DNA of 64,000 nt from Desulfomonilia bacterium (GTDB taxonomy: Bacteria; Desulfobacterota; Desulfomonilia; UBA1062). Position numbers and translations under genes: made by a program. The notes beneath the pieces are model-generated. The model searched no databases. It was not told the DNA's origin and worked only from the letters and a program-made list of their open reading frames with translations. The stretch covers positions 704,001 through 768,000 of the forward strand of contig CAXXDQ010000004.1 in NCBI GenBank assembly GCA_963664325.2, in the 5' to 3' direction. Positions 1 to 64,000 of this stretch are shown one piece after another. Position 1 is the first letter of the stretch; every line of letters starts with the position of its first letter.

Positions 1-1
1 A

Positions 2-331
2 CCTCTGTCCCATTGGGTAAAGACGCTTCCCTTCAAGAACCCCAGGATAACAGATACAGGCAGAATGGCCGCGAGTATAGCAGCCTGTCCCGGAAGCGGG
101 ATGTCCCTCTGGCAGGAGGCCAAAGATGCCGGCTGCGATACCATTGTCACAGGCGACGTAAAGTATCATGCAGCGATAGAGGCATTTGAAACAGGTTTAA
201 ATGTAGTCGACCTGGGTCATTATGGAACAGAATCAATAATAATCAAACCTTTTGCCGAAAGGTTAAAAAAGCTTCTTAAAGGGGTCGAAATAAGCGCTTA
301 TACGGGCAGGGATATATTCATAACATTATAG
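2..331 (+). CDS. Nif3-like dinuclear metal centre protein (5' truncated by window)
   Basis: C-terminal motifs TGDVKYH and DLGHYGTE; frame open back to base 2; followed by zinc-ribbon gene as is usual. Confidence 0.85.
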   Translation, partial: PLSHWVKTLPFKNPRITDTGRMAASIAACPGSGMSLWQEAKDAGCDTIVTGDVKYHAAIEAFETGLNVVDLGHYGTESIIIKPFAERLKKLLKGVEISAYTGRDIFITL

Positions 332-343
332 AAGGAGACACGA

Positions 344-1075
344 GTGAAGAACATTTTAAGTAACGTGCTGGCGCTTCAGAACGTTGAACTCCGTATATTC
401 AAGGCATTGGGCGGCATGAGCGAACTGCCCCGGGAGATGGAGGAGATAGACAGCACTTTACAGGCTAGAAAGCGCTCTCTTGAAATTGCCGATGAAGAGA
501 TATCAGAACTCAACGGCAGAAAAGAACCTCTTGAAATAGAGCTGAAGGAAAACCAGTCAATACTGAGTGCTGCGGATACCAGAATAAAAAAAATAAAAAC
601 AAACAAGGAGTTTCTTGCACTCCAGCGGGAAATCGACATCGCCAAGAAACGCAAATTCGATCTTGAAGAACAGATACTGCAGCTGATGGATAAGATTGAA
701 TCAAGGACAAAGGAAAGGGAACGCATATTCAAGGCTTTTGAAAACGACAGGGTCGGTCTGGATGAGAGAAAGGAAGTGCTCCTTAAAAAGCAGAAAGAAC
801 TGCAGGCCATAATTGACAAACTTAAAGGACAGCTCGATGTCCTGAGGGTAAAGGTTGACCGTGCACTTTTAAGCCGTTATGACCGAATAAAAGAAAGAAG
901 GAACGGGCTGGTCGTTGTGGAATGCCAGAATGGTGTTTGCATGGGATGTCATATACATATACAACCGCAGCTTTTCAACGAACTGGTCAAGGGAGACAAA
1001 ATGATATCCTGCCCAGCCTGCCAGAGAATTCTTTATGTTAACCCCGAGAATGAGCAGGAGGAAAAAAAGGAGTAA
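344..1075 (+). CDS. C4-type zinc ribbon coiled-coil protein (DUF164 family)
   Basis: Long coiled coil then CMGCH...CPACQRILY; GTG start with GGAG RBS. Confidence 0.85.
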   Translation: MKNILSNVLALQNVELRIFKALGGMSELPREMEEIDSTLQARKRSLEIADEEISELNGRKEPLEIELKENQSILSAADTRIKKIKTNKEFLALQREIDIAKKRKFDLEEQILQLMDKIESRTKERERIFKAFENDRVGLDERKEVLLKKQKELQAIIDKLKGQLDVLRVKVDRALLSRYDRIKERRNGLVVVECQNGVCMGCHIHIQPQLFNELVKGDKMISCPACQRILYVNPENEQEEKKE

Positions 1076-1076
1076 A

Positions 1077-2252
1077 ATGGCCGAACAGGGCTCAGACACA
1101 ACCTCTCACGGAAAATATTTTTTTTATTTCTGTCTCATCGCCTCTCTTGTCCTTGTCTTCCTGCTGTTCAGACCGTTTTTAAAGACAATTACCCTGAGCC
1201 TTATATGTGCCGCCGTTGTTTTTCCCGTCCAAAGGAAACTTTACAAGCTTTTTGGACGCAGGGAAGCCCTGGCGAGTCTTGCAACCTGTACAGGTTTGGT
1301 TATCCTGATTATAGTGCCGATTGCGATACTGGCATATTTTTTTGCACAGGAAGCCACCGGTTTTTACAGCAGGTTGAGCGGAACCGCCATTTCGGAAATG
1401 AAAAGACATTCCATAATGTCTGTTGCTCCTGCGGAAACAATCGGCAATGCCCTTGAGCTCGTTGTTCCCGGCATTGTCAGACCCGTAAAAAAAGAAGAGC
1501 CCAAGCATAAGCTGACCGACAAGATCGTCAGTTATGCAAGGCAGGTATTGCCTGCCATACAAAAATCAAAAGGCAGCGTGGAAGCCCAGGCAATGGACCT
1601 TGCCAAGACAGGGCTCAGTTTCGCTTTGAAGCATGCCCAGGGGGTCATCAGCAATGTCACTGCCGTTATCCTTCATTTCTTTTTGTTTTTGTTTACGGTT
1701 TTTTTCTTTCTCAAGGACGGACCGGTCTGGCTCAAATCGCTTTCCGAGATAATACCACTGGCAGACAGACAGAAAGAGCTGATTTTCAGCAGGTTCAAGG
1801 ATGTAAGTATTTCAACTGTATTCGGCATACTTTTTACGGCAACCGTTCAGGGTTTTATTTCCGGCATAGGGTTCTGGATAGTAGGAATTTCGCCTGTGCT
1901 CTGGGGAACAGCAGCCGCCTTTGCAGCCCTTATACCGATGATCGGCGCGGCCCTGATATGGTTTCCGGCCGGCGTATATCTGATTATCGACGGCAATATA
2001 AAAACCGGAATATTCCTGCTTATCTGGGGGGGATTCTTTGTCTCTTTTCTTGATAATTTCTACAGGCCGTTCCTGATGCGCGGTACAACCGAGGTCAGTG
2101 CAGTCTGGATCCTCTTCTCGGTACTTGGAGGATTAAGCCTGTTCGGGTTTTCGGGCATATTCATAGGGCCGTTGATACTGTCAATGGCAATTACCATGAC
2201 CTCGATATACCGGGACGAGTATTCCGGTAAAGTTCAGGATTTACATCAATGA
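1077..2252 (+). CDS. AI-2E family transporter
   Basis: Multiple TM segments, IPMIGAALIWFP, DNFYRP, GGLSLFGFSGIFIGP; ATG 1077 right after upstream stop. Confidence 0.85.
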   Translation: MAEQGSDTTSHGKYFFYFCLIASLVLVFLLFRPFLKTITLSLICAAVVFPVQRKLYKLFGRREALASLATCTGLVILIIVPIAILAYFFAQEATGFYSRLSGTAISEMKRHSIMSVAPAETIGNALELVVPGIVRPVKKEEPKHKLTDKIVSYARQVLPAIQKSKGSVEAQAMDLAKTGLSFALKHAQGVISNVTAVILHFFLFLFTVFFFLKDGPVWLKSLSEIIPLADRQKELIFSRFKDVSISTVFGILFTATVQGFISGIGFWIVGISPVLWGTAAAFAALIPMIGAALIWFPAGVYLIIDGNIKTGIFLLIWGGFFVSFLDNFYRPFLMRGTTEVSAVWILFSVLGGLSLFGFSGIFIGPLILSMAITMTSIYRDEYSGKVQDLHQ

Positions 2253-2341
2253 CATTATAATGAAAATGCATTGGTTTTTTTCCTTTGCCGGGGGATGGAT
2301 AATCTTGATAAAATGATTTTCGCAGAGGATTTTAAAAGTAT

Positions 2342-3808
2342 ATGATTGATTCACTGAACAGGGTATTCATAACCATAACACAGAGTTTTCGTATCCAGGA
2401 TATTCTGGATATATTTGTAATTGCGTCTCTTATCTATGTCGTTCTTATATGGTTTAAAAAAACAGCTTCCCGTTTTGTTTTTGCAGGCATTGTCATGCTC
2501 GGAATAATATATGTGCTTGCAAGGACATTTCAGCTTTATCTTACCTCGATGCTTCTGCAGGGTTTTTTTGCGATACTTCTTATTGCCATAGTCGTCATTT
2601 TCCAGGAAGAGATACGCCGTTTCTTCGAGCGGCTGGCAACATGGGGCAACCTGAGAAAAAAGAAAGAAAAAGAGATTGATAATTACAGGCCAGATATAGA
2701 AATAATAGTGGATAGTGTTGCGGAACTGGCTGATAACAGGACCGGTGCACTGATAGTGATACGAGGCAAGGACCCGCTGGAAAGGCACCTCAAGGGGGGA
2801 TGCCTTCTTGACGGCTGTCTTTCTCAGCAGCTTATAGCAAGCATATTCGATACTCATTCCATGGGCCATGACGGGGGCATGATTATCGACAAAGGCCAGG
2901 TTGTGAAATTCGGCTGCCATCTGCCGCTGTCGGCAAATGCCAGCATGACCGGAAAATACGGGTTGAGGCATACTGCAGCTTTAGGGATGTCGGAAAAAAC
3001 CGATGCCTTCTGTATTGTCGTCTCAGAAGAACGCGGAACTACGTCAGTTGCCCAGAACGGATCAATTCAGGTTCTGTACAGGCCGGTTGATCTGGCTGCA
3101 AAACTTTATGAATTCTATGAGCAGAAGTTTCCGGCCGAGAAAAAAAGATCCGCCATGGACTGGATAAGAGAGAACACGGTACAAAAGATTGTTGCGATTC
3201 TTATGGCTTCAATGCTCTGGCTTGCATTCGGTTATCAGAGGGACTGGGTTCAGAGAGACTTTACCGTGCCTGTGGAGTACAGGGGCATACCACAGGGCTG
3301 GTATATCGATGAACCCAAGGTATTTGATGCGAAGGTCGTTCTGACCGGTTCGATTCAGGCTTTCAATCTTTTTGATCCGACATATCTGAAAGTCGGAGTC
3401 GACCTGTCTGATGTTGTACAGGGGCAGCAGGATATAACAATTACAAAGAAAATGGTAAAGCTCCCCACAAATATCAACCTGGAAAAGGTAAAACCACCCC
3501 AAATCCATATTGTTGCATATAAACTTTTCCCCAAAGCGCTTCCGGTAATTGTTAAAATATCCGGAGCCTGCCCTTCCGGCCACATATTGAGAAACATAAC
3601 AGTCAGCCCAGGCGCATTGAACGCACTGGTCCCCAGTGCGATGTTGAAGAAAAATATTGAGATAGACACCGAGACTATAGATCTCTCGGCAATAGATGAA
3701 ACGGTAACGATTGAACCGCAGATAAAAATTCCCGCTGATGTACATTTCAAAGATGACTCCATCCCCTCGGTAAGAGTTACTTTCCATATAGATAAAAAAC
3801 CGCATTAA
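2342..3808 (+). CDS. cdaA: Diadenylate cyclase (CdaA-type DAC) fused to YbbR/CdaR-like domains
   Basis: 3 N-terminal TM helices, FQEEIRRF, GALIV, HDGG and GLRHTAA (DGA/RHR variants), VSEERG; then a TM helix and YbbR-like beta repeats. Confidence 0.8.
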   Translation: MIDSLNRVFITITQSFRIQDILDIFVIASLIYVVLIWFKKTASRFVFAGIVMLGIIYVLARTFQLYLTSMLLQGFFAILLIAIVVIFQEEIRRFFERLATWGNLRKKKEKEIDNYRPDIEIIVDSVAELADNRTGALIVIRGKDPLERHLKGGCLLDGCLSQQLIASIFDTHSMGHDGGMIIDKGQVVKFGCHLPLSANASMTGKYGLRHTAALGMSEKTDAFCIVVSEERGTTSVAQNGSIQVLYRPVDLAAKLYEFYEQKFPAEKKRSAMDWIRENTVQKIVAILMASMLWLAFGYQRDWVQRDFTVPVEYRGIPQGWYIDEPKVFDAKVVLTGSIQAFNLFDPTYLKVGVDLSDVVQGQQDITITKKMVKLPTNINLEKVKPPQIHIVAYKLFPKALPVIVKISGACPSGHILRNITVSPGALNALVPSAMLKKNIEIDTETIDLSAIDETVTIEPQIKIPADVHFKDDSIPSVRVTFHIDKKPH

Positions 3809-3830
3809 TTATTCAAAAAATAACCCCTGC

Positions 3831-3858
3831 TGTAAACTTTTGTTCGGGTTCAGTCGTC
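3831..3858 (+). promoter_or_regulatory. Putative ECF sigma-dependent (autoregulatory) promoter
   Basis: TGTAAAC-N17-CGTC upstream of the ECF gene, matching the general ECF -35 AAC / -10 CGT pattern. Confidence 0.55.
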
Positions 3859-3979
3859 ATTGGGTTCAAAATAAAAAATTATGCATTAGGATTTATGACA
3901 TGAGGAACAAGGGGCAGCTGAAGCCAAAGTTAGGAAAACGTGAAGACAATCCGGGGCTGCAATGTTATTATGAATAACC

Positions 3980-4606
3980 ATGCGGCTCAGAACAGGGCAA
4001 TTTCATGAAGACATCGATCCCAATGGGCATTTTCTTGCCGAACAGGCTGCCAAGGGCGATAAGGAGGCATTCGAGCAGCTGGTCCAGATATACAGAGAGA
4101 ATATATTCCGAATGGTGTATGTGAGGACTCAATCAAAAATGGATGCCGAAGACCTGACACAGGAAGTATTCATGAAGGCGTTCAACAATATTTCGAGACT
4201 GAAAGATTGCTCTTTGTTCAAGACATGGCTCTACAGGATAGCAGTGAACAGCGTAAGAGATCATCATAGAAAGCGTATCCTCTCTGCCTTTTTCTTCCTG
4301 TCTCATGGAAAAGATGATGAAGACGGCATGGATGTGCATCCATCAAATGATTCTACGGCCCTTGATCATGTAATGAAAAAGCAGTTCCATGATAACCTGA
4401 AAAACTTCCTGGCAAAACTAGGCCATTATGAAAAAGAGGTCTTCCAGCTTAAATACCTGGACCATCTGAGCATTCCGGAAATCAGCACTGTATTAAACAA
4501 GAATGAAAACACCGTAAAAACCCATTTATACAGGGCGGTGAAGAAATTCCGCCTGGAAACCGCCCTGATTTCATTGGCGGAGGGGGCAGCTGATGAAAGT
4601 GCATGA
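3980..4606 (+). CDS. ECF RNA polymerase sigma factor
   Basis: Region 2 DAEDLTQEVF...FKTWLYRIAVN; region 4 IPEIS...TVKTHLYRA. Confidence 0.92.
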   Translation: MRLRTGQFHEDIDPNGHFLAEQAAKGDKEAFEQLVQIYRENIFRMVYVRTQSKMDAEDLTQEVFMKAFNNISRLKDCSLFKTWLYRIAVNSVRDHHRKRILSAFFFLSHGKDDEDGMDVHPSNDSTALDHVMKKQFHDNLKNFLAKLGHYEKEVFQLKYLDHLSIPEISTVLNKNENTVKTHLYRAVKKFRLETALISLAEGAADESA

Positions 4607-5117
4607 CAGGCGGCATCCGGCCGATGACACCATTGTCAGGGCCGCTGTCGACCCGAGCCTTATAGATGCAGGTGAAAAGAGGCATATTGAAAGCTGCCCG
4701 GAATGTTCACTAAAGATAAACAGGATCATATCAGGACTTGAAAATCTAGGAGAAATGGCAAAAGACGCCATTCCTCCAATGGAATCACCCATCAGGCTTG
4801 AACACCGAATCCCGAACTTGAACTCGGGGTGGCTGTGGAAAACTGCCCTCGGGGTTTCGGTCTCGGTCGTGCTGGTTTTAGTCGTGCTTGATTTTTCACA
4901 TCTCATGCAGGCCCGTCAGGGACAACCGATTATTGAGGCTGGAGTTCAGGATAAATATTCGGATGAAATGCTTATAAGCGAAGTGGGCATGCTTGTTGAA
5001 AATCCCCTGCCAGAAAACTGGACGTCCCTGAATTATGGGGATGGCAGCATTATGGAAACGGAAGTTATGGAGCTTATGGCCCCAATCGATGATAAACCGG
5101 TTCAGGAAACAATGTAA
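4593..5117 (+). CDS. Putative zinc-binding anti-sigma factor
   Basis: Overlaps sigma stop; HIESCPEC (HxxxCxxC) followed by one TM helix. Confidence 0.7.
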   Translation: MKVHDRRHPADDTIVRAAVDPSLIDAGEKRHIESCPECSLKINRIISGLENLGEMAKDAIPPMESPIRLEHRIPNLNSGWLWKTALGVSVSVVLVLVVLDFSHLMQARQGQPIIEAGVQDKYSDEMLISEVGMLVENPLPENWTSLNYGDGSIMETEVMELMAPIDDKPVQETM

Positions 5118-5128
5118 GGAGAAGAAAG

Positions 5129-5572
5129 ATGAAACACAGGATTATACTGACTGCTGTAATGTTAATTTCATTGGTAATGGCGGAAATTGTGAAAGCCGAG
5201 GAATTTCCACCCAGCAGGTGGTGGAGAATTCCTAAAATTGCCGATCAGCTTAACCTTACCGAGCAGGATAAGATGCAATTAGACAGGATTTTTCAGGACA
5301 GCAGGAGAAACCTGAGAGACCTCAGGGACCAGGTCGAGGATAACAGACTGTCTCTGGAGGATTTAATGGGAAAAGACAAGCTTAATGAGCAGGCTGTTTA
5401 TGAACAGTTGGGCAAATTAAGCAGAAGCAGGACTGCCCTGGAAGAGGCGACTACAAGGTATTTTTTGGATGTCAGGAAGGCGATCGGTGCAGAAAAGTTC
5501 AAAGAGGCAGCCGAAATAGCCAAGGTAATAAGGCAAAACAGGAAGTATGCTAACAATCCCGGTAAGGACTGA
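5129..5572 (+). CDS. Periplasmic Spy/CpxP-like (heavy-metal sensor family) protein
   Basis: Signal peptide, WW motif, LNLTEQD (LTxxQ-like), helical. Confidence 0.7.
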   Translation: MKHRIILTAVMLISLVMAEIVKAEEFPPSRWWRIPKIADQLNLTEQDKMQLDRIFQDSRRNLRDLRDQVEDNRLSLEDLMGKDKLNEQAVYEQLGKLSRSRTALEEATTRYFLDVRKAIGAEKFKEAAEIAKVIRQNRKYANNPGKD

Positions 5573-5610
5573 AAAGGCCATCATCAGGAAAAAATAACAG
5601 GGGGAATAAT

Positions 5611-7476
5611 ATGGAATCGATTATGAGAATGAGGAAAAAAAGAAATACGACAGGTCTGCTGACTGTTCTGGTTCTGGCTTTGGTATTTATGCTTTGCGGT
5701 TGTGGAAAAGGCGGTGGCGGCGGAAGCGATGTAGCTGCTGCACCTGAAAGCGATTCAGGAAATGGCGAGTTGTATATTGACCTGACGGATAATCAGGGAG
5801 AATTTTTTAACTACACTGTTGATGTTCTTTCGATAAGGCTTGAAAAGGCAAATGGTGCTGTTGTTGAAACCCTGCCGGCGGGTGAAACCACCAGGGTTGA
5901 TTTTGCCCAGTATACTGAGATGACCGAGTTTCTGACGGCATGTACAGTTCCTTCCGGGGTGTATGTAAAGGCAACGATGAGGCTTGATTATTCAAACGCC
6001 GATATAAGAGTGGAAGATGCTGAAGGTAATGCCGTACGGATTGCACCTGAAAACATTCTTGATGAGGACGGCCGGCAGATAACAGAACTGACGGTCTCAA
6101 TTGAGATTGAGGATCTGAATGCACTTTTAATAAGGCCTGGCATACCTGCCCATCTGGGCCTGGACTTTGACCTGAAGGTCTCAAACAGCCTTGCATGGGT
6201 AGGCGGCGTTCCTGTGATTACCGTAAACCCGGTTCTTCTTGCGGATATTGAACCTCATGCATGGAAGACAAACAGGATCAGGGGACCCCTGGATGATGTC
6301 CACGCTAAAGCCGGCTGGTTCGATATCATCATAAGGCCGTTTATGCATGCAATCAGAAAGGGTGACATAAGCAACCGGTTCGGGACGGCCAGAGTTTATA
6401 CCGATAAGAATACCCTTTATGTAATTGACGGGAAACAGTACCAGGGAGATGATGGCATAGAGCAGCTTGACGGGCTTACAAAATATTCTGCGGTTCTTGT
6501 TTTCGGTGATTTCATCAAGGAAACAGGCAGGATCAAGTTCAAGGCAAAAGAAGTCCTTGCAGGTTCATCAGTGGCCGGCGGTACACTTGATGTAGTTGCA
6601 GGGAATGTCATAAAAAGAAATAGTGACACGATAACGGTTAAGGGAGCAACCCTTATCAGAAAAGACGGGACTGTCCTGTTCCGAAATACCCTTGATGTGG
6701 ATCTTGAAGATGCATTGGTTGGAAAGCAGTATGTCAAAGGTCTGGTTGACAAAAGTGCGATTTCAATAGGCCAGAGGCTTGTCGTTTTCGGTACGCTGTC
6801 TGAAGAGGCGGATTTTATGACGGCAAAATATGCCCACATGTACCTGACGACAATAAACGGGACTGTCAGTGATGTGGCAAGCAGGCAGCTGGCCATGGAC
6901 CTTAATTCCATCGACGGCAGGGATATATCCATATTCGACTTTACGGGAACAGCCGCAAATCCCGATGCATATCTTGCAGGTACCGGTTTGTTGAGCCTTT
7001 CAGGCATATCGGAAGGTACACCTGTAAAGGCGATCGGGTTCCCTGTTCCTTTCGGATTTGCTGAAACCCCTCCGTATGATTTTACTGCATATTCTTTAAT
7101 CAATGTGGCGAAGGTAAGCGGCGTCATGGCTGTCGGATGGGGCGGTGAGGGAAGCACTTCCGCCGTCAGCGTGTCCGGGCCCGGGATAACGCTTGACCTG
7201 AGCGGCGCCGGCTATTTCCACCACCTGAACCGGGCGGGCGTTGTTACCGATCTTGAGGGACTTTCACCTGTTCTTGTCCCGAAAGAAGACAGCGGTATCT
7301 TCTGTATCAGCCAGGGTGAAAAGCTTGCGGTATTCTCAAGCTTCGAAACCTTTGAAGATGAACTGAGCAGCAGTATGACAGGCGGGGCAAAGGTGAGGCA
7401 CCTTGTTGCAACCGGTATATGGAATGATACGGATATGGTTTTGAGCGGAAGGTTTATTGCTGTAAGGTTAAAGTAA
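5611..7476 (+). CDS. Lipoprotein, DUF4382-like N-terminal domain
   Basis: Lipobox LCGC + Gly linker; IDLTD, VPSGVY, LDFDL motifs. Confidence 0.6.
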   Translation: MESIMRMRKKRNTTGLLTVLVLALVFMLCGCGKGGGGGSDVAAAPESDSGNGELYIDLTDNQGEFFNYTVDVLSIRLEKANGAVVETLPAGETTRVDFAQYTEMTEFLTACTVPSGVYVKATMRLDYSNADIRVEDAEGNAVRIAPENILDEDGRQITELTVSIEIEDLNALLIRPGIPAHLGLDFDLKVSNSLAWVGGVPVITVNPVLLADIEPHAWKTNRIRGPLDDVHAKAGWFDIIIRPFMHAIRKGDISNRFGTARVYTDKNTLYVIDGKQYQGDDGIEQLDGLTKYSAVLVFGDFIKETGRIKFKAKEVLAGSSVAGGTLDVVAGNVIKRNSDTITVKGATLIRKDGTVLFRNTLDVDLEDALVGKQYVKGLVDKSAISIGQRLVVFGTLSEEADFMTAKYAHMYLTTINGTVSDVASRQLAMDLNSIDGRDISIFDFTGTAANPDAYLAGTGLLSLSGISEGTPVKAIGFPVPFGFAETPPYDFTAYSLINVAKVSGVMAVGWGGEGSTSAVSVSGPGITLDLSGAGYFHHLNRAGVVTDLEGLSPVLVPKEDSGIFCISQGEKLAVFSSFETFEDELSSSMTGGAKVRHLVATGIWNDTDMVLSGRFIAVRLK

Positions 7477-7504
7477 GAATGCTCAAAAACTGAAAATATA
7501 TAAT

Positions 7505-7541
7505 AAAAGGAGCCGGCTGGTTAATCCCCAACGGCTCTTTT
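7505..7541. terminator. Probable bidirectional intrinsic terminator
   Basis: GAGCCG...CGGCTC stem flanked by A and T tracts between convergent genes. Confidence 0.55.
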
Positions 7542-7581
7542 CTTAAAGTTTCATTTCGTATTTAAGCCCGGCCTTTATATA

Positions 7582-7983
7582 TTAAACTGGTTCCTTTTGA
7601 AAATATGCTTCTATCGATACAAATTCCTTTGGCCAGACATAACCGGATTCTCCTTTATTCAGAACGCCGATTCCATCTATTGCAGAATTATCAATCGGTC
7701 CGTAGACATGAGGGAATATCGGCGAACTTGATATGTGTGATGTTCCTGCACCTTTTTCTGGTTGTGCGGTTTCATATTTCGTTTGAGAATTCAACTTCAC
7801 CGGCTCGATTCGAAGAAGTAATATTTTCTCCTCGACATTTCCATAATAATCATTGGCGACGGGAATGACCGAGGATTCCAGCGAGCAATGTATGAAGCCG
7901 ACCTCCTGTAAATTTACCGGCTCATATTTTTTTCCGTCGCTGCAAGATCGGTATTCACTCTCTCTTACAATATGGTAAATCAA
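7582..7983 (-). CDS. DUF952 family protein
   Basis: IYHI, GFIHCS, FPHVYGPI; likely TTG start at 7983 after AAGGGGA. Confidence 0.8.
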   Translation of the reverse strand: MIYHIVRESEYRSCSDGKKYEPVNLQEVGFIHCSLESSVIPVANDYYGNVEEKILLLRIEPVKLNSQTKYETAQPEKGAGTSHISSSPIFPHVYGPIDNSAIDGIGVLNKGESGYVWPKEFVSIEAYFQKEPV

Positions 7984-8348
7984 TTCGATTCCCCTTATGC
8001 GAATTATGCAGGACCGGCGTTTGTTCCGCTTCTGCATCATAATACTAAACAATCAATTCGGCATTATTGCAATACCGTTTATCATCTTCAAGTACCCGAC
8101 TCAATAATTTAGATTTAAAGATGTGCATTATTATTGTTCAGGTTGTTATAATCAGGCAATCTATAGGCACATGCTAATCACCTGTTAGCAATTTTAAAAA
8201 TATAAAAAGATGACGCAGGTCATAAAACAAAACATGTCAGGGAGCGTTAATTTTCATAGAGCGAAAATTAACGCATCTGAGATGCGTCTATGAGAAGAGG
8301 GCAGTGAATGGCCCGAATCAATGGGATGCAAAGTTTTTAGCCCTGTTA

Positions 8349-10202
8349 CTAGAAGCTCTCTTCCGCTATTTCCAGTATGGACATGTCCTCGCTCCTGATT
8401 GCTTTAACAACAGAATCTATCTCGGGGAGCACGTTCCTGATAAAATATTTTGCTGCTGAAATCTTGCCTGAATAGAATGCCGCATCTTTGGAATCTTTTA
8501 AGAGAGCTGCAACCTTGCCTGCATCCCCCATGTCGATACCCCTGGCGGTGCAAAGCCCTGCAAGCTTTTCCTTAGCGATGCCTGCTTGCCAGAGCAGCAG
8601 CCATGCCATTACCACCCTTCCCATCATCATAAGGAAAGGATAGGCATTGTTTACAGGAACAAGATACTTGCCTTCCTTGGCGCATTTGTAGAAAAACATC
8701 CCAGTCTCCGCAATTGCATTGATGCCCGCCTGAACATCCTGCGCAAGTTCAGGCAGTTCGGTCGAATATCTTTGTACGCATGAACTCATTTCGCCCAGCA
8801 TGCCGGTAAAGTACGTGCCCTTTTTCATGCCCATTTTACGGCCGACCAGGTCAAGCGCCTGTATGCCGTTTGCCCCTTCAAAGATTGATGCTATCTTTTC
8901 ATCGCGCATGAACTGCTCGATGGGATATTCAGAGCAGAAGCCGTATCCGCCGTAAATCTGCATTGCGTTCTCAATGACCTTGAATCCCATGTCAGAGCAG
9001 TATGCCTTCAGAATGGGGGTTAATATTTCGGCATAGCCGATCCATTTTTCACTCTCTGCCTCATCCTTTGAAACAAGGAACCTGTCGAAACTGTTGGCTA
9101 CAAAATAAGCCATGGCGCGCATGCCCTCCACATGAGCCTTCATCCACAGAAGCATCCTTCTTATGTCGGGGTGGTTGATGATGGAAATCCTCGGGGCATC
9201 CGGATTCTTAAACTCCAGCAGCGACGAACCCTGCAGCCTTTCCTTTGCATACCTCACCGCATGCTGATAGGCGATGGAAGCGCTTGACAGGCCTTGGAGC
9301 CCGACGCCGAGCCTTGCCTCGTTCATGAGTTGGAACATCACCTTCATACCCTCGCGTTCGTTTCCCATCAGTTCAGCATAGCAGTTGCCGTTGTCGCCGA
9401 AATTTATAAGGCATGTCGCGCTGCCGTGAATGCCCATCTTCTCTTCAATTTTTGCGATCTCGAAGTCATTGCGCCGGCCAAGCGAGCCGTCGTCATTTAC
9501 GAGATACTTTGGGACGAGAAATATCGAAATTCCCTTTGTCCCTGCCGGGTCGCCTTCTATTCTGGCCAGCACCGGGTGTACAATGTTCGATACGAGATCA
9601 TGGTCGCCGGAGGTGATGAAAATCTTGGTCCCCTGGATTTTAAATGTACCGTCCGGCTGCCGGATTGCTTTTGTGCTCAGGTTCCCGACATCGGTCCCGG
9701 CGCCGGGTTCGGTAAGGCACATTGTTCCGCCCCATTCGCCTGAAATCATTTTGGGCATGTATTTGTGCTTTTGGGCCTCGGTTCCGAAAACTCCGATAAG
9801 ATGCGCGGCACCTTCACCGAGTCCCGGATATGAAATAAATGAAAAGTTATGGGTGAACCATTCATGCGCAGCAATCCTTATGGATACGGGAAGCCCCTGA
9901 CCGCCTTCATGGGGAGGGAAGCACATTGAACCCCATCCGGCGTCACAATATAGTTTGTAGACACGGTGGAAGCATTTCGGAACCTTTACATTTCCGTTTT
10001 CAAGCCTGCAGCCTTCCTTGTCTGATTCTGCAAGCGTTGGAAAGACCTCTTCAGTGGCAAACTTCTGGGCCTCGTTGATGATCATTTCAAACATGTCCTT
10101 TGAAAAATCGGCGTACAACGGGGCCTCGCAGAGCCTGTCAATGCCTAACATTTCAAAAAGAAGAAACTGTTGATCTCTTTCATCAAGGATAAGACTGGCC
10201 AT
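8349..10202 (-). CDS. Acyl-CoA dehydrogenase (long, ~600 aa type)
   Basis: MCLTEPGAGTD, GTKIFIT, KMGIHGSAT, QIYGGYG, IFEGANGIQA. Confidence 0.93.
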   Translation of the reverse strand: MASLILDERDQQFLLFEMLGIDRLCEAPLYADFSKDMFEMIINEAQKFATEEVFPTLAESDKEGCRLENGNVKVPKCFHRVYKLYCDAGWGSMCFPPHEGGQGLPVSIRIAAHEWFTHNFSFISYPGLGEGAAHLIGVFGTEAQKHKYMPKMISGEWGGTMCLTEPGAGTDVGNLSTKAIRQPDGTFKIQGTKIFITSGDHDLVSNIVHPVLARIEGDPAGTKGISIFLVPKYLVNDDGSLGRRNDFEIAKIEEKMGIHGSATCLINFGDNGNCYAELMGNEREGMKVMFQLMNEARLGVGLQGLSSASIAYQHAVRYAKERLQGSSLLEFKNPDAPRISIINHPDIRRMLLWMKAHVEGMRAMAYFVANSFDRFLVSKDEAESEKWIGYAEILTPILKAYCSDMGFKVIENAMQIYGGYGFCSEYPIEQFMRDEKIASIFEGANGIQALDLVGRKMGMKKGTYFTGMLGEMSSCVQRYSTELPELAQDVQAGINAIAETGMFFYKCAKEGKYLVPVNNAYPFLMMMGRVVMAWLLLWQAGIAKEKLAGLCTARGIDMGDAGKVAALLKDSKDAAFYSGKISAAKYFIRNVLPEIDSVVKAIRSEDMSILEIAEESF

Positions 10203-10384
10203 ATGGACTCCTCCTGTAAGATTTTGGATTTTGTGAAGTGCGGATTTTCTTGTGGCTTGTTATTAAAGACCCCCGGCCCCGCTGATGCGGGGCCATGCAC
10301 TCCATAACATGCTCATAGTAAGACAATAAGACATAACGCAAAAGTTGTGTCAATAGAAAGGATGATGTTTTACGTCCCCCTTGA

Positions 10385-12043
<1,659 letters not shown>

Positions 12044-12046
12044 TAA

Positions 12047-12859
12047 ATGAGAACCGTGAACATCAGGGATATCGTGATCGGCGGGGGCGAACTTGTTTTA
12101 ATCGCCGGTCCTTGTATCATCGAGTCCGTTTCGCATGCCGGCCTGATGGCCGGAGCTCTTAAAGAGATAACGGCTGCCGCTGGGATACCTTTCATATTCA
12201 AGGCGTCCTTTGACAAAGCCAACCGCTCATCGATAAAAGCTTTTCGAGGCCCCGGTCTTATCGAGGGATTGAAAATTCTTTCAGGGATAAGAGAAAAGTT
12301 CGATGTCCCTGTGACTTCTGATATCCATGAGGCCTCTCAGGCCGAGCCTGCGGCGGGCGTGCTTGATATCATTCAGATACCTGCATTTTTGTGCCGGCAG
12401 ACCGACCTGCTTGTCGCAGCAGGGAAAACAGGAAAACCGGTTAATGTTAAAAAAGGGCAGTTCCTTGCACCCTGGGATATGTCAAATGTGGTTTCCAAAA
12501 TTGAAAGCAGCGGCAACAAAAAAATTATGCTTACGGAACGCGGAGCATCATTCGGATACAATAACCTTGTCTGCGATCTGCGTTCTCTGGGTTTCATGCG
12601 CTCGCTTGGTTATCCTGTTGTACTTGACGTAACGCACAGCCTGCAATTGCCGGGCGGCATGGGTGCTTCATCCGGCGGAAACCGTGAATTCATAGCGCCG
12701 CTTGCCAGGGCAGGCGTTGCATTCGGCGTAGATGCCTTGTTTATGGAAGTTCACAATAACCCTGAGATGGCACTGAGCGATGGTGCCAACTCTTTCAGGC
12801 TTGATGAACTTGAAGGACTTTTAAGGCAGATCAGGGAAATAGGCAGGATTGTAAGATGA
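12047..12859 (+). CDS. kdsA: KDO 8-phosphate synthase
   Basis: IAGPC, KASFDKANRSS, QIPAFLCRQTDL, KKGQFL. Confidence 0.97.
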   Translation: MRTVNIRDIVIGGGELVLIAGPCIIESVSHAGLMAGALKEITAAAGIPFIFKASFDKANRSSIKAFRGPGLIEGLKILSGIREKFDVPVTSDIHEASQAEPAAGVLDIIQIPAFLCRQTDLLVAAGKTGKPVNVKKGQFLAPWDMSNVVSKIESSGNKKIMLTERGASFGYNNLVCDLRSLGFMRSLGYPVVLDVTHSLQLPGGMGASSGGNREFIAPLARAGVAFGVDALFMEVHNNPEMALSDGANSFRLDELEGLLRQIREIGRIVR

Positions 12860-13359
12860 ATAAGATTAAAATCCTCGTTCTTGATGTCGACGGTGTCCTT
12901 ACCGACGGCAGCATATATGTAAGCGATCATGGAGATGAAATGAAGGCATTTAACAGCAGGGACGGACACGGCATAAAACTCCTGCAGCGGGCCGGCATTG
13001 AAACTGCAATCATAACCGGACGAGTATCCGGGGCTCTCAAGCACAGGGCGGAAGAACTGGGCATCAGGCACGTGTACCAGAATGCAAAGGATAAAAAGGA
13101 TACGATCTTGAAGCTTTCTTCGGAATTGGGTGTTGAAACGAAGGAAATGGCATATATGGGAGATGATGTGGTCGATATCCCTGCAATGATCCTTTGCGCA
13201 ATGTCTTTTGCCCCTAGTGATGCAATGGATACCGTTAAAGAAAGGGCGGATTTTGTAACAGAACTTTCCGGAGGAAAAGGTGCTGTACGCGAGGCGATTG
13301 AAGTCATCCTGAAAAAAGAAGGGCTCTATGACGAGGTGATGAAACGCTATGTGGCGTAA
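12856..13359 (+). CDS. kdsC: KDO 8-phosphate phosphatase (HAD)
   Basis: DVDGVLTDG, MGDDVVD, GGKGAVRE. Confidence 0.93.
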   Translation: MNKIKILVLDVDGVLTDGSIYVSDHGDEMKAFNSRDGHGIKLLQRAGIETAIITGRVSGALKHRAEELGIRHVYQNAKDKKDTILKLSSELGVETKEMAYMGDDVVDIPAMILCAMSFAPSDAMDTVKERADFVTELSGGKGAVREAIEVILKKEGLYDEVMKRYVA

Positions 13360-13888
13360 GGTGCTGGGCGGAATTTTGCTGATCATAATAATTGTTGCTG
13401 CGGTTTTAATATTCAGCAATTCACACAATAGCATGAAAACCCCCGTAAAACCTATGGAAGCCGACCGTGTAGCCAGGAACATAACGCTTTACGAGCTCAA
13501 TACCGACGGCAACAAAACAACAATTCTGCATGCGAAAAAGGGTCTTCTCAAAGAGGATCAGGTTCTAGATCTATACGATATTACCCTCAACCAGGAGGAC
13601 AAATTCATCATCACAGGGCCGGAAGCCAGATACAACATGGAAAAGTCAAACCTCGATGTAAAAGGAGACATACTGCTTACGGCAAAGGATGGGAGCCGTG
13701 CTTTTTTTAAAGACCTGACCTGGGAAAAATCGTCAAACCTTCTGCATACGGATAACCCGGTCAGGCTGGAGAAAGAGGGCGGGTGGCTTACAGGGCGGAA
13801 AATGGAAATGAACGATGACCTTTCAAGAATAAGTTTTTCAGGTGGTGTGCATGCGCAGATCAATCGTAATTTTGATATTGGCAGTTAG
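13349..13888 (+). CDS. lptC: LPS export protein LptC
   Basis: N-terminal TM plus beta-jellyroll-like sequence; position before lptA/lptB. Confidence 0.75.
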   Translation: MWRKVLGGILLIIIIVAAVLIFSNSHNSMKTPVKPMEADRVARNITLYELNTDGNKTTILHAKKGLLKEDQVLDLYDITLNQEDKFIITGPEARYNMEKSNLDVKGDILLTAKDGSRAFFKDLTWEKSSNLLHTDNPVRLEKEGGWLTGRKMEMNDDLSRISFSGGVHAQINRNFDIGS

Positions 13889-14444
13889 CTTGAGTCTTCC
13901 ATCTGCGGTCTTTTCCGCGGGGGGGCAAAAAGCACCGGCGTCAAAAACGGAAAAACCAAAAGTAACTTCACAGGTTGCAGCTGTTAAGGATAAAGCGACT
14001 CCGGCCGATATGTTTGACATAGAGGCGGACAAACTTGATGTATACAAGGCTAAAGGAGAGGCGTTTTTCCAGGGGAATGTCATAGCGACCAAGCCGGACA
14101 TGACTATTAAGAGCAAGACTATGAGGATATTTTACAACAACGCCACCAAACAATTAAAACAGATGATTGCAGAAGGCAATGTCTCGATAAAGATGAAAGA
14201 CCCTGAAAAGGGTCCGGACAGGGATGCTACATGCAAAAAGGCAATCTATGAGTATGAGGACAAAAAGATATTCCTGATAGGCGATGTGGTGATCATACAG
14301 GGACAAAACAGGCTTTCTGGCCAGAAGGTTACATTAGATATCGAAGGTGACAGACAGCAAGTTGAGAGTGCTCCGGGTACGAGAGTGAAAATAAAAGGAA
14401 CACTAGACAAAAACAGCTCAACAGGGGCTGCGGTTCCATGGTAG
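13851..14444 (+). CDS. lptA: LPS transport periplasmic protein LptA (OstA family)
   Basis: Signal peptide, IEADKL, FQGNV, AEGNV; synteny. Confidence 0.8.
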   Translation: MRRSIVILILAVSLSLPSAVFSAGGQKAPASKTEKPKVTSQVAAVKDKATPADMFDIEADKLDVYKAKGEAFFQGNVIATKPDMTIKSKTMRIFYNNATKQLKQMIAEGNVSIKMKDPEKGPDRDATCKKAIYEYEDKKIFLIGDVVIIQGQNRLSGQKVTLDIEGDRQQVESAPGTRVKIKGTLDKNSSTGAAVPW

Positions 14445-15169
14445 AAGTTATATTACGGGCCGAGGCCCTTCAAAAGAGTTTCGGCAAGGCTCATATTATA
14501 AAAGGGCTTGGCATAAGCTGCTCTACAGGTGAAATAATCGGCCTTCTTGGTCCCAACGGAGCAGGAAAGACCACTACATTCTATATGATAGTCGGTCTTA
14601 TCAGGCCCGATAAAGGCGTTGTGTTTCTTGGAGATGAGGATATAACAACCATTGATCTCTCGGGCCGGGCCAGAAAAGGTATAGGCTATCTTCCCCAGGA
14701 GGCATCCATATTCCGTGGTCTTACCGTTGAACAGAACATCTCCGTTCCTCTCGAAGCGAGAGGATTGAAAAGGCAGGATTTATCTGTTGAACTTGATGAT
14801 ATCATATCGATGTTCGGCCTTGACAGGGTGCGAAAACAAAAAGGATTGTCACTCTCGGGAGGTGAGCGCAGGCGTGTTGAAATTGCCCGTTCAATGGCAT
14901 TAAAGCCGAGATTTCTTCTGCTTGACGAGCCTTTTGCGGGCATCGATCCGATAACGGTAAAGGATATACAGGATATGATCCTCACCCTGAAAAACAAAGG
15001 GATAGGCATCATTATAACGGACCATAATGTCCGTGAAACGCTGAAAATATGCGATCGGGCATATATAATCCACCAGGGATTAGTCATAGAGGAAGGCCTG
15101 CCCGATGATGTTATTAAAAACGAACAGGTCAAGAAGTTTTATGTAGGAGATGATTTCTCTTTGAGCTAG
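14438..15169 (+). CDS. lptB: LPS export ABC ATPase
   Basis: GPNGAGKTT, YLPQEASIF, LSGGERRRVEIAR, DEPFAG, TDHNVRET. Confidence 0.96.
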   Translation: MVEVILRAEALQKSFGKAHIIKGLGISCSTGEIIGLLGPNGAGKTTTFYMIVGLIRPDKGVVFLGDEDITTIDLSGRARKGIGYLPQEASIFRGLTVEQNISVPLEARGLKRQDLSVELDDIISMFGLDRVRKQKGLSLSGGERRRVEIARSMALKPRFLLLDEPFAGIDPITVKDIQDMILTLKNKGIGIIITDHNVRETLKICDRAYIIHQGLVIEEGLPDDVIKNEQVKKFYVGDDFSLS

Positions 15170-15188
15170 AAAAAGAATAGGGAAATAA

Positions 15189-16563
15189 ATGGCACTGGAA
15201 ATAAGACAGCATCTTAAACTGGCACAGCAGCTTATAATGACGCCGCAGCTCCAGCAGGCGATAAAACTGCTCCAGTTTTCACGGCTCGAACTTCAGGAGT
15301 TTATTGATCAGGAGCTCGAGTCCAATCCGATGCTCGATATCGAGCAGACACCGAAAGAAAAGCTTGATAAACCTGAAGAACCTGATTTCTTTAAGCGTAA
15401 ATGGGATGCTTATCTCGAAACCTACGGACAGGATAACGTCCCTTATTCCGAGGATGAAGACAGGCCTTCGTTCGAGGCTACGACAAGCAGACAGGAAGGT
15501 TTGACGGAATATCTCTTATGGCAGTTGAGAATGAACGACATATGCGAGGAGCACTGTTCTACGGGTATATTTATTATCGGGAACCTTGATAACAACGGAT
15601 ACCTGGCGGTTGATATACCCCAGATATGCGAAGCTACAGGCACTACACCCGAAAAGGCGGAAGAGGTTCTGAAAATCATACAGCAGTTCGACCCACCGGG
15701 AATCGGAGCCCGAGACCTAAAGGAATGCCTTCTGATACAGGCAAAAATACTTGGCTTGGAGGGCTCGCTTGTAGAGCAGATAATTGTGTCGCATCTGGAT
15801 GCCCTCCAGACCAAGAACTATGCCAGGATAGCGCAAGAGCTTAATGTAGGGGTTAATGACGTTGCAAACGCCGCTAAGATAATAACCAATATGGAGCCTC
15901 GGCCTGCAAGGGACTATTCGGATGAACCTCCTCAGTACGTGGTTCCGGATGTCTATGTCGTGAAGGTTGAGGACGGTTATGCGGTTATTCTTAACGAGGA
16001 AGATATACCTATGCTGGCAATCAACAGGCAGTATTATGAAATGATGTCGTCGAATGAAACAAACAAGGCGGCAAAGGAATATCTCTCGGAAGGGATGAAA
16101 GCTGCACAGTGGCTCATCAAAAGCGTTCAGCAGAGACAAAATACGTTGTGCAAGGTAACCGAGAGCATCATGAGCTTTCAGAAGGAGTTTCTTGACAAGG
16201 GCATTACCTATTTAAAACCTCTCATTCTAAGGGATGTCGCGGATGACGTGGGGATGCATGAATCTACAATATCGCGAGTTACATCGAATAAATACGTACA
16301 TACGCCGCAGGGTACATTTGAACTCAAATATTTCTTCGGCAGCGGCATATCAAAATCGGACGGGAGCTTTGTAGCATCCCAGAGCATCAAGAACGATATT
16401 GAAAAATATCATCAAAAACGAAAATGCAAAGCATCCGCTGTCAGATCAGGTTATAGCAAAAATGCTTAAAGGAAAGGGGGTGGAGATTGCCAGGCGCACT
16501 GTCGCCAAATACCGGGAGATTTTAGGGATACTGCCTTCAAACAGAAGGAAAAAATACTATTAA
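15189..16563 (+). CDS. rpoN: RNA polymerase sigma-54 factor (one extra A near 16402-16406 in this sequence)
   Basis: LQQAIKLLQ, HESTISR; the RpoN box ARRTVAKYRE and stop at 16561-16563 lie in the shifted frame after GAAAAA. Confidence 0.92.
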
Positions 16564-16578
16564 ACCTTAGGAGGGTAT

Positions 16579-17098
16579 ATGCACATTGATATCACCTTCA
16601 AGAACATTGATCCGTCGGACGCGCTAAAGGATTATGCAAAAAAAAGACTGACTAAAATCGGAAAATTCATAGACCGGCCAGCAGAGGCACATGTGATTCT
16701 GTCTGTTGAGAAAATCAGGCACAAAGCTGAAGTTACGCTCAATGCCGACGGGGTGATAATTAATGCAATAGAAATAACAGAAGATATGTACTCAGCAATA
16801 GACATAGTAATGGAGAAGCTTGAAAGACAGGTCAAGAAGCACAAGGAAAAAGCTCCAGGTCAGAAAGCCCGTGGCAAAAAATCTGGAAGAGGAAGTCCAG
16901 GCAAAACCGGGAAAGAAGCTCAAGGTAGTAAAGGAAAAAGACTATTTCGTCAAACCCATGAGTGTTGAGGAAGCAATCCTGCAGCTTGATGTGGGAGAGC
17001 AGGATTTCATAATATTCCACAATACGAATTCAAAACAGATCAACCTTATCTATAAGAGAAAGGACGGTTCTCTAGGTGTAGTTGAACCGCAGATTTAA
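16579..17098 (+). CDS. hpf: Long ribosome hibernation promoting factor (one extra A near 16847-16851)
   Basis: N-terminal S30AE domain (DMYSAID) in ORF 16579; C-terminal KPMSVEEA...LIYKRKDG in ORF 16820-17098. Confidence 0.88.
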
Positions 17099-17107
17099 GG
17101 GTTTATC

Positions 17108-17147
17108 ACAGCCTGCCGTTAACAAGTTCGTATGGCAGGCTGTTTTT
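17108..17147 (+). terminator. Intrinsic terminator of the pyrG-hpf operon
   Basis: ACAGCCTGCC...GGCAGGCTGT followed by T tract. Confidence 0.6.
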
Positions 17148-17225
17148 GTCAATGTGCACAAATCGCAGGTCAGGATAGCTGACTGTTATGATCATAATCT
17201 TCAATCCCCATGACGCCATGATGAA

Positions 17226-18113
17226 TCATTGTTTGCCGGGTGAATTCTCTAAGTGCAGCCTTCCTGTATTTTTCAAATATTCCTGAAGTGCAATCTGCCA
17301 CGGCGGCATGATTTTACCTGTTGTCTGGGTGAACTTTTTTGTCGAGAGGATACTCTTTGCAGGACGTCTTGCGGGACGGGGAAATTCATCCGTTGACACT
17401 GGATTGACTGTTGCTGAAACCATGCTTAGCTTAACAGCCTTTTGGGCAAGCTCAAACCATGAGGCCTTTCCCCTGTTGCATACATGGAATATGCCTCTGG
17501 CATTATTTTCAATGAGAAGCCTTACCGCTTTTGACAGGTCTTTCGAATATGTGGGAGAGCCGAACTGGTCATTCACGACATTTATACTTCCGCGTACTGC
17601 TGCAAGCTTTAAGATTGTATCGACAAAATTCGGCCCGTTTGTTCCGAAAAGCCACTGCGTTCTTATAATGCAGAATTCCTTCATGTTCCTTTTGATAGCC
17701 TGTTCACCCATGAGCTTTCCCCTGCCATATGCATTGATGGGGTTTACAGGATCATCCTCGCTGTATGGACTTTCTTTTAAGCCGTCAAAGACATAGTCGG
17801 TGCTGATATGCATAAGTTTTATCCCGAGGCGGCTGCATTCAGCAGCGAGATACCCGGGTGCAGTTCCGTTCAGAAGAGTTGCCGCTTTCTCGTCGGTCTC
17901 ACAGGCATCGACCTTTGTGTACGCGGCACAATTGATGACCCAGTCAGGCATCTTTTCTTCCAGGACGTTCTTTATTGACCGGGGACTGGTGATGTCCAGC
18001 ATGGTTTTATCCGGTGATATGTCCGATTGAACAACATCATGTCCGGCGGCGGTCAGTTCATTACACAAATCGCTGCCAAGCATACCCGCGGAGCCTGTGA
18101 CGAGGATCTTCAT
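17226..18113 (-). CDS. rfbD: dTDP-4-dehydrorhamnose reductase
   Basis: GSAGMLG, NCAAYTKVD, STDYVFDG, YGRGK, DQFGSPT. Confidence 0.95.
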   Translation of the reverse strand: MKILVTGSAGMLGSDLCNELTAAGHDVVQSDISPDKTMLDITSPRSIKNVLEEKMPDWVINCAAYTKVDACETDEKAATLLNGTAPGYLAAECSRLGIKLMHISTDYVFDGLKESPYSEDDPVNPINAYGRGKLMGEQAIKRNMKEFCIIRTQWLFGTNGPNFVDTILKLAAVRGSINVVNDQFGSPTYSKDLSKAVRLLIENNARGIFHVCNRGKASWFELAQKAVKLSMVSATVNPVSTDEFPRPARRPAKSILSTKKFTQTTGKIMPPWQIALQEYLKNTGRLHLENSPGKQ

Positions 18114-19129
18114 CTGTTGGCGTACATCCTGTCATAATAATTAAGATAATCCCCTGTACGTATCCTTTCCCACCAGGATCTGTTTGCAATGTACCAGTCT
18201 ATGGTGGAAGATATGCCTTTTTCAAACGTCATCAAGGGCCGCCAGCCCAGTTCCTTCTCAATTTTTGAAAAATCCATAGCATACCGGAAATCGTGGCCCG
18301 GCCTGTCCTTGACATATTTTATAAGGCTTTCAGGCTTGTTCATATACCCAAGGATCAGCTTTACGATCTCAATATTCATTTTTTCGGCATTTCCACCCAT
18401 ATTGTACGCCTGACCAGTTCTTCCTTTAAGGGCTACTGTAAGGATCCCCCTGGCGTGGTCAGTGACATGAATCCAGTCGCGTATGTTCCTGCCGTCACCG
18501 TAGACGGGCAGCTCCTTATCTTCCAGAGCATTGGCGATCATCAGAGGAATAAGCTTTTCAGGAAACTGGTAGGCCCCGTAATTGTTCGAACACCTTGTTA
18601 TTACTGCATCGAGACCGAAAGTCTTTATGTATGCCCTTACCAGAAGGTCTGCTGATGCCTTTGATGCCGAGTACGGGCTGTTGGGCCTGAGCGGAAGGTC
18701 TTCAGTGAATGCGCCTGTAGCCCCGAGCGACCCGTAGACTTCATCGGTTGATACATGCAGAAAGCGGCTTACTTTATGCTTTTGCGCAGCATCAAGCAGA
18801 ACCTGTGTTCCCATGATGTTTGTACGTATGAATACGCCCGCGGCCTCTATGCTCCTGTCCACATGGGATTCCGCCGCAAGGTTGAGAATCAGGTCGAATT
18901 TGTTTTCTTCAAAGACCTCGTTTACTTTTGCGGCATCGGAAATGTCGCCCCTGATGAATTTATATCTGGAAGGATAGCGCACCTCGAGGTCTGAAGTGTT
19001 TTCAAGGTTGCCTGCATAGGTAAGGAGATCATAGTTGAAGATAGAATACTCGGGCACATCAGAAAGTATATATCGAATAAGATTTGTTCCGATAAAACCG
19101 CAGCCTCCTGTGATCAGAACTTTTGCCAT
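18110..19129 (-). CDS. rfbB: dTDP-glucose 4,6-dehydratase
   Basis: GGCGFIG, AAESHVDRSI, STDEVYG, YSASK, DRPGHD. Confidence 0.96.
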   Translation of the reverse strand: MAKVLITGGCGFIGTNLIRYILSDVPEYSIFNYDLLTYAGNLENTSDLEVRYPSRYKFIRGDISDAAKVNEVFEENKFDLILNLAAESHVDRSIEAAGVFIRTNIMGTQVLLDAAQKHKVSRFLHVSTDEVYGSLGATGAFTEDLPLRPNSPYSASKASADLLVRAYIKTFGLDAVITRCSNNYGAYQFPEKLIPLMIANALEDKELPVYGDGRNIRDWIHVTDHARGILTVALKGRTGQAYNMGGNAEKMNIEIVKLILGYMNKPESLIKYVKDRPGHDFRYAMDFSKIEKELGWRPLMTFEKGISSTIDWYIANRSWWERIRTGDYLNYYDRMYANR

Positions 19130-19140
19130 TATTTTCTCTC

Positions 19141-19887
19141 CTAATATTCCACGCTAACAAGGTAAAGACCCTGCGGCGGTGCCGTAGGGCCGGCCTCGGC
19201 GCGGTTTCTTGAATCAATTATTCTTTTAATGTCAGAAAAATCAGTCTTTCCTTTGCCGACCTCAAGCAATGTCCCGACTATATTTCTTACCATATGCCTT
19301 AAAAATCCGTTACCTTTTATTGCATAGTATAACATATCACCGCTTATAAATATTTCCGATTCCTTGATATTTCTTACAGTTGATTTAACCGGTGTGCCAA
19401 CGCCCATGAATGATGCAAAGTCATGCTCTCCTAAAAATAATTGTGCCGCACTTTCCATGGCCTTAATATCAAGTTGGTGTTTCATATGCAGTGCATACCT
19501 GGAAAGTAGCGGATTCTTAACAGGAGACATGTTAACTGCATATATATAAGTTTTTGATCTTGCAGAGTACCGGGGGTGAAAATCAAGTCCAGCTTCTTGA
19601 ACAGATATAACCGAGACATCCGCCGGCAGCATTGAGTTGGCAGCTCTTAAGAGGGCATCTTCCGGTATCATTGATTCCGTTAAGAATGTTGCTACCTGTC
19701 CGAATGCATGAACACCGGCATCGGTTCTTCCTGCCGCAAGAATTCTCGTCTTATTTTTCAGTATTGTATCAAGGGTACGCTCAATTGTATCCTGTACGGT
19801 GCGGAGTCCGGGCTGAACCTGCCATCCGGAAAATTCCGAACCGTCGTAAGAAAGAACAAGTTTGATATTTCTTGCCAAATCCATCAT
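19141..19887 (-). CDS. truA: tRNA pseudouridine(38-40) synthase
   Basis: YDGSEFSGWQ, AGRTDAGVHA, FLRHMVR, TAPPQGL. Confidence 0.96.
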   Translation of the reverse strand: MMDLARNIKLVLSYDGSEFSGWQVQPGLRTVQDTIERTLDTILKNKTRILAAGRTDAGVHAFGQVATFLTESMIPEDALLRAANSMLPADVSVISVQEAGLDFHPRYSARSKTYIYAVNMSPVKNPLLSRYALHMKHQLDIKAMESAAQLFLGEHDFASFMGVGTPVKSTVRNIKESEIFISGDMLYYAIKGNGFLRHMVRNIVGTLLEVGKGKTDFSDIKRIIDSRNRAEAGPTAPPQGLYLVSVEY

Positions 19888-19937
19888 GCTTCCTTATCAA
19901 TATAATATTGCCGATTCAAGGTCCAAGGAGGAATGAT

Positions 19938-20270
19938 ATGATAGGTTTTGACAGGAGGACTTTTCAGCGCATTATGGTCTCTGTTGAGTTGAAAATAGTC
20001 ATTGGCACCGACTTTGTTTCAGGCATTACCAGAGATGTTTCAAAAAAAGGGTTCTGTGTTGCTATACCTACGGCCAGACTGAAAAGCGGTATGCTCGACA
20101 AACTCGAGGAAAAGGTCGTTATATATCTGGGGGAGTCTATACTTTATGGCCTAGTAAGATGGTATGATGTTGAAAACGGTTTTTTCAAGATAGGGATAAA
20201 ACTGGATAAGGGTTCCCGAGGAAAGTGGTGGGATATAGTTGGGCCGGCAGCTGAGGCGCAAATAGCTTGA
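19938..20270 (+). CDS. PilZ domain protein
   Basis: RRTFQR (RxxxR) and DVSKKG (DxSxxG); ATG after AGGAGG. Confidence 0.7.
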   Translation: MIGFDRRTFQRIMVSVELKIVIGTDFVSGITRDVSKKGFCVAIPTARLKSGMLDKLEEKVVIYLGESILYGLVRWYDVENGFFKIGIKLDKGSRGKWWDIVGPAAEAQIA

Positions 20271-20310
20271 GCCTGAATGTTTTCAAGCAGTTAGTTGAAG
20301 GAATTCCTTA

Positions 20311-20339
20311 TTGACAGCATGTCCTTTTATTTGTATGAG
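20311..20339 (+). promoter_or_regulatory. Sigma70-type promoter for tRNA-Leu/rpmB
   Basis: TTGACA-N17-TATGAG 10 bp upstream of the tRNA. Confidence 0.55.
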
Positions 20340-20349
20340 GTCTCGATAC

Positions 20350-20435
20350 GCCGAAGTGGTGGAACTGGCAGACACGCTATCTTGAGGGGGTAGTGGGCGA
20401 CGCTCGTCCGGGTTCAAGTCCCGGCTTCGGCACCA
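20350..20435 (+). tRNA. tRNA-Leu (anticodon GAG)
   Basis: GCCGAAG/CTTCGGC acceptor stem, CTATC-TTGAGGG-GGTAG anticodon arm, long variable arm, GTTCAAG T-loop, encoded CCA. Confidence 0.96.
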
Positions 20436-20464
20436 TTTGCCTAAAAAAATAAGGGAGCGACATT

Positions 20465-20659
20465 ATGGCCAGGGTATGCGAGGTATGCGGCAAGGGATCA
20501 CAGACAGGTAACAATGTGAGCCATGCCAACAACAAAACGAAAAAATTATGGTTGCCCAACCTTCAGAAGGTTAGGGTTGAAACTGAAAAAGGCGTAAAAA
20601 GCCTTAAAGTTTGCACTCAGTGCATAAAATCAGGCAAAATCAAAAAGCGCGCAGCCTGA
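20465..20659 (+). CDS. rpmB: 50S ribosomal protein L28
   Basis: [10 protein letters not shown]...[12 protein letters not shown]...PNLQ. Confidence 0.97.
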
Positions 20660-20697
20660 AAAAGATCTTAAGAGAACCGTCAAAGGCCTCTGGCCAA

Positions 20698-22821
20698 TCA
20701 GGTCAGAGGCCTTTCTATTTTTTCCACTCCGCTTAACTTTCTAATTTTAGTGAACAGAGTTTCGAGTTCCGACAGGTTCTTTATCATTATCCTGAAAACG
20801 CAGACGCTGCTTCCGTTGGCTAGAGAAGTTGCCTTCAGTTTTGAGATATTGATGTCTTGGCTTCCCAAAATGGTGGTAATGGAATTCAGCATGCCGGGTC
20901 TGTCATCGCATACGACTGAGAAATCTATTTCATGGGTTTCAAGGGTGTCGGTCTCCCATTCGACCGGGACGAGTCTGCCGGGGTCCTCGGCTGCAACATA
21001 CGGACAGTTTGTTCTGTGGACCGTTATTCCACGGCCTCTTGTAATAAAACCAACAATATCATCACCGGGGATGGGCTTACAGCACCTTGCATATCTTACC
21101 AGTAGGTCTTCTACACCTCTGACGATTATACCTGAACCCTCCTGCCGTTTCTTCTGCGGTTGCTGTATCTTCGGCTGATCTATCTGGTCCTTGGGCGCAT
21201 CAGGTTCGATCTTGTGGATTACCTGAACAACACTCATCCTGCCGAAGCCGATGGCAGCAAAGAAATCATCTTCATTCTTATATGAAAAATCTCGGGCAAG
21301 GTCACCGTAATCTATATCCTTTCGGATGTGCAGGCTTTTGAGCTTCTTTTCAAGGATTTCCCTTCCGAGAGCAATACTCTGTTCGGTTTCCTGTGCCCTG
21401 AGCCATGACCTTATTTTTGTGGTCGCACGGGATGTTACTGCTATCCTCAGCCAGTCCTTGCTGGGGTGCTGTTTGGATGACCTCATAATTTCCAGGACAT
21501 CTCCGCTTTTAAGCTTGTACTTGAGCGGTACGATCTGTCCGTTCACCTTTGCTCCGGTACATTGATTTCCTAACTCGGTATGTATTGAATAGGCAAAATC
21601 CAGCGGTGTTGATCCAGAAGGGAACCGGTGAACATCACCTTTCGGAGTGAATACGTACACCTCTTCAGGATACAGGTCGACTTTTACGCTTTCAAGAAAC
21701 TCCCTTGGATCGTGCAGCTCTTTTTGCCATTCAAGCAGGCGCCTCAGCCAGGTGAATTTTTTCCCGTCCTGGTCGGTCAGTCCCGTACTGTCCTTGTACT
21801 GCCAGTGTGCAGCAATACCCTCGTTCGCTATGCGGTCCATTTCATGGGTTCTTATCTGGAATTCTATCCTTTCCCCAACCGGACCGAAGACCGTCGTATG
21901 GAGAGACTGGTACATGTTGGTTTTGGGCATCGCGATAAAATCCTTGATCCTGGATTGTATGGGTTTCCAGAGGGAATGAATGATTCCGAGAACCTCGTAA
22001 CATTCAGCAACCGTATCAACAATGATCCTGATCCCAAGTATATCATAGACGCCTTCAAACGGTATGCCCTGTTTCTTTAATTTCTGATAGACGCTGTATA
22101 GGTGTTTTATCCTGCCATGGACCTCAGCTTTCAGACCCTGTTCTTCAATCTTTGCACTAACCCTTTTCATTATATCGCCGAGGTAGCTCTCTTTTTCCTT
22201 TGCAACAGATGTAAGTTTTGATTTGACTGTATTGTAACCGATAGGATCGAGATATTTTATGCTGAGCTCTTCAAGCTCAATCTGCATCCAATGTATTCCA
22301 AGACGGTTGGAAAGCGGGGCATAGATGTCAAGCGTTTCCCTGGCTATTCTCTGCTGGGCCTGCGGATTGTGGTATTCAAGGGTCCTCATATTATGAAGCC
22401 GGTCAGCCAGTTTTATCAGAAGGATTCTCAGATCCTTGCTTACTGCCAATAGCATCTTTCTGAAATTCTCGGCTTGCTGTTCCTCTCGTGAGTGGAAATG
22501 TATCTTGCTTATCTTTGTAAGTCCGTCAACGATGACAGCAACCTCGCTGCCAAATGTATTTTCAATGTCATCCACTGTCGTAAGGCTGTCTTCAATCGTA
22601 TCATGCAAAAGAGCCGCAGCAACAGCTACTGCCCCAAGATGCAACCCGGCCGTTATTAATGATACTTCAAGTGGATGATTCAGATAGGGTTCTCCGCTCA
22701 GCCGCATCTGGCCTTGGTGGAGACGTGCGGAAAAAACATAAGCCTTCTCCACAAGGCGAAGGTCAGCCTCAGGCTCGCTGCTGGTGAGCGCATCAAGAAT
22801 ATCGTTAATTCTTACTGTCAA
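20698..22821 (-). CDS. relA: Bifunctional (p)ppGpp synthetase/hydrolase
   Basis: Intact HD hydrolase (LLHDTIED, KLADRLHNMRTL), synthetase (YQSLHT, EFQIRT), TGS, ZFD and ACT domains. Confidence 0.95.
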   Translation of the reverse strand: MTVRINDILDALTSSEPEADLRLVEKAYVFSARLHQGQMRLSGEPYLNHPLEVSLITAGLHLGAVAVAAALLHDTIEDSLTTVDDIENTFGSEVAVIVDGLTKISKIHFHSREEQQAENFRKMLLAVSKDLRILLIKLADRLHNMRTLEYHNPQAQQRIARETLDIYAPLSNRLGIHWMQIELEELSIKYLDPIGYNTVKSKLTSVAKEKESYLGDIMKRVSAKIEEQGLKAEVHGRIKHLYSVYQKLKKQGIPFEGVYDILGIRIIVDTVAECYEVLGIIHSLWKPIQSRIKDFIAMPKTNMYQSLHTTVFGPVGERIEFQIRTHEMDRIANEGIAAHWQYKDSTGLTDQDGKKFTWLRRLLEWQKELHDPREFLESVKVDLYPEEVYVFTPKGDVHRFPSGSTPLDFAYSIHTELGNQCTGAKVNGQIVPLKYKLKSGDVLEIMRSSKQHPSKDWLRIAVTSRATTKIRSWLRAQETEQSIALGREILEKKLKSLHIRKDIDYGDLARDFSYKNEDDFFAAIGFGRMSVVQVIHKIEPDAPKDQIDQPKIQQPQKKRQEGSGIIVRGVEDLLVRYARCCKPIPGDDIVGFITRGRGITVHRTNCPYVAAEDPGRLVPVEWETDTLETHEIDFSVVCDDRPGMLNSITTILGSQDINISKLKATSLANGSSVCVFRIMIKNLSELETLFTKIRKLSGVEKIERPLT

Positions 22822-24544
22822 TAATGATTCCTTTTCCTTTAAGCATATCGGTTATTGTTTTCAGGGCATCGGCCGGGCATATTTTTGTAACATTGCCGGT
22901 TGCCCTTTCCCTTATCTCAATGAGACCTTCGGCAAGGCCTTTTGAGCCGATTGTAATCCGGTACGGAACACCGATGAGATCGGCATCCTTGAATTTGAAT
23001 CCAGGCCTTAAATCCCTGTCGTCAATGAGCACATCAAGGCCTGTTTTTTTAAGTTCCATATATATATTGTTAGCTGTTGAGGCTACTTCTTCGTTTCTTG
23101 AATCAAGGGGCAGGACTATTACTGCGAAGGGTGCGATAGGCAAAGGGAATATGATGCCGTCACCATCATGGTTCTGTTCAATTGCGGCAGCCACTACCCT
23201 GCTTACCCCTATTCCGTAGCAGCCCATGATCATGGGTTTCAGTTCACCTTTTTCATCAAGAAAATCGGCATGCATTGTCTTTGAATATTTTGTCCCCAGC
23301 TTGAAGACATGACCGACCTCTATACCGCGGATGGCCTCCAGCTTTCCCGGGCATCTTGGACAATCGTCGCCGGGCAGCGCGTTCCTTATGTCATCCGACT
23401 TTTCTATCCTGGTATCACGGGAGAGCCATACATCCTTTACATGGTAGTCCTGTTCATTGGCTCCTGTGACATATGGTCCGTCATCAAGGGAGATATCTCT
23501 TACTATCCTTATATTAAGCCCGACTGGGCCGGCAAATCCCCTTGGAGCGCCGGTTGCCTTCGCGATCATCTCTTCGTCGGCAAGTTCAAGGCTTTCCACC
23601 CCAAGTGAACGTCTGAGCTTTGCTTCGTTTACCTCATGATCCCCCCTGATCAACGCAGCGACAATACCTTTATCTGTATTGTAAATCATGGTTTTGACAA
23701 GAGAAGACGGCTCTATACCCAGGAATTCACAGACTTCCTCGACGGTCCTTATATCCGGAGTATGCACTTTCTCGGGAGAACCCCCCGTGGCTTTGACTGG
23801 TAATGCCTTTTCCTGTTTTCTTATCTCGGCTTTTTCCACATTTGCCGCATAGTTGCATTCGCTGCAGCTCAGGATAAGGTCCTCGCCGGTGTCGGCAAGG
23901 ACCATGAACTCATGGGAAAAGTTGCCGCCAATAGGTCCCGAGTCTGCTTCGACTGCTTTAAACCTGAGGCCGCATCTTTCAAATATCTTTTCATAGGCTC
24001 TGTATTGAGCCTCGTAACTTTTTTCCGCACTCTCGTCATCCTTATCGAAAGAATATGCGTCCTTCATCATAAATTCTCGGGCGCGCATGACACCGAAACG
24101 AGGTCGTATCTCATCCCTGAACTTTGCCTGTATCTGGTAGAGCGTCACAGGCAAATCCTTGTAGGAATTCAGTTCCGACCTGACCATATCCGTAATCACT
24201 TCCTCGTGAGTCGGTCCGAGGCAGAAATCAGCGTTTTTCCTGTCCTTGAACCTTAAAAGTTCCTTGCCGTAAACGTTCCAACGGCCGCTTTCCTGCCATA
24301 TTTCGCAGGGCTGGACACCAGGCATGAGGACCTCTTGAGCACCGGAGGCATTCATTTCCTCTCGTATTATTTTCTCGACCTTTTTAAGCGCCAGAAGGCC
24401 ATAGGGCAGCCAGGAATAAATGCCGCTTGCCAGCTTTTTTATCATGCCTGCCCTGAGCATCAGCCTGTGGCTTGCGACCTCGGCGTCTCTCGGGTCTTCT
24501 TTCATTGTCTTTAAAAACATTACTGAAAACTTCATTCTTTGCAC
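22805..24544 (-). CDS. proS: Proline--tRNA ligase
   Basis: LGPTHEE, RDEIRPRFG, editing insertion, GIEVGHVF, GCYGIG. Confidence 0.97.
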   Translation of the reverse strand: MQRMKFSVMFLKTMKEDPRDAEVASHRLMLRAGMIKKLASGIYSWLPYGLLALKKVEKIIREEMNASGAQEVLMPGVQPCEIWQESGRWNVYGKELLRFKDRKNADFCLGPTHEEVITDMVRSELNSYKDLPVTLYQIQAKFRDEIRPRFGVMRAREFMMKDAYSFDKDDESAEKSYEAQYRAYEKIFERCGLRFKAVEADSGPIGGNFSHEFMVLADTGEDLILSCSECNYAANVEKAEIRKQEKALPVKATGGSPEKVHTPDIRTVEEVCEFLGIEPSSLVKTMIYNTDKGIVAALIRGDHEVNEAKLRRSLGVESLELADEEMIAKATGAPRGFAGPVGLNIRIVRDISLDDGPYVTGANEQDYHVKDVWLSRDTRIEKSDDIRNALPGDDCPRCPGKLEAIRGIEVGHVFKLGTKYSKTMHADFLDEKGELKPMIMGCYGIGVSRVVAAAIEQNHDGDGIIFPLPIAPFAVIVLPLDSRNEEVASTANNIYMELKKTGLDVLIDDRDLRPGFKFKDADLIGVPYRITIGSKGLAEGLIEIRERATGNVTKICPADALKTITDMLKGKGIIIDSKN

Positions 24545-25596
24545 TCCTTTTCGATCTCGTCGGTAATTGTTTTGACTATTTCGTTACGGTTAATCCTTTT
24601 AACGGGTTTTCCGCGCATGAAAAGCATAGCCCCTTTCTTGTCGCATGCAACTCCTATATCCGCATCCCTGGCTTCTCCGGGGCCGTTCACAATACAGCCC
24701 ATGACTGCAACAACCAGGTGCCGCTTTATTCCGGAAAGGCACTCTTCAAGCGTGGATGCAATCAAGGCTACATCTGCATTTGCCCTTGCACATGTCGGAC
24801 AGGAAATGACCCTGACGCCTTCTTTTTTCAGACCGAGACACTCAAGAAGAACCCTGCCTGCCACTATTTCCTTTACAGGGTCTGCCGAAAGAGAGATGCG
24901 GATCGTGTCCCCAATGCCCTCTTCAAGGAGTATGCCGATCCCGGCAGCGCTCCTTATTGCGCCGGAAAACATGGTGCCTGACTCGGTAACTCCAATGTGC
25001 AGAGGCCTGTCGGAAATTCTGGAAAAACGCCTGTATGCCTCAACCGTTTCGAGTACATCGGAGGATTTCAAGGACACCTTGATAGCATCAAGTCCGAAAT
25101 CCTCAAGTACCATAACCTGCTCATGAGCTGTCTCAACAAGGGCGCCAACCCTGTCCTTACCGAATCTGTTCAATACGGCCCTTTTTATCGAACCGGTGTT
25201 TACCCCGACCCGTATGGGGATATTATGGTCTAATGCAGCTTTTGCAACTTGTCTGACTTTGTCCCTTGAGCCTATGTTACCCGGGTTTATTCTTATGCAG
25301 TCGGCCCCTGCAACAATAGCACCTACAGCAAGGCGATAGTCGAAATGGATGTCTGCAACAAGGGGAATACCTGCATTTTTCTTAATTTCGGCAAAAGCCG
25401 ACAGGGATTCTTCATCAGGGATGCTGATCCTGGCAATATCACACCCTGCCTTCTCAAGGGCTGCAACCTGTGCGCACGTAGCCTTGATGTCGGTTGTCAG
25501 GGTATTGGTCATAGACTGAATGGATACAGGAGCACCGCCTCCGACCTGTACCCCCCCAACAATAATTCTTCGGGTTTTTTCGCGGGGTAGAGTCAT
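24532..25596 (-). CDS. ispG: (E)-4-hydroxy-3-methylbut-2-enyl diphosphate synthase
   Basis: QSMTNT, ADIHF, RINPGN, SCPTCAR, MGCIVNGPGE. Confidence 0.97.
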   Translation of the reverse strand: MTLPREKTRRIIVGGVQVGGGAPVSIQSMTNTLTTDIKATCAQVAALEKAGCDIARISIPDEESLSAFAEIKKNAGIPLVADIHFDYRLAVGAIVAGADCIRINPGNIGSRDKVRQVAKAALDHNIPIRVGVNTGSIKRAVLNRFGKDRVGALVETAHEQVMVLEDFGLDAIKVSLKSSDVLETVEAYRRFSRISDRPLHIGVTESGTMFSGAIRSAAGIGILLEEGIGDTIRISLSADPVKEIVAGRVLLECLGLKKEGVRVISCPTCARANADVALIASTLEECLSGIKRHLVVAVMGCIVNGPGEARDADIGVACDKKGAMLFMRGKPVKRINRNEIVKTITDEIEKECKE

Positions 25597-25665
25597 CTCA
25601 GGCAGAATAACACAGACTCAACTTATCACTCAAGTTTATTGCTTGTTTTTTCGATAAGAAAATCA

Positions 25666-27438
25666 ATGCTGAAACTCACGCCTGCAAATATCGACAGGAT
25701 ACTTGACGATATTGAGATACCGACTCTGCCATCGATTGCATCCGCGATAATGGAAAGAACTCTCGACGACTGGGCTAATGCAAAAAATCTTACAAACATG
25801 GTTGAAAAGGACACCGCCTTGGCTGCGAAAGTCCTGAAGGTAGCCAATTCGCCTTTTTATCATCGCATCAAGGAGGTCTCCACGATCAGGAGCGCTGTCG
25901 TCCTTCTCGGTATGAATATTCTCAGAAGTATTGTTCTCAGCATTTCGGTGGTGAACCTGTTCAACGGCCATAAAAAAAATGCCATAGACCTTTACAGATT
26001 CTGGCAGCACAGCATATCAAGCGCTGTCTGCGCAAGAATGATTGCCGCAAAGACCCTTCCAGACTGCGAGGAGGATGCCTTTGCGGCAGGCCTTCTGCAT
26101 GACATAGGCAAGGTCGTGTTGGATCAGAACATATGTCTGAATGGTGAATACCAGGAAGTAATCGAGAACGTAAATTCAGGTACAACCGACATCATAAGGT
26201 TTGAAACCGGACTAATCGGGATAAACCATGCGGAACTAGGTAAAAAGCTTATTGAAAAATGGAACCTTCCGAAACTCCTGTGTGATGCTGTCGGCGCCCA
26301 TCATGAACAGCCCGAAGTTGACATGCTTGATGCCAGGGATGAGATGCTTTGCGCAATAGTAAATATAGCCGACAAAATCACCAACCACCTCGGACTTGGT
26401 ATAGGCAGGCGCTCTGCGGACTTTATCGACCCGGCGGTTTTGGCCAAGGCCGGCCTCGGGAACAAGGAACTGCAGGAGATATCTCTTTCATTGAAAGACA
26501 ATGTAACTGCAATCAGCGATGAGCTCGGCATACCGAAGATTGAACCAAAAACCTACTTTGAAATACTTCAAGCGGCCAACACGCATCTTGGCAGGATGAG
26601 CCTGGACCTGGAGCAGAAGAAGCTAGCACTCGAAAGAAGGACAATTGAGCTTACCGGTCTTAACAGGATGTCCAGCCTGTTGCAGTCATCCATGAAACTC
26701 TCGGAAATTACTGAAATACTTACCTCGAATACGCTGTCGATAATGGGGTCTTTCAATGTAAGGTGCCTGATCAGGCTTTCAGGCATGAGAGTCCTATTTA
26801 CCGAGAGCACCATAGACAAAGGAAACATCACTACACGCTCAGGTATAACAAATGCGACAAAGGAGATACTTGACAGGACCCAGGGAATATATCCGAAAAC
26901 GGGTGGTGTAATACATGCCCCTGTAAAGGTTGAAAACAGTATAATAGGAGTGATTGAATCTACGCCGATTGAAGACCAGCATGAAGACATAACGGAGAAA
27001 ACCCTTCTTTTAAGAACCATCGCAGAGGTGGGAGGACATGCAATTGAAAGGGCTACCCTTGTCACCAAAAATCTTAAAGCCGAGAGACTGGCCGCAGTAT
27101 CAAAAACCGCAATTGCCGCTAACCATGAGATAAACAGTCCGCTTACAACCATCCTTCTTAAGCTTGAGATGCTGCTGAGGGACAAAACAATAAAAACAGA
27201 CAATTATGTGATAATCAAAGAAATTAAAAATGAGGCTTCCAAGATAACTGATCTGGTAAAAAGGATGCTTGAAATATCGGATGTTGTCGAAACCGACTAT
27301 TTAAAACAAGGCGGCAAAACCGAAAAAATGCTTGATATGAAAACGTCTGCAAAAAAACCTGAACCCGTATCAGAAAAAAAATCCGAACCAGAAAAACCCG
27401 ATAATGACATACCTGGTTTTGAAGAATACCTGGAGTGA
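25666..27438 (+). CDS. HDOD domain protein with C-terminal HisKA-like helix pair, no ATPase domain
   Basis: PTLP, LKVANSP, FWQHS, GLLHDIGK; C-terminal ANHEINSPLT H-box followed by only a short charged tail. Confidence 0.75.
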   Translation: MLKLTPANIDRILDDIEIPTLPSIASAIMERTLDDWANAKNLTNMVEKDTALAAKVLKVANSPFYHRIKEVSTIRSAVVLLGMNILRSIVLSISVVNLFNGHKKNAIDLYRFWQHSISSAVCARMIAAKTLPDCEEDAFAAGLLHDIGKVVLDQNICLNGEYQEVIENVNSGTTDIIRFETGLIGINHAELGKKLIEKWNLPKLLCDAVGAHHEQPEVDMLDARDEMLCAIVNIADKITNHLGLGIGRRSADFIDPAVLAKAGLGNKELQEISLSLKDNVTAISDELGIPKIEPKTYFEILQAANTHLGRMSLDLEQKKLALERRTIELTGLNRMSSLLQSSMKLSEITEILTSNTLSIMGSFNVRCLIRLSGMRVLFTESTIDKGNITTRSGITNATKEILDRTQGIYPKTGGVIHAPVKVENSIIGVIESTPIEDQHEDITEKTLLLRTIAEVGGHAIERATLVTKNLKAERLAAVSKTAIAANHEINSPLTTILLKLEMLLRDKTIKTDNYVIIKEIKNEASKITDLVKRMLEISDVVETDYLKQGGKTEKMLDMKTSAKKPEPVSEKKSEPEKPDNDIPGFEEYLE

Positions 27439-27443
27439 CAAAT

Positions 27444-27767
27444 ATGAGCTGGATATTTCTTGTGGGGGCCATATTTTTTGAGGTTGCAGGAACCACTTTC
27501 TTAAAACTTTCAAACGGTTTTTCAAGACTGTTGCCTGTTGTTTTCATGTTTCTATTTTATGTTGCAAGCCTCTCGCTGCTTTCTCTGGCGCTCAAGAAAA
27601 TAGAGGTTGGGATAGCGTATGCCATATGGTCCGGGGTGGGGACTGCAACGATTACCCTGATTGGCGTGGTATTTTTCAGCGAAAGCATGAGCATTCTCAA
27701 AATAGGCGGGATAATTCTTGTAATTGCCGGGGTAACGATTCTCAATCTTGCAGGAAGCCCACACTGA
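27444..27767 (+). CDS. SMR family small multidrug efflux transporter
   Basis: 4 TM, FEVAGT (Glu14), AYAIWSGVG. Confidence 0.9.
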   Translation: MSWIFLVGAIFFEVAGTTFLKLSNGFSRLLPVVFMFLFYVASLSLLSLALKKIEVGIAYAIWSGVGTATITLIGVVFFSESMSILKIGGIILVIAGVTILNLAGSPH

Positions 27768-27796
27768 AAAGCATATCAAAACCTGTAAACAGCCTG

Positions 27797-27830
27797 ACCA
27801 GGCTTACCCACGGGGCGCCTGGTTGCTTTT
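27797..27830 (+). terminator. Probable intrinsic terminator
   Basis: ACCAGGC...GCCTGGT then T tract. Confidence 0.45.
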
Positions 27831-28109
27831 ATGTAGAAGGTTTTTTCTGTTTCCTAAACCTTCGTCTGATAAATAATCTATCGACAAAATGGAGTTTTAC
27901 TTTAGGGGTTCTTTTTAAAATATTTTTTTACGTAGTCGGAAACTGGATGGGTACCGGAACACATAACCATGCCTGATAGAGGGCATTATGAAATTTATGT
28001 TTTCTTAAAACTCTGAGAAAATAAAAGGACCTCAATATTACGGTAATGAGGTTATTAAAACTGAAAAAAATAAACATCGTTCTTAATTAATTTCCCATTA
28101 CCTTTGTTT

Positions 28110-28144
28110 AAAAGAGAACGCCGGTGAGAGGTCACCGGCGTTCT
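28110..28144 (-). terminator. Intrinsic terminator
   Basis: 13-bp perfect stem AGAACGCCGGTGA/TCACCGGCGTTCT with U tract on minus strand. Confidence 0.7.
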
Positions 28145-28191
28145 GGAAAAGAGATATGTGCTAATTTATATCAATAAACAGATGTTCATGT

Positions 28192-29262
28192 TCAGTCTGC
28201 AAAATCGACCCATATCGGGGCTGTGACTGCTATCTGGATACCGCCATCCGATGTTTCGATCGTATTGAGTTCGTAAACCTTAACAAAATAATACGCATCG
28301 CCGGCAAGCGAAACTGTCGGCTGCCATAAATATTCGTCGGCAGCTTCGCTGAATGTTGTTGATGCGACGATCACGCCTTTGTTGGAAATGAGTTCCATCT
28401 TCATAATAGGCTCATCATCCGTGACTGAAACTGTAAAGGTGATTTCCGGGTCGCCCGTTGCCATCTGTGAACCCATCCAGACCGTACCTGCCTTGAAGAC
28501 GACTTTCATGTTCGGATCATCGGTTGAATATACCCTGCGTTTCCGTATGGCATCTATTAAGGATGTTCTTGAAAGTTCGGACGCAACAATTGCTGAACGG
28601 TGGCAGTTTGTGCTCATGCTGTGATTATCCTGGTTGTTTGCAGGTGCCACATGCCAGCCTTTATCAAGGGCCCTGATATACTGAAGAATATACTGATTGT
28701 CATTGTTACCTGTCCCGCCGTTCCCGGTTTCAAGCAGGCACATGTATTTATCGGCCTTGCTGATATACCTGAAATTATTATAGTTAAGGGGCTGTTCGCC
28801 TGGGTGATTGTACTGACCTATGCCGTTGTTCAACTGGAGCCATAGGTAGAACAGGTCAACAGACTGGATTGCAATGACGTTAGTCTGGGTGGTTGTTTCC
28901 AGGACATTGATATGACCCGATAGGGGATTGCCCCATTCGAAACCTCTCAAGGCGCAGAATTGGCCTGTGACATTGAATGTATTAGCAAGCGATCCGGTCT
29001 TTGACCACATCCAGGGAAAAACCTGTTCACTGTGGTCTGTAAGCGCATAAAAGTCATACTTGGCAACATCTCTCGCCCATTTGAAATTTTCTTCCGGTGT
29101 GCCTTTCCCATCTGAAAAATTGCTGTGTGCATGAAGACTTCCGTAATAGATATCCATGCCGCCGAGCAATGAATACTGATCAGCCATTGCGCTTGTCGCC
29201 ATGACTGCTACGAAAAACAGTGATAAAATTAATATAGTGACTAAACCGAATCCTTTTTTCAT
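28192..29262 (-). CDS. Secreted PHP-fold metallohydrolase (CehA/McbA-like)
   Basis: Signal peptide; LHAHS..SDG, TDH, EW, GH, NHP, QDNH. Confidence 0.75.
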   Translation of the reverse strand: MKKGFGLVTILILSLFFVAVMATSAMADQYSLLGGMDIYYGSLHAHSNFSDGKGTPEENFKWARDVAKYDFYALTDHSEQVFPWMWSKTGSLANTFNVTGQFCALRGFEWGNPLSGHINVLETTTQTNVIAIQSVDLFYLWLQLNNGIGQYNHPGEQPLNYNNFRYISKADKYMCLLETGNGGTGNNDNQYILQYIRALDKGWHVAPANNQDNHSMSTNCHRSAIVASELSRTSLIDAIRKRRVYSTDDPNMKVVFKAGTVWMGSQMATGDPEITFTVSVTDDEPIMKMELISNKGVIVASTTFSEAADEYLWQPTVSLAGDAYYFVKVYELNTIETSDGGIQIAVTAPIWVDFAD

Positions 29263-29367
29263 AATGTCTCCTCCCCATACAAATTTAATTTCCGGTTATT
29301 ATCTGAAAGATAATTAATTGCAGTTAGCACCTATGATATCTTTTGTCCACATTATTAACAATTTGCT

Positions 29368-30321
29368 TCAGGAAAAACTGGCTGCTTCGTATGTTCTTGC
29401 TGCAGCCATTTTTCTCTTTTTGCTCAGCATGTATCTCAGCCTGCCTAGGAACAGGGCGCCATCCATTGTAATTCTTGTGGATAATGTAAAGGGCATCAGC
29501 CATCTGCCTTTCGGCAAGACCTGGTTTTTCCTCGGAAATTCTTTCATTTCCAAATCTTCCACAACAATTCCGGACCCGCCTTTTATCTCGGAAAGTCTTC
29601 TCCCGCTTCCATCAAGTATGCAAGTACCCTCGGTAAAACTTACATCCATCCTGAGAAAACGCGGCAGGTATGGAATCCTTGAATGCGCTTCGCCGGTCTT
29701 GTTTGATACTATGACGGGGCAGGCGAGAAAGGATGCATAAAGTTCAGGGGTAATTCTGTATTCTTCCACCCACGCCTTTTTATCCTTTGGGAGACAGAAC
29801 CAGGGAAGTTCAGGCGAAGAATAGGCGATCAGTAATATGTCCGGACTCAGTTCTATGAGTCTTTTTATGGTATGTGTTTTAGTCGTGTCAAAGCAAATGG
29901 CAACCCCGATCCTTCCCAGCTTTGTATCGAATACGCTCTGATTGATGCCTTTCGCACTGAAAGTGAAGGCCTCGTAGCTTGCAGGTTCGATTTTACGGTG
30001 AAAGAAAAACTCATCAGGTCCGACAAGAATGAATGTATCGAAAAAATCCCTGCCATCGGTTTCTAGAATGCATATGCCGAGATATGCATCATATTTTGAA
30101 GCAAGCTCCTTCAGCCATTTATAGGTTTTCCCTTTAAGAGGCTCTGCCGAGTCCCATATGCCATCTTCGAACATATATCCGGCCAGTGCAAATTCCGGAA
30201 GAAGTATCAGTTTTGCACCTTTGGAGGCGGCTTCCATAATATGAATTTCCGCCCTTGCCATGTTTGCTTTGTAATCAGTATTCAAAGAAACCATTTGAAC
30301 GGCCGCTGCCTTAAGGCTCAT
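29368..30321 (-). CDS. Carbon-nitrogen hydrolase family protein
   Basis: Catalytic triad context LPE, HRK, ICFD. Confidence 0.85.
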   Translation of the reverse strand: MSLKAAAVQMVSLNTDYKANMARAEIHIMEAASKGAKLILLPEFALAGYMFEDGIWDSAEPLKGKTYKWLKELASKYDAYLGICILETDGRDFFDTFILVGPDEFFFHRKIEPASYEAFTFSAKGINQSVFDTKLGRIGVAICFDTTKTHTIKRLIELSPDILLIAYSSPELPWFCLPKDKKAWVEEYRITPELYASFLACPVIVSNKTGEAHSRIPYLPRFLRMDVSFTEGTCILDGSGRRLSEIKGGSGIVVEDLEMKEFPRKNQVLPKGRWLMPFTLSTRITMDGALFLGRLRYMLSKKRKMAAARTYEAASFS

Positions 30322-30401
30322 TTTCCCCTCCCGTAATAATGTTATATTAAGAGATGCCCTCTGAAAGTAAAGATGGTTAAGGATATCCGGAAATCAATCC
30401 A

Positions 30402-31079
30402 TCAGGAAAGCCCTTTCAGGAATTCTATAGTCTTGAGGGGCCTGTGCGAGACCTGTTCGCATAATTCAAAGAGGAACAGGCTTATTTCATTTTTCGCCCT
30501 GGCGCTTACGTGGAGCCTTGATAGCAGCTCCGGTTCAAGCATGCATGCACGTTCCATGAACATGATGGCCTCTCCGGACATGCCTGACATCGGAAGCGGC
30601 TCACCTTTAATCAGGGCTTCCTTGACATTAAAACCATAACCGAGAGATTCCAGGATTCCCGTCAGTGCCGAGGCCCAGAAGCAAAACCACTTTTTCTCGG
30701 GACTGAAGAAGGCCAGCGATTTTTTCAGTACATCAAACACCTTGGGGTGAGGATCGAGTGGGGCAAGATTGACTGCAGGTATTTCCAGAAGTATGGATGC
30801 ATGTGAAAACAGATTTAAATCCTCCCTTGCCCAGAGATTTGCGTTTACAAGTGTTGCCTCCTCGATCCTGAACAGTTCTATGCCGGGTTTTATAAATAAC
30901 TCCGCTTCAATCTCGGAAAAAGGTTCAAGTGTACCGGGAAAACGCTTAGTACTTCTTCGAGCCCCTTTTGCGATTGCATTTATGAGGCCCATGTTCGGGG
31001 AAAGCATGATGATGATTCTGTCGGATTCGGAATAATCCCTTGTATTGAGTATTATCGCTCTGGTTTTGGTTCTCGGCAT
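30402..31079 (-). CDS. recO: DNA repair protein RecO
   Basis: AIIL..RDYSESDRI, AKGARRSTKRF, LEPF. Confidence 0.88.
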   Translation of the reverse strand: MPRTKTRAIILNTRDYSESDRIIIMLSPNMGLINAIAKGARRSTKRFPGTLEPFSEIEAELFIKPGIELFRIEEATLVNANLWAREDLNLFSHASILLEIPAVNLAPLDPHPKVFDVLKKSLAFFSPEKKWFCFWASALTGILESLGYGFNVKEALIKGEPLPMSGMSGEAIMFMERACMLEPELLSRLHVSARAKNEISLFLFELCEQVSHRPLKTIEFLKGLS

Positions 31080-31117
31080 GACTTGAAAAATTTTTTGCTG
31101 TATCCTGTGTCTTTTGC

Positions 31118-31588
31118 TCAGGCCATAAAACTCATACCTGTCCCAGGATCAGACATATATACGGTTTTCACACCCGGCTCAGTCTCAATTAAAGATACTT
31201 CCCTGTAACGTACGGCGCAGACTACACCTGTAATGATGACAGCAATCACCAGGATGGCTGCAGCAATATACAGGTATGCCCTTTTTCTTGCTTTTGCGGG
31301 GGGATCGATCCTGCTCTGGGGGGCCATCTTTGACTTTTCAATTTTGAACAAAGACTGATCCATAAGCCTGAACAGTTCGATTTCATCCATCCCGAACTCC
31401 TTGGAGATTACCTGTAGAAAACCCCTCAAAAAGGCTCTCGGGGGCAGTATTTCAATATTGTCTTCTTCAAGCCAGACGAGTGTCTGGTAGGATATCTTGG
31501 TGCGGCGTTCAATATCTTTAAGGCTTATTCCGAGCCTTTCTCTCTCGGACCTGAAGTACTGTCCCAAAGTGAGCCTTTCAATAACCAT
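31118..31588 (-). CDS. RodZ-like HTH membrane protein
   Basis: LGQYFRSERE...RTKIS...LEE...FLRGFL, then one TM helix. Confidence 0.75.
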   Translation of the reverse strand: MVIERLTLGQYFRSERERLGISLKDIERRTKISYQTLVWLEEDNIEILPPRAFLRGFLQVISKEFGMDEIELFRLMDQSLFKIEKSKMAPQSRIDPPAKARKRAYLYIAAAILVIAVIITGVVCAVRYREVSLIETEPGVKTVYMSDPGTGMSFMA

Positions 31589-31651
31589 ATCGGCCTCCAG
31601 CGTTTCGGAACGCTATCATGACATCATGCGGGTTTCAAGCTGTAACAGGAT

Positions 31652-32305
31652 TCAGTGATAAAGACTCCTTAAAATTCTTACCACTTCAGGAATTGAATCG
31701 GTTACAGTAAATATCGACATATCCTCCGGCTTTATCATTTTGTTTTCAACCATTGTTTTATTCAGCCAGTCAATCATGCCCGACCAGTATTCGGAACCGA
31801 AAAGAACGACCGGGAAAGGCCTTATCTTGTCGGTCTGGATAAGAGTCAGCGCCTCAAAAAGCTCATCCAGGGTTCCGAACCCCCCGGGAAAAATGACATA
31901 CCCTATCGCATATTTTATGAACATGACCTTCCTTACAAAAAAATACCTGAACGTCAGCTGAACATTGGTATAGGGATTTGGTTTCTGTTCAAAAGGGAGT
32001 TCAATATTGACTCCGACTGAAATCCCTCCTGCCTCAAGAGCACCTCTGTTGGCAGCCTCCATTATGCCCGGGCCGCCTCCGGTTATGATTGCAAATCCCT
32101 GACCCACCAGTTCCGAAGCCAGTTGTTTTGCAAGCATGTAATACGTGTCTTCAGGTTTTGACCTTGCTGAGCCGAAGAAAGTGACCGCAGACGGAAGCTT
32201 TGATAGTGTCTCTATTCCGTCAACAAACTCAGACATTATCCTGAACACCCTCCAGGACTCGTCCGGATTCATGGAGTCTATTACATATCTGTCATTGTCT
32301 TTCAT
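31652..32305 (-). CDS. LOG family protein (TIGR00730-like)
   Basis: FGSAR, TGGGPGIMEA, FFVRK, PGGFGTLDE. Confidence 0.9.
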   Translation of the reverse strand: MKDNDRYVIDSMNPDESWRVFRIMSEFVDGIETLSKLPSAVTFFGSARSKPEDTYYMLAKQLASELVGQGFAIITGGGPGIMEAANRGALEAGGISVGVNIELPFEQKPNPYTNVQLTFRYFFVRKVMFIKYAIGYVIFPGGFGTLDELFEALTLIQTDKIRPFPVVLFGSEYWSGMIDWLNKTMVENKMIKPEDMSIFTVTDSIPEVVRILRSLYH

Positions 32306-32307
32306 TT

Positions 32308-32640
32308 TTATTTCTTTCCTTTCTTTTTAACCTGTTTATTGTCACATGAGGTTTCATCGCATTTTTCATTAGTGGACTCTATTTCAGAAAGCTTGCCCCC
32401 ATCAAAACTGAGAATGTTCAGATAGCCGTTTATGCAATAGTACATCCTTCTGCAGTCTGATTTCTTTTTCGAGCATTTCTCGTCAAGACAAGGCTTGCCG
32501 CATGTATTTTTTACGGTAAGGTGCGTATTCCCTATAGATACAAGGTCGTCACCGCATCTCATATAGGATGAGCCGGCGTATGATGATCCTGCGGACAGCA
32601 TAAACAATGTAATGGAAAGCACAAATATATATTTTTTCAT
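32308..32640 (-). CDS. Secreted DUF2845-like protein
   Basis: Signal peptide, MRCGDDLVSIG...CGKP. Confidence 0.6.
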   Translation of the reverse strand: MKKYIFVLSITLFMLSAGSSYAGSSYMRCGDDLVSIGNTHLTVKNTCGKPCLDEKCSKKKSDCRRMYYCINGYLNILSFDGGKLSEIESTNEKCDETSCDNKQVKKKGKK

Positions 32641-33021
32641 GTCATATCCTCCAAACGTTTGTTAGTGGTTAGAGATATTAATAATTTCGACTTTTTGAAA
32701 TATTTTCTTGAGATTCAAAAAGGCTGGAAACAATGATGTGCCTGAATGATATCCGTACCGTTGAAAAAATGTTTATAATCTTTGATTTTTAATGAACAAG
32801 CTTAGAATTTCCGGACATGATTATGATTCCTGGTACTGACTTACTTGATGAAGGCATAATCACTATCTGTTTCATGATGAAAGAAAGCCAGGTTTTTTAT
32901 TGATTATTTCAGCATGTATTTTCCTGATTGTTAATATTATGGGCGCTGTATATAATTGGTTGAAATCAAAAAACATTGAAAATCTCGTTCTTTAATATCA
33001 CAAGAAAGGAGGAAACAAGTC

Positions 33022-33426
33022 ATGGAAAAAGGACCGGAAAAACTTATTTCTTCATTTCGCAGGAAAAGCACCGAGATTTTAAATTCAGCAGGGTTATTGG
33101 GGTTGGTTCTGTATCTTAGGTTGGAGGAAAACCCGTGGTTTCCCGATATTAAAAATACAAATCTGGTTGACTATCAGGACCGCCGTCAAAACAGACGCGT
33201 TCATTTTGAACGTGAAATTTCATACCGTATCGGATCAGGCAATGAACTTAAGGGCCGTATGATCAACCTTAGCAAAGGCGGCTTGTACATGGAAACGGAA
33301 TCATCTTTAAAAGAGGGTGAGGTTGTTCAGATCAGCTTTTTTAAAAACAGGCTCAGCTATATCTCCTGCTTGCCGGCGCGAATAGTCAGGAGGGGGTTGA
33401 CCGGCATGGCGGTTGAATTCATTTGA
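33022..33426 (+). CDS. PilZ domain protein
   Basis: RRQNRR and NLSKGG motifs, GMAVEF end; AGGAGG RBS. Confidence 0.8.
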   Translation: MEKGPEKLISSFRRKSTEILNSAGLLGLVLYLRLEENPWFPDIKNTNLVDYQDRRQNRRVHFEREISYRIGSGNELKGRMINLSKGGLYMETESSLKEGEVVQISFFKNRLSYISCLPARIVRRGLTGMAVEFI

Positions 33427-33484
33427 ACTGCCGATCGAAGAAAGTATTGATTGTAGAGATGCTTATCATTTTTTAAGAAAATCT

Positions 33485-35176
33485 TTAATCCTCGTGCAGA
33501 TATTTTTTAATCTTTCTCTTGATTGAATCGGGAAGCTTGATCCCGATGGCATTGAGGCGGGTCTCGTACTTGTGCAGTGATCTTATATGCTGTGACGTGG
33601 TCGAAAAAATTTGAAAATATGACTGCAGGCTGCCCTCGACCTCTTTCCTGAAAACCATATCCTCGTTAAGCATGTCCTCTACCGGAGCGATAACACGATA
33701 ATTGATGGCCCTGCATATTGAACGGTAGGCTACGAAACGCTGGAGTATCTCGGATTCGAAATTCCTGTCCCTTATATCCTGCTCGACTTCATTGAGGTTC
33801 AGGCAGTCCAGGATCTGAAATTCATATTCAGAGCCAAGGATGTTCCTGATCAGGGTTTCAGCCTCCTTGAAATGGCTGCACTTCCCGAATGCGTCACAGC
33901 AGCTTGTAGTACAGCGCAGATACAGAACAAAATCGATATCCGAACCGGGCAGGGATATTCCCATGTTTACCGATCCCATAACATCAAAGGCGATGTCCCC
34001 TTTTACCTGCTCTTCAAGTGAATGTACGGCCTCTTCGAGCTTGTCCAGTCTGTCTTCTGTCTCCCGGGTCTGGAAGGTGCGGTAAAACTGCCGGATCTCC
34101 TTATAAAGCTCTATTTCATGAATGTGGGAATATTTAACCACATCGGTATCGTAGTTCCGCCTCATCTTCAATGCCTGATAGCGTTCGGGGTCTATGATAT
34201 CCTCAACCAGATTGGAATCCCTCAGATAATAATCGGCTATGTCGAATATTCTGCTGGCGCTGATTTTCTTGAATATTATGGATGTGACAATTTCCTTTTT
34301 AATATCGATCTGATAAAAAAAACCTCCTTCGGATACATCTCCGGCAGTATTGGTTACCTCTCCGAAATTGGACGGATTGAGATACAGAGTGTTCTCAACC
34401 TGCTTTACGCCCCAGGCGTCATGGATATGACCTGTCAGGCATAAGAGTACGTGATTATTGTCACAATAAGTTCGAAGAGAGGAAGAACCGAACGGTCCTC
34501 CCGACGCCATCCTGTCGTGAATCCCATAGGCCGGCTGATGCGCCACTATGATATTCGGTTTAACAGCACGGAAGAAATGATACATTTCATTCTGTTTTTC
34601 GTTTTTCCCGATCCCTGCCTTATAGCTTACGGTGTACCGCTCGGGAATACCGGGCGTCCTGACATCCGCACCGCCATAACCGCAGATTTTGAGGTTGTCA
34701 ATCTGGCGCCAGTGCAGGTGCAGGTCATTATCATGAAGGCTGGTATACTTGAGGTCCATATCGTAATTTCCAGGCAGGCAGAGTATTGTTGAGGTCAGCT
34801 TTGTAGAAAGAATGTTTTGCAGCACCTTGTATTTTTGCTGCATAACCCTGCGGGCCCTGATGGTGTACTGCTGATATTGAGTCCCTTTTTCCTGTATCTC
34901 CTCAGTTGCATTGGGGTTGTCAAGGAACTGATCCACGAAATCTTCTATCAGAATATTCTCAGCCCCGGCGCGCCTCCTCAGTCCATGAAAATAGGACTGT
35001 ATATCCTGATAAAGAATAGAAGTATCCATATTATAAAACGGAATATCAATAAGGTCGCCGCCAATAATATATATATCCGCCACAGTGTCAGACATAAGGC
35101 TCTTCAGCTTCTCAAAATCGCCGTGTATGTCTGTAACATAGATGAGTCTCATGACCGGTATATCGGAAAACCTCAC
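33485..35176 (-). CDS. Metallophosphoesterase fused to a Pol-beta-type nucleotidyltransferase domain
   Basis: TDIHG, GGDLID, PGNYD, AHQP, TGHIH; C-terminal MGSVNMG....SDIDF. Confidence 0.75.
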   Translation of the reverse strand: MRFSDIPVMRLIYVTDIHGDFEKLKSLMSDTVADIYIIGGDLIDIPFYNMDTSILYQDIQSYFHGLRRRAGAENILIEDFVDQFLDNPNATEEIQEKGTQYQQYTIRARRVMQQKYKVLQNILSTKLTSTILCLPGNYDMDLKYTSLHDNDLHLHWRQIDNLKICGYGGADVRTPGIPERYTVSYKAGIGKNEKQNEMYHFFRAVKPNIIVAHQPAYGIHDRMASGGPFGSSSLRTYCDNNHVLLCLTGHIHDAWGVKQVENTLYLNPSNFGEVTNTAGDVSEGGFFYQIDIKKEIVTSIIFKKISASRIFDIADYYLRDSNLVEDIIDPERYQALKMRRNYDTDVVKYSHIHEIELYKEIRQFYRTFQTRETEDRLDKLEEAVHSLEEQVKGDIAFDVMGSVNMGISLPGSDIDFVLYLRCTTSCCDAFGKCSHFKEAETLIRNILGSEYEFQILDCLNLNEVEQDIRDRNFESEILQRFVAYRSICRAINYRVIAPVEDMLNEDMVFRKEVEGSLQSYFQIFSTTSQHIRSLHKYETRLNAIGIKLPDSIKRKIKKYLHED

Positions 35177-35312
35177 TATAATAATTAAGAACGTAACGTC
35201 TCCGGCAGATACAGGTAAAAAGCCTGTTCCTCTGAAAGTCTATTTACAGAGCCATACCACCGGATTAGGTTCCATCTGCCTTTCCCATTTCCTGAACATG
35301 GCATTACCGGCA

Positions 35313-36575
35313 TTATTTGCCGGACTTGATCTTGTTGTAGAGTTCCCGGGCATCCCTTAAGACATTGCGGTTTTCAGGAGCAATGCAGAGGACGGCGTCC
35401 GGGTTGCCTGTGAGAATTCTTTCGAGGATGACCCTGGCTTCATCCTTGCGTCCCATGTAGGCAAACAGGTTGGCGCGGTTAAAGGCGATTGCGAAGTGAT
35501 CCGGATAAAGGATTTCACCTATCTCCAGGGCGTTGAGATCAATAGCCGTGGTGATTCCGCCCAGGCGCATACCCTGCTCTGTTACCCAGCCTCCGACCAC
35601 GATCATGCTCGACAGAACCTGGGCCGGGGCCAGGAAATAATAGGTTGAGTTCTCGCAGGAACAGAAATTCAAATGGGTCAGGAGCGGGTTGAGGTTGCGC
35701 GCCATGGTCATTAGACTGGACTTCGCAATCGAATCTGCCAGGTTGAGCTGATACCAGTAATTCGCAGGAATACTGTTGGGTAGCAGATCCAAGGCCTTCC
35801 GGCCGGCCTGTACCCCTTTTTGGTAATAAAGAATACCTTGAGAATCGTATAGACCGGCTGAGTCATAATACTCACCAATATAGCAATAGCCCCGGCTGAG
35901 CCACAGCTGGGCCAGGCCGTTGCCTGGGCTCTCTTTGGCGATAGTCTCCATGACTGCCATTGCTGCCTTGGCATGCTCGATATCGATGCGCTCCATCCAT
36001 AGCTTCTTAAAGGTTCCCCAGCGAGGACTATCTTTCATATCAGGCAGCGCCTCTCCTACGGGCAGGGGGGCTATGGCCTTAATCGCCGCTCCGTACTGCC
36101 GGAAGATGTACTCCCTGTCGCGGCTGTATATGAGCGTATCGATGAGATATTTCATTGCCAGGACATTCTTAGGGTCCCTGTTAAGGACCTGGCTGGCGAA
36201 CTGTTCCGACTTTTCAAAATGATCCTTCCGGCCCCGGTTTTCATAGCGGGCTGATAAATAGTGTACCCGTGCAAGCCACAGAAGGGGCTCTATCTTTTCA
36301 GGATACTTGTCTTTGAGAGGTGTGAGCATCGAGATAAGTTCTTCAAAATTTTTACCTCCGTAATGGCCATCCCATAATGCCTTTACCCTGACCCACTGGG
36401 GGTCATTGCCAGGCAGCGGCGGATCGATGTCCCATACATCTGCCAGCACCGGGGTTGTCGCCGACAGGATAATCAGACCTGCCAGTGCATAAAAATACCG
36501 GATTTTAGCTTGCATGCTTTTCAGGGATGCTAGCCTTGCTTCTTTTCTGTCAGGCATGTGAAGGCCTGCTTTCAT
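35313..36575 (-). CDS. Exported TPR-like helical repeat protein
   Basis: Hydrophobic signal segment; two similar helical halves (LWLAR..Y / LWLSR..Y); ATG 36575 has a GGGAGAG RBS. Confidence 0.55.
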   Translation of the reverse strand: MKAGLHMPDRKEARLASLKSMQAKIRYFYALAGLIILSATTPVLADVWDIDPPLPGNDPQWVRVKALWDGHYGGKNFEELISMLTPLKDKYPEKIEPLLWLARVHYLSARYENRGRKDHFEKSEQFASQVLNRDPKNVLAMKYLIDTLIYSRDREYIFRQYGAAIKAIAPLPVGEALPDMKDSPRWGTFKKLWMERIDIEHAKAAMAVMETIAKESPGNGLAQLWLSRGYCYIGEYYDSAGLYDSQGILYYQKGVQAGRKALDLLPNSIPANYWYQLNLADSIAKSSLMTMARNLNPLLTHLNFCSCENSTYYFLAPAQVLSSMIVVGGWVTEQGMRLGGITTAIDLNALEIGEILYPDHFAIAFNRANLFAYMGRKDEARVILERILTGNPDAVLCIAPENRNVLRDARELYNKIKSGK

Positions 36576-36595
36576 AAAATCAGCTCTCCCCTGGT

Positions 36596-36775
36596 TTATC
36601 CGTCTCTCATTGCAGGATACCATGCAATAAGGGCGATCCCGCAATACGACGATTCCTGGGTGTGAAATGAATTCTTACACACACCGTTAAAAAGTTCTGA
36701 ATAAATATGAAAGTTCTTCACGCTGGATTCAAAGGTTCCGACCGAGTGGAACAAGGCTTTCTCCATGTGTTCAAA
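36596..36775 (-). pseudogene. C-terminal remnant of an FGGY-family carbohydrate kinase (copy 2)
   Basis: FEHMEKAL...FE...N..IYSELFNGV...IALIAWYPA aligns without gaps to the remnant at 37344-37625. Confidence 0.55.
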
Positions 36776-36848
36776 GATTGTTCACTTGCCTTGGCTATAA
36801 GCGAGTTCGGCCCAGTTGATTTCATATATATTTTATCATCGCACTCAA

Positions 36849-37313
36849 TCAGACAATACGGCTTACTGGAAACGTCAGAAAGGTCGCGAAAGTTGTTTTG
36901 TATGCAATGAAGGCATGATAACTCATTTGAGAAACATCCAACGCATACAGAATACCCACTAATGCAGGCACGAAAATGACTGTTATTCCAATCCCAATGA
37001 TCATAGACTGGGCCAGGATTCCTTTAGGCATGGATCTCAAATGCAAACCGCGAATGCGGCTCAATTCCCCTCTGAACCTTTCGATCGGACCCTTTTTCAT
37101 TTCGATCCGAGCGAAAGGGGCGACTATGAGCACGGTCAGCCACGGAAGAAGAAAGGCAGTTGCCAGTATGTCAAGTGCAATGCCTGGATTCCCCCACAGC
37201 GGAACAGAAGCGATACCCCTGAACAGAAAGATTGCGATACCCAGATTCAATGAAAGGTTTATGAAAACACCGATTATAAGCTGGACACCAAGGAACTTTC
37301 TGAATTCATTCAA
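36849..37313 (-). CDS. Hypothetical membrane protein (4 TM)
   Basis: AGGAG RBS, four hydrophobic segments. Confidence 0.65.
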   Translation of the reverse strand: MNEFRKFLGVQLIIGVFINLSLNLGIAIFLFRGIASVPLWGNPGIALDILATAFLLPWLTVLIVAPFARIEMKKGPIERFRGELSRIRGLHLRSMPKGILAQSMIIGIGITVIFVPALVGILYALDVSQMSYHAFIAYKTTFATFLTFPVSRIV

Positions 37314-37343
37314 GATGATCTCCTTTTTAAAATGTTATTCATA

Positions 37344-37625
37344 TTATTTCTCTTCCGCCGGATAGCCTGTTATCCTGGCTATTTACCAGTTTAGAGGTAC
37401 TAAGATCTTGTACATCTTAATATATACCTCATTGAACAGAACTTTGTATATTCTCATATTCTCCTTATCAGGTTCAAAGAACTGCCCGGTTTTTTATCAT
37501 GGATGCAACTGTATCTTCAAAATTATCGAACACGCCTGTTCTCACTGAAGCATCTATTGCAACAACAGCACATGTTTCGGATGTTGCCATCCTGTATGTT
37601 GTTAGATATATCAGCAGCAATCTGC
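37344..37625 (-). pseudogene. C-terminal remnant of an FGGY-family carbohydrate kinase (copy 1)
   Basis: QIAADI...SET..AIDA.V.TGVFDNFEDTVASM..FEPDKENMRIY..LFNEVY.KMY...IARITGYP, with frameshifts and an internal TAA. Confidence 0.7.
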
Positions 37626-37757
37626 ACTATCGAAGCACTCCTTAATCTGCCTACTCCTGCTCTGATTTCTTTCTTGTGATTCCCGGCGTAGTTTCAGAAT
37701 TTCATCAGAGGTCTTGGCCGAGGAATATTTGACACGGCTGAAATCTTCCAGCGCTAC

Positions 37758-37886
37758 ATTGAAAATGTCTCGGCAATTGTTATTGGATCTCATGGAATGA
37801 GTAATATTGCCAAGATACTGCTTGGATCAGTTTCGGAAAAAGTTGCCCGTAAAGCTGTGCAACCGGTTCTGCTGGTGAAGAGATAG
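37758..37886 (+). pseudogene. C-terminal remnant of a universal stress protein
   Basis: IVIGSHGMSNIAKILLGSVSEKVARKAVQPVLLVKR*; no N-terminal part or start. Confidence 0.75.
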
Positions 37887-37910
37887 AACTTAAAACATGT
37901 TTGGAAGCAT

Positions 37911-39640
37911 GTGGCAAAGGGATTCCCAAATCTTCATTCAAATGAAAAAATGAAAATAAACATACTGAAATTATGGGACCGGCTTTTACGAGGCTTGCCT
38001 GATAACAGCAAGGAAGTTGTTCTTACTTTATTCCTTGCCCTTCTTTCAGCAGCGTCCTCCGTATGTTTTATGCTGCTAGTAAATCTTTTGTTTTCGAATA
38101 CATTTGTAAGATATTCTCACCATTCAAAGCTTTTTTTTGCCGTGGCCAGCCTCATAACAATACTTGCCACATCCCTTGCAGTGGGAATATTGCTAAATCA
38201 CTTCAGTCCTGATTCTGTAGGAAGTGGCATACCTGAATTGAAGGCTGCTTATTGGAAAGGGATGGGTTATGTAAAAGCAAAGACGGTTTTTATAAAATTT
38301 GTTGCAGGCATTTTAAGCATTTGCGGTGGAACCAGTCTGGGAAGAGAAGGCCCTACCATATATATCAACGGGGGCGTTGCATCAACATTATCCGGTTATC
38401 TGGGATCTCTAGAAAAAATGAGACGAAGGGCAGCTGCATTCAATGCACCCATGGCAGCCATAGCATTTGTCCTGGAAGAAATTATTGGCGATATGAACAG
38501 CCGCCATCTCGGACGGGTCGTCCTTGCATCATGACCGGCGCCTTTATGTTCTATGCAGTAATCGGAAAGAACCCCACATTTGTTTTGCCTAATATCAATT
38601 ATCTTGCATGGCAGAATAATTTGATAGTGCCATTTGTAGCATTTACTGGCTCTCTTGCCGGTATAGCTTATCAGAAGGGCACGCTTGCCCTAAGGGGGAG
38701 AATTAAGCAGGTCAGAGCTATTCCGGCTTGGTTGAGGCCTTGTATAGGTGGGTTAATTACATGGATTATTGGTGTATCTGTTTTTGTTACAACCGGTATG
38801 ATAGGCGTTTCCGGTCTGGGATATGAAGACCTTTCTTCAACCCTTCTTGGCAGAACGGTTAGGTGGGTTGCCGGTATACTGGTTGTCGCAAAACTTCTTG
38901 CTACAATTGTATCGTATGGTTTTGGAGGATGCGGAGGAACATTTTCTCCGCTTCTCTTTATTGGAGGGATGATAGGCTATTTCATAGCTGGTCTTTTGTA
39001 CTTGTGGACTCCACTTAATCATTCGGACATCATATTACTGTGCGCAATAGGCATGAGCGCCTGTCTGGGGGCAGTTGTCAGGGCTCCTCTTACTACAATT
39101 TTTATTGTGTTTGAGATTACACACGAGTTTTCCCTTTTGCCAGGCCTCATGATAAGCTTGATTATAACCACGGCAATTTCAAAGATGGCTGGCAACAATA
39201 ATTTTTATGATTCACTCCTGATTCAGGATGGCAATGATCTTATAAAAATACGTCCCCCTCAGGACATCAGAGGATGGAAAGAACTGCCTGTATCGGCTAT
39301 TGCCAACAGAAAACCCGTTGTGCTGTCTGATCTGTCTATAGATAATCTGAAGAAGGCCGTTGAAAAATATCCATACAATAATTTCCCGGTAGTTAAGCAT
39401 GGAAAACCGATTGGTGTTATTTCAAGAGAAAATATAATGTTAGCAATTGCCCAAAACACAACTCCAATAGTGCAGGAGGTTCAAAAGTGTTTTGCTTTTC
39501 AAAATATAATGGAAATTGATGACCTTTTTATTATGTCGGAAAGATATATGATTCTTATTACTGATCCTCAATCGGGAGACCTTCAGGGTATTCTAACCAT
39601 ACATGACCTGCTAAGAGCTCAGGCATCAATATATGATTAA
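37911..39640 (+). pseudogene. ClC chloride channel/antiporter with CBS domains, frameshifted near 38530
   Basis: GSGIPE, GREGP, GGTFSP, NFY and CBS pair split over two ORFs; the usual AGAAAGLAAAFN stretch is shortened to RRRAAAFNAP. Confidence 0.75.
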
Positions 39641-40007
39641 ATTATCAGAAAAGAAAATGAATGATATTTCATCTGGGATTCTCTTTTTCGTGATCCAAAA
39701 TAAATTTAACAAACATCCAGACCTTGCCTTGATGATTGCTTGGCGAATGGAGGAAAGTTTTTTGTTCTTTTGAAATTGAAAATATTTTCCATAATTAGAA
39801 AGAAAATTCCCATTAAAAATAAAATCCTTTCCGACGAACATTAAAATATTTAATCAACTTATTAATATTTCTAAATTTATTTTATTAAAGAATTTTATGG
39901 CATTTTGCATAATTTTTGCATATAATTTGTACAGAATAATCTGAATTTTATTTATTTAATGACCTGAGGTCTATAAAACCCAAGCTTGATGCGAATAGTT
40001 TTTTCAT

Positions 40008-40040
40008 CTTAGAAAAGTAACTAATTCAACTTAGAAAAGT
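40008..40040. repeat. 11-bp direct repeat CTTAGAAAAGT with 22-bp period
   Basis: Exact copies at 40008-40018 and 40030-40040 upstream of cassette 1. Confidence 0.7.
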
Positions 40041-40207
40041 CTTTTATACACCGCTACTTATGGCGGACTTTTATGATGCTTCAACGTTCCCAAAAACTGT
40101 TTTTTTTGATACAATTTAAAGTGCTGCTACTAGGGTTCTTTAAGCGCCACTGGATTAAAGGACTGCGGCCTTTGTGGCTGCAGTCCTAGAAAATTTTGGA
40201 GGTTATT

Positions 40208-40243
40208 ATGAACATGGGGTTAATGAACAGGGATGGACCATGA
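40208..40243 (+). CDS. Putative leader peptide MNMGLMNRDGP
   Basis: GGAGGT RBS after a strong hairpin (40159-40187); homologous uORFs at 60105 and 60239. Confidence 0.5.
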   Translation: MNMGLMNRDGP

Positions 40244-40340
40244 TGCAATCTCATTTAATCAGAGAGTTTTCAAGTTTCCCGGAAAAAATATGGACTGCAA
40301 CCATTAGCGTTGCATGTCAACTAAAATGCAGGAGGTAACA

Positions 40341-43300
40341 ATGAAGAGAAATGCAATTTTTCTGGCCATGCTTTCGATCATGGCCTTATGGTTGAGCGGC
40401 TGTATAACTTCCAGCAGCCCAAAAACCTCGGAAGTCACAATTAAAGTAGGCGATTCTCAAACATTTACGGTTTCCGGTGTTGGGAACGGCCCCTATACAT
40501 GGACCAAGGCCGGCATACCAGTCAGCGGGAACACGACTGCATCCTACACCTACACGGCGCTTTTGGAGGATTTAGGCACATTTTCTATAAAGGTGACTAC
40601 AAAAGATTCTCTTAATGTCACATCTAGCTTAGTATGGACGGTGAATGTAGTCAACGACCTGCCGCCTATAGCCAATGCCGGCCCTGACCAGAATCTCTAT
40701 TTCGGAACTCTGGTACAGCTCGACGGCAGCTTGAGCTCCGACCCTGAAGGGCAGCCGCTTTACTATCTCTGGGAGATAGTCGGACGGCCGGCAGGCAGTT
40801 CCGCTTCACTTGACAATCCCAATGCCGAGAAACCAACCTTTGTCCCGGACAAGCAGGGCGCCTATACAATCCGCCTGATTGTCAACGACGGCAGGCTGAC
40901 AAGCAGCGCTGATACGGTCATAATCAATTCCTTTACAGATTACGGTCCCCCAACAGCCAATGCAGGCCCTGACCAGAGCATCGTCTTCGGCAATATGGTC
41001 AGTCTGGACGGCAGTGCAAGCACAGACCCCGAAGGCACCCCGCTTACCTATATGTGGGCTATTGATTCAGGCCCGGCCGGAAGTGCTGCAGCGCTCGACG
41101 ATCCCACAAGCATGACACCGAAATTCACTCCCGACAAAAAAGGCGTGTATGTAGTCAGCCTGGTTGTAAGCAACGGCCTTTATGACAGCGGTATAGATCT
41201 TGTCACCATTGTTGTCTACAACACCATGCCCGTAGCCCGGGCCGGCGCTGATGTAACTATAGCAGATCTGGGCGGTTCGACAACGCTTGACGGCAGCCTT
41301 AGCTCCGATCCTGACGGCGACCCGATCAGCTATTCATGGACAATCATTTCGAGGCCGTATGGAAGCACAGCCGCCTTGAGCGATCCGTCCATCGTAAACC
41401 CGACCTTCACACCCGACAAAAAGGGCGCATATACCATTCAGCTGGTCGTGAGCGACGGCGATCTTTTCAGCAACGCTGACACAGTCATCGTCACCTGCTC
41501 CAACCATGTGCCGGTGGCCAATGCGGGTACTCCAATACATATTCCGTTCGGAAATACGGCACAGTTAAATGGCAGTGCCACTGACCCTGACAGCGACCCC
41601 ATGACCTATGCATGGACAATAACCGACAAACCGTCAGGAAGCATTGCAATGCTCTCCAATGCCACCATTCTCAACCCTACATTCAGGCCTGATGTGCAGG
41701 GTACTTATACGCTATCACTTGTCGCGACGGACAATACAGGTCTTTCCAGCGCACCATCATTTGTAACCGTATCTACCGAAAACCACCAGCCGGTTGCCGA
41801 TGCAGGCGACGACATCATCATGCCGAGCAATACCTCGGTGGGGTTAAACGGCAGCGGAACAGACGCTGACAGCGACCCTCTGACCTTCACATGGAGGGTA
41901 ATCACAGCCCCGATGGGCAGCGGCGGCGACAGCACGATCTCCGACCTTAACATCGCTAACCCGACCTTCACGCCTGATAAGAAGGGCGACTATCAGCTCG
42001 GCCTTATCGTGAACGACGGACAGATAGACAGTGCTGAAAGCACTATGAAGATACACGTAATTAACAATCCGCCTGTTGCTGATGCAGGTCCGACCCAGAA
42101 CGTCCACTATTCAACCCGTTTCGTCACTCTTGACGGAAGCGGCAGTTTTGACGTGGACGGAGATCCGCTGACCTACTCATGGAGGATCGTATCAAAGCCA
42201 TCCGGCAGCACAGCCGTGATCGTTAACCCGACAGATATTCACCCGACCATCACTCTGGATGTTCCTCAGGGATCCTGGGTGATCGGCCTGACTGTCAACG
42301 ACGGCGCTATTGACAGTGCGGAAAGTACGGTCAGCCTCAATTATATCGAAAATCAGCCCGTGGCTAATGCGGGTCCGAACCAGAGCAGGCATACCGCCTA
42401 TGGTGTTCCCAATACCTTCCAGCTCGACGGAAGCGGCAGTTCGGACCTTGACGGAGACGCACTGACCTACGCATGGACGCTCAAATCAGCTCCATCCGGC
42501 AGTACGGCGGCACTCTCCAACCGGTATATCGTGAACCCGACCATTACGGCTGATAAAGTCGGAGCTTATGTGATAGGTCTGATCGTCAATGACGGCCTCA
42601 TGAACAGTGCAGAAAGCACGGTCACCATCACCTATACCAATAACACGCCGGTGGCCAACGCGGGTCCGAACCAGAGCAAGCATTCCCCGCTTACCTTCCA
42701 GCTCGACGGAAGCGGCAGTTCAGACCTTGACGGAGATCCGCTGGCCTATACGTGGAGGGTCATATCAAAGCCATCCGGCAGCGCATCAGTGCTCTCCAGC
42801 ACGAATATCGTTAACCCGACCATCACGGCCGACAAGCTGGGATCATATGTGATCGGCCTGACCGCCAGCGACGGCTTTGTGAACAGCACGGAAAACACGG
42901 TCACCCTCACCGTCACCAATGCTGCACCGGTGGCCAATGCAGGCCCGAACCAGAGCAGGCATACAAGCCTGACCTTCCAGCTCGATGGCAGCGGCAGTTC
43001 GGATGGAGACAGCGACCCGCTGACTTACTCATGGAGGATCATATCAAAGCCGTCCGGCAGCGCATCAGTGCTCTCCAGCACCACCATCGTTAACCCGACC
43101 ATCACGACCGACAGGCCCGGGGCTTATTCTATAGGCCTGACAGTGAACGACGGCTGGGTCAACAGTACGGAAAGCACGGTCACCATCACCTACACAAACA
43201 ACGCACCGGTGGCCAATGCCGGTACTTATGCGGATGTCCTCTATGCAAACCGCAATGGCGTCACGCTCAACGGCGGGGCAAGTTCCGATCCTGACGGTGA

Positions 43301-43910
43301 CGCTATCACCTACGCGTGGACGATGACAGGGAAACCGTCCGGCAGCGCAGCAGCGCTGGCAAATGCCAACACCGCAACCCCGAGCTTCAACATGGATGTT
43401 CCAGGAACGTACAGCTTCAGCCTGGTCGTGAGCGACGCCTGGGTCAGCAGCAGCGCCAGCACGGCCTCGGTATCCAGCTCAATGAGTGCGTTATCTACCA
43501 ACTGGGACGATAACGTGATGTCGCCGTGGTACCAGATAACCAAGTCCAACATGGGAACCTGCGGAATCGCCACCAACGAATCCCATTCGTCACCGAGGAG
43601 TTTCAGGACCCAGAGCTGCACCGGTGTCCTCTGCGGTTCCGGCACCTACAAGTTCGGCAGGGATATAAATAAATACGTCACGACAATAAGCTTCTGGTCC
43701 ATGACATATTTCACATATTCCTATCCCAATGTTGACCTGTACGAGGGCAGCACCAAACTTGCCGACATCAACAATTACAACTCCTGGACACAGAGTACGT
43801 ATACTTACAACCGTATGTTCGGGACCCTTGCATTCCAGGATAACGGCAGCTATGCAGTTACAGGAAGAACCTGGAACGTCGATGACATAGTCATCAATGT
43901 TTGGAACTAA
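40341..43910 (+). CDS. Cassette 1 gene A: lipoprotein, 10 PKD/REJ-like repeats plus C-terminal jelly-roll-like domain
   Basis: Lipobox LSGC; ten PxAxAG...LDGS.S.DPDG...YxW repeats; ends VDDIVINVWN. Confidence 0.85.
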   Translation: MKRNAIFLAMLSIMALWLSGCITSSSPKTSEVTIKVGDSQTFTVSGVGNGPYTWTKAGIPVSGNTTASYTYTALLEDLGTFSIKVTTKDSLNVTSSLVWTVNVVNDLPPIANAGPDQNLYFGTLVQLDGSLSSDPEGQPLYYLWEIVGRPAGSSASLDNPNAEKPTFVPDKQGAYTIRLIVNDGRLTSSADTVIINSFTDYGPPTANAGPDQSIVFGNMVSLDGSASTDPEGTPLTYMWAIDSGPAGSAAALDDPTSMTPKFTPDKKGVYVVSLVVSNGLYDSGIDLVTIVVYNTMPVARAGADVTIADLGGSTTLDGSLSSDPDGDPISYSWTIISRPYGSTAALSDPSIVNPTFTPDKKGAYTIQLVVSDGDLFSNADTVIVTCSNHVPVANAGTPIHIPFGNTAQLNGSATDPDSDPMTYAWTITDKPSGSIAMLSNATILNPTFRPDVQGTYTLSLVATDNTGLSSAPSFVTVSTENHQPVADAGDDIIMPSNTSVGLNGSGTDADSDPLTFTWRVITAPMGSGGDSTISDLNIANPTFTPDKKGDYQLGLIVNDGQIDSAESTMKIHVINNPPVADAGPTQNVHYSTRFVTLDGSGSFDVDGDPLTYSWRIVSKPSGSTAVIVNPTDIHPTITLDVPQGSWVIGLTVNDGAIDSAESTVSLNYIENQPVANAGPNQSRHTAYGVPNTFQLDGSGSSDLDGDALTYAWTLKSAPSGSTAALSNRYIVNPTITADKVGAYVIGLIVNDGLMNSAESTVTITYTNNTPVANAGPNQSKHSPLTFQLDGSGSSDLDGDPLAYTWRVISKPSGSASVLSSTNIVNPTITADKLGSYVIGLTASDGFVNSTENTVTLTVTNAAPVANAGPNQSRHTSLTFQLDGSGSSDGDSDPLTYSWRIISKPSGSASVLSSTTIVNPTITTDRPGAYSIGLTVNDGWVNSTESTVTITYTNNAPVANAGTYADVLYANRNGVTLNGGASSDPDGDAITYAWTMTGKPSGSAAALANANTATPSFNMDVPGTYSFSLVVSDAWVSSSASTASVSSSMSALSTNWDDNVMSPWYQITKSNMGTCGIATNESHSSPRSFRTQSCTGVLCGSGTYKFGRDINKYVTTISFWSMTYFTYSYPNVDLYEGSTKLADINNYNSWTQSTYTYNRMFGTLAFQDNGSYAVTGRTWNVDDIVINVWN

Positions 43911-43929
43911 TTACATTATGGTAATGAGT

Positions 43930-44010
43930 GGGGAAGGCCCAGGCCTTCCCCGTGTACACACACCCGTGTGGGAGCCGGAGGAACTGGCCCCACCGACGGG
44001 GCATTAAATA
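43930..44010 (+). promoter_or_regulatory. Conserved A-B intergenic double stem-loop (copy 1)
   Basis: GGGGAAGGC/GCCTTCCCC stem without U tract plus second hairpin; repeated before 51384 and 63529. Confidence 0.55.
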
Positions 44011-44025
44011 AGATGGAGGTAATGC

Positions 44026-46155
44026 ATGAAGCGAAACATTAATTTATTACTGATAATGATGATACCGCTGATGGTATTGTCGGGGTGCATCCTCACAACC
44101 ACCCCGAAAGAGGGTACTCCCATCAGTCTGGTCTGGGGCCAGAAACAGGCGTTCTCGGTCTCGGGCATGGGTACAAATCAATGGTACGTGGACAGTAACC
44201 TTATAACTGGTGAGACCAAAGCCAAGTATACCTTCAACAGCTACCTGTTCGGTCTCGGCAGCCACGAGGTAAAAGTCATAAACACTTTCGCACTGGGTGG
44301 CGGAGAGGCTGTCTGGACGGTCAATGTTAGTTCGACCCCGACCACTGTACCCCTGGCCACGGGCTGTGCGGATATCATGAACGCAGGCCTCATATGCGAC
44401 ACCACGCTCAACTGCAGCGACACGGTCCCTGAAGGTTCGGTGATCAGCCAGACACCGGAAGCGGGTGCCAGCGTGCCGGCAGGAACAACGGTGCACCTGA
44501 GCATCTCCAGCGGTTTGTGCACCAATCATGAAGTGGCTGTTCCGGCCGCAACGAGCTGTGCGGATATTGAAGCAGCGGGCCTTGTATGCAGCGTTTTCCA
44601 TAGCTGCAGCAACGAAGTCCCGGCAGGCATGGTAATCAGCCAGGCCCCGGTAGCGGGCACCATGGTAGTACCCGGAACGACAGTGACGCTTGAGATCTCC
44701 ACAGGCCCGTGCACGGGCGGGGAGATAGCGGTACCCAACGCTACAAGCTGTGATGATGTCGAGGCTGCAGGCTTTGTTTGCAGCCGCGAAAGGGAATGCA
44801 ACAATACCGTGCCTGAAGACGATGTAATCCGCCAGTCTCCGGCCCCCGGAGTCATGGCAATGCCCGGCACAACGGTAACCCTGACCCTGTCTACGGGGCC
44901 ATGTCCGCTGCTGGTGCCGGATGCGACATCCTGCTCCGAGCTCGAGGCCGCAGGCCTTGTGTGCAACCTGGTTGAAACCTGCAGCAACGAGGTGCCTGAG
45001 GCAGGAGGATTCATAAGCCTGAGCCCGCCTGCAGGTACGCCTACGGAACTGGGTGCGGTTGTGACACTTGTACTGTCGACCGGACCATGCACAGTGGAGG
45101 TGCCGGCCGCCGCGAGCTGTGCCGATATTGAGGCCGCCGGCCTTTTGTGCAGCATGAGCACACAGTGCAGCGATACCGTTGCCGAAGGTTCGGTGATCAG
45201 CCAGGATCCTGCGCCTGGTGCCATGGTGTCTCCGGGATCAACGGTTCAACTGGTCCTTTCGAGCGGTCCGTGTACAATACAGCTCCCTGCGCCAACAAAT
45301 GTTCAGGCAACGGATGTCGTACTGACCTCTCAAACCGACCCGCTGCTGAACAGCAACTTCAACAATAAGGTAAGGGTCACATGGAATGCGGTGCCTTATG
45401 CGCAGGCCTACAAGATATACCGTTCAGATTCACCCACAGGAACATATGACCTTGTCGGAACAGTCATAGCTCCTACGACATCATTTAACGACATGCAGAC
45501 CGAGGTGCTCACGCTCCCGACATGGCCCGACCCGCTCACCACTGAGGCTCTTGATACTTATGAGGCCGCAGCTAGGGCAGTTGTAAACAATTTCAAGAAC
45601 TTCAAGTACTATAAGGTCAAGGCCTGCAGTGCCGATCCTTTCCACCCCAACAGTGAGATGAGCGCCTATGATGAAGGCCGCATGGACTACACGCTTGAGG
45701 AATTCTACACCATAACCACAGGAGTGATCGAGGGGATTCCGATGGCAAAGATGATACTGGCTGCCAGTCCCATGGCAATAGGCACCAACATGTACTTCTA
45801 TGATTCGTGCGGCAGCGGGCAGATGCATGTTTCCATTACCGAGGACAGTCCTGCCAATATGAGTATTACCATTTCCAATTTCGTCGAATCCCTGGTCTTC
45901 ACTTCAGGCGGCGGCATCAACTGCAGTGAGAGCGGCGGCAGACGCATGATAATAAACAGCCTGGTCTCATCTGAAGATATCGATTTAGACATAAACGGAA
46001 CCCTGACAGGTTCGATGGATTTCACGGGCAATTATGCCGGCAAGTTCACGAGCATGAGTGTTCCTGTCACCGGCGGGGTGCTGCAGACCGGGACATGCAC
46101 CGTTATATACAACGGCCAGACTTCAACAGGCCACACCTGCAGTTTCTTCGACTAA
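44026..46155 (+). CDS. Cassette 1 gene B: lipoprotein, 5 Cys-rich PASTA repeats, Fn3-like domain, C-terminal domain
   Basis: Lipobox LSGC; VP...AGL.C...CS.TVPEG.VISQ.P.AG..V..GTTV.L..S.G.C x5; PTNVQA..VTWNAV..YKIYRS. Confidence 0.8.
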   Translation: MKRNINLLLIMMIPLMVLSGCILTTTPKEGTPISLVWGQKQAFSVSGMGTNQWYVDSNLITGETKAKYTFNSYLFGLGSHEVKVINTFALGGGEAVWTVNVSSTPTTVPLATGCADIMNAGLICDTTLNCSDTVPEGSVISQTPEAGASVPAGTTVHLSISSGLCTNHEVAVPAATSCADIEAAGLVCSVFHSCSNEVPAGMVISQAPVAGTMVVPGTTVTLEISTGPCTGGEIAVPNATSCDDVEAAGFVCSRERECNNTVPEDDVIRQSPAPGVMAMPGTTVTLTLSTGPCPLLVPDATSCSELEAAGLVCNLVETCSNEVPEAGGFISLSPPAGTPTELGAVVTLVLSTGPCTVEVPAAASCADIEAAGLLCSMSTQCSDTVAEGSVISQDPAPGAMVSPGSTVQLVLSSGPCTIQLPAPTNVQATDVVLTSQTDPLLNSNFNNKVRVTWNAVPYAQAYKIYRSDSPTGTYDLVGTVIAPTTSFNDMQTEVLTLPTWPDPLTTEALDTYEAAARAVVNNFKNFKYYKVKACSADPFHPNSEMSAYDEGRMDYTLEEFYTITTGVIEGIPMAKMILAASPMAIGTNMYFYDSCGSGQMHVSITEDSPANMSITISNFVESLVFTSGGGINCSESGGRRMIINSLVSSEDIDLDINGTLTGSMDFTGNYAGKFTSMSVPVTGGVLQTGTCTVIYNGQTSTGHTCSFFD

Positions 46156-46167
46156 GAGGAGGTTATA

Positions 46168-48659
46168 ATGAGAAAACACATATTATTGATTTTTATCGTC
46201 ATGTTAACAGTTATGCTGGGAGGGTGTATAATAGGAAAAACACCTTCATTAGATAATGTCACCATGTCCTATGGCGAAACGAAGACATTCAGCATAAAAG
46301 TAATAGGGGACCATACCTATACCTGGACCCTTGACGGTGTTCCCCTTTCAGAAACAGGGAAATCCTATAATTATACAGCACTGGCAGGCAAACATATCCT
46401 CATAGTCCGTGCGACATACACCTATGGTGAGGACACTGAGGTCTGGAACATCTTTGCAAACAGTCCGCCAGCCGCCAATGCCGGGCCGACCCAGACCGTC
46501 ACGGAGGGTATAACCGTAACGTTAGACGCCTCCAATTCAACAGACCCTGACGGCGATATAGCCTCCTATCTCTGGGAACAGACAGGAGGCCCTGCAGTCA
46601 CACTCTCCGATGCAAGTGCCATACAACCTACGTTCACATCGCCCATTGTACCTATCGGAGGGGCAGCTCTCACCTTCAAAGTGACCGTAACTGATGCAAC
46701 CTCTCTGACATCAACCGCCACCACGATAGTCAATGTAACCTGGTCGAACAGGCCGCCAACAGCTAATGCCGGTCCTGACCAGACGGTCGGCGAGAATGTA
46801 ACCGTGGCCCTTAACGCATCTGGCTCGACAGACCCGGATGACGGGATCGCATCCTATTCATGGGAGCAGATAGAAGGGCCATTGCCTTATGTAACGCTAT
46901 CAGACCCGGGTGCGGTGAACCCGACATTCACGTCCCCCTATGTAGGCATCGGTGGAGAAGCGCTTGTCTTCAAACTGACAGTAACCGATGTCGGAGGCCT
47001 CAAATCGACCGATACCGTCATCGTTAATGTTACCTGGTCAAACCTGCCGCCGACAGCTGAAGCAGGCCCGGACCAAGCTGTCTCAGAGGGCAGCATTGTA
47101 ACGCTCGATGCTTCATCTTCCGTCGATACGGATGACGGCATAGCATCCTACGCCTGGTTACAGACTGGCGGCGCTGTGGTCACACTCTCCAATCCTGCTG
47201 CCGTGAAGCCGACATTCACAACCCCTGATGTGGGAATGGCGGGGGATGTCCTGACCTTTGAGCTCACCGTAACCGATAATGGAGGACTCCAAGCGACAGA
47301 TACAGTAACAATCACAATCAACTGGGTAAACGCACCGCCGGTGGCCAATGCGGGTCCTGACCAGAGCATAGTCAAAGATTCAGTGGTAACACTAGACGGC
47401 ACGGCCTCAACCGATCCTGACGACGGGATTGCTTCATATCTCTGGCAGCAGATAAGCGGGCCGGCAGTAACACTTCTCAATGCAAACACAGACACCGCAA
47501 CATTCACGGCAAACGTTGCAGTCAATTCAGTGCTTACCTTCAGACTGACCGTAACCGATGTCGGCGGACTGACAGGAACAGATACATGCTCAGTTACAAT
47601 TCTCGCTGCCCCCATATACGTCAAGATATCCGGCGGGATTTCCTACTCCGTAGCCATCAAGAGCGACGGTACTCTCTGGGCCTGGGGGCTTAACGCATAC
47701 GGCCAGCTGGGTGACGGGACCACGATAGACAAGAATGTTCCCACTCAGATCGGCACTGATACCAACTGGGCTTCAGTAGCAGCCGGGGATCGCCATACAG
47801 TGGCCATCAAGACTGACGGTACGCTCTGGGCCTGGGGATACAACGCAAACGGCCAGCTCGGCGACGGAACCACAGCCCTGAAGATAGTTCCTATTCAGAT
47901 CGGCACAGGCACAAACTGGATTTTAGTGGACGCAGGGGCCAGGCACACAGTGGCCATGAAGAACGATGCCTCTATCTGGGCCTGGGGTGACAACAGCAGA
48001 GGCCAGCTTGGCGATGGGACCACAACTACCAGGCTGGTTCCAACCAAGATCGGCAGCAACACCTGGGTCATGATAAATGCCGGCGCCCTTCATACCGCGG
48101 CCATTGACACTGCCGGTAAGCTCTGGACCTGGGGTGCCAACAACTACGGCCAGCTTGGCGACGGGACCCTGGTGGACAGACTGGTTCCCACTCATATCGG
48201 TACAGACACAACCTGGGTGCAGGTAAACGCCGGTGACAACCATACAGTGGCAATAAAGGCCGCCGGGACCCTGTGGGCCTGGGGCTATAACAACTACGGC
48301 CAGCTCGGCGACGGGACCACGGTAAACAAGACGGCGCCCCCACTCAGATAGGCATTGCAACCTCCTGGGCATCCGGCAGATGCCGGGACTTCGCATACTG
48401 TTGCAGTAATGACCGACGGGACGCTATGGGCCTGGGGTTATAACAGCAACGGGCAGCTTCGGGCTCGGAGACACGGTCCAACAGAGCAGCCCCAGCGCAG
48501 GTAGGCTCGGACACCGATTGGGCTACCGCGGATGCCGGCTACTGGCACAGCCTGGCCAAGAAGGCGGACGGGACGCTTTGGACCTGCGGTTATAACAATA
48601 AAGGTCAGCTCGGCGACGGGACCACTGTTGACAAGTGGGTCCTGACACAGATCTGGTGA
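46168..48659 (+). CDS. Cassette 1 gene C: lipoprotein, 4 PKD-like repeats plus 7 RCC1 repeats (several indels after 48335)
   Basis: Lipobox LGGC; [13 protein letters not shown] x5 in the ORF, blades 6-7 continue in shifted frames to TGA 48657-48659. Confidence 0.8.
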
Positions 48660-48778
48660 AGCTTAAGGAATACAGGTCATGAAACTATATAACTTAAATA
48701 GAAAAATATTATGGCTCCCAGAAAAGGTAAGGACTGCAACTTCAGCGTTGCATGTCAAATAAAATGCAGGAGGTTACA

Positions 48779-51263
48779 ATGAAGAGAAATGCAATTTTGC
48801 TGGCCATGCTATCAATCATGGCAATATGGTTGAGCGGCTGTATCCTTTCAAGCAGTCCTACAGCCACGGAAATATCACTCAAGGTAGGGGACTCGCAGAA
48901 GTTCGCTGTCACTGGATCAGATGAACGGCCCGCTACACTTGGTTCTTGAACGAAAACCCGATCAGCGGTGTTACCACCGCTTCCTATACCTACCTGGCGA
49001 TCATGGCGGACATAGGCCAGAACGTCATCAAGGTGGAGACACAGGACAAGGTTTCGGGCAAGATCGTGAGCAAGGAATGGACTGTCCAATGTCTCAGAAG
49101 ACCAGCCGCCGGTCGCCAATGCCGGACCCGACCAGGACGTGATCTTTAACGGCAGTTCGGTTTGCTCTTGACGGCAGCGGCAGCTTCGACCCTGAAAGCG
49201 AGTCCCTGACCTACATCTGGGAGATAGTCGCGCAGCCTGCAGGCAGCACCTGCTCACTCGACAATCCTGGCGCCATTATGCCGAGCTTCGTCCCTGACAA
49301 GGAAGGCGCCTATACAATACGCCTGATAGTCAATGACGGCAGGCAGAACAGCCTTCCTGACGCAGTCGTCATCAATGTCTATACAACTTTCAGCCCGCCG
49401 GTGGCCAATGCCGGAACCGATCAGAATGTTCTTTTCGGCAATGACACTGTTCTCGACGGAACGGCCAGCACCGATTTCAGCGGCCACGGGCTTACCTACA
49501 AATGGACGATCGATTCAGGCCCGGCCGGCAGCGCCGCAACACTTGACGATCCCACAAAGTCCCAGCCGGTGTTCACCCCGGACAAGAAGGGCATGTATGT
49601 AATAAGCCTGGTCGTTAATGACACCCTTAACGACAGCAACACTGACTGGGTAGTGATTAACGTCTACAACAACGCACCCATCGCCAGGGCCGGTGTGGAT
49701 ATCGTTGTCCCGGACCTCGGCGGCACGGCTTATATCAACGGCAGTGCAAGCTCAGACCCTGATGGAACACCGCTGAGCTTTGAGTGGACACTCACCTCAA
49801 AGCCCATGGGCAGTACTGCAGAACTCAACAACGCAAACATCGCAACCCCGACTCTTAATCCTGACAAAAAAGGTGCGTATCTAGTAAAACTGGTCGTGAG
49901 CGACGGCGACTTGAGCAGCTCTGATATGATCATGGTCACCTGCTCTAACCAGGTGCCCGTGGCAGAAGCAGGGGACCCCATCACCATCCCGTTCCTGGGC
50001 ACGGCGCAGCTTAACGGAAGCGGCTCAGACCCTGACAATGACCCTATTACCTATTCATGGTCAGTAACCTCGGCTCCGGAAGGCAGCACGGCCGCAATCT
50101 CCAATCCCAATATCGCGAACCCGACCTTCACTCCTGACATCAAGGGTGTGTATGAATTGAGCCTGATAGTTACCGACAACGATGTGCCGCCAATTTCCAG
50201 CGCACCCGACACGGTAACCATCACTACCACCAACCACGCACCTGCAGCCAATGCCGGCGCAGACATCAACATTAACCTGTTCGGCACTGCGCATCTTAGC
50301 GGCAGCGGTTCGGACATCGACGGAGACCCGATTGTGGGCTATGCATGGACTATCATAAACACGCCATTCGGCAGCACCGCAACTATCTCCGATCCGGCCC
50401 TGGCAAACCCGACCTTCACCCCGGATAAGAAGGGTGACTATCAGCTCGGTCTTATCGTGTTTGACGGAACAGACTGGAGCCTTGTTGCGGACACCGTTAT
50501 GGTTCATGTATTCAACAACCGGCCCATTGCCGTCATCACCGGCCCGGCCCAGCCCACCCATTATGCCAACCGCACTTTCACGCTCAGCGGTTCATCCAGC
50601 TACGACCCGGACGGCGACCTGATTCGGGGCTACAGGTGGGATTTGGTCAGCAAACCGGATGGCAGCAGTTTAGGAATCAGCAATCAGTACGCCGTGAGCC
50701 AGACCTTCACGCTCGATAAGCCCGGAACATATCTGGTCGACCTGTACGTGAACGACGGCATAATAGAAAGTACTGCCGCTGAATTTACCATCACAACGCC
50801 AACCGCTACGTACACCACATCCTTTGAGAGCGGTTCCACATTGGACAGCGGAGGCAACCAATGGGTCGAGTACAATACCAGCAACATGGGTACTATTGGG
50901 ACCACCACTTCTCAATACAATTCAGGATCGTATAGTTATGTAATAAAAGACTGTAATAATTTGTTGGGCAATTGCGGGTCTGGTTATGGCAAGTTAACCA
51001 ATTATACTGGGGCATACGTCATGTCAGTTACCTACTATGCATATACTCCTTATCTGGAAAAGTTCCCGGCTAATGGAGCCGGCCTTTTCGAGGGTGATAC
51101 CAAGCAGGTCGATTATCCCGGTGTAAACTCCTGGACACAGTATTCATGGGCTCCCAACCGGGCCGTAACGGATATTAATTTCAGGCTTAACGGGACCGGG
51201 GGTGCTACCTGGATATCCCATGTTATGTACTTCGATGACATCAGTGTCACTGTTTGGCAGTAA
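48779..51263 (+). CDS. Cassette 2 gene A: lipoprotein, 6 PKD/REJ-like repeats plus variable C-terminal domain (4 single-base insertions 48915-49165)
   Basis: Signal peptide nearly identical to A1; ORFs 48752, 48946 and 49278 join when four bases are removed; ends FDDISVTVWQ. Confidence 0.78.
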
Positions 51264-51383
51264 TTACAGTATGGTAATGCAGGGGGAAGGTGTGAAGCCT
51301 TCCTCCCCGCATAAACATACCGGTGCTGGGGCCTTTGGAATTGGCCGCTTGAGCCGGGCATTAAAATAAGACGGAGGTAATGC

Positions 51384-53537
51384 ATGAAGCGAACAATAAA
51401 TCTTTTACTGATAATGATGATACCGCTCCTGGTATTGTCGGGGTGTATTATATCATCCAACCCCCCGGCCGGTACCATCAAGCTAACCTGGGGCCAGAGC
51501 CAGACATTCAAGGTTTCGGGTATGGGGACATATCAATGGTATCTGAATACTGCTCCCATAACCGGTGAAACCAAGTCAAGCTACGTCTTCAAGAGCACCG
51601 AGCACGTGCTCGGGGACTATGAGCTCAAGGTCATATCGACATCTCCATTAGGCAACGGTGAACGCGTCTGGACTATCAACGTGACCTCGGTTCCAAACAT
51701 AGTGCCAACGGCCACGGGTTGTTCAGACCTTACCAATGTGGGCCTCGTGTGCGACACGGCGTTCAATTGCAGCGACACGGTCCCGAAGGGTGAAGTTATC
51801 AGCCAGACACCTGAAGCGGGAACCAGTGTGCCGGCAGGCACCACGGTGCACCTGACGCTCTCGAGCGGTCCGTGCAATACCAACGAAGTAGAGGTGCCGG
51901 CAGCTACAGACTGCGGCTCAATTGCCGCCGCCGGCCTTGTCTGCAGCACGAGTACCAGCTGCAGCAACGACGTCCCGGCAGGAGTGGTCCTCTCTCAGGA
52001 TCCGCCGGCCGGAACCATGGTCATACCTGGCACAACGGTTTTCCTTACACTTTCCTCAGGCGCATGCACGGCTGAGGTCGAAGTCCCCAACGCCACAAGC
52101 TGCGCGGATGTAGAGGCAGCAGGCTTTGTCTGCAGCAGGATCAGGGATTGCAGCATGACCGTTCCAAGGGACGGCGTGATCAACCAGTCTCCTGCGCCCG
52201 GAATGATGGCTATGCCCGGATCAGTGATATCCCTGAGTCTTTCATCCGGCATGTGCCAGTCACAGGTCCCTGATACGCAAAACTGCGAGGATATAGTGGC
52301 CGCCGGTCTCGTGTGCAGCATAGCGACGGTCTGCAGCGACGCATACCCGGTACCGGGTACGTTCCTTGGCATAAGCCCGGCCCCGGGCACAGGTATCGCC
52401 CCGGGTTCAACGGTTACCATCACACAGTCCAACGGACCCTGCACAGTTGTGGTACCTGATGCGGCAACCTGTGAAGAAATCGTAAGCGCAAGCGGCGGCT
52501 GGCTGACATGCAGCGTTTCCTATGAGTGCAACGATACGGTTCCGGCTGGAACAAAGCTGGGCCAGAACCCGGCCCCGGGCACTGTGGTGACCCCGGGAAC
52601 AGCGGTAGAACTGCTCATCTGCAGCGGCCCATGCCCGGTAATGCTGCCGACGCCTCAGAACGTGAGCGCATCGGATGTCATACTGACCTCTCAGACCGAC
52701 CCGATGCAGAACCATAACTTCAATAACAAGGTGAGGGTCACATGGGATGCGGTCGAGGGGGCAGAGTCTTACAAGATATACCGCGCCAATTCCGCGGTAG
52801 GGACTTATACGCTGATCGGGACTTCTACGACTTTGACTTATGACGACATGCAGAGCGCACAGGAAATTCCGACCCTGGTGCTGCCGGCATGGCCATCGCT
52901 CCCGAGCGACGACCCGGCAACTGCCACAGCGAACCTCAATGCCTACGAGGCGGCTGCACGGCCGATCGCACAGAATTTCAAGGATTTCAAGTACTATAAG
53001 GTCAAGGCCGCAACCACTGATCCTGCTTATACCGACAGCGCCTTCAGCGCCTATGACGAGGGACGCATAGATTACACCGCACAGGAATTTTACGACATTG
53101 CAAAGCTGGTGGGCATGGGGATCCCGATGGCAAGGCTGTTCATAGCGGCTTCCCCTATCGGACTGGGCACCAATGCATTCTGGTACGACGCATGCGGCGA
53201 CGGATACATGAACCTCAAGATAGCCATGGAGGGCCTCGGCGGCAGGGTAACGGCGACTATCTCCAATTTCGTCGAATCCCTGTACTACAATGTACTCACC
53301 AACATGGTCGACTGCAGCCCAACCAAGAGAAAGCTTATGATAGTCAACGGCGGGATAACCGGTACGGTCAATATAAGCATGAACGGCACTGCAACAGGTT
53401 CAATTGCCATAACAGGGAATTACGCAGGCAAGCTCAATGACATAACGATTCCTGTCGTATCTGGATCGATAGAGCCGGGTACAGCGACCATGGTTTATAA
53501 CGGCGAGACCATACCCGGATTCGTGTTCTCATTCTAG
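51384..53537 (+). CDS. Cassette 2 gene B: Cys-rich PASTA/Fn3-like lipoprotein
   Basis: Colinear paralog of 44026-46155, 5 repeats. Confidence 0.82.
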   Translation: MKRTINLLLIMMIPLLVLSGCIISSNPPAGTIKLTWGQSQTFKVSGMGTYQWYLNTAPITGETKSSYVFKSTEHVLGDYELKVISTSPLGNGERVWTINVTSVPNIVPTATGCSDLTNVGLVCDTAFNCSDTVPKGEVISQTPEAGTSVPAGTTVHLTLSSGPCNTNEVEVPAATDCGSIAAAGLVCSTSTSCSNDVPAGVVLSQDPPAGTMVIPGTTVFLTLSSGACTAEVEVPNATSCADVEAAGFVCSRIRDCSMTVPRDGVINQSPAPGMMAMPGSVISLSLSSGMCQSQVPDTQNCEDIVAAGLVCSIATVCSDAYPVPGTFLGISPAPGTGIAPGSTVTITQSNGPCTVVVPDAATCEEIVSASGGWLTCSVSYECNDTVPAGTKLGQNPAPGTVVTPGTAVELLICSGPCPVMLPTPQNVSASDVILTSQTDPMQNHNFNNKVRVTWDAVEGAESYKIYRANSAVGTYTLIGTSTTLTYDDMQSAQEIPTLVLPAWPSLPSDDPATATANLNAYEAAARPIAQNFKDFKYYKVKAATTDPAYTDSAFSAYDEGRIDYTAQEFYDIAKLVGMGIPMARLFIAASPIGLGTNAFWYDACGDGYMNLKIAMEGLGGRVTATISNFVESLYYNVLTNMVDCSPTKRKLMIVNGGITGTVNISMNGTATGSIAITGNYAGKLNDITIPVVSGSIEPGTATMVYNGETIPGFVFSF

Positions 53538-53546
53538 GAGGAGGTT

Positions 53547-56054
53547 ATGATGAGAAAATACATAGTATTAATTTTATTCGTAGCGCTGTCAGCCATGCTG
53601 AGCGGGTGCATAATAAGCAGGTCGCCCTCAACAAATACTGTCAATTTGCCTTATGGCAGTACGAAGACTTTTAGCGTGTCGGCCTGGCCAAGCGGCACCT
53701 ATACCTGGACTCTGGACGGAGACGTCATGCCGGTTACGGGGAATTCCTACAATTACACCGCTGAATCGGGAACGCATTTCCTCGTAGTGCGCGTACCGAA
53801 ATCCGCTATTGGCGAGGAGGTGCAGGCCTGGACCATCATCACTAACTATCCTCCAGTTGCCGATGCCGGAGGGAACCAGACTGTCGGAGAAAATGTGACC
53901 GTGATGCTTGACGGGTCCAATTCGACAGACCATGACGGCGATATAACCTCCTATGCCTGGGTGCAGACGGATGGCCCCGAGGTCACCCTTTCCGATGCGA
54001 GTGCGGTCCAGCCGACATTCACATCCCCGACTGTGGGCATGAGCGGCGCAGCCCTCGTATTTGAACTGACCGTGACCGATTCCACAGGGCTGACATCCAC
54101 CGCCAGCACGATCGTAAATGTCACCTGGTCGAATATGCCGCCGACAGCCGAGGCAGGCCCGAACCAGACTGTCCCTGATGGCAGTGTGACGGTAACCCTT
54201 GACGGCTCAGCATCCACGGACCCGGATGACGGGATCGCCTCCTACTTCTGGAAACAGACAGGCGGCCCCAGAGTCTTCCTGGACGATGCAACCGCAGTGA
54301 AGCCGACATTCGTGACCCCTGAAATCGTTCCAATAAGCGGGGAAGCAATCACCTTCAAACTGACGGTGACTGACAACGGCGGTCTGAAAGACAGCGATAC
54401 TGTCATAATCAACGTCAGCTGGTCCAACCTGCCGCCTACAGCCAATGCAGGACCTGACCAGACCGTCCCTGAGGGAACCCTGGTAACACTTAACGGGTCA
54501 GGTTCCACCGACCCGGATGACGGGATAGCTTCCTATGCCTGGGTGCAACTGGCAGGCCCGGCGGTCACGCTATCAGACCCGACCGCCATCAATCCGACAT
54601 TCATGCCACCGGATGTGAACATACCCGGAGCAACCCTTACCTTCCAGCTTACAGTAACGGATTTGGGAGGCCTCCAGTCGACAGACACCGTGACGATCAA
54701 TGTCACATGGGTTAACGCGCCGCCGGTGGCCAATGCGGGTCCTGACCAGAGTGTTGAGAGGTACTCGACGGTATACCTCGACGGTACGGGCTCAACCGAC
54801 CCGGATGCCGACGGTATCGCCTCGTACCACTGGATACAGACCGCGGGAGCTACAGTAACGATAAACAACGCCAACTCGGCCATTGCGAATTTCTTTACTC
54901 CCGCTACAGTCGGGGCGTCGTTTACCTTCCAGCTGACCGTGACCGATCCGGGCGGACTGTCATCAACGGATACCTGCATAGTTACGATCAATTCCAACGG
55001 ATCTTTCTTCAAGGCGATATCCGGCGGTTTCAGCTTCTCCCTGGCGATCAAGGTTGACGGGACACTCTGGGCATGGGGCTCCAATGCATATGGCCAGCTC
55101 GGCGACGGAACCACGGCAGACAAGATGTTCCTCACACAGGTGGGCTCCGATAATGACTGGGCCTCGGTGGCCGCCGGGGATTACCATGCCCTGGCCATCA
55201 AGACCGACGGATCGCTCTGGGCCTGGGGCTTTAACGGCAACGGACAGCTCGGTATGGGGGACACTATAACTAGGCTGGTCCCCACACAGGTGGGCACAGA
55301 CAATGACTGGACCGCAGTGGATGCAGGCGCATATCATTCCGTGGGTATAAAGGCCGACGGGACGCTCATGGCCTGGGGGTACAATGCCTTTGGGCAGCTT
55401 GGCAGCGGGTCCATGATAGACGCCAATGTCCCGTCATACGTGGGCGACGGTCTGCCCGGCTGGAGCAAGATAGACGCAGGTGCCTATCATACTGCCGCCA
55501 TCGACGGCAGCGGTAAGCTCTGGACCTGGGGCAAGAACACTACAGGCCAGCTCGGAATCGGGAACACTGTAAACCAGTATTCTCCTGTGCAGGTCGGCAG
55601 CGATACCACCTGGGCAAGCGTAAGCGCTGGCGATGAACAGACCATTGCCAAAAAGTCGGCAGGCACACTCTGGGGCTTCGGCAGGAACAACTTCGGCCAG
55701 CTCGGTGACGGCAGCACTACAAACAGGACGTCCCCGGTTCAGATAGGCAGCGCCACCAACTGGAGCAAGATGGATACCGGGACCACACATACCGCGGCCA
55801 TCAAGACAGACGGAACGTTATGGTGCTGGGGCTATAACAGCAACGGCCAGCTCGGCGACGGGACCACAACCAACAGGCTTGTCCCAACGCAGATCGACGG
55901 TACAGGCTGGCTTACGGCTGATGTCGGGCGTTTCCGCACACTGGGCATCAAGACCGACGAAACCCTCTGGGCCTGGGGCCTCAACAACTTCGGCCAGCTC
56001 GGCGATGGAACCACAGTGGACAAGTGGGTACCCACCCATATAATCATCCACTGA
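53547..56054 (+). CDS. Cassette 2 gene C: PKD-like plus 7-bladed RCC1 lipoprotein
   Basis: Lipobox LSGC; 4 PKD-like repeats; 7 W.WG.N..GQLG repeats. Confidence 0.88.
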
Positions 56055-56108
56055 GACCGGCGAGGTGGGCAGGTAATAGATTCAAAAAGTAATTAAGCAA
56101 TAAATGAA

Positions 56109-56150
56109 AGGCACGGCCAGGGTTGTTGACCCTGGCCGTGCCTGCTTTTT
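56109..56150 (+). terminator. Intrinsic terminator ending cassettes 1+2
   Basis: 14-bp stem AGGCACGGCCAGGG/CCCTGGCCGTGCCT followed by GCTTTTT. Confidence 0.8.
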
Positions 56151-56471
56151 ATGGAAAAAACCGCTGCATATTTTTTATAAATCAGACAAATACGATTTTT
56201 TTAAATTAATCCGGTTTTTTCGTTATCAAAGTTGTACAAGGGTCTTCAAGGGTAGTTTCTATTGAACCTGATATCAACAAAGAAATAAATAAAGGAGTTT
56301 ATTGACTAATTATATCGCATGATTATTGTAATAGGTAGTTCAGTAACCAATAAGTTAATGGTGAGACTATACTGCCTCTGTACATGTCTCTGCCTGGTGA
56401 TGAGCCGCGGCTATGGCGCAAGCCTGTGATGACGCATGACATGGTTGTAAGGAATCATAGGACAGATCGGT

Positions 56472-59081
56472 ATGAATGATAGGGAACGGCTCCTCGAGAC
56501 AATTTTGGATTCCATTACTGCGCATGTGGCAGTTCTGGATAAAAGCGGCAGGATAATCTTTGTAAACTCAGCATGGAAAACTTTTGCCCGGGAGAATGGC
56601 TCTAAGAATGAAGATGCATATCTGGGATTTGATTACCTGGCCGTATGCGAGGCGGCTTTAGAGCGAGAAAATGACGAATCCGCCGCAGCACTTCAGGGTA
56701 TCCGTGAAGTGCTCAATGGCGCAAGGACAGAATTCAGCATGGTATATCCCTGCCACTCGCCGGTCATGAAGCGATGGTTCATCATGCGCGCGTCGGCCAT
56801 GAATGAATACAATGGCGGCATTGTAATCGTCCACAATGATATCACCGAGCGAAAACTGGCCGAGGAGGAGTTGCGCGCAAGCGAGGAGAAGTACCGGAAC
56901 CTGTTCGAGAACCTGGCCGAGCAGGTGCAATTATGGAAACTTGTCCGCGATCAGGCCGGCAACATCCAGACATGGCGTCTGGTGGACATCAACCCCGCCG
57001 GAATGAAAGCCTGGGGCAAGACGCAGGCCGAAACCGTTGGCAAGACCGCGGATGAAATCTTTCCCGGCGCAACGGCTTTTTTCATGCCGATCGTGCAGAA
57101 GATATTCAGGGAAGAAGTGCCCTATTCGCGGGAGTCTTATTTCCCGATGAGCAACCAGTATCTGCATATGATCGACGTGCCGCTTGGCGAATACTTCATC
57201 ACTACCGGCATGGATATCACCGAGCGCAAACGGGCGGAGATGGATCTGCTCAAATCCCAGAACCTGCTCAAAGAAACCGGACACATAGGCAAAGTGGGCG
57301 GCTGGGAGTTCAACATAGACACCTTTGAGCAAACTTGGACCGATGAAGTTTACCGTATCCATGAACTGGGTCCGGACTTCAGGCCGACAGTGGAAAATGG
57401 AATCGCCTTTTACGCCCCTGAAGCCCAAGTGACTATTGAAGAAGCCGTGCGGCGCTCAATCGAACTTGGTGAACCATTCAACGTCGAATTGCCATTCATA
57501 ACCGCCAAAGGAAACCGCCGCTGGGTGCGCGTAATCGGCGAGAGGGATCCCGATAACCGCCGTGTATTCGGCTTTTTCCAGGACATCACCGAACGCAAAC
57601 TTGCCGAGGAAGCCCTGGAGCGGACGAGCAGCACGCTGGCTGAGGCCCAGAAGATCGCGCATCTGGGCAGTTTCGAGTATATCACCGCGAACCGATCGAC
57701 AATCTGGTCAGAGGAACAGTACCGTATTTTCGGTCTCGACCCCATAGATCCTTCGCCGGAGTATGATGTGATGCTTAAGGAGTTCATTCATCCCGACGAT
57801 GCGGCCTCGATGCATGAAGAATTTACGAATGCGATGCAGAACTGTGCTGCCTACGAACACGAACACCGGATCGTGCGGCCGGACGGAAGCGTGCGCTGGG
57901 TATTAAGCAGCGCGCATCCTTACTTTGACGGGCAAGGAAAACTTGCCCGGTACATAGGCATAACGCTGGACATCACGGAACGCAAAGAGGCCGAGCTTGC
58001 ATTAATCAAAGAAAGGGCATTCCTGGAAAGGGTTATGGAAACCGTTCCTGCAGGTGTATTAATATTAGATGCCAACGGGAAGATCTCATATGCAAATTCA
58101 CAGGCAGAGCGAATCCTTGGCTTCTCCCAGGATGAAATCAAGAAGCAACCCTATAACGACCCTGCCTGGAAAAAAACAGATTTAGAAGGGAACTATTTCC
58201 CGGTTGAGGAATTGCCCTTCAGCCGGGTAGTGTCTGCCAGAATACCGGTATATAACGTAGAGCATGCCATCGAAAGGCCGGATGGTAAAAGGGTATTCCT
58301 TTCAGTAAATGCAGCTCTGCTCCTGGACAATAAAGGAAACCTGGAAGGTGTGGTAGAAACAATAAACGATATCACCGCTCTCAAGCAGGCGGAAAAGCGT
58401 ATTCACGCATTTTCCCGCAAACTGTTGAATGTAAGAGAGCAAGAACGCATGCAGATCTCAACCGCCCTTCATCATGACCTTGGATTTGTTACCATAAATG
58501 TAACCTCACGGCTTCAGGCAGCAAAGGATTATCTCCAGGCAAGCAGATTCAGGAAGGCGCTCCAGGTCTTGGAGGAGGGTGAACGCATGTTTACCGAGGC
58601 GATAAGACAATTGAAAAAACTGGCTATTGAACTCCGTCCTCCCGACCTGGATCTCCTCGGACTTCAGAGTGCATTGCGGCAATATTTTGCACAGGTATCA
58701 AAGGGAATTCCCATGAAAATTTCCTTTTCCGACGCCTCCCGGGGCATAACTATCCCTCCTGATTTTCAGACCGTTATCTTCCGGATAGCGCAGGAGTGCC
58801 TGAACAATACAATTCAGCATGCAGGAGCGCTGCATGCAAGAGTGCGCTTATCCGCATCAAAGGGTATGTTGAAACTGTCTTTCACTGATGATGGCCGGGG
58901 TTTCAATCCGGAAAGCTTCATCATCAATCCGGGAGATCATATGGGGTTGCTGACCATGCAGGAAATGGCCAGGGATTCCGGCGGGGATATAAAAATAGAA
59001 TCAAAACCTGGCAAAGGCACAAAAGTCTCTGTAACGGTTCCTTTGAACATGGAAGGTGAAACAAGTGAGGTGGCAAAATGA
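56472..59081 (+). CDS. Soluble multi-PAS sensor histidine kinase (HisKA_3/NarX-like)
   Basis: About five PAS/PAC units ending DITERK-like; ER..IS..LHHDLG; QE.LNN..QHA, DDGRGF, GKGT; no TM segment. Confidence 0.88.
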   Translation: MNDRERLLETILDSITAHVAVLDKSGRIIFVNSAWKTFARENGSKNEDAYLGFDYLAVCEAALERENDESAAALQGIREVLNGARTEFSMVYPCHSPVMKRWFIMRASAMNEYNGGIVIVHNDITERKLAEEELRASEEKYRNLFENLAEQVQLWKLVRDQAGNIQTWRLVDINPAGMKAWGKTQAETVGKTADEIFPGATAFFMPIVQKIFREEVPYSRESYFPMSNQYLHMIDVPLGEYFITTGMDITERKRAEMDLLKSQNLLKETGHIGKVGGWEFNIDTFEQTWTDEVYRIHELGPDFRPTVENGIAFYAPEAQVTIEEAVRRSIELGEPFNVELPFITAKGNRRWVRVIGERDPDNRRVFGFFQDITERKLAEEALERTSSTLAEAQKIAHLGSFEYITANRSTIWSEEQYRIFGLDPIDPSPEYDVMLKEFIHPDDAASMHEEFTNAMQNCAAYEHEHRIVRPDGSVRWVLSSAHPYFDGQGKLARYIGITLDITERKEAELALIKERAFLERVMETVPAGVLILDANGKISYANSQAERILGFSQDEIKKQPYNDPAWKKTDLEGNYFPVEELPFSRVVSARIPVYNVEHAIERPDGKRVFLSVNAALLLDNKGNLEGVVETINDITALKQAEKRIHAFSRKLLNVREQERMQISTALHHDLGFVTINVTSRLQAAKDYLQASRFRKALQVLEEGERMFTEAIRQLKKLAIELRPPDLDLLGLQSALRQYFAQVSKGIPMKISFSDASRGITIPPDFQTVIFRIAQECLNNTIQHAGALHARVRLSASKGMLKLSFTDDGRGFNPESFIINPGDHMGLLTMQEMARDSGGDIKIESKPGKGTKVSVTVPLNMEGETSEVAK

Positions 59082-59731
59082 GTATTCAGGTAATGATAGC
59101 CGATGACCACCAATTAGTCCGCGATGGTCTTAAATTCATCATCGGACATGTCAGCAATGACATCGAAGTGGTCGGTGAGGCATCGAATGGTTATGAGGTA
59201 TTGGAATTAGCGGGAAAAATCTTAGTAGACGTAATCATACTTGATATCACCATGCCCAGGCTTAACGGACTGGAAACACTGCGCAGGCTGATCGCACAAA
59301 GACCCAAAACAAAGGTCATCATACTGAGCATTTACGATACTCAGACCATGGTGGAAGAGGCCATAGACGCCGGAGCCTTTGGGTACATCACCAAGGAGAC
59401 TGCCAGCAAGACCATCGTTGACGCCATTTATGCGGTATTCTCAGGACATTACTATTTCAGCCCTGATATAACCCATCTGTTCATTAAAAAAACCGCGAAG
59501 AGAGGAAGGATACGGGAGTCAACAAACGGTCCTGAATCTCTAACGATTCAGGAAAAGAAAATCATGAGACGTATTGCCGAGGGGTATTCAACCAAGGATA
59601 TCGCTACCGAATTCGGACTGTCCGTGAATACGATCTCAACCCACAGAAAGCATCTGATGGCCAAGCTCGATATCCATAAGCAGGCCGATCTGGTGCGCTA
59701 TGCCATCAGAAAAGGTTTTGTCAAGACCTAG
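59078..59731 (+). CDS. NarL/LuxR-family response regulator
   Basis: ADDH, LDITMP, YITK receiver; LT..E...IAEG.STK.IA...TISTHR..LM.KL HTH. Confidence 0.93.
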   Translation: MSIQVMIADDHQLVRDGLKFIIGHVSNDIEVVGEASNGYEVLELAGKILVDVIILDITMPRLNGLETLRRLIAQRPKTKVIILSIYDTQTMVEEAIDAGAFGYITKETASKTIVDAIYAVFSGHYYFSPDITHLFIKKTAKRGRIRESTNGPESLTIQEKKIMRRIAEGYSTKDIATEFGLSVNTISTHRKHLMAKLDIHKQADLVRYAIRKGFVKT

Positions 59732-59739
59732 CAAGCAAA

Positions 59740-59840
59740 GTGCATTTCATGCACCGTCCCGCACATTTCCAAAATGAGGGGAAAAGGTGAGTAGAACGCA
59801 CCCTATATGATGATTGGAATGCAGGGTGCATAACATGCAC
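59740..59840. promoter_or_regulatory. Two GTGCAT-N3-ATGCAC palindromes
   Basis: At 59740-59754 and 59826-59840. Confidence 0.55.
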
Positions 59841-59896
59841 TGATGCACTGTCTGCCGGTCCTGATGATTATTCAAAAAATCACCTAACATGCCTGG

Positions 59897-59922
59897 AACA
59901 ATCACCTGTTCAGGTGATTGTT
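59897..59922. promoter_or_regulatory. Perfect 12-2-12 inverted repeat, candidate operator
   Basis: AACAATCACCTG-TT-CAGGTGATTGTT. Confidence 0.6.
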
Positions 59923-60104
59923 AAATATGAAAACATAACTGATAATATTGATTGGAATAATTATATAAATAAATTCATATTTTAGACATCATCGAAGAAA
60001 AGGTTCTCAGGTTCAACACGATTCTTAGGTAGGATACGCTTTTGCTTCACTGTTTAAGGGATTCATCCAAAGTGATGCATCCCAGTATAATTTGAGGTGG
60101 CGTT

Positions 60105-60248
60105 ATGTTCTTGGGGATAGTGAACAGAGAAGGGCCAAAATCCAATGTTAACCAGTCTGCAAATTTTCTGAGATTTTCCCCGGAAGAGACAGGATGCAAT
60201 CCGAAGGATCGCATCACTGTGAAATTGGAGGTGTTGCTATGTTCTTGA
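60105..60248 (+). CDS. Putative leader peptide MFLGIVNREGP... (47 aa)
   Basis: GAGGTG RBS after hairpin; homolog of 40208 and 60239 uORFs. Confidence 0.45.
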   Translation: MFLGIVNREGPKSNVNQSANFLRFSPEETGCNPKDRITVKLEVLLCS

Positions 60249-60355
60249 GGACAATGAACAGGGATGGACCAGGATACCCAGTAAACCAGTCAGAGATTTT
60301 TCTAGGCATAAACAAAAGATATGGGCTGCAACCTTCAGCGTTGCATGTCAAATAA
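60239..60355 (+). CDS. Putative leader peptide MFLRTMNRDGP... (38 aa)
   Basis: GGAGGTG RBS after hairpin; starts 133 nt before gene A3, as the 40208 uORF does before A1. Confidence 0.5.
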   Translation: MFLRTMNRDGPGYPVNQSEIFLGINKRYGLQPSALHVK

Positions 60356-60371
60356 AATGCAGGAGGTAACA

Positions 60372-63300
60372 ATGAAGAGAAATGCAATTTTGCTGGCCAT
60401 GTTTTCCATCATGGCCCTATGGTTGAGCGGCTGTATAACTTCCCACAGTCCATCAGCCACGGCAGTCACCATTAAAGTGGGCGATTCGCAGACATTTGAA
60501 GTCTCAGGCCTGGCGAACGGCCCCTATACATGGTCAAAGGGTGGCGTACCCGTAAGCGGTAACACAACCGCATCCTACACCTACACTGCGGTCCTTGAAG
60601 ATATAGGAACATTTTCGGTAAAGGTATCGACAAAGGATGCGTTAAGTGTCACTTCGGAGTTCGTGTGGACAGTAACCGTTGTCAACGACCTGCCGCCTGT
60701 CGCCAATGCAGGTCCTGACCAGCCGACTATCCATTTTGGAGACCCGGTATTCCTGGATGGCAGTGCAAGCTACGATCTAGAAAGCGAGCCGCTGAACTAC
60801 GTATGGGAGATAGTCGGACGTCCGGCAGGAAGCAGCTGCTCACTTGATAACCCAAATGCCGATAAGCCATCTTTCACCCCCGACGTTAATGGCGTTTACA
60901 CGGTCGTGCTCATCGTCAACGACGGCAGGCTGAACAGTGAACCCGACACGGTCATCATCTCCACGACTTACGAAGCGCCGACAGCCAATGCAGGCCCTGA
61001 TCAGAGCGCGGTGTTCCCCGGCACGGTGTCACTTGACGGCAGCGGAAGCACCAATCCGGAAAGCTCCCCGCTGACCTATAAGTGGGCAATCGATTCCGGC
61101 CCGGCAGGCACCACTGCAGCGATCGACGACCCAACCGCGGAGAAGCCGACATTCACGCCTGACAAGAAAGGCGTTTATGTGGTGAGCCTGGTTGTGAACA
61201 ACGGCGTGTTCGACAGCGGCATAGACTATGTTACCATCATCGTTTACAATAACCCGCCAGTCGCCAACGCCGGTGTCGACATAACCGTTTCCGAGCTCGG
61301 CGGCACGGCGCACCTCGACGGCAGCGCCAGCTCAGACCCTGACGGACAGTCGCTTACCTATGAGTGGACAATCCTCTCAAGGCCGTATGGAAGCACAGCC
61401 GTCCTGAGCGATTCATCCATTGTAAACCCGACCCTGACGCCCGACAAGAAGGGCGCATATCTCATCCAGCTGGTTGTGAGCGACGGCGACCTGACCAGCA
61501 ACCTGGACCAGGTCATTGTCACCTGCTCCAACCACGTGCCTGTGGCCAATGCCGGCGACCCGATCATCGTTGAGTTCCTTGATACGGCACAGCTCAATGG
61601 CAGTGCCACTGACCCGGACGGCGACCCGATGACCTATGAGTGGACCGTGGTCTCCAAGCCGGAAGGCAGCGCCGCAGTCCTTTCCAGTACAACAATCCTC
61701 AACCCGACATTCACGCCGGATGTGCAGGGCTCTTACCAGTTCGCCCTGGTCGCGACCGACAACACCGGCCTTTCCAGCTCACCGTCAACGGTGGTGGTCT
61801 CCACCGGGAACCACCAGCCAGTTGCCAATGCAGGCGATGACATAATCATGTCGGCCAACACATCGGTGGCGCTGAACGGCAGCGGAACAGACGTTGACAG
61901 CGACCCGCTGACCTTCACCTGGAGGGTCATCTCAGCCCCGATGGGCAGCGGCGGCGACAGTACTATCTCCAACATCAACATCCCGAACCCGGACTTCACG
62001 CCTGACATGAAGGGTGATTATGTACTCGGCCTCATTGTGAACGACGGGTATGTAAACAGCGTTGAGGATACGATGAAGATCCATGTGCTCAACAACCAGC
62101 CGGTAGCCAATGCCGGGCCTAACCAGAGCGGACATGCTATTTATGGTAACAACCTGGTCTTCAACCTCAACGGGAGCGGCAGTTCAGACCCGGACGGAGA
62201 CTCTCTCACATACAAATGGAGGGTCCTGTCAAAACCGGCAGGCAGCACGGCGATACTCTCGAGCACCACGGCCGTGGATCCGACCCTGACTGTCATCGAC
62301 TTCCCCGGAAACTATGTGGTCGGCCTGACCGTTAACGACGGCGCCATAGACAGCCCAGAAAGCACGGTCACCCTGACATTCGCCAACAACACGCCTGTCG
62401 CCGCAGCCGGGTCGAACCAGAGCCTCCATACAGCCTTTGGCACACCCCTTGTCTTCAACCTTGACGGGGGCGGCAGCACGGACGCTGACTTCGACTCTCT
62501 CACCTACACATGGAGGGTCATATCAAGACCATCAGGCAGTACGGCAGCGCTCTCCAGCACTAACATCGTGAACCCGACCATCACGGCCGACAAGCTCGGC
62601 TCCTATGTGATAGGTCTGAAAGTAAACGACAGTTATGTGGACAGTGCGGAAAGCACTGTAACCCTGACCTATACGAACGCCGCACCGACGGCCGTTGCAG
62701 GCACCTATGCTAACGTGCTCTACGCCAACCGCGGCAATGTCGCACTCAACGGCGGCGGCAGTTCGGACGCTGACGGTGATCCGATACTGACCTGGACCTG
62801 GACCATGACAGCCAAGCCATCCGGCAGCGCGGCAGTGCTCAACAACGCAAGCACGCAAACACCGTGGTTCGCCATGGACCTGCCCGGCACATACACCATC
62901 ACCCTGACAGTGAACGACGGCTGGGTAAACAGCACGGTCAGCACGACAAATATCCTGAACTCCTCAGCCACCATCAATGAAGGCTTCGAGTACGGCGGCG
63001 GCCTGGGCGCATGGTTCAAGAACACCGGTTCGACCACCACCGGTGTAACAGCCACGGCAGTAACATCTTCTACCGTTGCACCTCATGGCGGCACATACAG
63101 CATGTCGATTGCCGGAACTTCCGGCTCCAGCTCCTCGCGATATTACGAACAGGATCTGGCCATCAACGCCTACCTGGTATCCGCGACCATATACACCAGG
63201 AGCAGCAGCACCAGCAGCATCGCAGGCGCGCTGTACCTTGACGGTACCATACAGGGCAGCAACTTCACGCTTTCGACCAGCGCCTGGCAGACAAACGCCC

Positions 63301-63410
63301 GGACCGGCATAAACAAGTATGTCACCAACCTGGGCATCCGTGCGACATATACTACATCCAGTTCAAGGTCGCTCTACACGGACGATATAACATACGTGAT
63401 ATGGAACTGA
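60372..63410 (+). CDS. Cassette 3 gene A: lipoprotein, 8 PKD/REJ-like repeats plus variable C-terminal domain
   Basis: Lipobox LSGC; paralog of A1/A2; ends YTDDITYVIWN. Confidence 0.86.
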   Translation: MKRNAILLAMFSIMALWLSGCITSHSPSATAVTIKVGDSQTFEVSGLANGPYTWSKGGVPVSGNTTASYTYTAVLEDIGTFSVKVSTKDALSVTSEFVWTVTVVNDLPPVANAGPDQPTIHFGDPVFLDGSASYDLESEPLNYVWEIVGRPAGSSCSLDNPNADKPSFTPDVNGVYTVVLIVNDGRLNSEPDTVIISTTYEAPTANAGPDQSAVFPGTVSLDGSGSTNPESSPLTYKWAIDSGPAGTTAAIDDPTAEKPTFTPDKKGVYVVSLVVNNGVFDSGIDYVTIIVYNNPPVANAGVDITVSELGGTAHLDGSASSDPDGQSLTYEWTILSRPYGSTAVLSDSSIVNPTLTPDKKGAYLIQLVVSDGDLTSNLDQVIVTCSNHVPVANAGDPIIVEFLDTAQLNGSATDPDGDPMTYEWTVVSKPEGSAAVLSSTTILNPTFTPDVQGSYQFALVATDNTGLSSSPSTVVVSTGNHQPVANAGDDIIMSANTSVALNGSGTDVDSDPLTFTWRVISAPMGSGGDSTISNINIPNPDFTPDMKGDYVLGLIVNDGYVNSVEDTMKIHVLNNQPVANAGPNQSGHAIYGNNLVFNLNGSGSSDPDGDSLTYKWRVLSKPAGSTAILSSTTAVDPTLTVIDFPGNYVVGLTVNDGAIDSPESTVTLTFANNTPVAAAGSNQSLHTAFGTPLVFNLDGGGSTDADFDSLTYTWRVISRPSGSTAALSSTNIVNPTITADKLGSYVIGLKVNDSYVDSAESTVTLTYTNAAPTAVAGTYANVLYANRGNVALNGGGSSDADGDPILTWTWTMTAKPSGSAAVLNNASTQTPWFAMDLPGTYTITLTVNDGWVNSTVSTTNILNSSATINEGFEYGGGLGAWFKNTGSTTTGVTATAVTSSTVAPHGGTYSMSIAGTSGSSSSRYYEQDLAINAYLVSATIYTRSSSTSSIAGALYLDGTIQGSNFTLSTSAWQTNARTGINKYVTNLGIRATYTTSSSRSLYTDDITYVIWN

Positions 63411-63528
63411 TGACATCACGGCAGCAATTGGAGGGGAAGGCGTGGAGCCTTCCCCATATAAACACCCCCACTGCGGGACCGGCGCAAATGGCCCCCAGGC
63501 AGGGCATTAAAATAAACGGAGGTAATGC

Positions 63529-64000
63529 ATGAAGCGAACCATTAATCTATTACTGATAATGATGATACCCCTCATGGTATTGTCGGGGTGTATTCTCACA
63601 ACCACCCCGCCGGAGGGTACCATTTCCCTGGTCTGGGGCCAGACCCAGGCGTTCAAGGTCTCGGGCATGGGGTCATATCAATGGTATGTTGACAGCAACC
63701 CCATAACGGGAGCGACAACGGCCAGCTATTCATTCAACAGCTACCTGTTCAGCCTAGGGAACCATGAGGTAAAGGTTATAAACACCTTTGCACTGGGAGG
63801 CGGCCAGGCAGCCTGGACTGTCAGGGTGAGCGCGGCACCGGTCCTCGTCCCGTTGGCAGCGGGCTGCAATGACATAATGAATGCAGGCCTTGTATGCGCT
63901 ACCACGCTCAACTGCAGCGATACTGTCCCTGAAGGCCAGGTCATCAGCCAGACGCCTGATGCCGGCGCCAGCGTACCGCTTGGAAGCACAGTGCACCTGG
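63529..64000 (+). CDS. Cassette 3 gene B (3' truncated by window)
   Basis: MKRTINLLLIMMIPLMVLSGC... open to window end, includes most of the first Cys-PASTA repeat. Confidence 0.85.
   Translation, partial: MKRTINLLLIMMIPLMVLSGCILTTTPPEGTISLVWGQTQAFKVSGMGSYQWYVDSNPITGATTASYSFNSYLFSLGNHEVKVINTFALGGGQAAWTVRVSAAPVLVPLAAGCNDIMNAGLVCATTLNCSDTVPEGQVISQTPDAGASVPLGSTVHL

Follow-up and report, generated by a model that had tools for sequence, protein, structure and literature searches.

The window, a stretch of 64,000 nucleotides from a Desulfomonilia bacterium, carries the genes A1 and A3, which code for PKD-repeat lipoproteins of 1189 and 1012 aa and are each preceded by one or two short upstream open reading frames (uORFs) (Table 1). 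The N-terminus of A1, MKRNAIFLAMLSIMALWLSGC, reads as a lipoprotein signal, and the two products are large, not "giant" as the sequence-only reading had called them. The layout described in that reading is otherwise confirmed: an SD-preceded uORF lies once before A1 (u1) and twice in tandem before A3 (u2 and u3), with ATG-to-ATG spacings of 133 nt (u1 to A1), 134 nt (u2 to u3) and 133 nt (u3 to A3), u2 overlapping u3 by ending 8 nt past its ATG. As had also been observed, u1 stops directly after the Pro of MNMGLMNRDGP. Since the old u1 frame stays readable past two in-frame stops (...KKYGLQPLALHVN, then a stop), u1 is a truncated copy of a u2/u3-type unit. The three units have a column identity of 76%, and sites matching their 18-nt core at 0-1 mismatch are restricted to u1, u2 and u3 in the whole 4.3-Mb genome. 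The core codons AAC AGG GAT GGA CCA and AAC AGA GAA GGG CCA do differ at third positions only, in three of three cases; however, one of these differences, GAT to GAA, swaps Asp for Glu.

Table 1. Features of the A1 and A3 leaders and of the A2 start region (positions in the window)
Feature	Position	Strand	Remarks
Candidate sigma-70-type promoter of the A1 leader	39897..39926	+	ATGGCA-18-TATAAT; 10/12 consensus matches
12-bp hairpin 5' of u1 SD	40159..40187	+	-26.9 kcal/mol (66-nt piece)
u1 SD	40198..40203	+	GGAGGT; sequence reading
uORF u1	40208..40243	+	ATG 40208; TGA after the Pro
Gene-proximal hairpin before A1 SD	40292..40318	+	covariation over 25 start regions
Gene A1	40330..43910	+	SD AGGAGG 40330-40335; ATG 40341
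Gene-proximal hairpin before A2	48731..48756	+	ATG 48780; no NRxGP uORF at A2
Hairpin 5' of u2 SD	60058..60083	+
u2 SD	60094..60099	+	GAGGTG; sequence reading
uORF u2	60105-60245	+	ATG 60105; 47 aa, MFLGIVNREGPK...; TGA 60246-60248
Hairpin 5' of u3 SD	60190..60219	+	same stem on the minus strand listed as terminator-like
u3 SD	60227..60232	+	GGAGGT; sequence reading
uORF u3	60239-60352	+	ATG 60239; 38 aa, MFLRTMNRDGPG...; TAA 60353-60355
Gene-proximal hairpin before A3 SD	60323..60349	+	covariation over start regions
Gene A3	60361..63410	+	SD AGGAGG 60361-60366; ATG 60372

The hairpin and ribosome-binding site, previously counted as parts of a leader-specific unit, have to be separated from the uORF. 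A hairpin, an A-rich spacer and an SD form a generic, covarying start-region module of the gene family, common to about 22 paralogs, and the genes A2 and A4 (the latter outside the window) keep the gene-proximal hairpin and SD while lacking the NRxGP leader. The hairpin of u1 matches the gene-proximal ones in architecture.

In each of the three other species of the genus (G001-G003), one copy of the unit precedes the orthologous gene, 131-134 nt before its ATG. The strict pattern of SD, start codon and core was found in 4/4 genomes of the genus and in 0/118 other genomes of the class, with 0 matches to a reversed control pattern. Three metagenomic ORFs (P0001, P0002 and P0006) add five units, giving 11 units counted at the protein level, six of them with DNA at hand. 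Arg8 and Gly10 are present in all 11, Met6 in ten, Pro11 in nine and Asn7 in eight, while position 9 is occupied by Asp (8), Glu (2) or Asn (1). The SD is GGAGGT in five of the six DNA units and GAGGTG in the sixth, and it is retained in G001, where the ATG is replaced by GTG. P0002 contains two in-frame units. In the second unit of P0006 one extra residue stands in frame before RDGP, and the peptide, like that of u1, ends with the Pro; a stop directly after the Pro is thus found in 2/11 units, and the others continue for 27-36 residues that are conserved neither in sequence nor in frame. P0001 (KREGL) and the first unit of P0006 (KRDGY) are without Pro11 and Asn7. Both are distal tandem copies, either decaying or a sign that the motif matters less than proposed.

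The DNA changes are distributed in the manner of a coding frame. Codons 6-11 of the six DNA units have seven variable sites, of which five are third positions (four synonymous), two are first and none is second (hypergeometric p 0.013), and this window is the top one of 113, tied only with the next in-frame window. In column-permutation tests on these copies, which represent few independent events (four related species and one near-identical strain) and in which seven variable columns carry the whole test, the p-values were 5e-5 (BLOSUM) and 0.002 (synonymous count) for codons 6-11, 0.001 and 0.035 for codons 2-11, and 0.49 for codons 12-20, where a coding signal is absent. Because the signal ends by codon 12 and two units stop after the Pro, selection is limited to the first 11 residues and acts on a peptide M-x-x-x-x-M-N-R-[D/E/N]-G-P. 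The selection on the peptide suggested by the sequence-only reading therefore finds support in 11 units, with R-x-G-P the best-kept part.

The core motif is also scarce in proteins. With 8 occurrences against 30.9 expected in the 2378 ORFs of this genome that reach 250 aa or more, R[DEN]GP ranks third among 4128 a[DEN]bc patterns; a tripeptide correction lowers the expectation to 16.7 (p=0.015, rank 54 of 5043), whereas K[DEN]GP is not depleted (33 observed, 27.8 expected after the same correction). The depletion in these long ORFs is about two- to four-fold, and a general shortage of x-G-P accounts for about half of it. Known arrest cores gave observed/expected counts of 3/15.7 (RAGP), 0/8.9 (RAPP) and 0/9.0 (RGPP). 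Proteome depletion of the motif is likewise described for the RAPP-like class, with RDPP underrepresented in proteomes (PMC12992588).

Taken together, these observations lead us to read the leader, tentatively and as a nearly even call, as a regulatory nascent-peptide ribosome arrest sequence of the SecM/RAPP type. The uORFs would be translated as part of the long 5' leaders that precede operons of PKD-repeat surface lipoprotein genes; the candidate promoter would give A1 a leader of about 400 nt, a weak call since the region has 4 promoter-like sites against 3.6 in shuffles. Arg8 might be held in a pocket adjoining the peptidyl-transferase centre, with Gly10-tRNA in the P site and Pro11-tRNA in the A site failing to accept the chain, and the seven residues before the Arg, of which Met6 and Asn7 are conserved, could serve as a short "N-terminal adjacent region". 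A nascent chain of 10 residues is very short for ligand-free arrest, which counts against such a stall. Folding of the A1 and A3 leaders revealed no convincing RNA switch between the stall site and the gene SD. No sequestration of the gene SD is predicted, and two units end after the Pro; an effect of the parked ribosome on the leader RNA itself, through its stability or through access of Rho or nucleases, is therefore favoured over opening of the SD as in erm leaders. In full-length copies, the stall may also limit ribosome flux through the proximal hairpin, termination then occurring 2-17 nt before the gene ATG. With somewhat more reserve, we suggest a short module of the SecM/RAPP class, single or tandem, that may control surface-lipoprotein operons, possibly by parking ribosomes on a long leader.

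A fairly unlikely alternative is that translation of the uORF, or ribosome occupancy itself, is what matters, with no sequence-specific nascent-chain arrest and the peptide being kept for another reason such as efficient early elongation. Occupancy could shield a long leader against RNase J or RNase E, or bring ribosomes through the proximal hairpin to terminate beside the gene start, by coupling or occlusion. The genome encodes RNase E/G and RNase J (the latter at 406 bits against a cut-off of 400), and in four of the five gene-proximal units with DNA no stop interrupts the ORF until 2 nt (G001-G003) or 17 nt (u3) before the gene ATG. A group of paralogs (L029, L030, L037) moreover has an SD and ATG about 95 nt upstream with a poorly conserved peptide. 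However, occupancy explains neither the conservation of residues 6-11 through synonymous changes, with no coding signal in codons 12-20, nor the shortage of R[DEN]GP in the proteome, nor the two units that end after Pro11 and in which, for that reason, no ribosome would run through the hairpin.

It is unlikely that the block ATGAACAGGGATGGNCC instead works as RNA, binding a protein or sRNA or forming part of a leader structure, with the ORF incidental. Conservation extends over the whole leader: the mean column identity is 78% over about 430 nt in four species, no lower than the amino-acid identity at the protein N-terminus (74-77%), and in other blocks, a 34-nt start region for instance, not even the third codon positions vary. 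In the RNAalifold model the uORF SD region is paired with codons 10-16, and by inspection an upstream GGTCTAT could pair with ATGGACC; yet GGTCTAT is missing before A3 and occurs in paralogs without a uORF. The variable sites track the codon frame, which SD and start codon define independently, and the insertion in the second P0006 unit adds a whole codon inside the block. CsrA-type leader sites are conserved GGA motifs, one of which overlaps the SD. Such motifs, whose conservation in place of the codons would have spoken for binding to the RNA, are not kept here: the core block holds two in u1, u3 and G3, one in G1 and G2 and none in u2. Neither do the A1 and A3 leaders fold better than shuffles (z = -1.56 and -0.52). 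Rfam yielded 0 matches in the window at gathering scores and, in E-value mode, 0 matches for 39850-40400 and a single match at E<=1 for 59730-60430, an irrelevant one to the Xist exon 4 lncRNA model (E=0.31).

That the units are neutral remnants of tandem start-region duplications, alike only because the species are close, seems decidedly improbable. It would fit the restriction to one genus, the likeness of the u1 hairpin and SD to the start region of one paralog (contig C3), the two in-frame stops of u1 and the loss of the motif in the distal copies P0001 and P0006a. Against it, 14/18 columns of codons 6-11 are invariant in the four orthologs compared with about 47% over the whole leader, SD and start are kept in 6/6 DNA units, and both P0002 units retain MNRDGP while strongly diverged from u2/u3 after residue 11-20. 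A free small peptide with its own function, for instance as a signal or partner of the A/B/C proteins, is very hard to credit: the sequence is conserved and two units would release exactly an 11-mer, but the other units carry their non-conserved extra residues, an export signal is absent and P0002 has two units fused in one ORF.

The SecM/RAPP-type reading can be compared with the literature. In the stalled SecM complex Gly165-tRNA occupies the P site and Pro166-tRNA the A site; the critical residues are Arg163 and Pro166, and residue 164 works through its backbone carbonyl (PMC10951299); RAGP of SecM and YwcI has the same Arg-Gly-Pro order as the R-x-G-P of the leader. In ApdA/ApdP the Arg is irreplaceable, and changes of Ala to Asp (in ApdP also to Glu) and of Pro to Gly are partly permissive (PMC12992588). 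R[DE]GP would pair two such substitutions, each only partly permissive, a combination not reported in the literature examined. Core position 2 is Ala or Gly in proven arrest cores, those of SecM and the RAPP-like peptides ApdA, ApdP, ApcA and YwcI, and Asp, Glu or Asn in the leader, which counts against the arrest reading. The RAPP-like class needs a short adjacent N-terminal stretch, with a stall contribution from the six to seven residues before the core (PMC10951233), and the leader has seven; most natural RAPP-like tetrapeptides tested in vitro were without arrest (PMC10987492).

The leader parts from this class in its context. Monitoring substrates (SecM, MifM, VemP, ApdA/P) combine a signal or TM segment with a spacer of >30 aa upstream of sec/yidC genes (PMC10987492), and the SecM/Apd core comes close to the C-terminal end of a secreted or membrane protein 50-170 aa long, whereas the leader core occupies residues 8-11. 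Release by pulling force is impossible, since the leader lacks a signal peptide, a TM segment and any spacer able to leave the ribosome, and both a secretion monitor and the earlier idea of a SecM-like coupling to export of the downstream proteins were abandoned. The SecM/Apd class stands upstream of genes for Sec/YidC components and the leader upstream of surface lipoprotein genes; tandem units are also a feature of the leader that distinguishes it from SecM and RAPP-like peptides. If the arrest reading is true, the leader would be the shortest self-contained member of this mechanistic class, stalling without an export signal, and its Asp, Glu or Asn at core position 2, acidic or amide, would widen the known arrest motif.

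TnaC stalls at termination, at a Pro-stop, and in leaders of this kind a conserved stop codon in the A site takes part in the arrest. The leader is a short uORF as in TnaC. It shares this with PepNL (PMC11890864) and the NSP-stop and NAP-stop peptides, the last two stalling at the stop codon (PMC10987492), and the Pro-stop of u1 and the second P0006 unit resembles such stalling. The sequence before the Pro is unrelated, however, and no ligand is known for the leader; with only two units of this form, a TnaC-type Pro-stop arrest, raised in the sequence-only reading, was rejected as a general account. Attenuation of the trpL type was likewise discarded, there being no codon run and no terminator-like site on the + strand between uORF and gene. 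A rare-codon pause is excluded because AGG is the commonest Arg codon of this genome (38%).

Drug-dependent leader peptides precede genes of the erm/cat type. These share with the present leader an SD-preceded ORF, a stall around codon 10 (here proposed) and hairpins before the gene; they differ in that the gene here is not a resistance gene, no sequestration of its SD is predicted and a +x+ motif is lacking. The 5' hairpin of ompA and the STAB-SD of cryIIIA stabilise mRNA from its 5' end, and before each gene of the family a hairpin similarly stands upstream of a strong SD, always at the same distance. A parked SD-bound or stalled ribosome could protect the mRNA here also, and this genome has RNase J and RNase E/G; unlike these stabilisers, the leader encodes a defined conserved peptide.

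Three short open reading frames can be read in the window, each lying 3′ of a hairpin and a strong Shine-Dalgarno (SD) sequence. The first of these upstream ORFs (uORFs), u1, starts 133 nt before the ATG of A1, while u2 and u3 stand in tandem before A3, with 134 nt between their starts and 133 nt from the start of u3 to that of the gene. The three units share 76% column identity. Past its stop, the frame of u1 is the same as that of u3 (...KKYGLQPLALHVN*), so u1 represents another copy of this unit, shortened by two stops. The sequence-only reading had described the positions, spacings and peptides of these units correctly, and the number of known units has now risen from three to 11.

Features of the leaders and cassettes in the window
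Feature	Position	Description
Conserved sites, A1 leader	39965-39980; 40051-40066; 40322-40357	
u1	40208-40240	MNMGLMNRDGP, then TGA
A1 ATG	40341	
A-B intergenic regions	43911-44025; 63411-63528	GC-rich terminator-like hairpin GGGGAAGGC...GCCTTCCCC, second hairpin, A-rich spacer, SD of gene B
B and C starts	44026; 46168; 51384; 53547; 63529	
C1 stop	48351	
RCC1-like continuation of C1	48352 to ~48660	another frame
A2	48780-51263	normal start at 48780, then at least three frames
Stop of first A2 frame	48947-48949	
661-aa ORF in A2	49278-51263	from ATG
Histidine kinase and response regulator	56472-59731	multi-PAS kinase and LuxR-type regulator, after cassette 2 and ending directly before the doubled A3 leader
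u2	60105-60245	47 aa, MFLGIVNREGPK...
u3	60239-60352	38 aa, MFLRTMNRDGPG...
A3 ATG	60372	

When the first 143 residues of A3 were compared with 41 genomes, the three other species of the genus (G001, G002 and G003) were the only ones with a close match over the full length. The best ortholog in each is preceded by one uORF, 131-134 nt upstream of the gene ATG, encoding MFMRTMNRNGPLF... (from a GTG start), MCMGTMNRDGPFL... and MCLGSMNRDGPLF..., respectively, and all three end at a TAA within AGGAGGTAACAATG, 2 nt upstream of the gene start. The motif is absent upstream of 15 further paralogs. A strict pattern of SD, start and core, which misses u2 because its SD is GAGGTG, was found in 4/4 genomes of the genus and in 0/118 other genomes of the class, with no match for the reversed control. 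A profile built from the five long peptides retrieved one ORF (P0001) from 5.8 billion clusters, and seven matches from 1.84 billion representatives, three of them real: P0001 (47 aa), a u2-like distal unit, MFLGIMKREGLL...; P0002 (89 aa), an in-frame fusion of two units, MFLGKMNRDGPL... and MLRGTMNRDGPDNRVNQ...KRYGLQPFALHVK; and P0006 (57 aa), with MFLGKMKRDGYSS... followed by MFLGSMSSRDGP, whose Pro ends the ORF. The other four were dropped as long proteins aligned outside the core, and the one inspected, P0005, is a repeat protein. A protein search with P0002 matched only P0002 itself, and the clusters of all three ORFs are singletons. In a metagenome scan with the N-terminus of A, only one of 377 pattern matches was confirmed, a paralog with no uORF and only 265 nt of upstream sequence (L045). 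Scanning genome contigs gave six loci, in which the only new leader (L048) is identical at 292/300 positions to L009 and comes from a near-identical strain of G003. When contigs and reads were compared with 39900-40420, the only matches were pieces of start regions of paralogs, and the raw DNA run contributed no reads. If the arrest reading discussed below is true, the leader module would be restricted to one genus.

Within the source genome, 15 of 2324 short SD-preceded ORFs carry R[AGSDENP](PP|GP), three of them being the units of the window; a rough chance estimate is about 10, so the scan points to no further family there. Outside the window, two short SD-preceded ORFs on contig C4 of this genome (at 649526 and 231882) have R-x-G/P-P at residue 7, MQAAAIREGPMLQRHKRAGP... 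and MQRWSLRDPPG.... Paralog leaders in G003, G001 and G002 (L029, L030 and L037) have a GGGGG-type SD and an ATG about 95 nt before the gene, with the poorly conserved peptides MVFSQMIDF..., MAISPVD* and MAISAADCF...; here the uORF design lacks peptide conservation.

All 11 units have Arg8 and Gly10; Met6 is kept in 10, Pro11 in nine and Asn7 in eight, and position 9 is Asp in eight units, Glu in two and Asn in one. Both units lacking Pro are distal members of a tandem, and both have Lys in place of Asn7. In the six units with DNA, seven columns of codons 6-11 vary. Five of these are third positions, with four synonymous changes, two are first positions and none is a second position (hypergeometric p = 0.013). 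This bias is reached by 2 of the 113 gap-free 18-column windows of the unit alignment, namely codons 6-11 and the next in-frame window, and by 10 of the 234 windows of the four-species leader alignment, some of which lie inside the gene itself. Permuting columns such that each keeps its history but not its codon position gave, for amino-acid similarity and synonymous pairs respectively, p = 5e-5 and p = 0.002 at codons 6-11 and p = 0.001 and p = 0.035 at codons 2-11, with p = 0.49 at codons 12-20; like the other coding tests, these values depend on a small number of independent substitutions among four related species, in a leader that is well conserved as a whole. Stops are present in the other two frames, and the ATG to GTG change in G001 left the SD in place. 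After codon 11 the tail varies, shifts frame (u2 versus u3) or, twice and independently, ends exactly after Pro. Our reading is that the uORF is probably translated, with selection on the first 11 residues only. The earlier proposal of selection on the peptide is thus reasonably supported by the third-position bias, the permutation test and the 11 units.

The best candidate mechanism for the leader is a ribosome arrest of the SecM/RAPP type, although we put it slightly short of an even chance. It is favored because the uORF lies in cis, because the peptide itself, rather than its mere presence, is conserved, and because the conserved part ends in R-x-G-P. In SecM, the stalled ribosome carries Gly165-tRNA in its P site and Pro166-tRNA in its A site; the critical residues are Arg163 and Pro166, and residue 164 contributes a backbone carbonyl (PMC10951299). 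YwcI (RAGP) likewise has Gly in the P site when stalled, and its P91A mutation abolishes the stall (PMC10987492). In ApdA/ApdP, Arg is irreplaceable, whereas Ala to Asp (also to Glu in ApdP) and Pro to Gly are tolerated in part (PMC12992588). Ahead of the core, the stretch that contributes to stalling is only six or seven residues long (PMC10951233). The leader resembles this class in its invariant Arg and Gly, near-invariant Pro, variable second position and seven preceding residues. Against it stand the two distal copies without Pro and the lack of arrest for most natural RAPP-like tetrapeptides tested (PMC10987492). Moreover, R[DE]GP would join two substitutions that are each only partly permissive in other contexts. 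Literature searches turned up no description of an R-D-G-P leader, which does not prove that none exists.

Tetrapeptide counts in the source genome, taken over 2378 ORFs with a minimum length of 250 aa, served as an independent check. The observed and expected numbers are 3 and 11.2 for RDGP, 4 and 11.6 for REGP, 1 and 8.1 for RNGP, 3 and 15.7 for RAGP, 0 and 8.9 for RAPP, and 0 and 9.0 for RGPP, compared to 22 and 11.2 for the reversed PGDR. R[DEN]GP is the third lowest of 4128 comparable patterns and R[DEN]PP the lowest, while K[DEN]GP is not depleted (33 observed, 27.8 expected). With tripeptide correction the shortage of R[DEN]GP is smaller (8 observed versus 16.7 expected, p = 0.015, rank 54 of 5043). 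These counts fit the idea that R[DEN]GP is difficult for this organism to translate, but are modest evidence.

Plain translation of the uORF with no specific arrest is an unlikely alternative. The whole leader is also well conserved (78% mean column identity), as it would be if an RNA-level element were at work and the ORF were incidental. We consider this unlikely: the variable sites follow the codon frame, the second unit of P0006 has a whole-codon insertion before RDGP, no Rfam match was found, and the GGA motifs are not conserved among the units, which also removes CsrA sites, an example of the nucleotide-level conservation that the sequence-only reading had named as a refutation. Tandem units occur at at least four of the eight known loci. 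That the leader is a neutral remnant of duplication is improbable, and a peptide acting in trans is highly improbable.

The known RAPP/RAGP arrest peptides form the C-terminal ends of proteins that are secreted or inserted into membranes, and they serve to monitor export. Since the nascent chain would have only 10 residues at the proposed stall, a secretion monitor is excluded, and the SecM analogy does not extend to the link with export first suggested. Nor does the TnaC analogy hold, as a Pro-stop is found in only 2/11 units and is no general device. A classical attenuator (no codon run, no terminator between uORF and gene), a rare-codon pause (AGG is the commonest Arg codon) and an erm-like switch (the gene SD is largely unpaired in both MFE and centroid folds) were also rejected. 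The leaders fold no better than shuffles, and no convincing RNA switch was found. Long-range pairing of a GGTCTAT block with the core was discarded because the block is absent before A3 and present in paralogs without uORF; a loose genome-wide scan for its shorter core, GAGGTC[TG]AT, gave many chance matches.

Under the arrest reading, the main effect would come from the stalled ribosome itself, parked on the long leader, for which a candidate promoter lies about 400 nt upstream. This effect is favored since two units are never translated past codon 11. In full-length copies, the stall might secondarily set the number of ribosomes passing the hairpin and terminating at the gene start region. 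If the 11-residue module stalls ribosomes, the core and seven residues would suffice in nature, and the range of permitted cores would extend to R-[D/E/N]-G-P. The arrest chemistry would then operate under a different regulatory logic, with no pulling force, tandem units, and surface-protein cassettes beside a two-component system, and the module would provide a compact, portable stalling tag for in vitro tests. If it does not stall them, it would still be a clean bacterial case of a conserved-peptide uORF, calling for another explanation.

The A1 leader upstream of the uORF is conserved in the four species and includes the block TGAGGTCTATAAAACC, also found in paralog leaders without uORF, a CTTAGAARA block and a terminator-like hairpin with a T-run. 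The gene start region TAAAATGCAGGAGGTAACAATGAAGAGAAA spans 30 nt, followed by one varying column into GCAAT, and shows no variation, third codon positions included. These features suggest further RNA-level signals in the A1 leader.

The source genome encodes many gene-A paralogs, and we compared the 75 nt preceding the ATG of 26 gene-A starts and six uORF starts. At about 22/26 gene-A starts, a hairpin precedes the SD at a distance of 12-17 nt, with an A-rich spacer after the hairpin. In an alignment of 25 start regions (22 gene starts and the three uORF starts of the window), compensatory changes occur at 6/9 stem pairs, 76.7% of the cells pair versus 27-41% with the partner slid, and the covariation score is matched by 0/500 shuffles. 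The start of gene B has a similar arrangement, and the A-B intergenic regions, after the terminator-like hairpin, have the same architecture as the start region before gene A. Since the covarying hairpin precedes most of the gene-A starts compared and gene B is similar, hairpin and SD represent a generic start-region module of the gene family, not a specific part of the leader unit as had been proposed. The A2 and A4 starts keep this module with no NRxGP uORF. Our guess is that it acts as a 5′ stabilizer or processing landmark; RNase J and RNase E/G are encoded in the genome.

Both A1 (1189 aa) and A3 (1012 aa) are lipoproteins rich in PKD/K319L-type repeats, and a PASTA-repeat protein and a PKD+RCC1 protein follow them. 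The PAS histidine kinase and LuxR-type response regulator are a likely transcriptional regulator of the cassettes. A2 is broken after its normal start, and the 3′ end of C1 looks frameshifted; these may be genuine pseudogenes, or else errors in the assembly. Proteins B and C have an A-like lipoprotein-type signal and first domain, and their N-termini are 31-44% identical to that of A3; judged by these alignments, the three cassette genes are paralogous at their N-termini.
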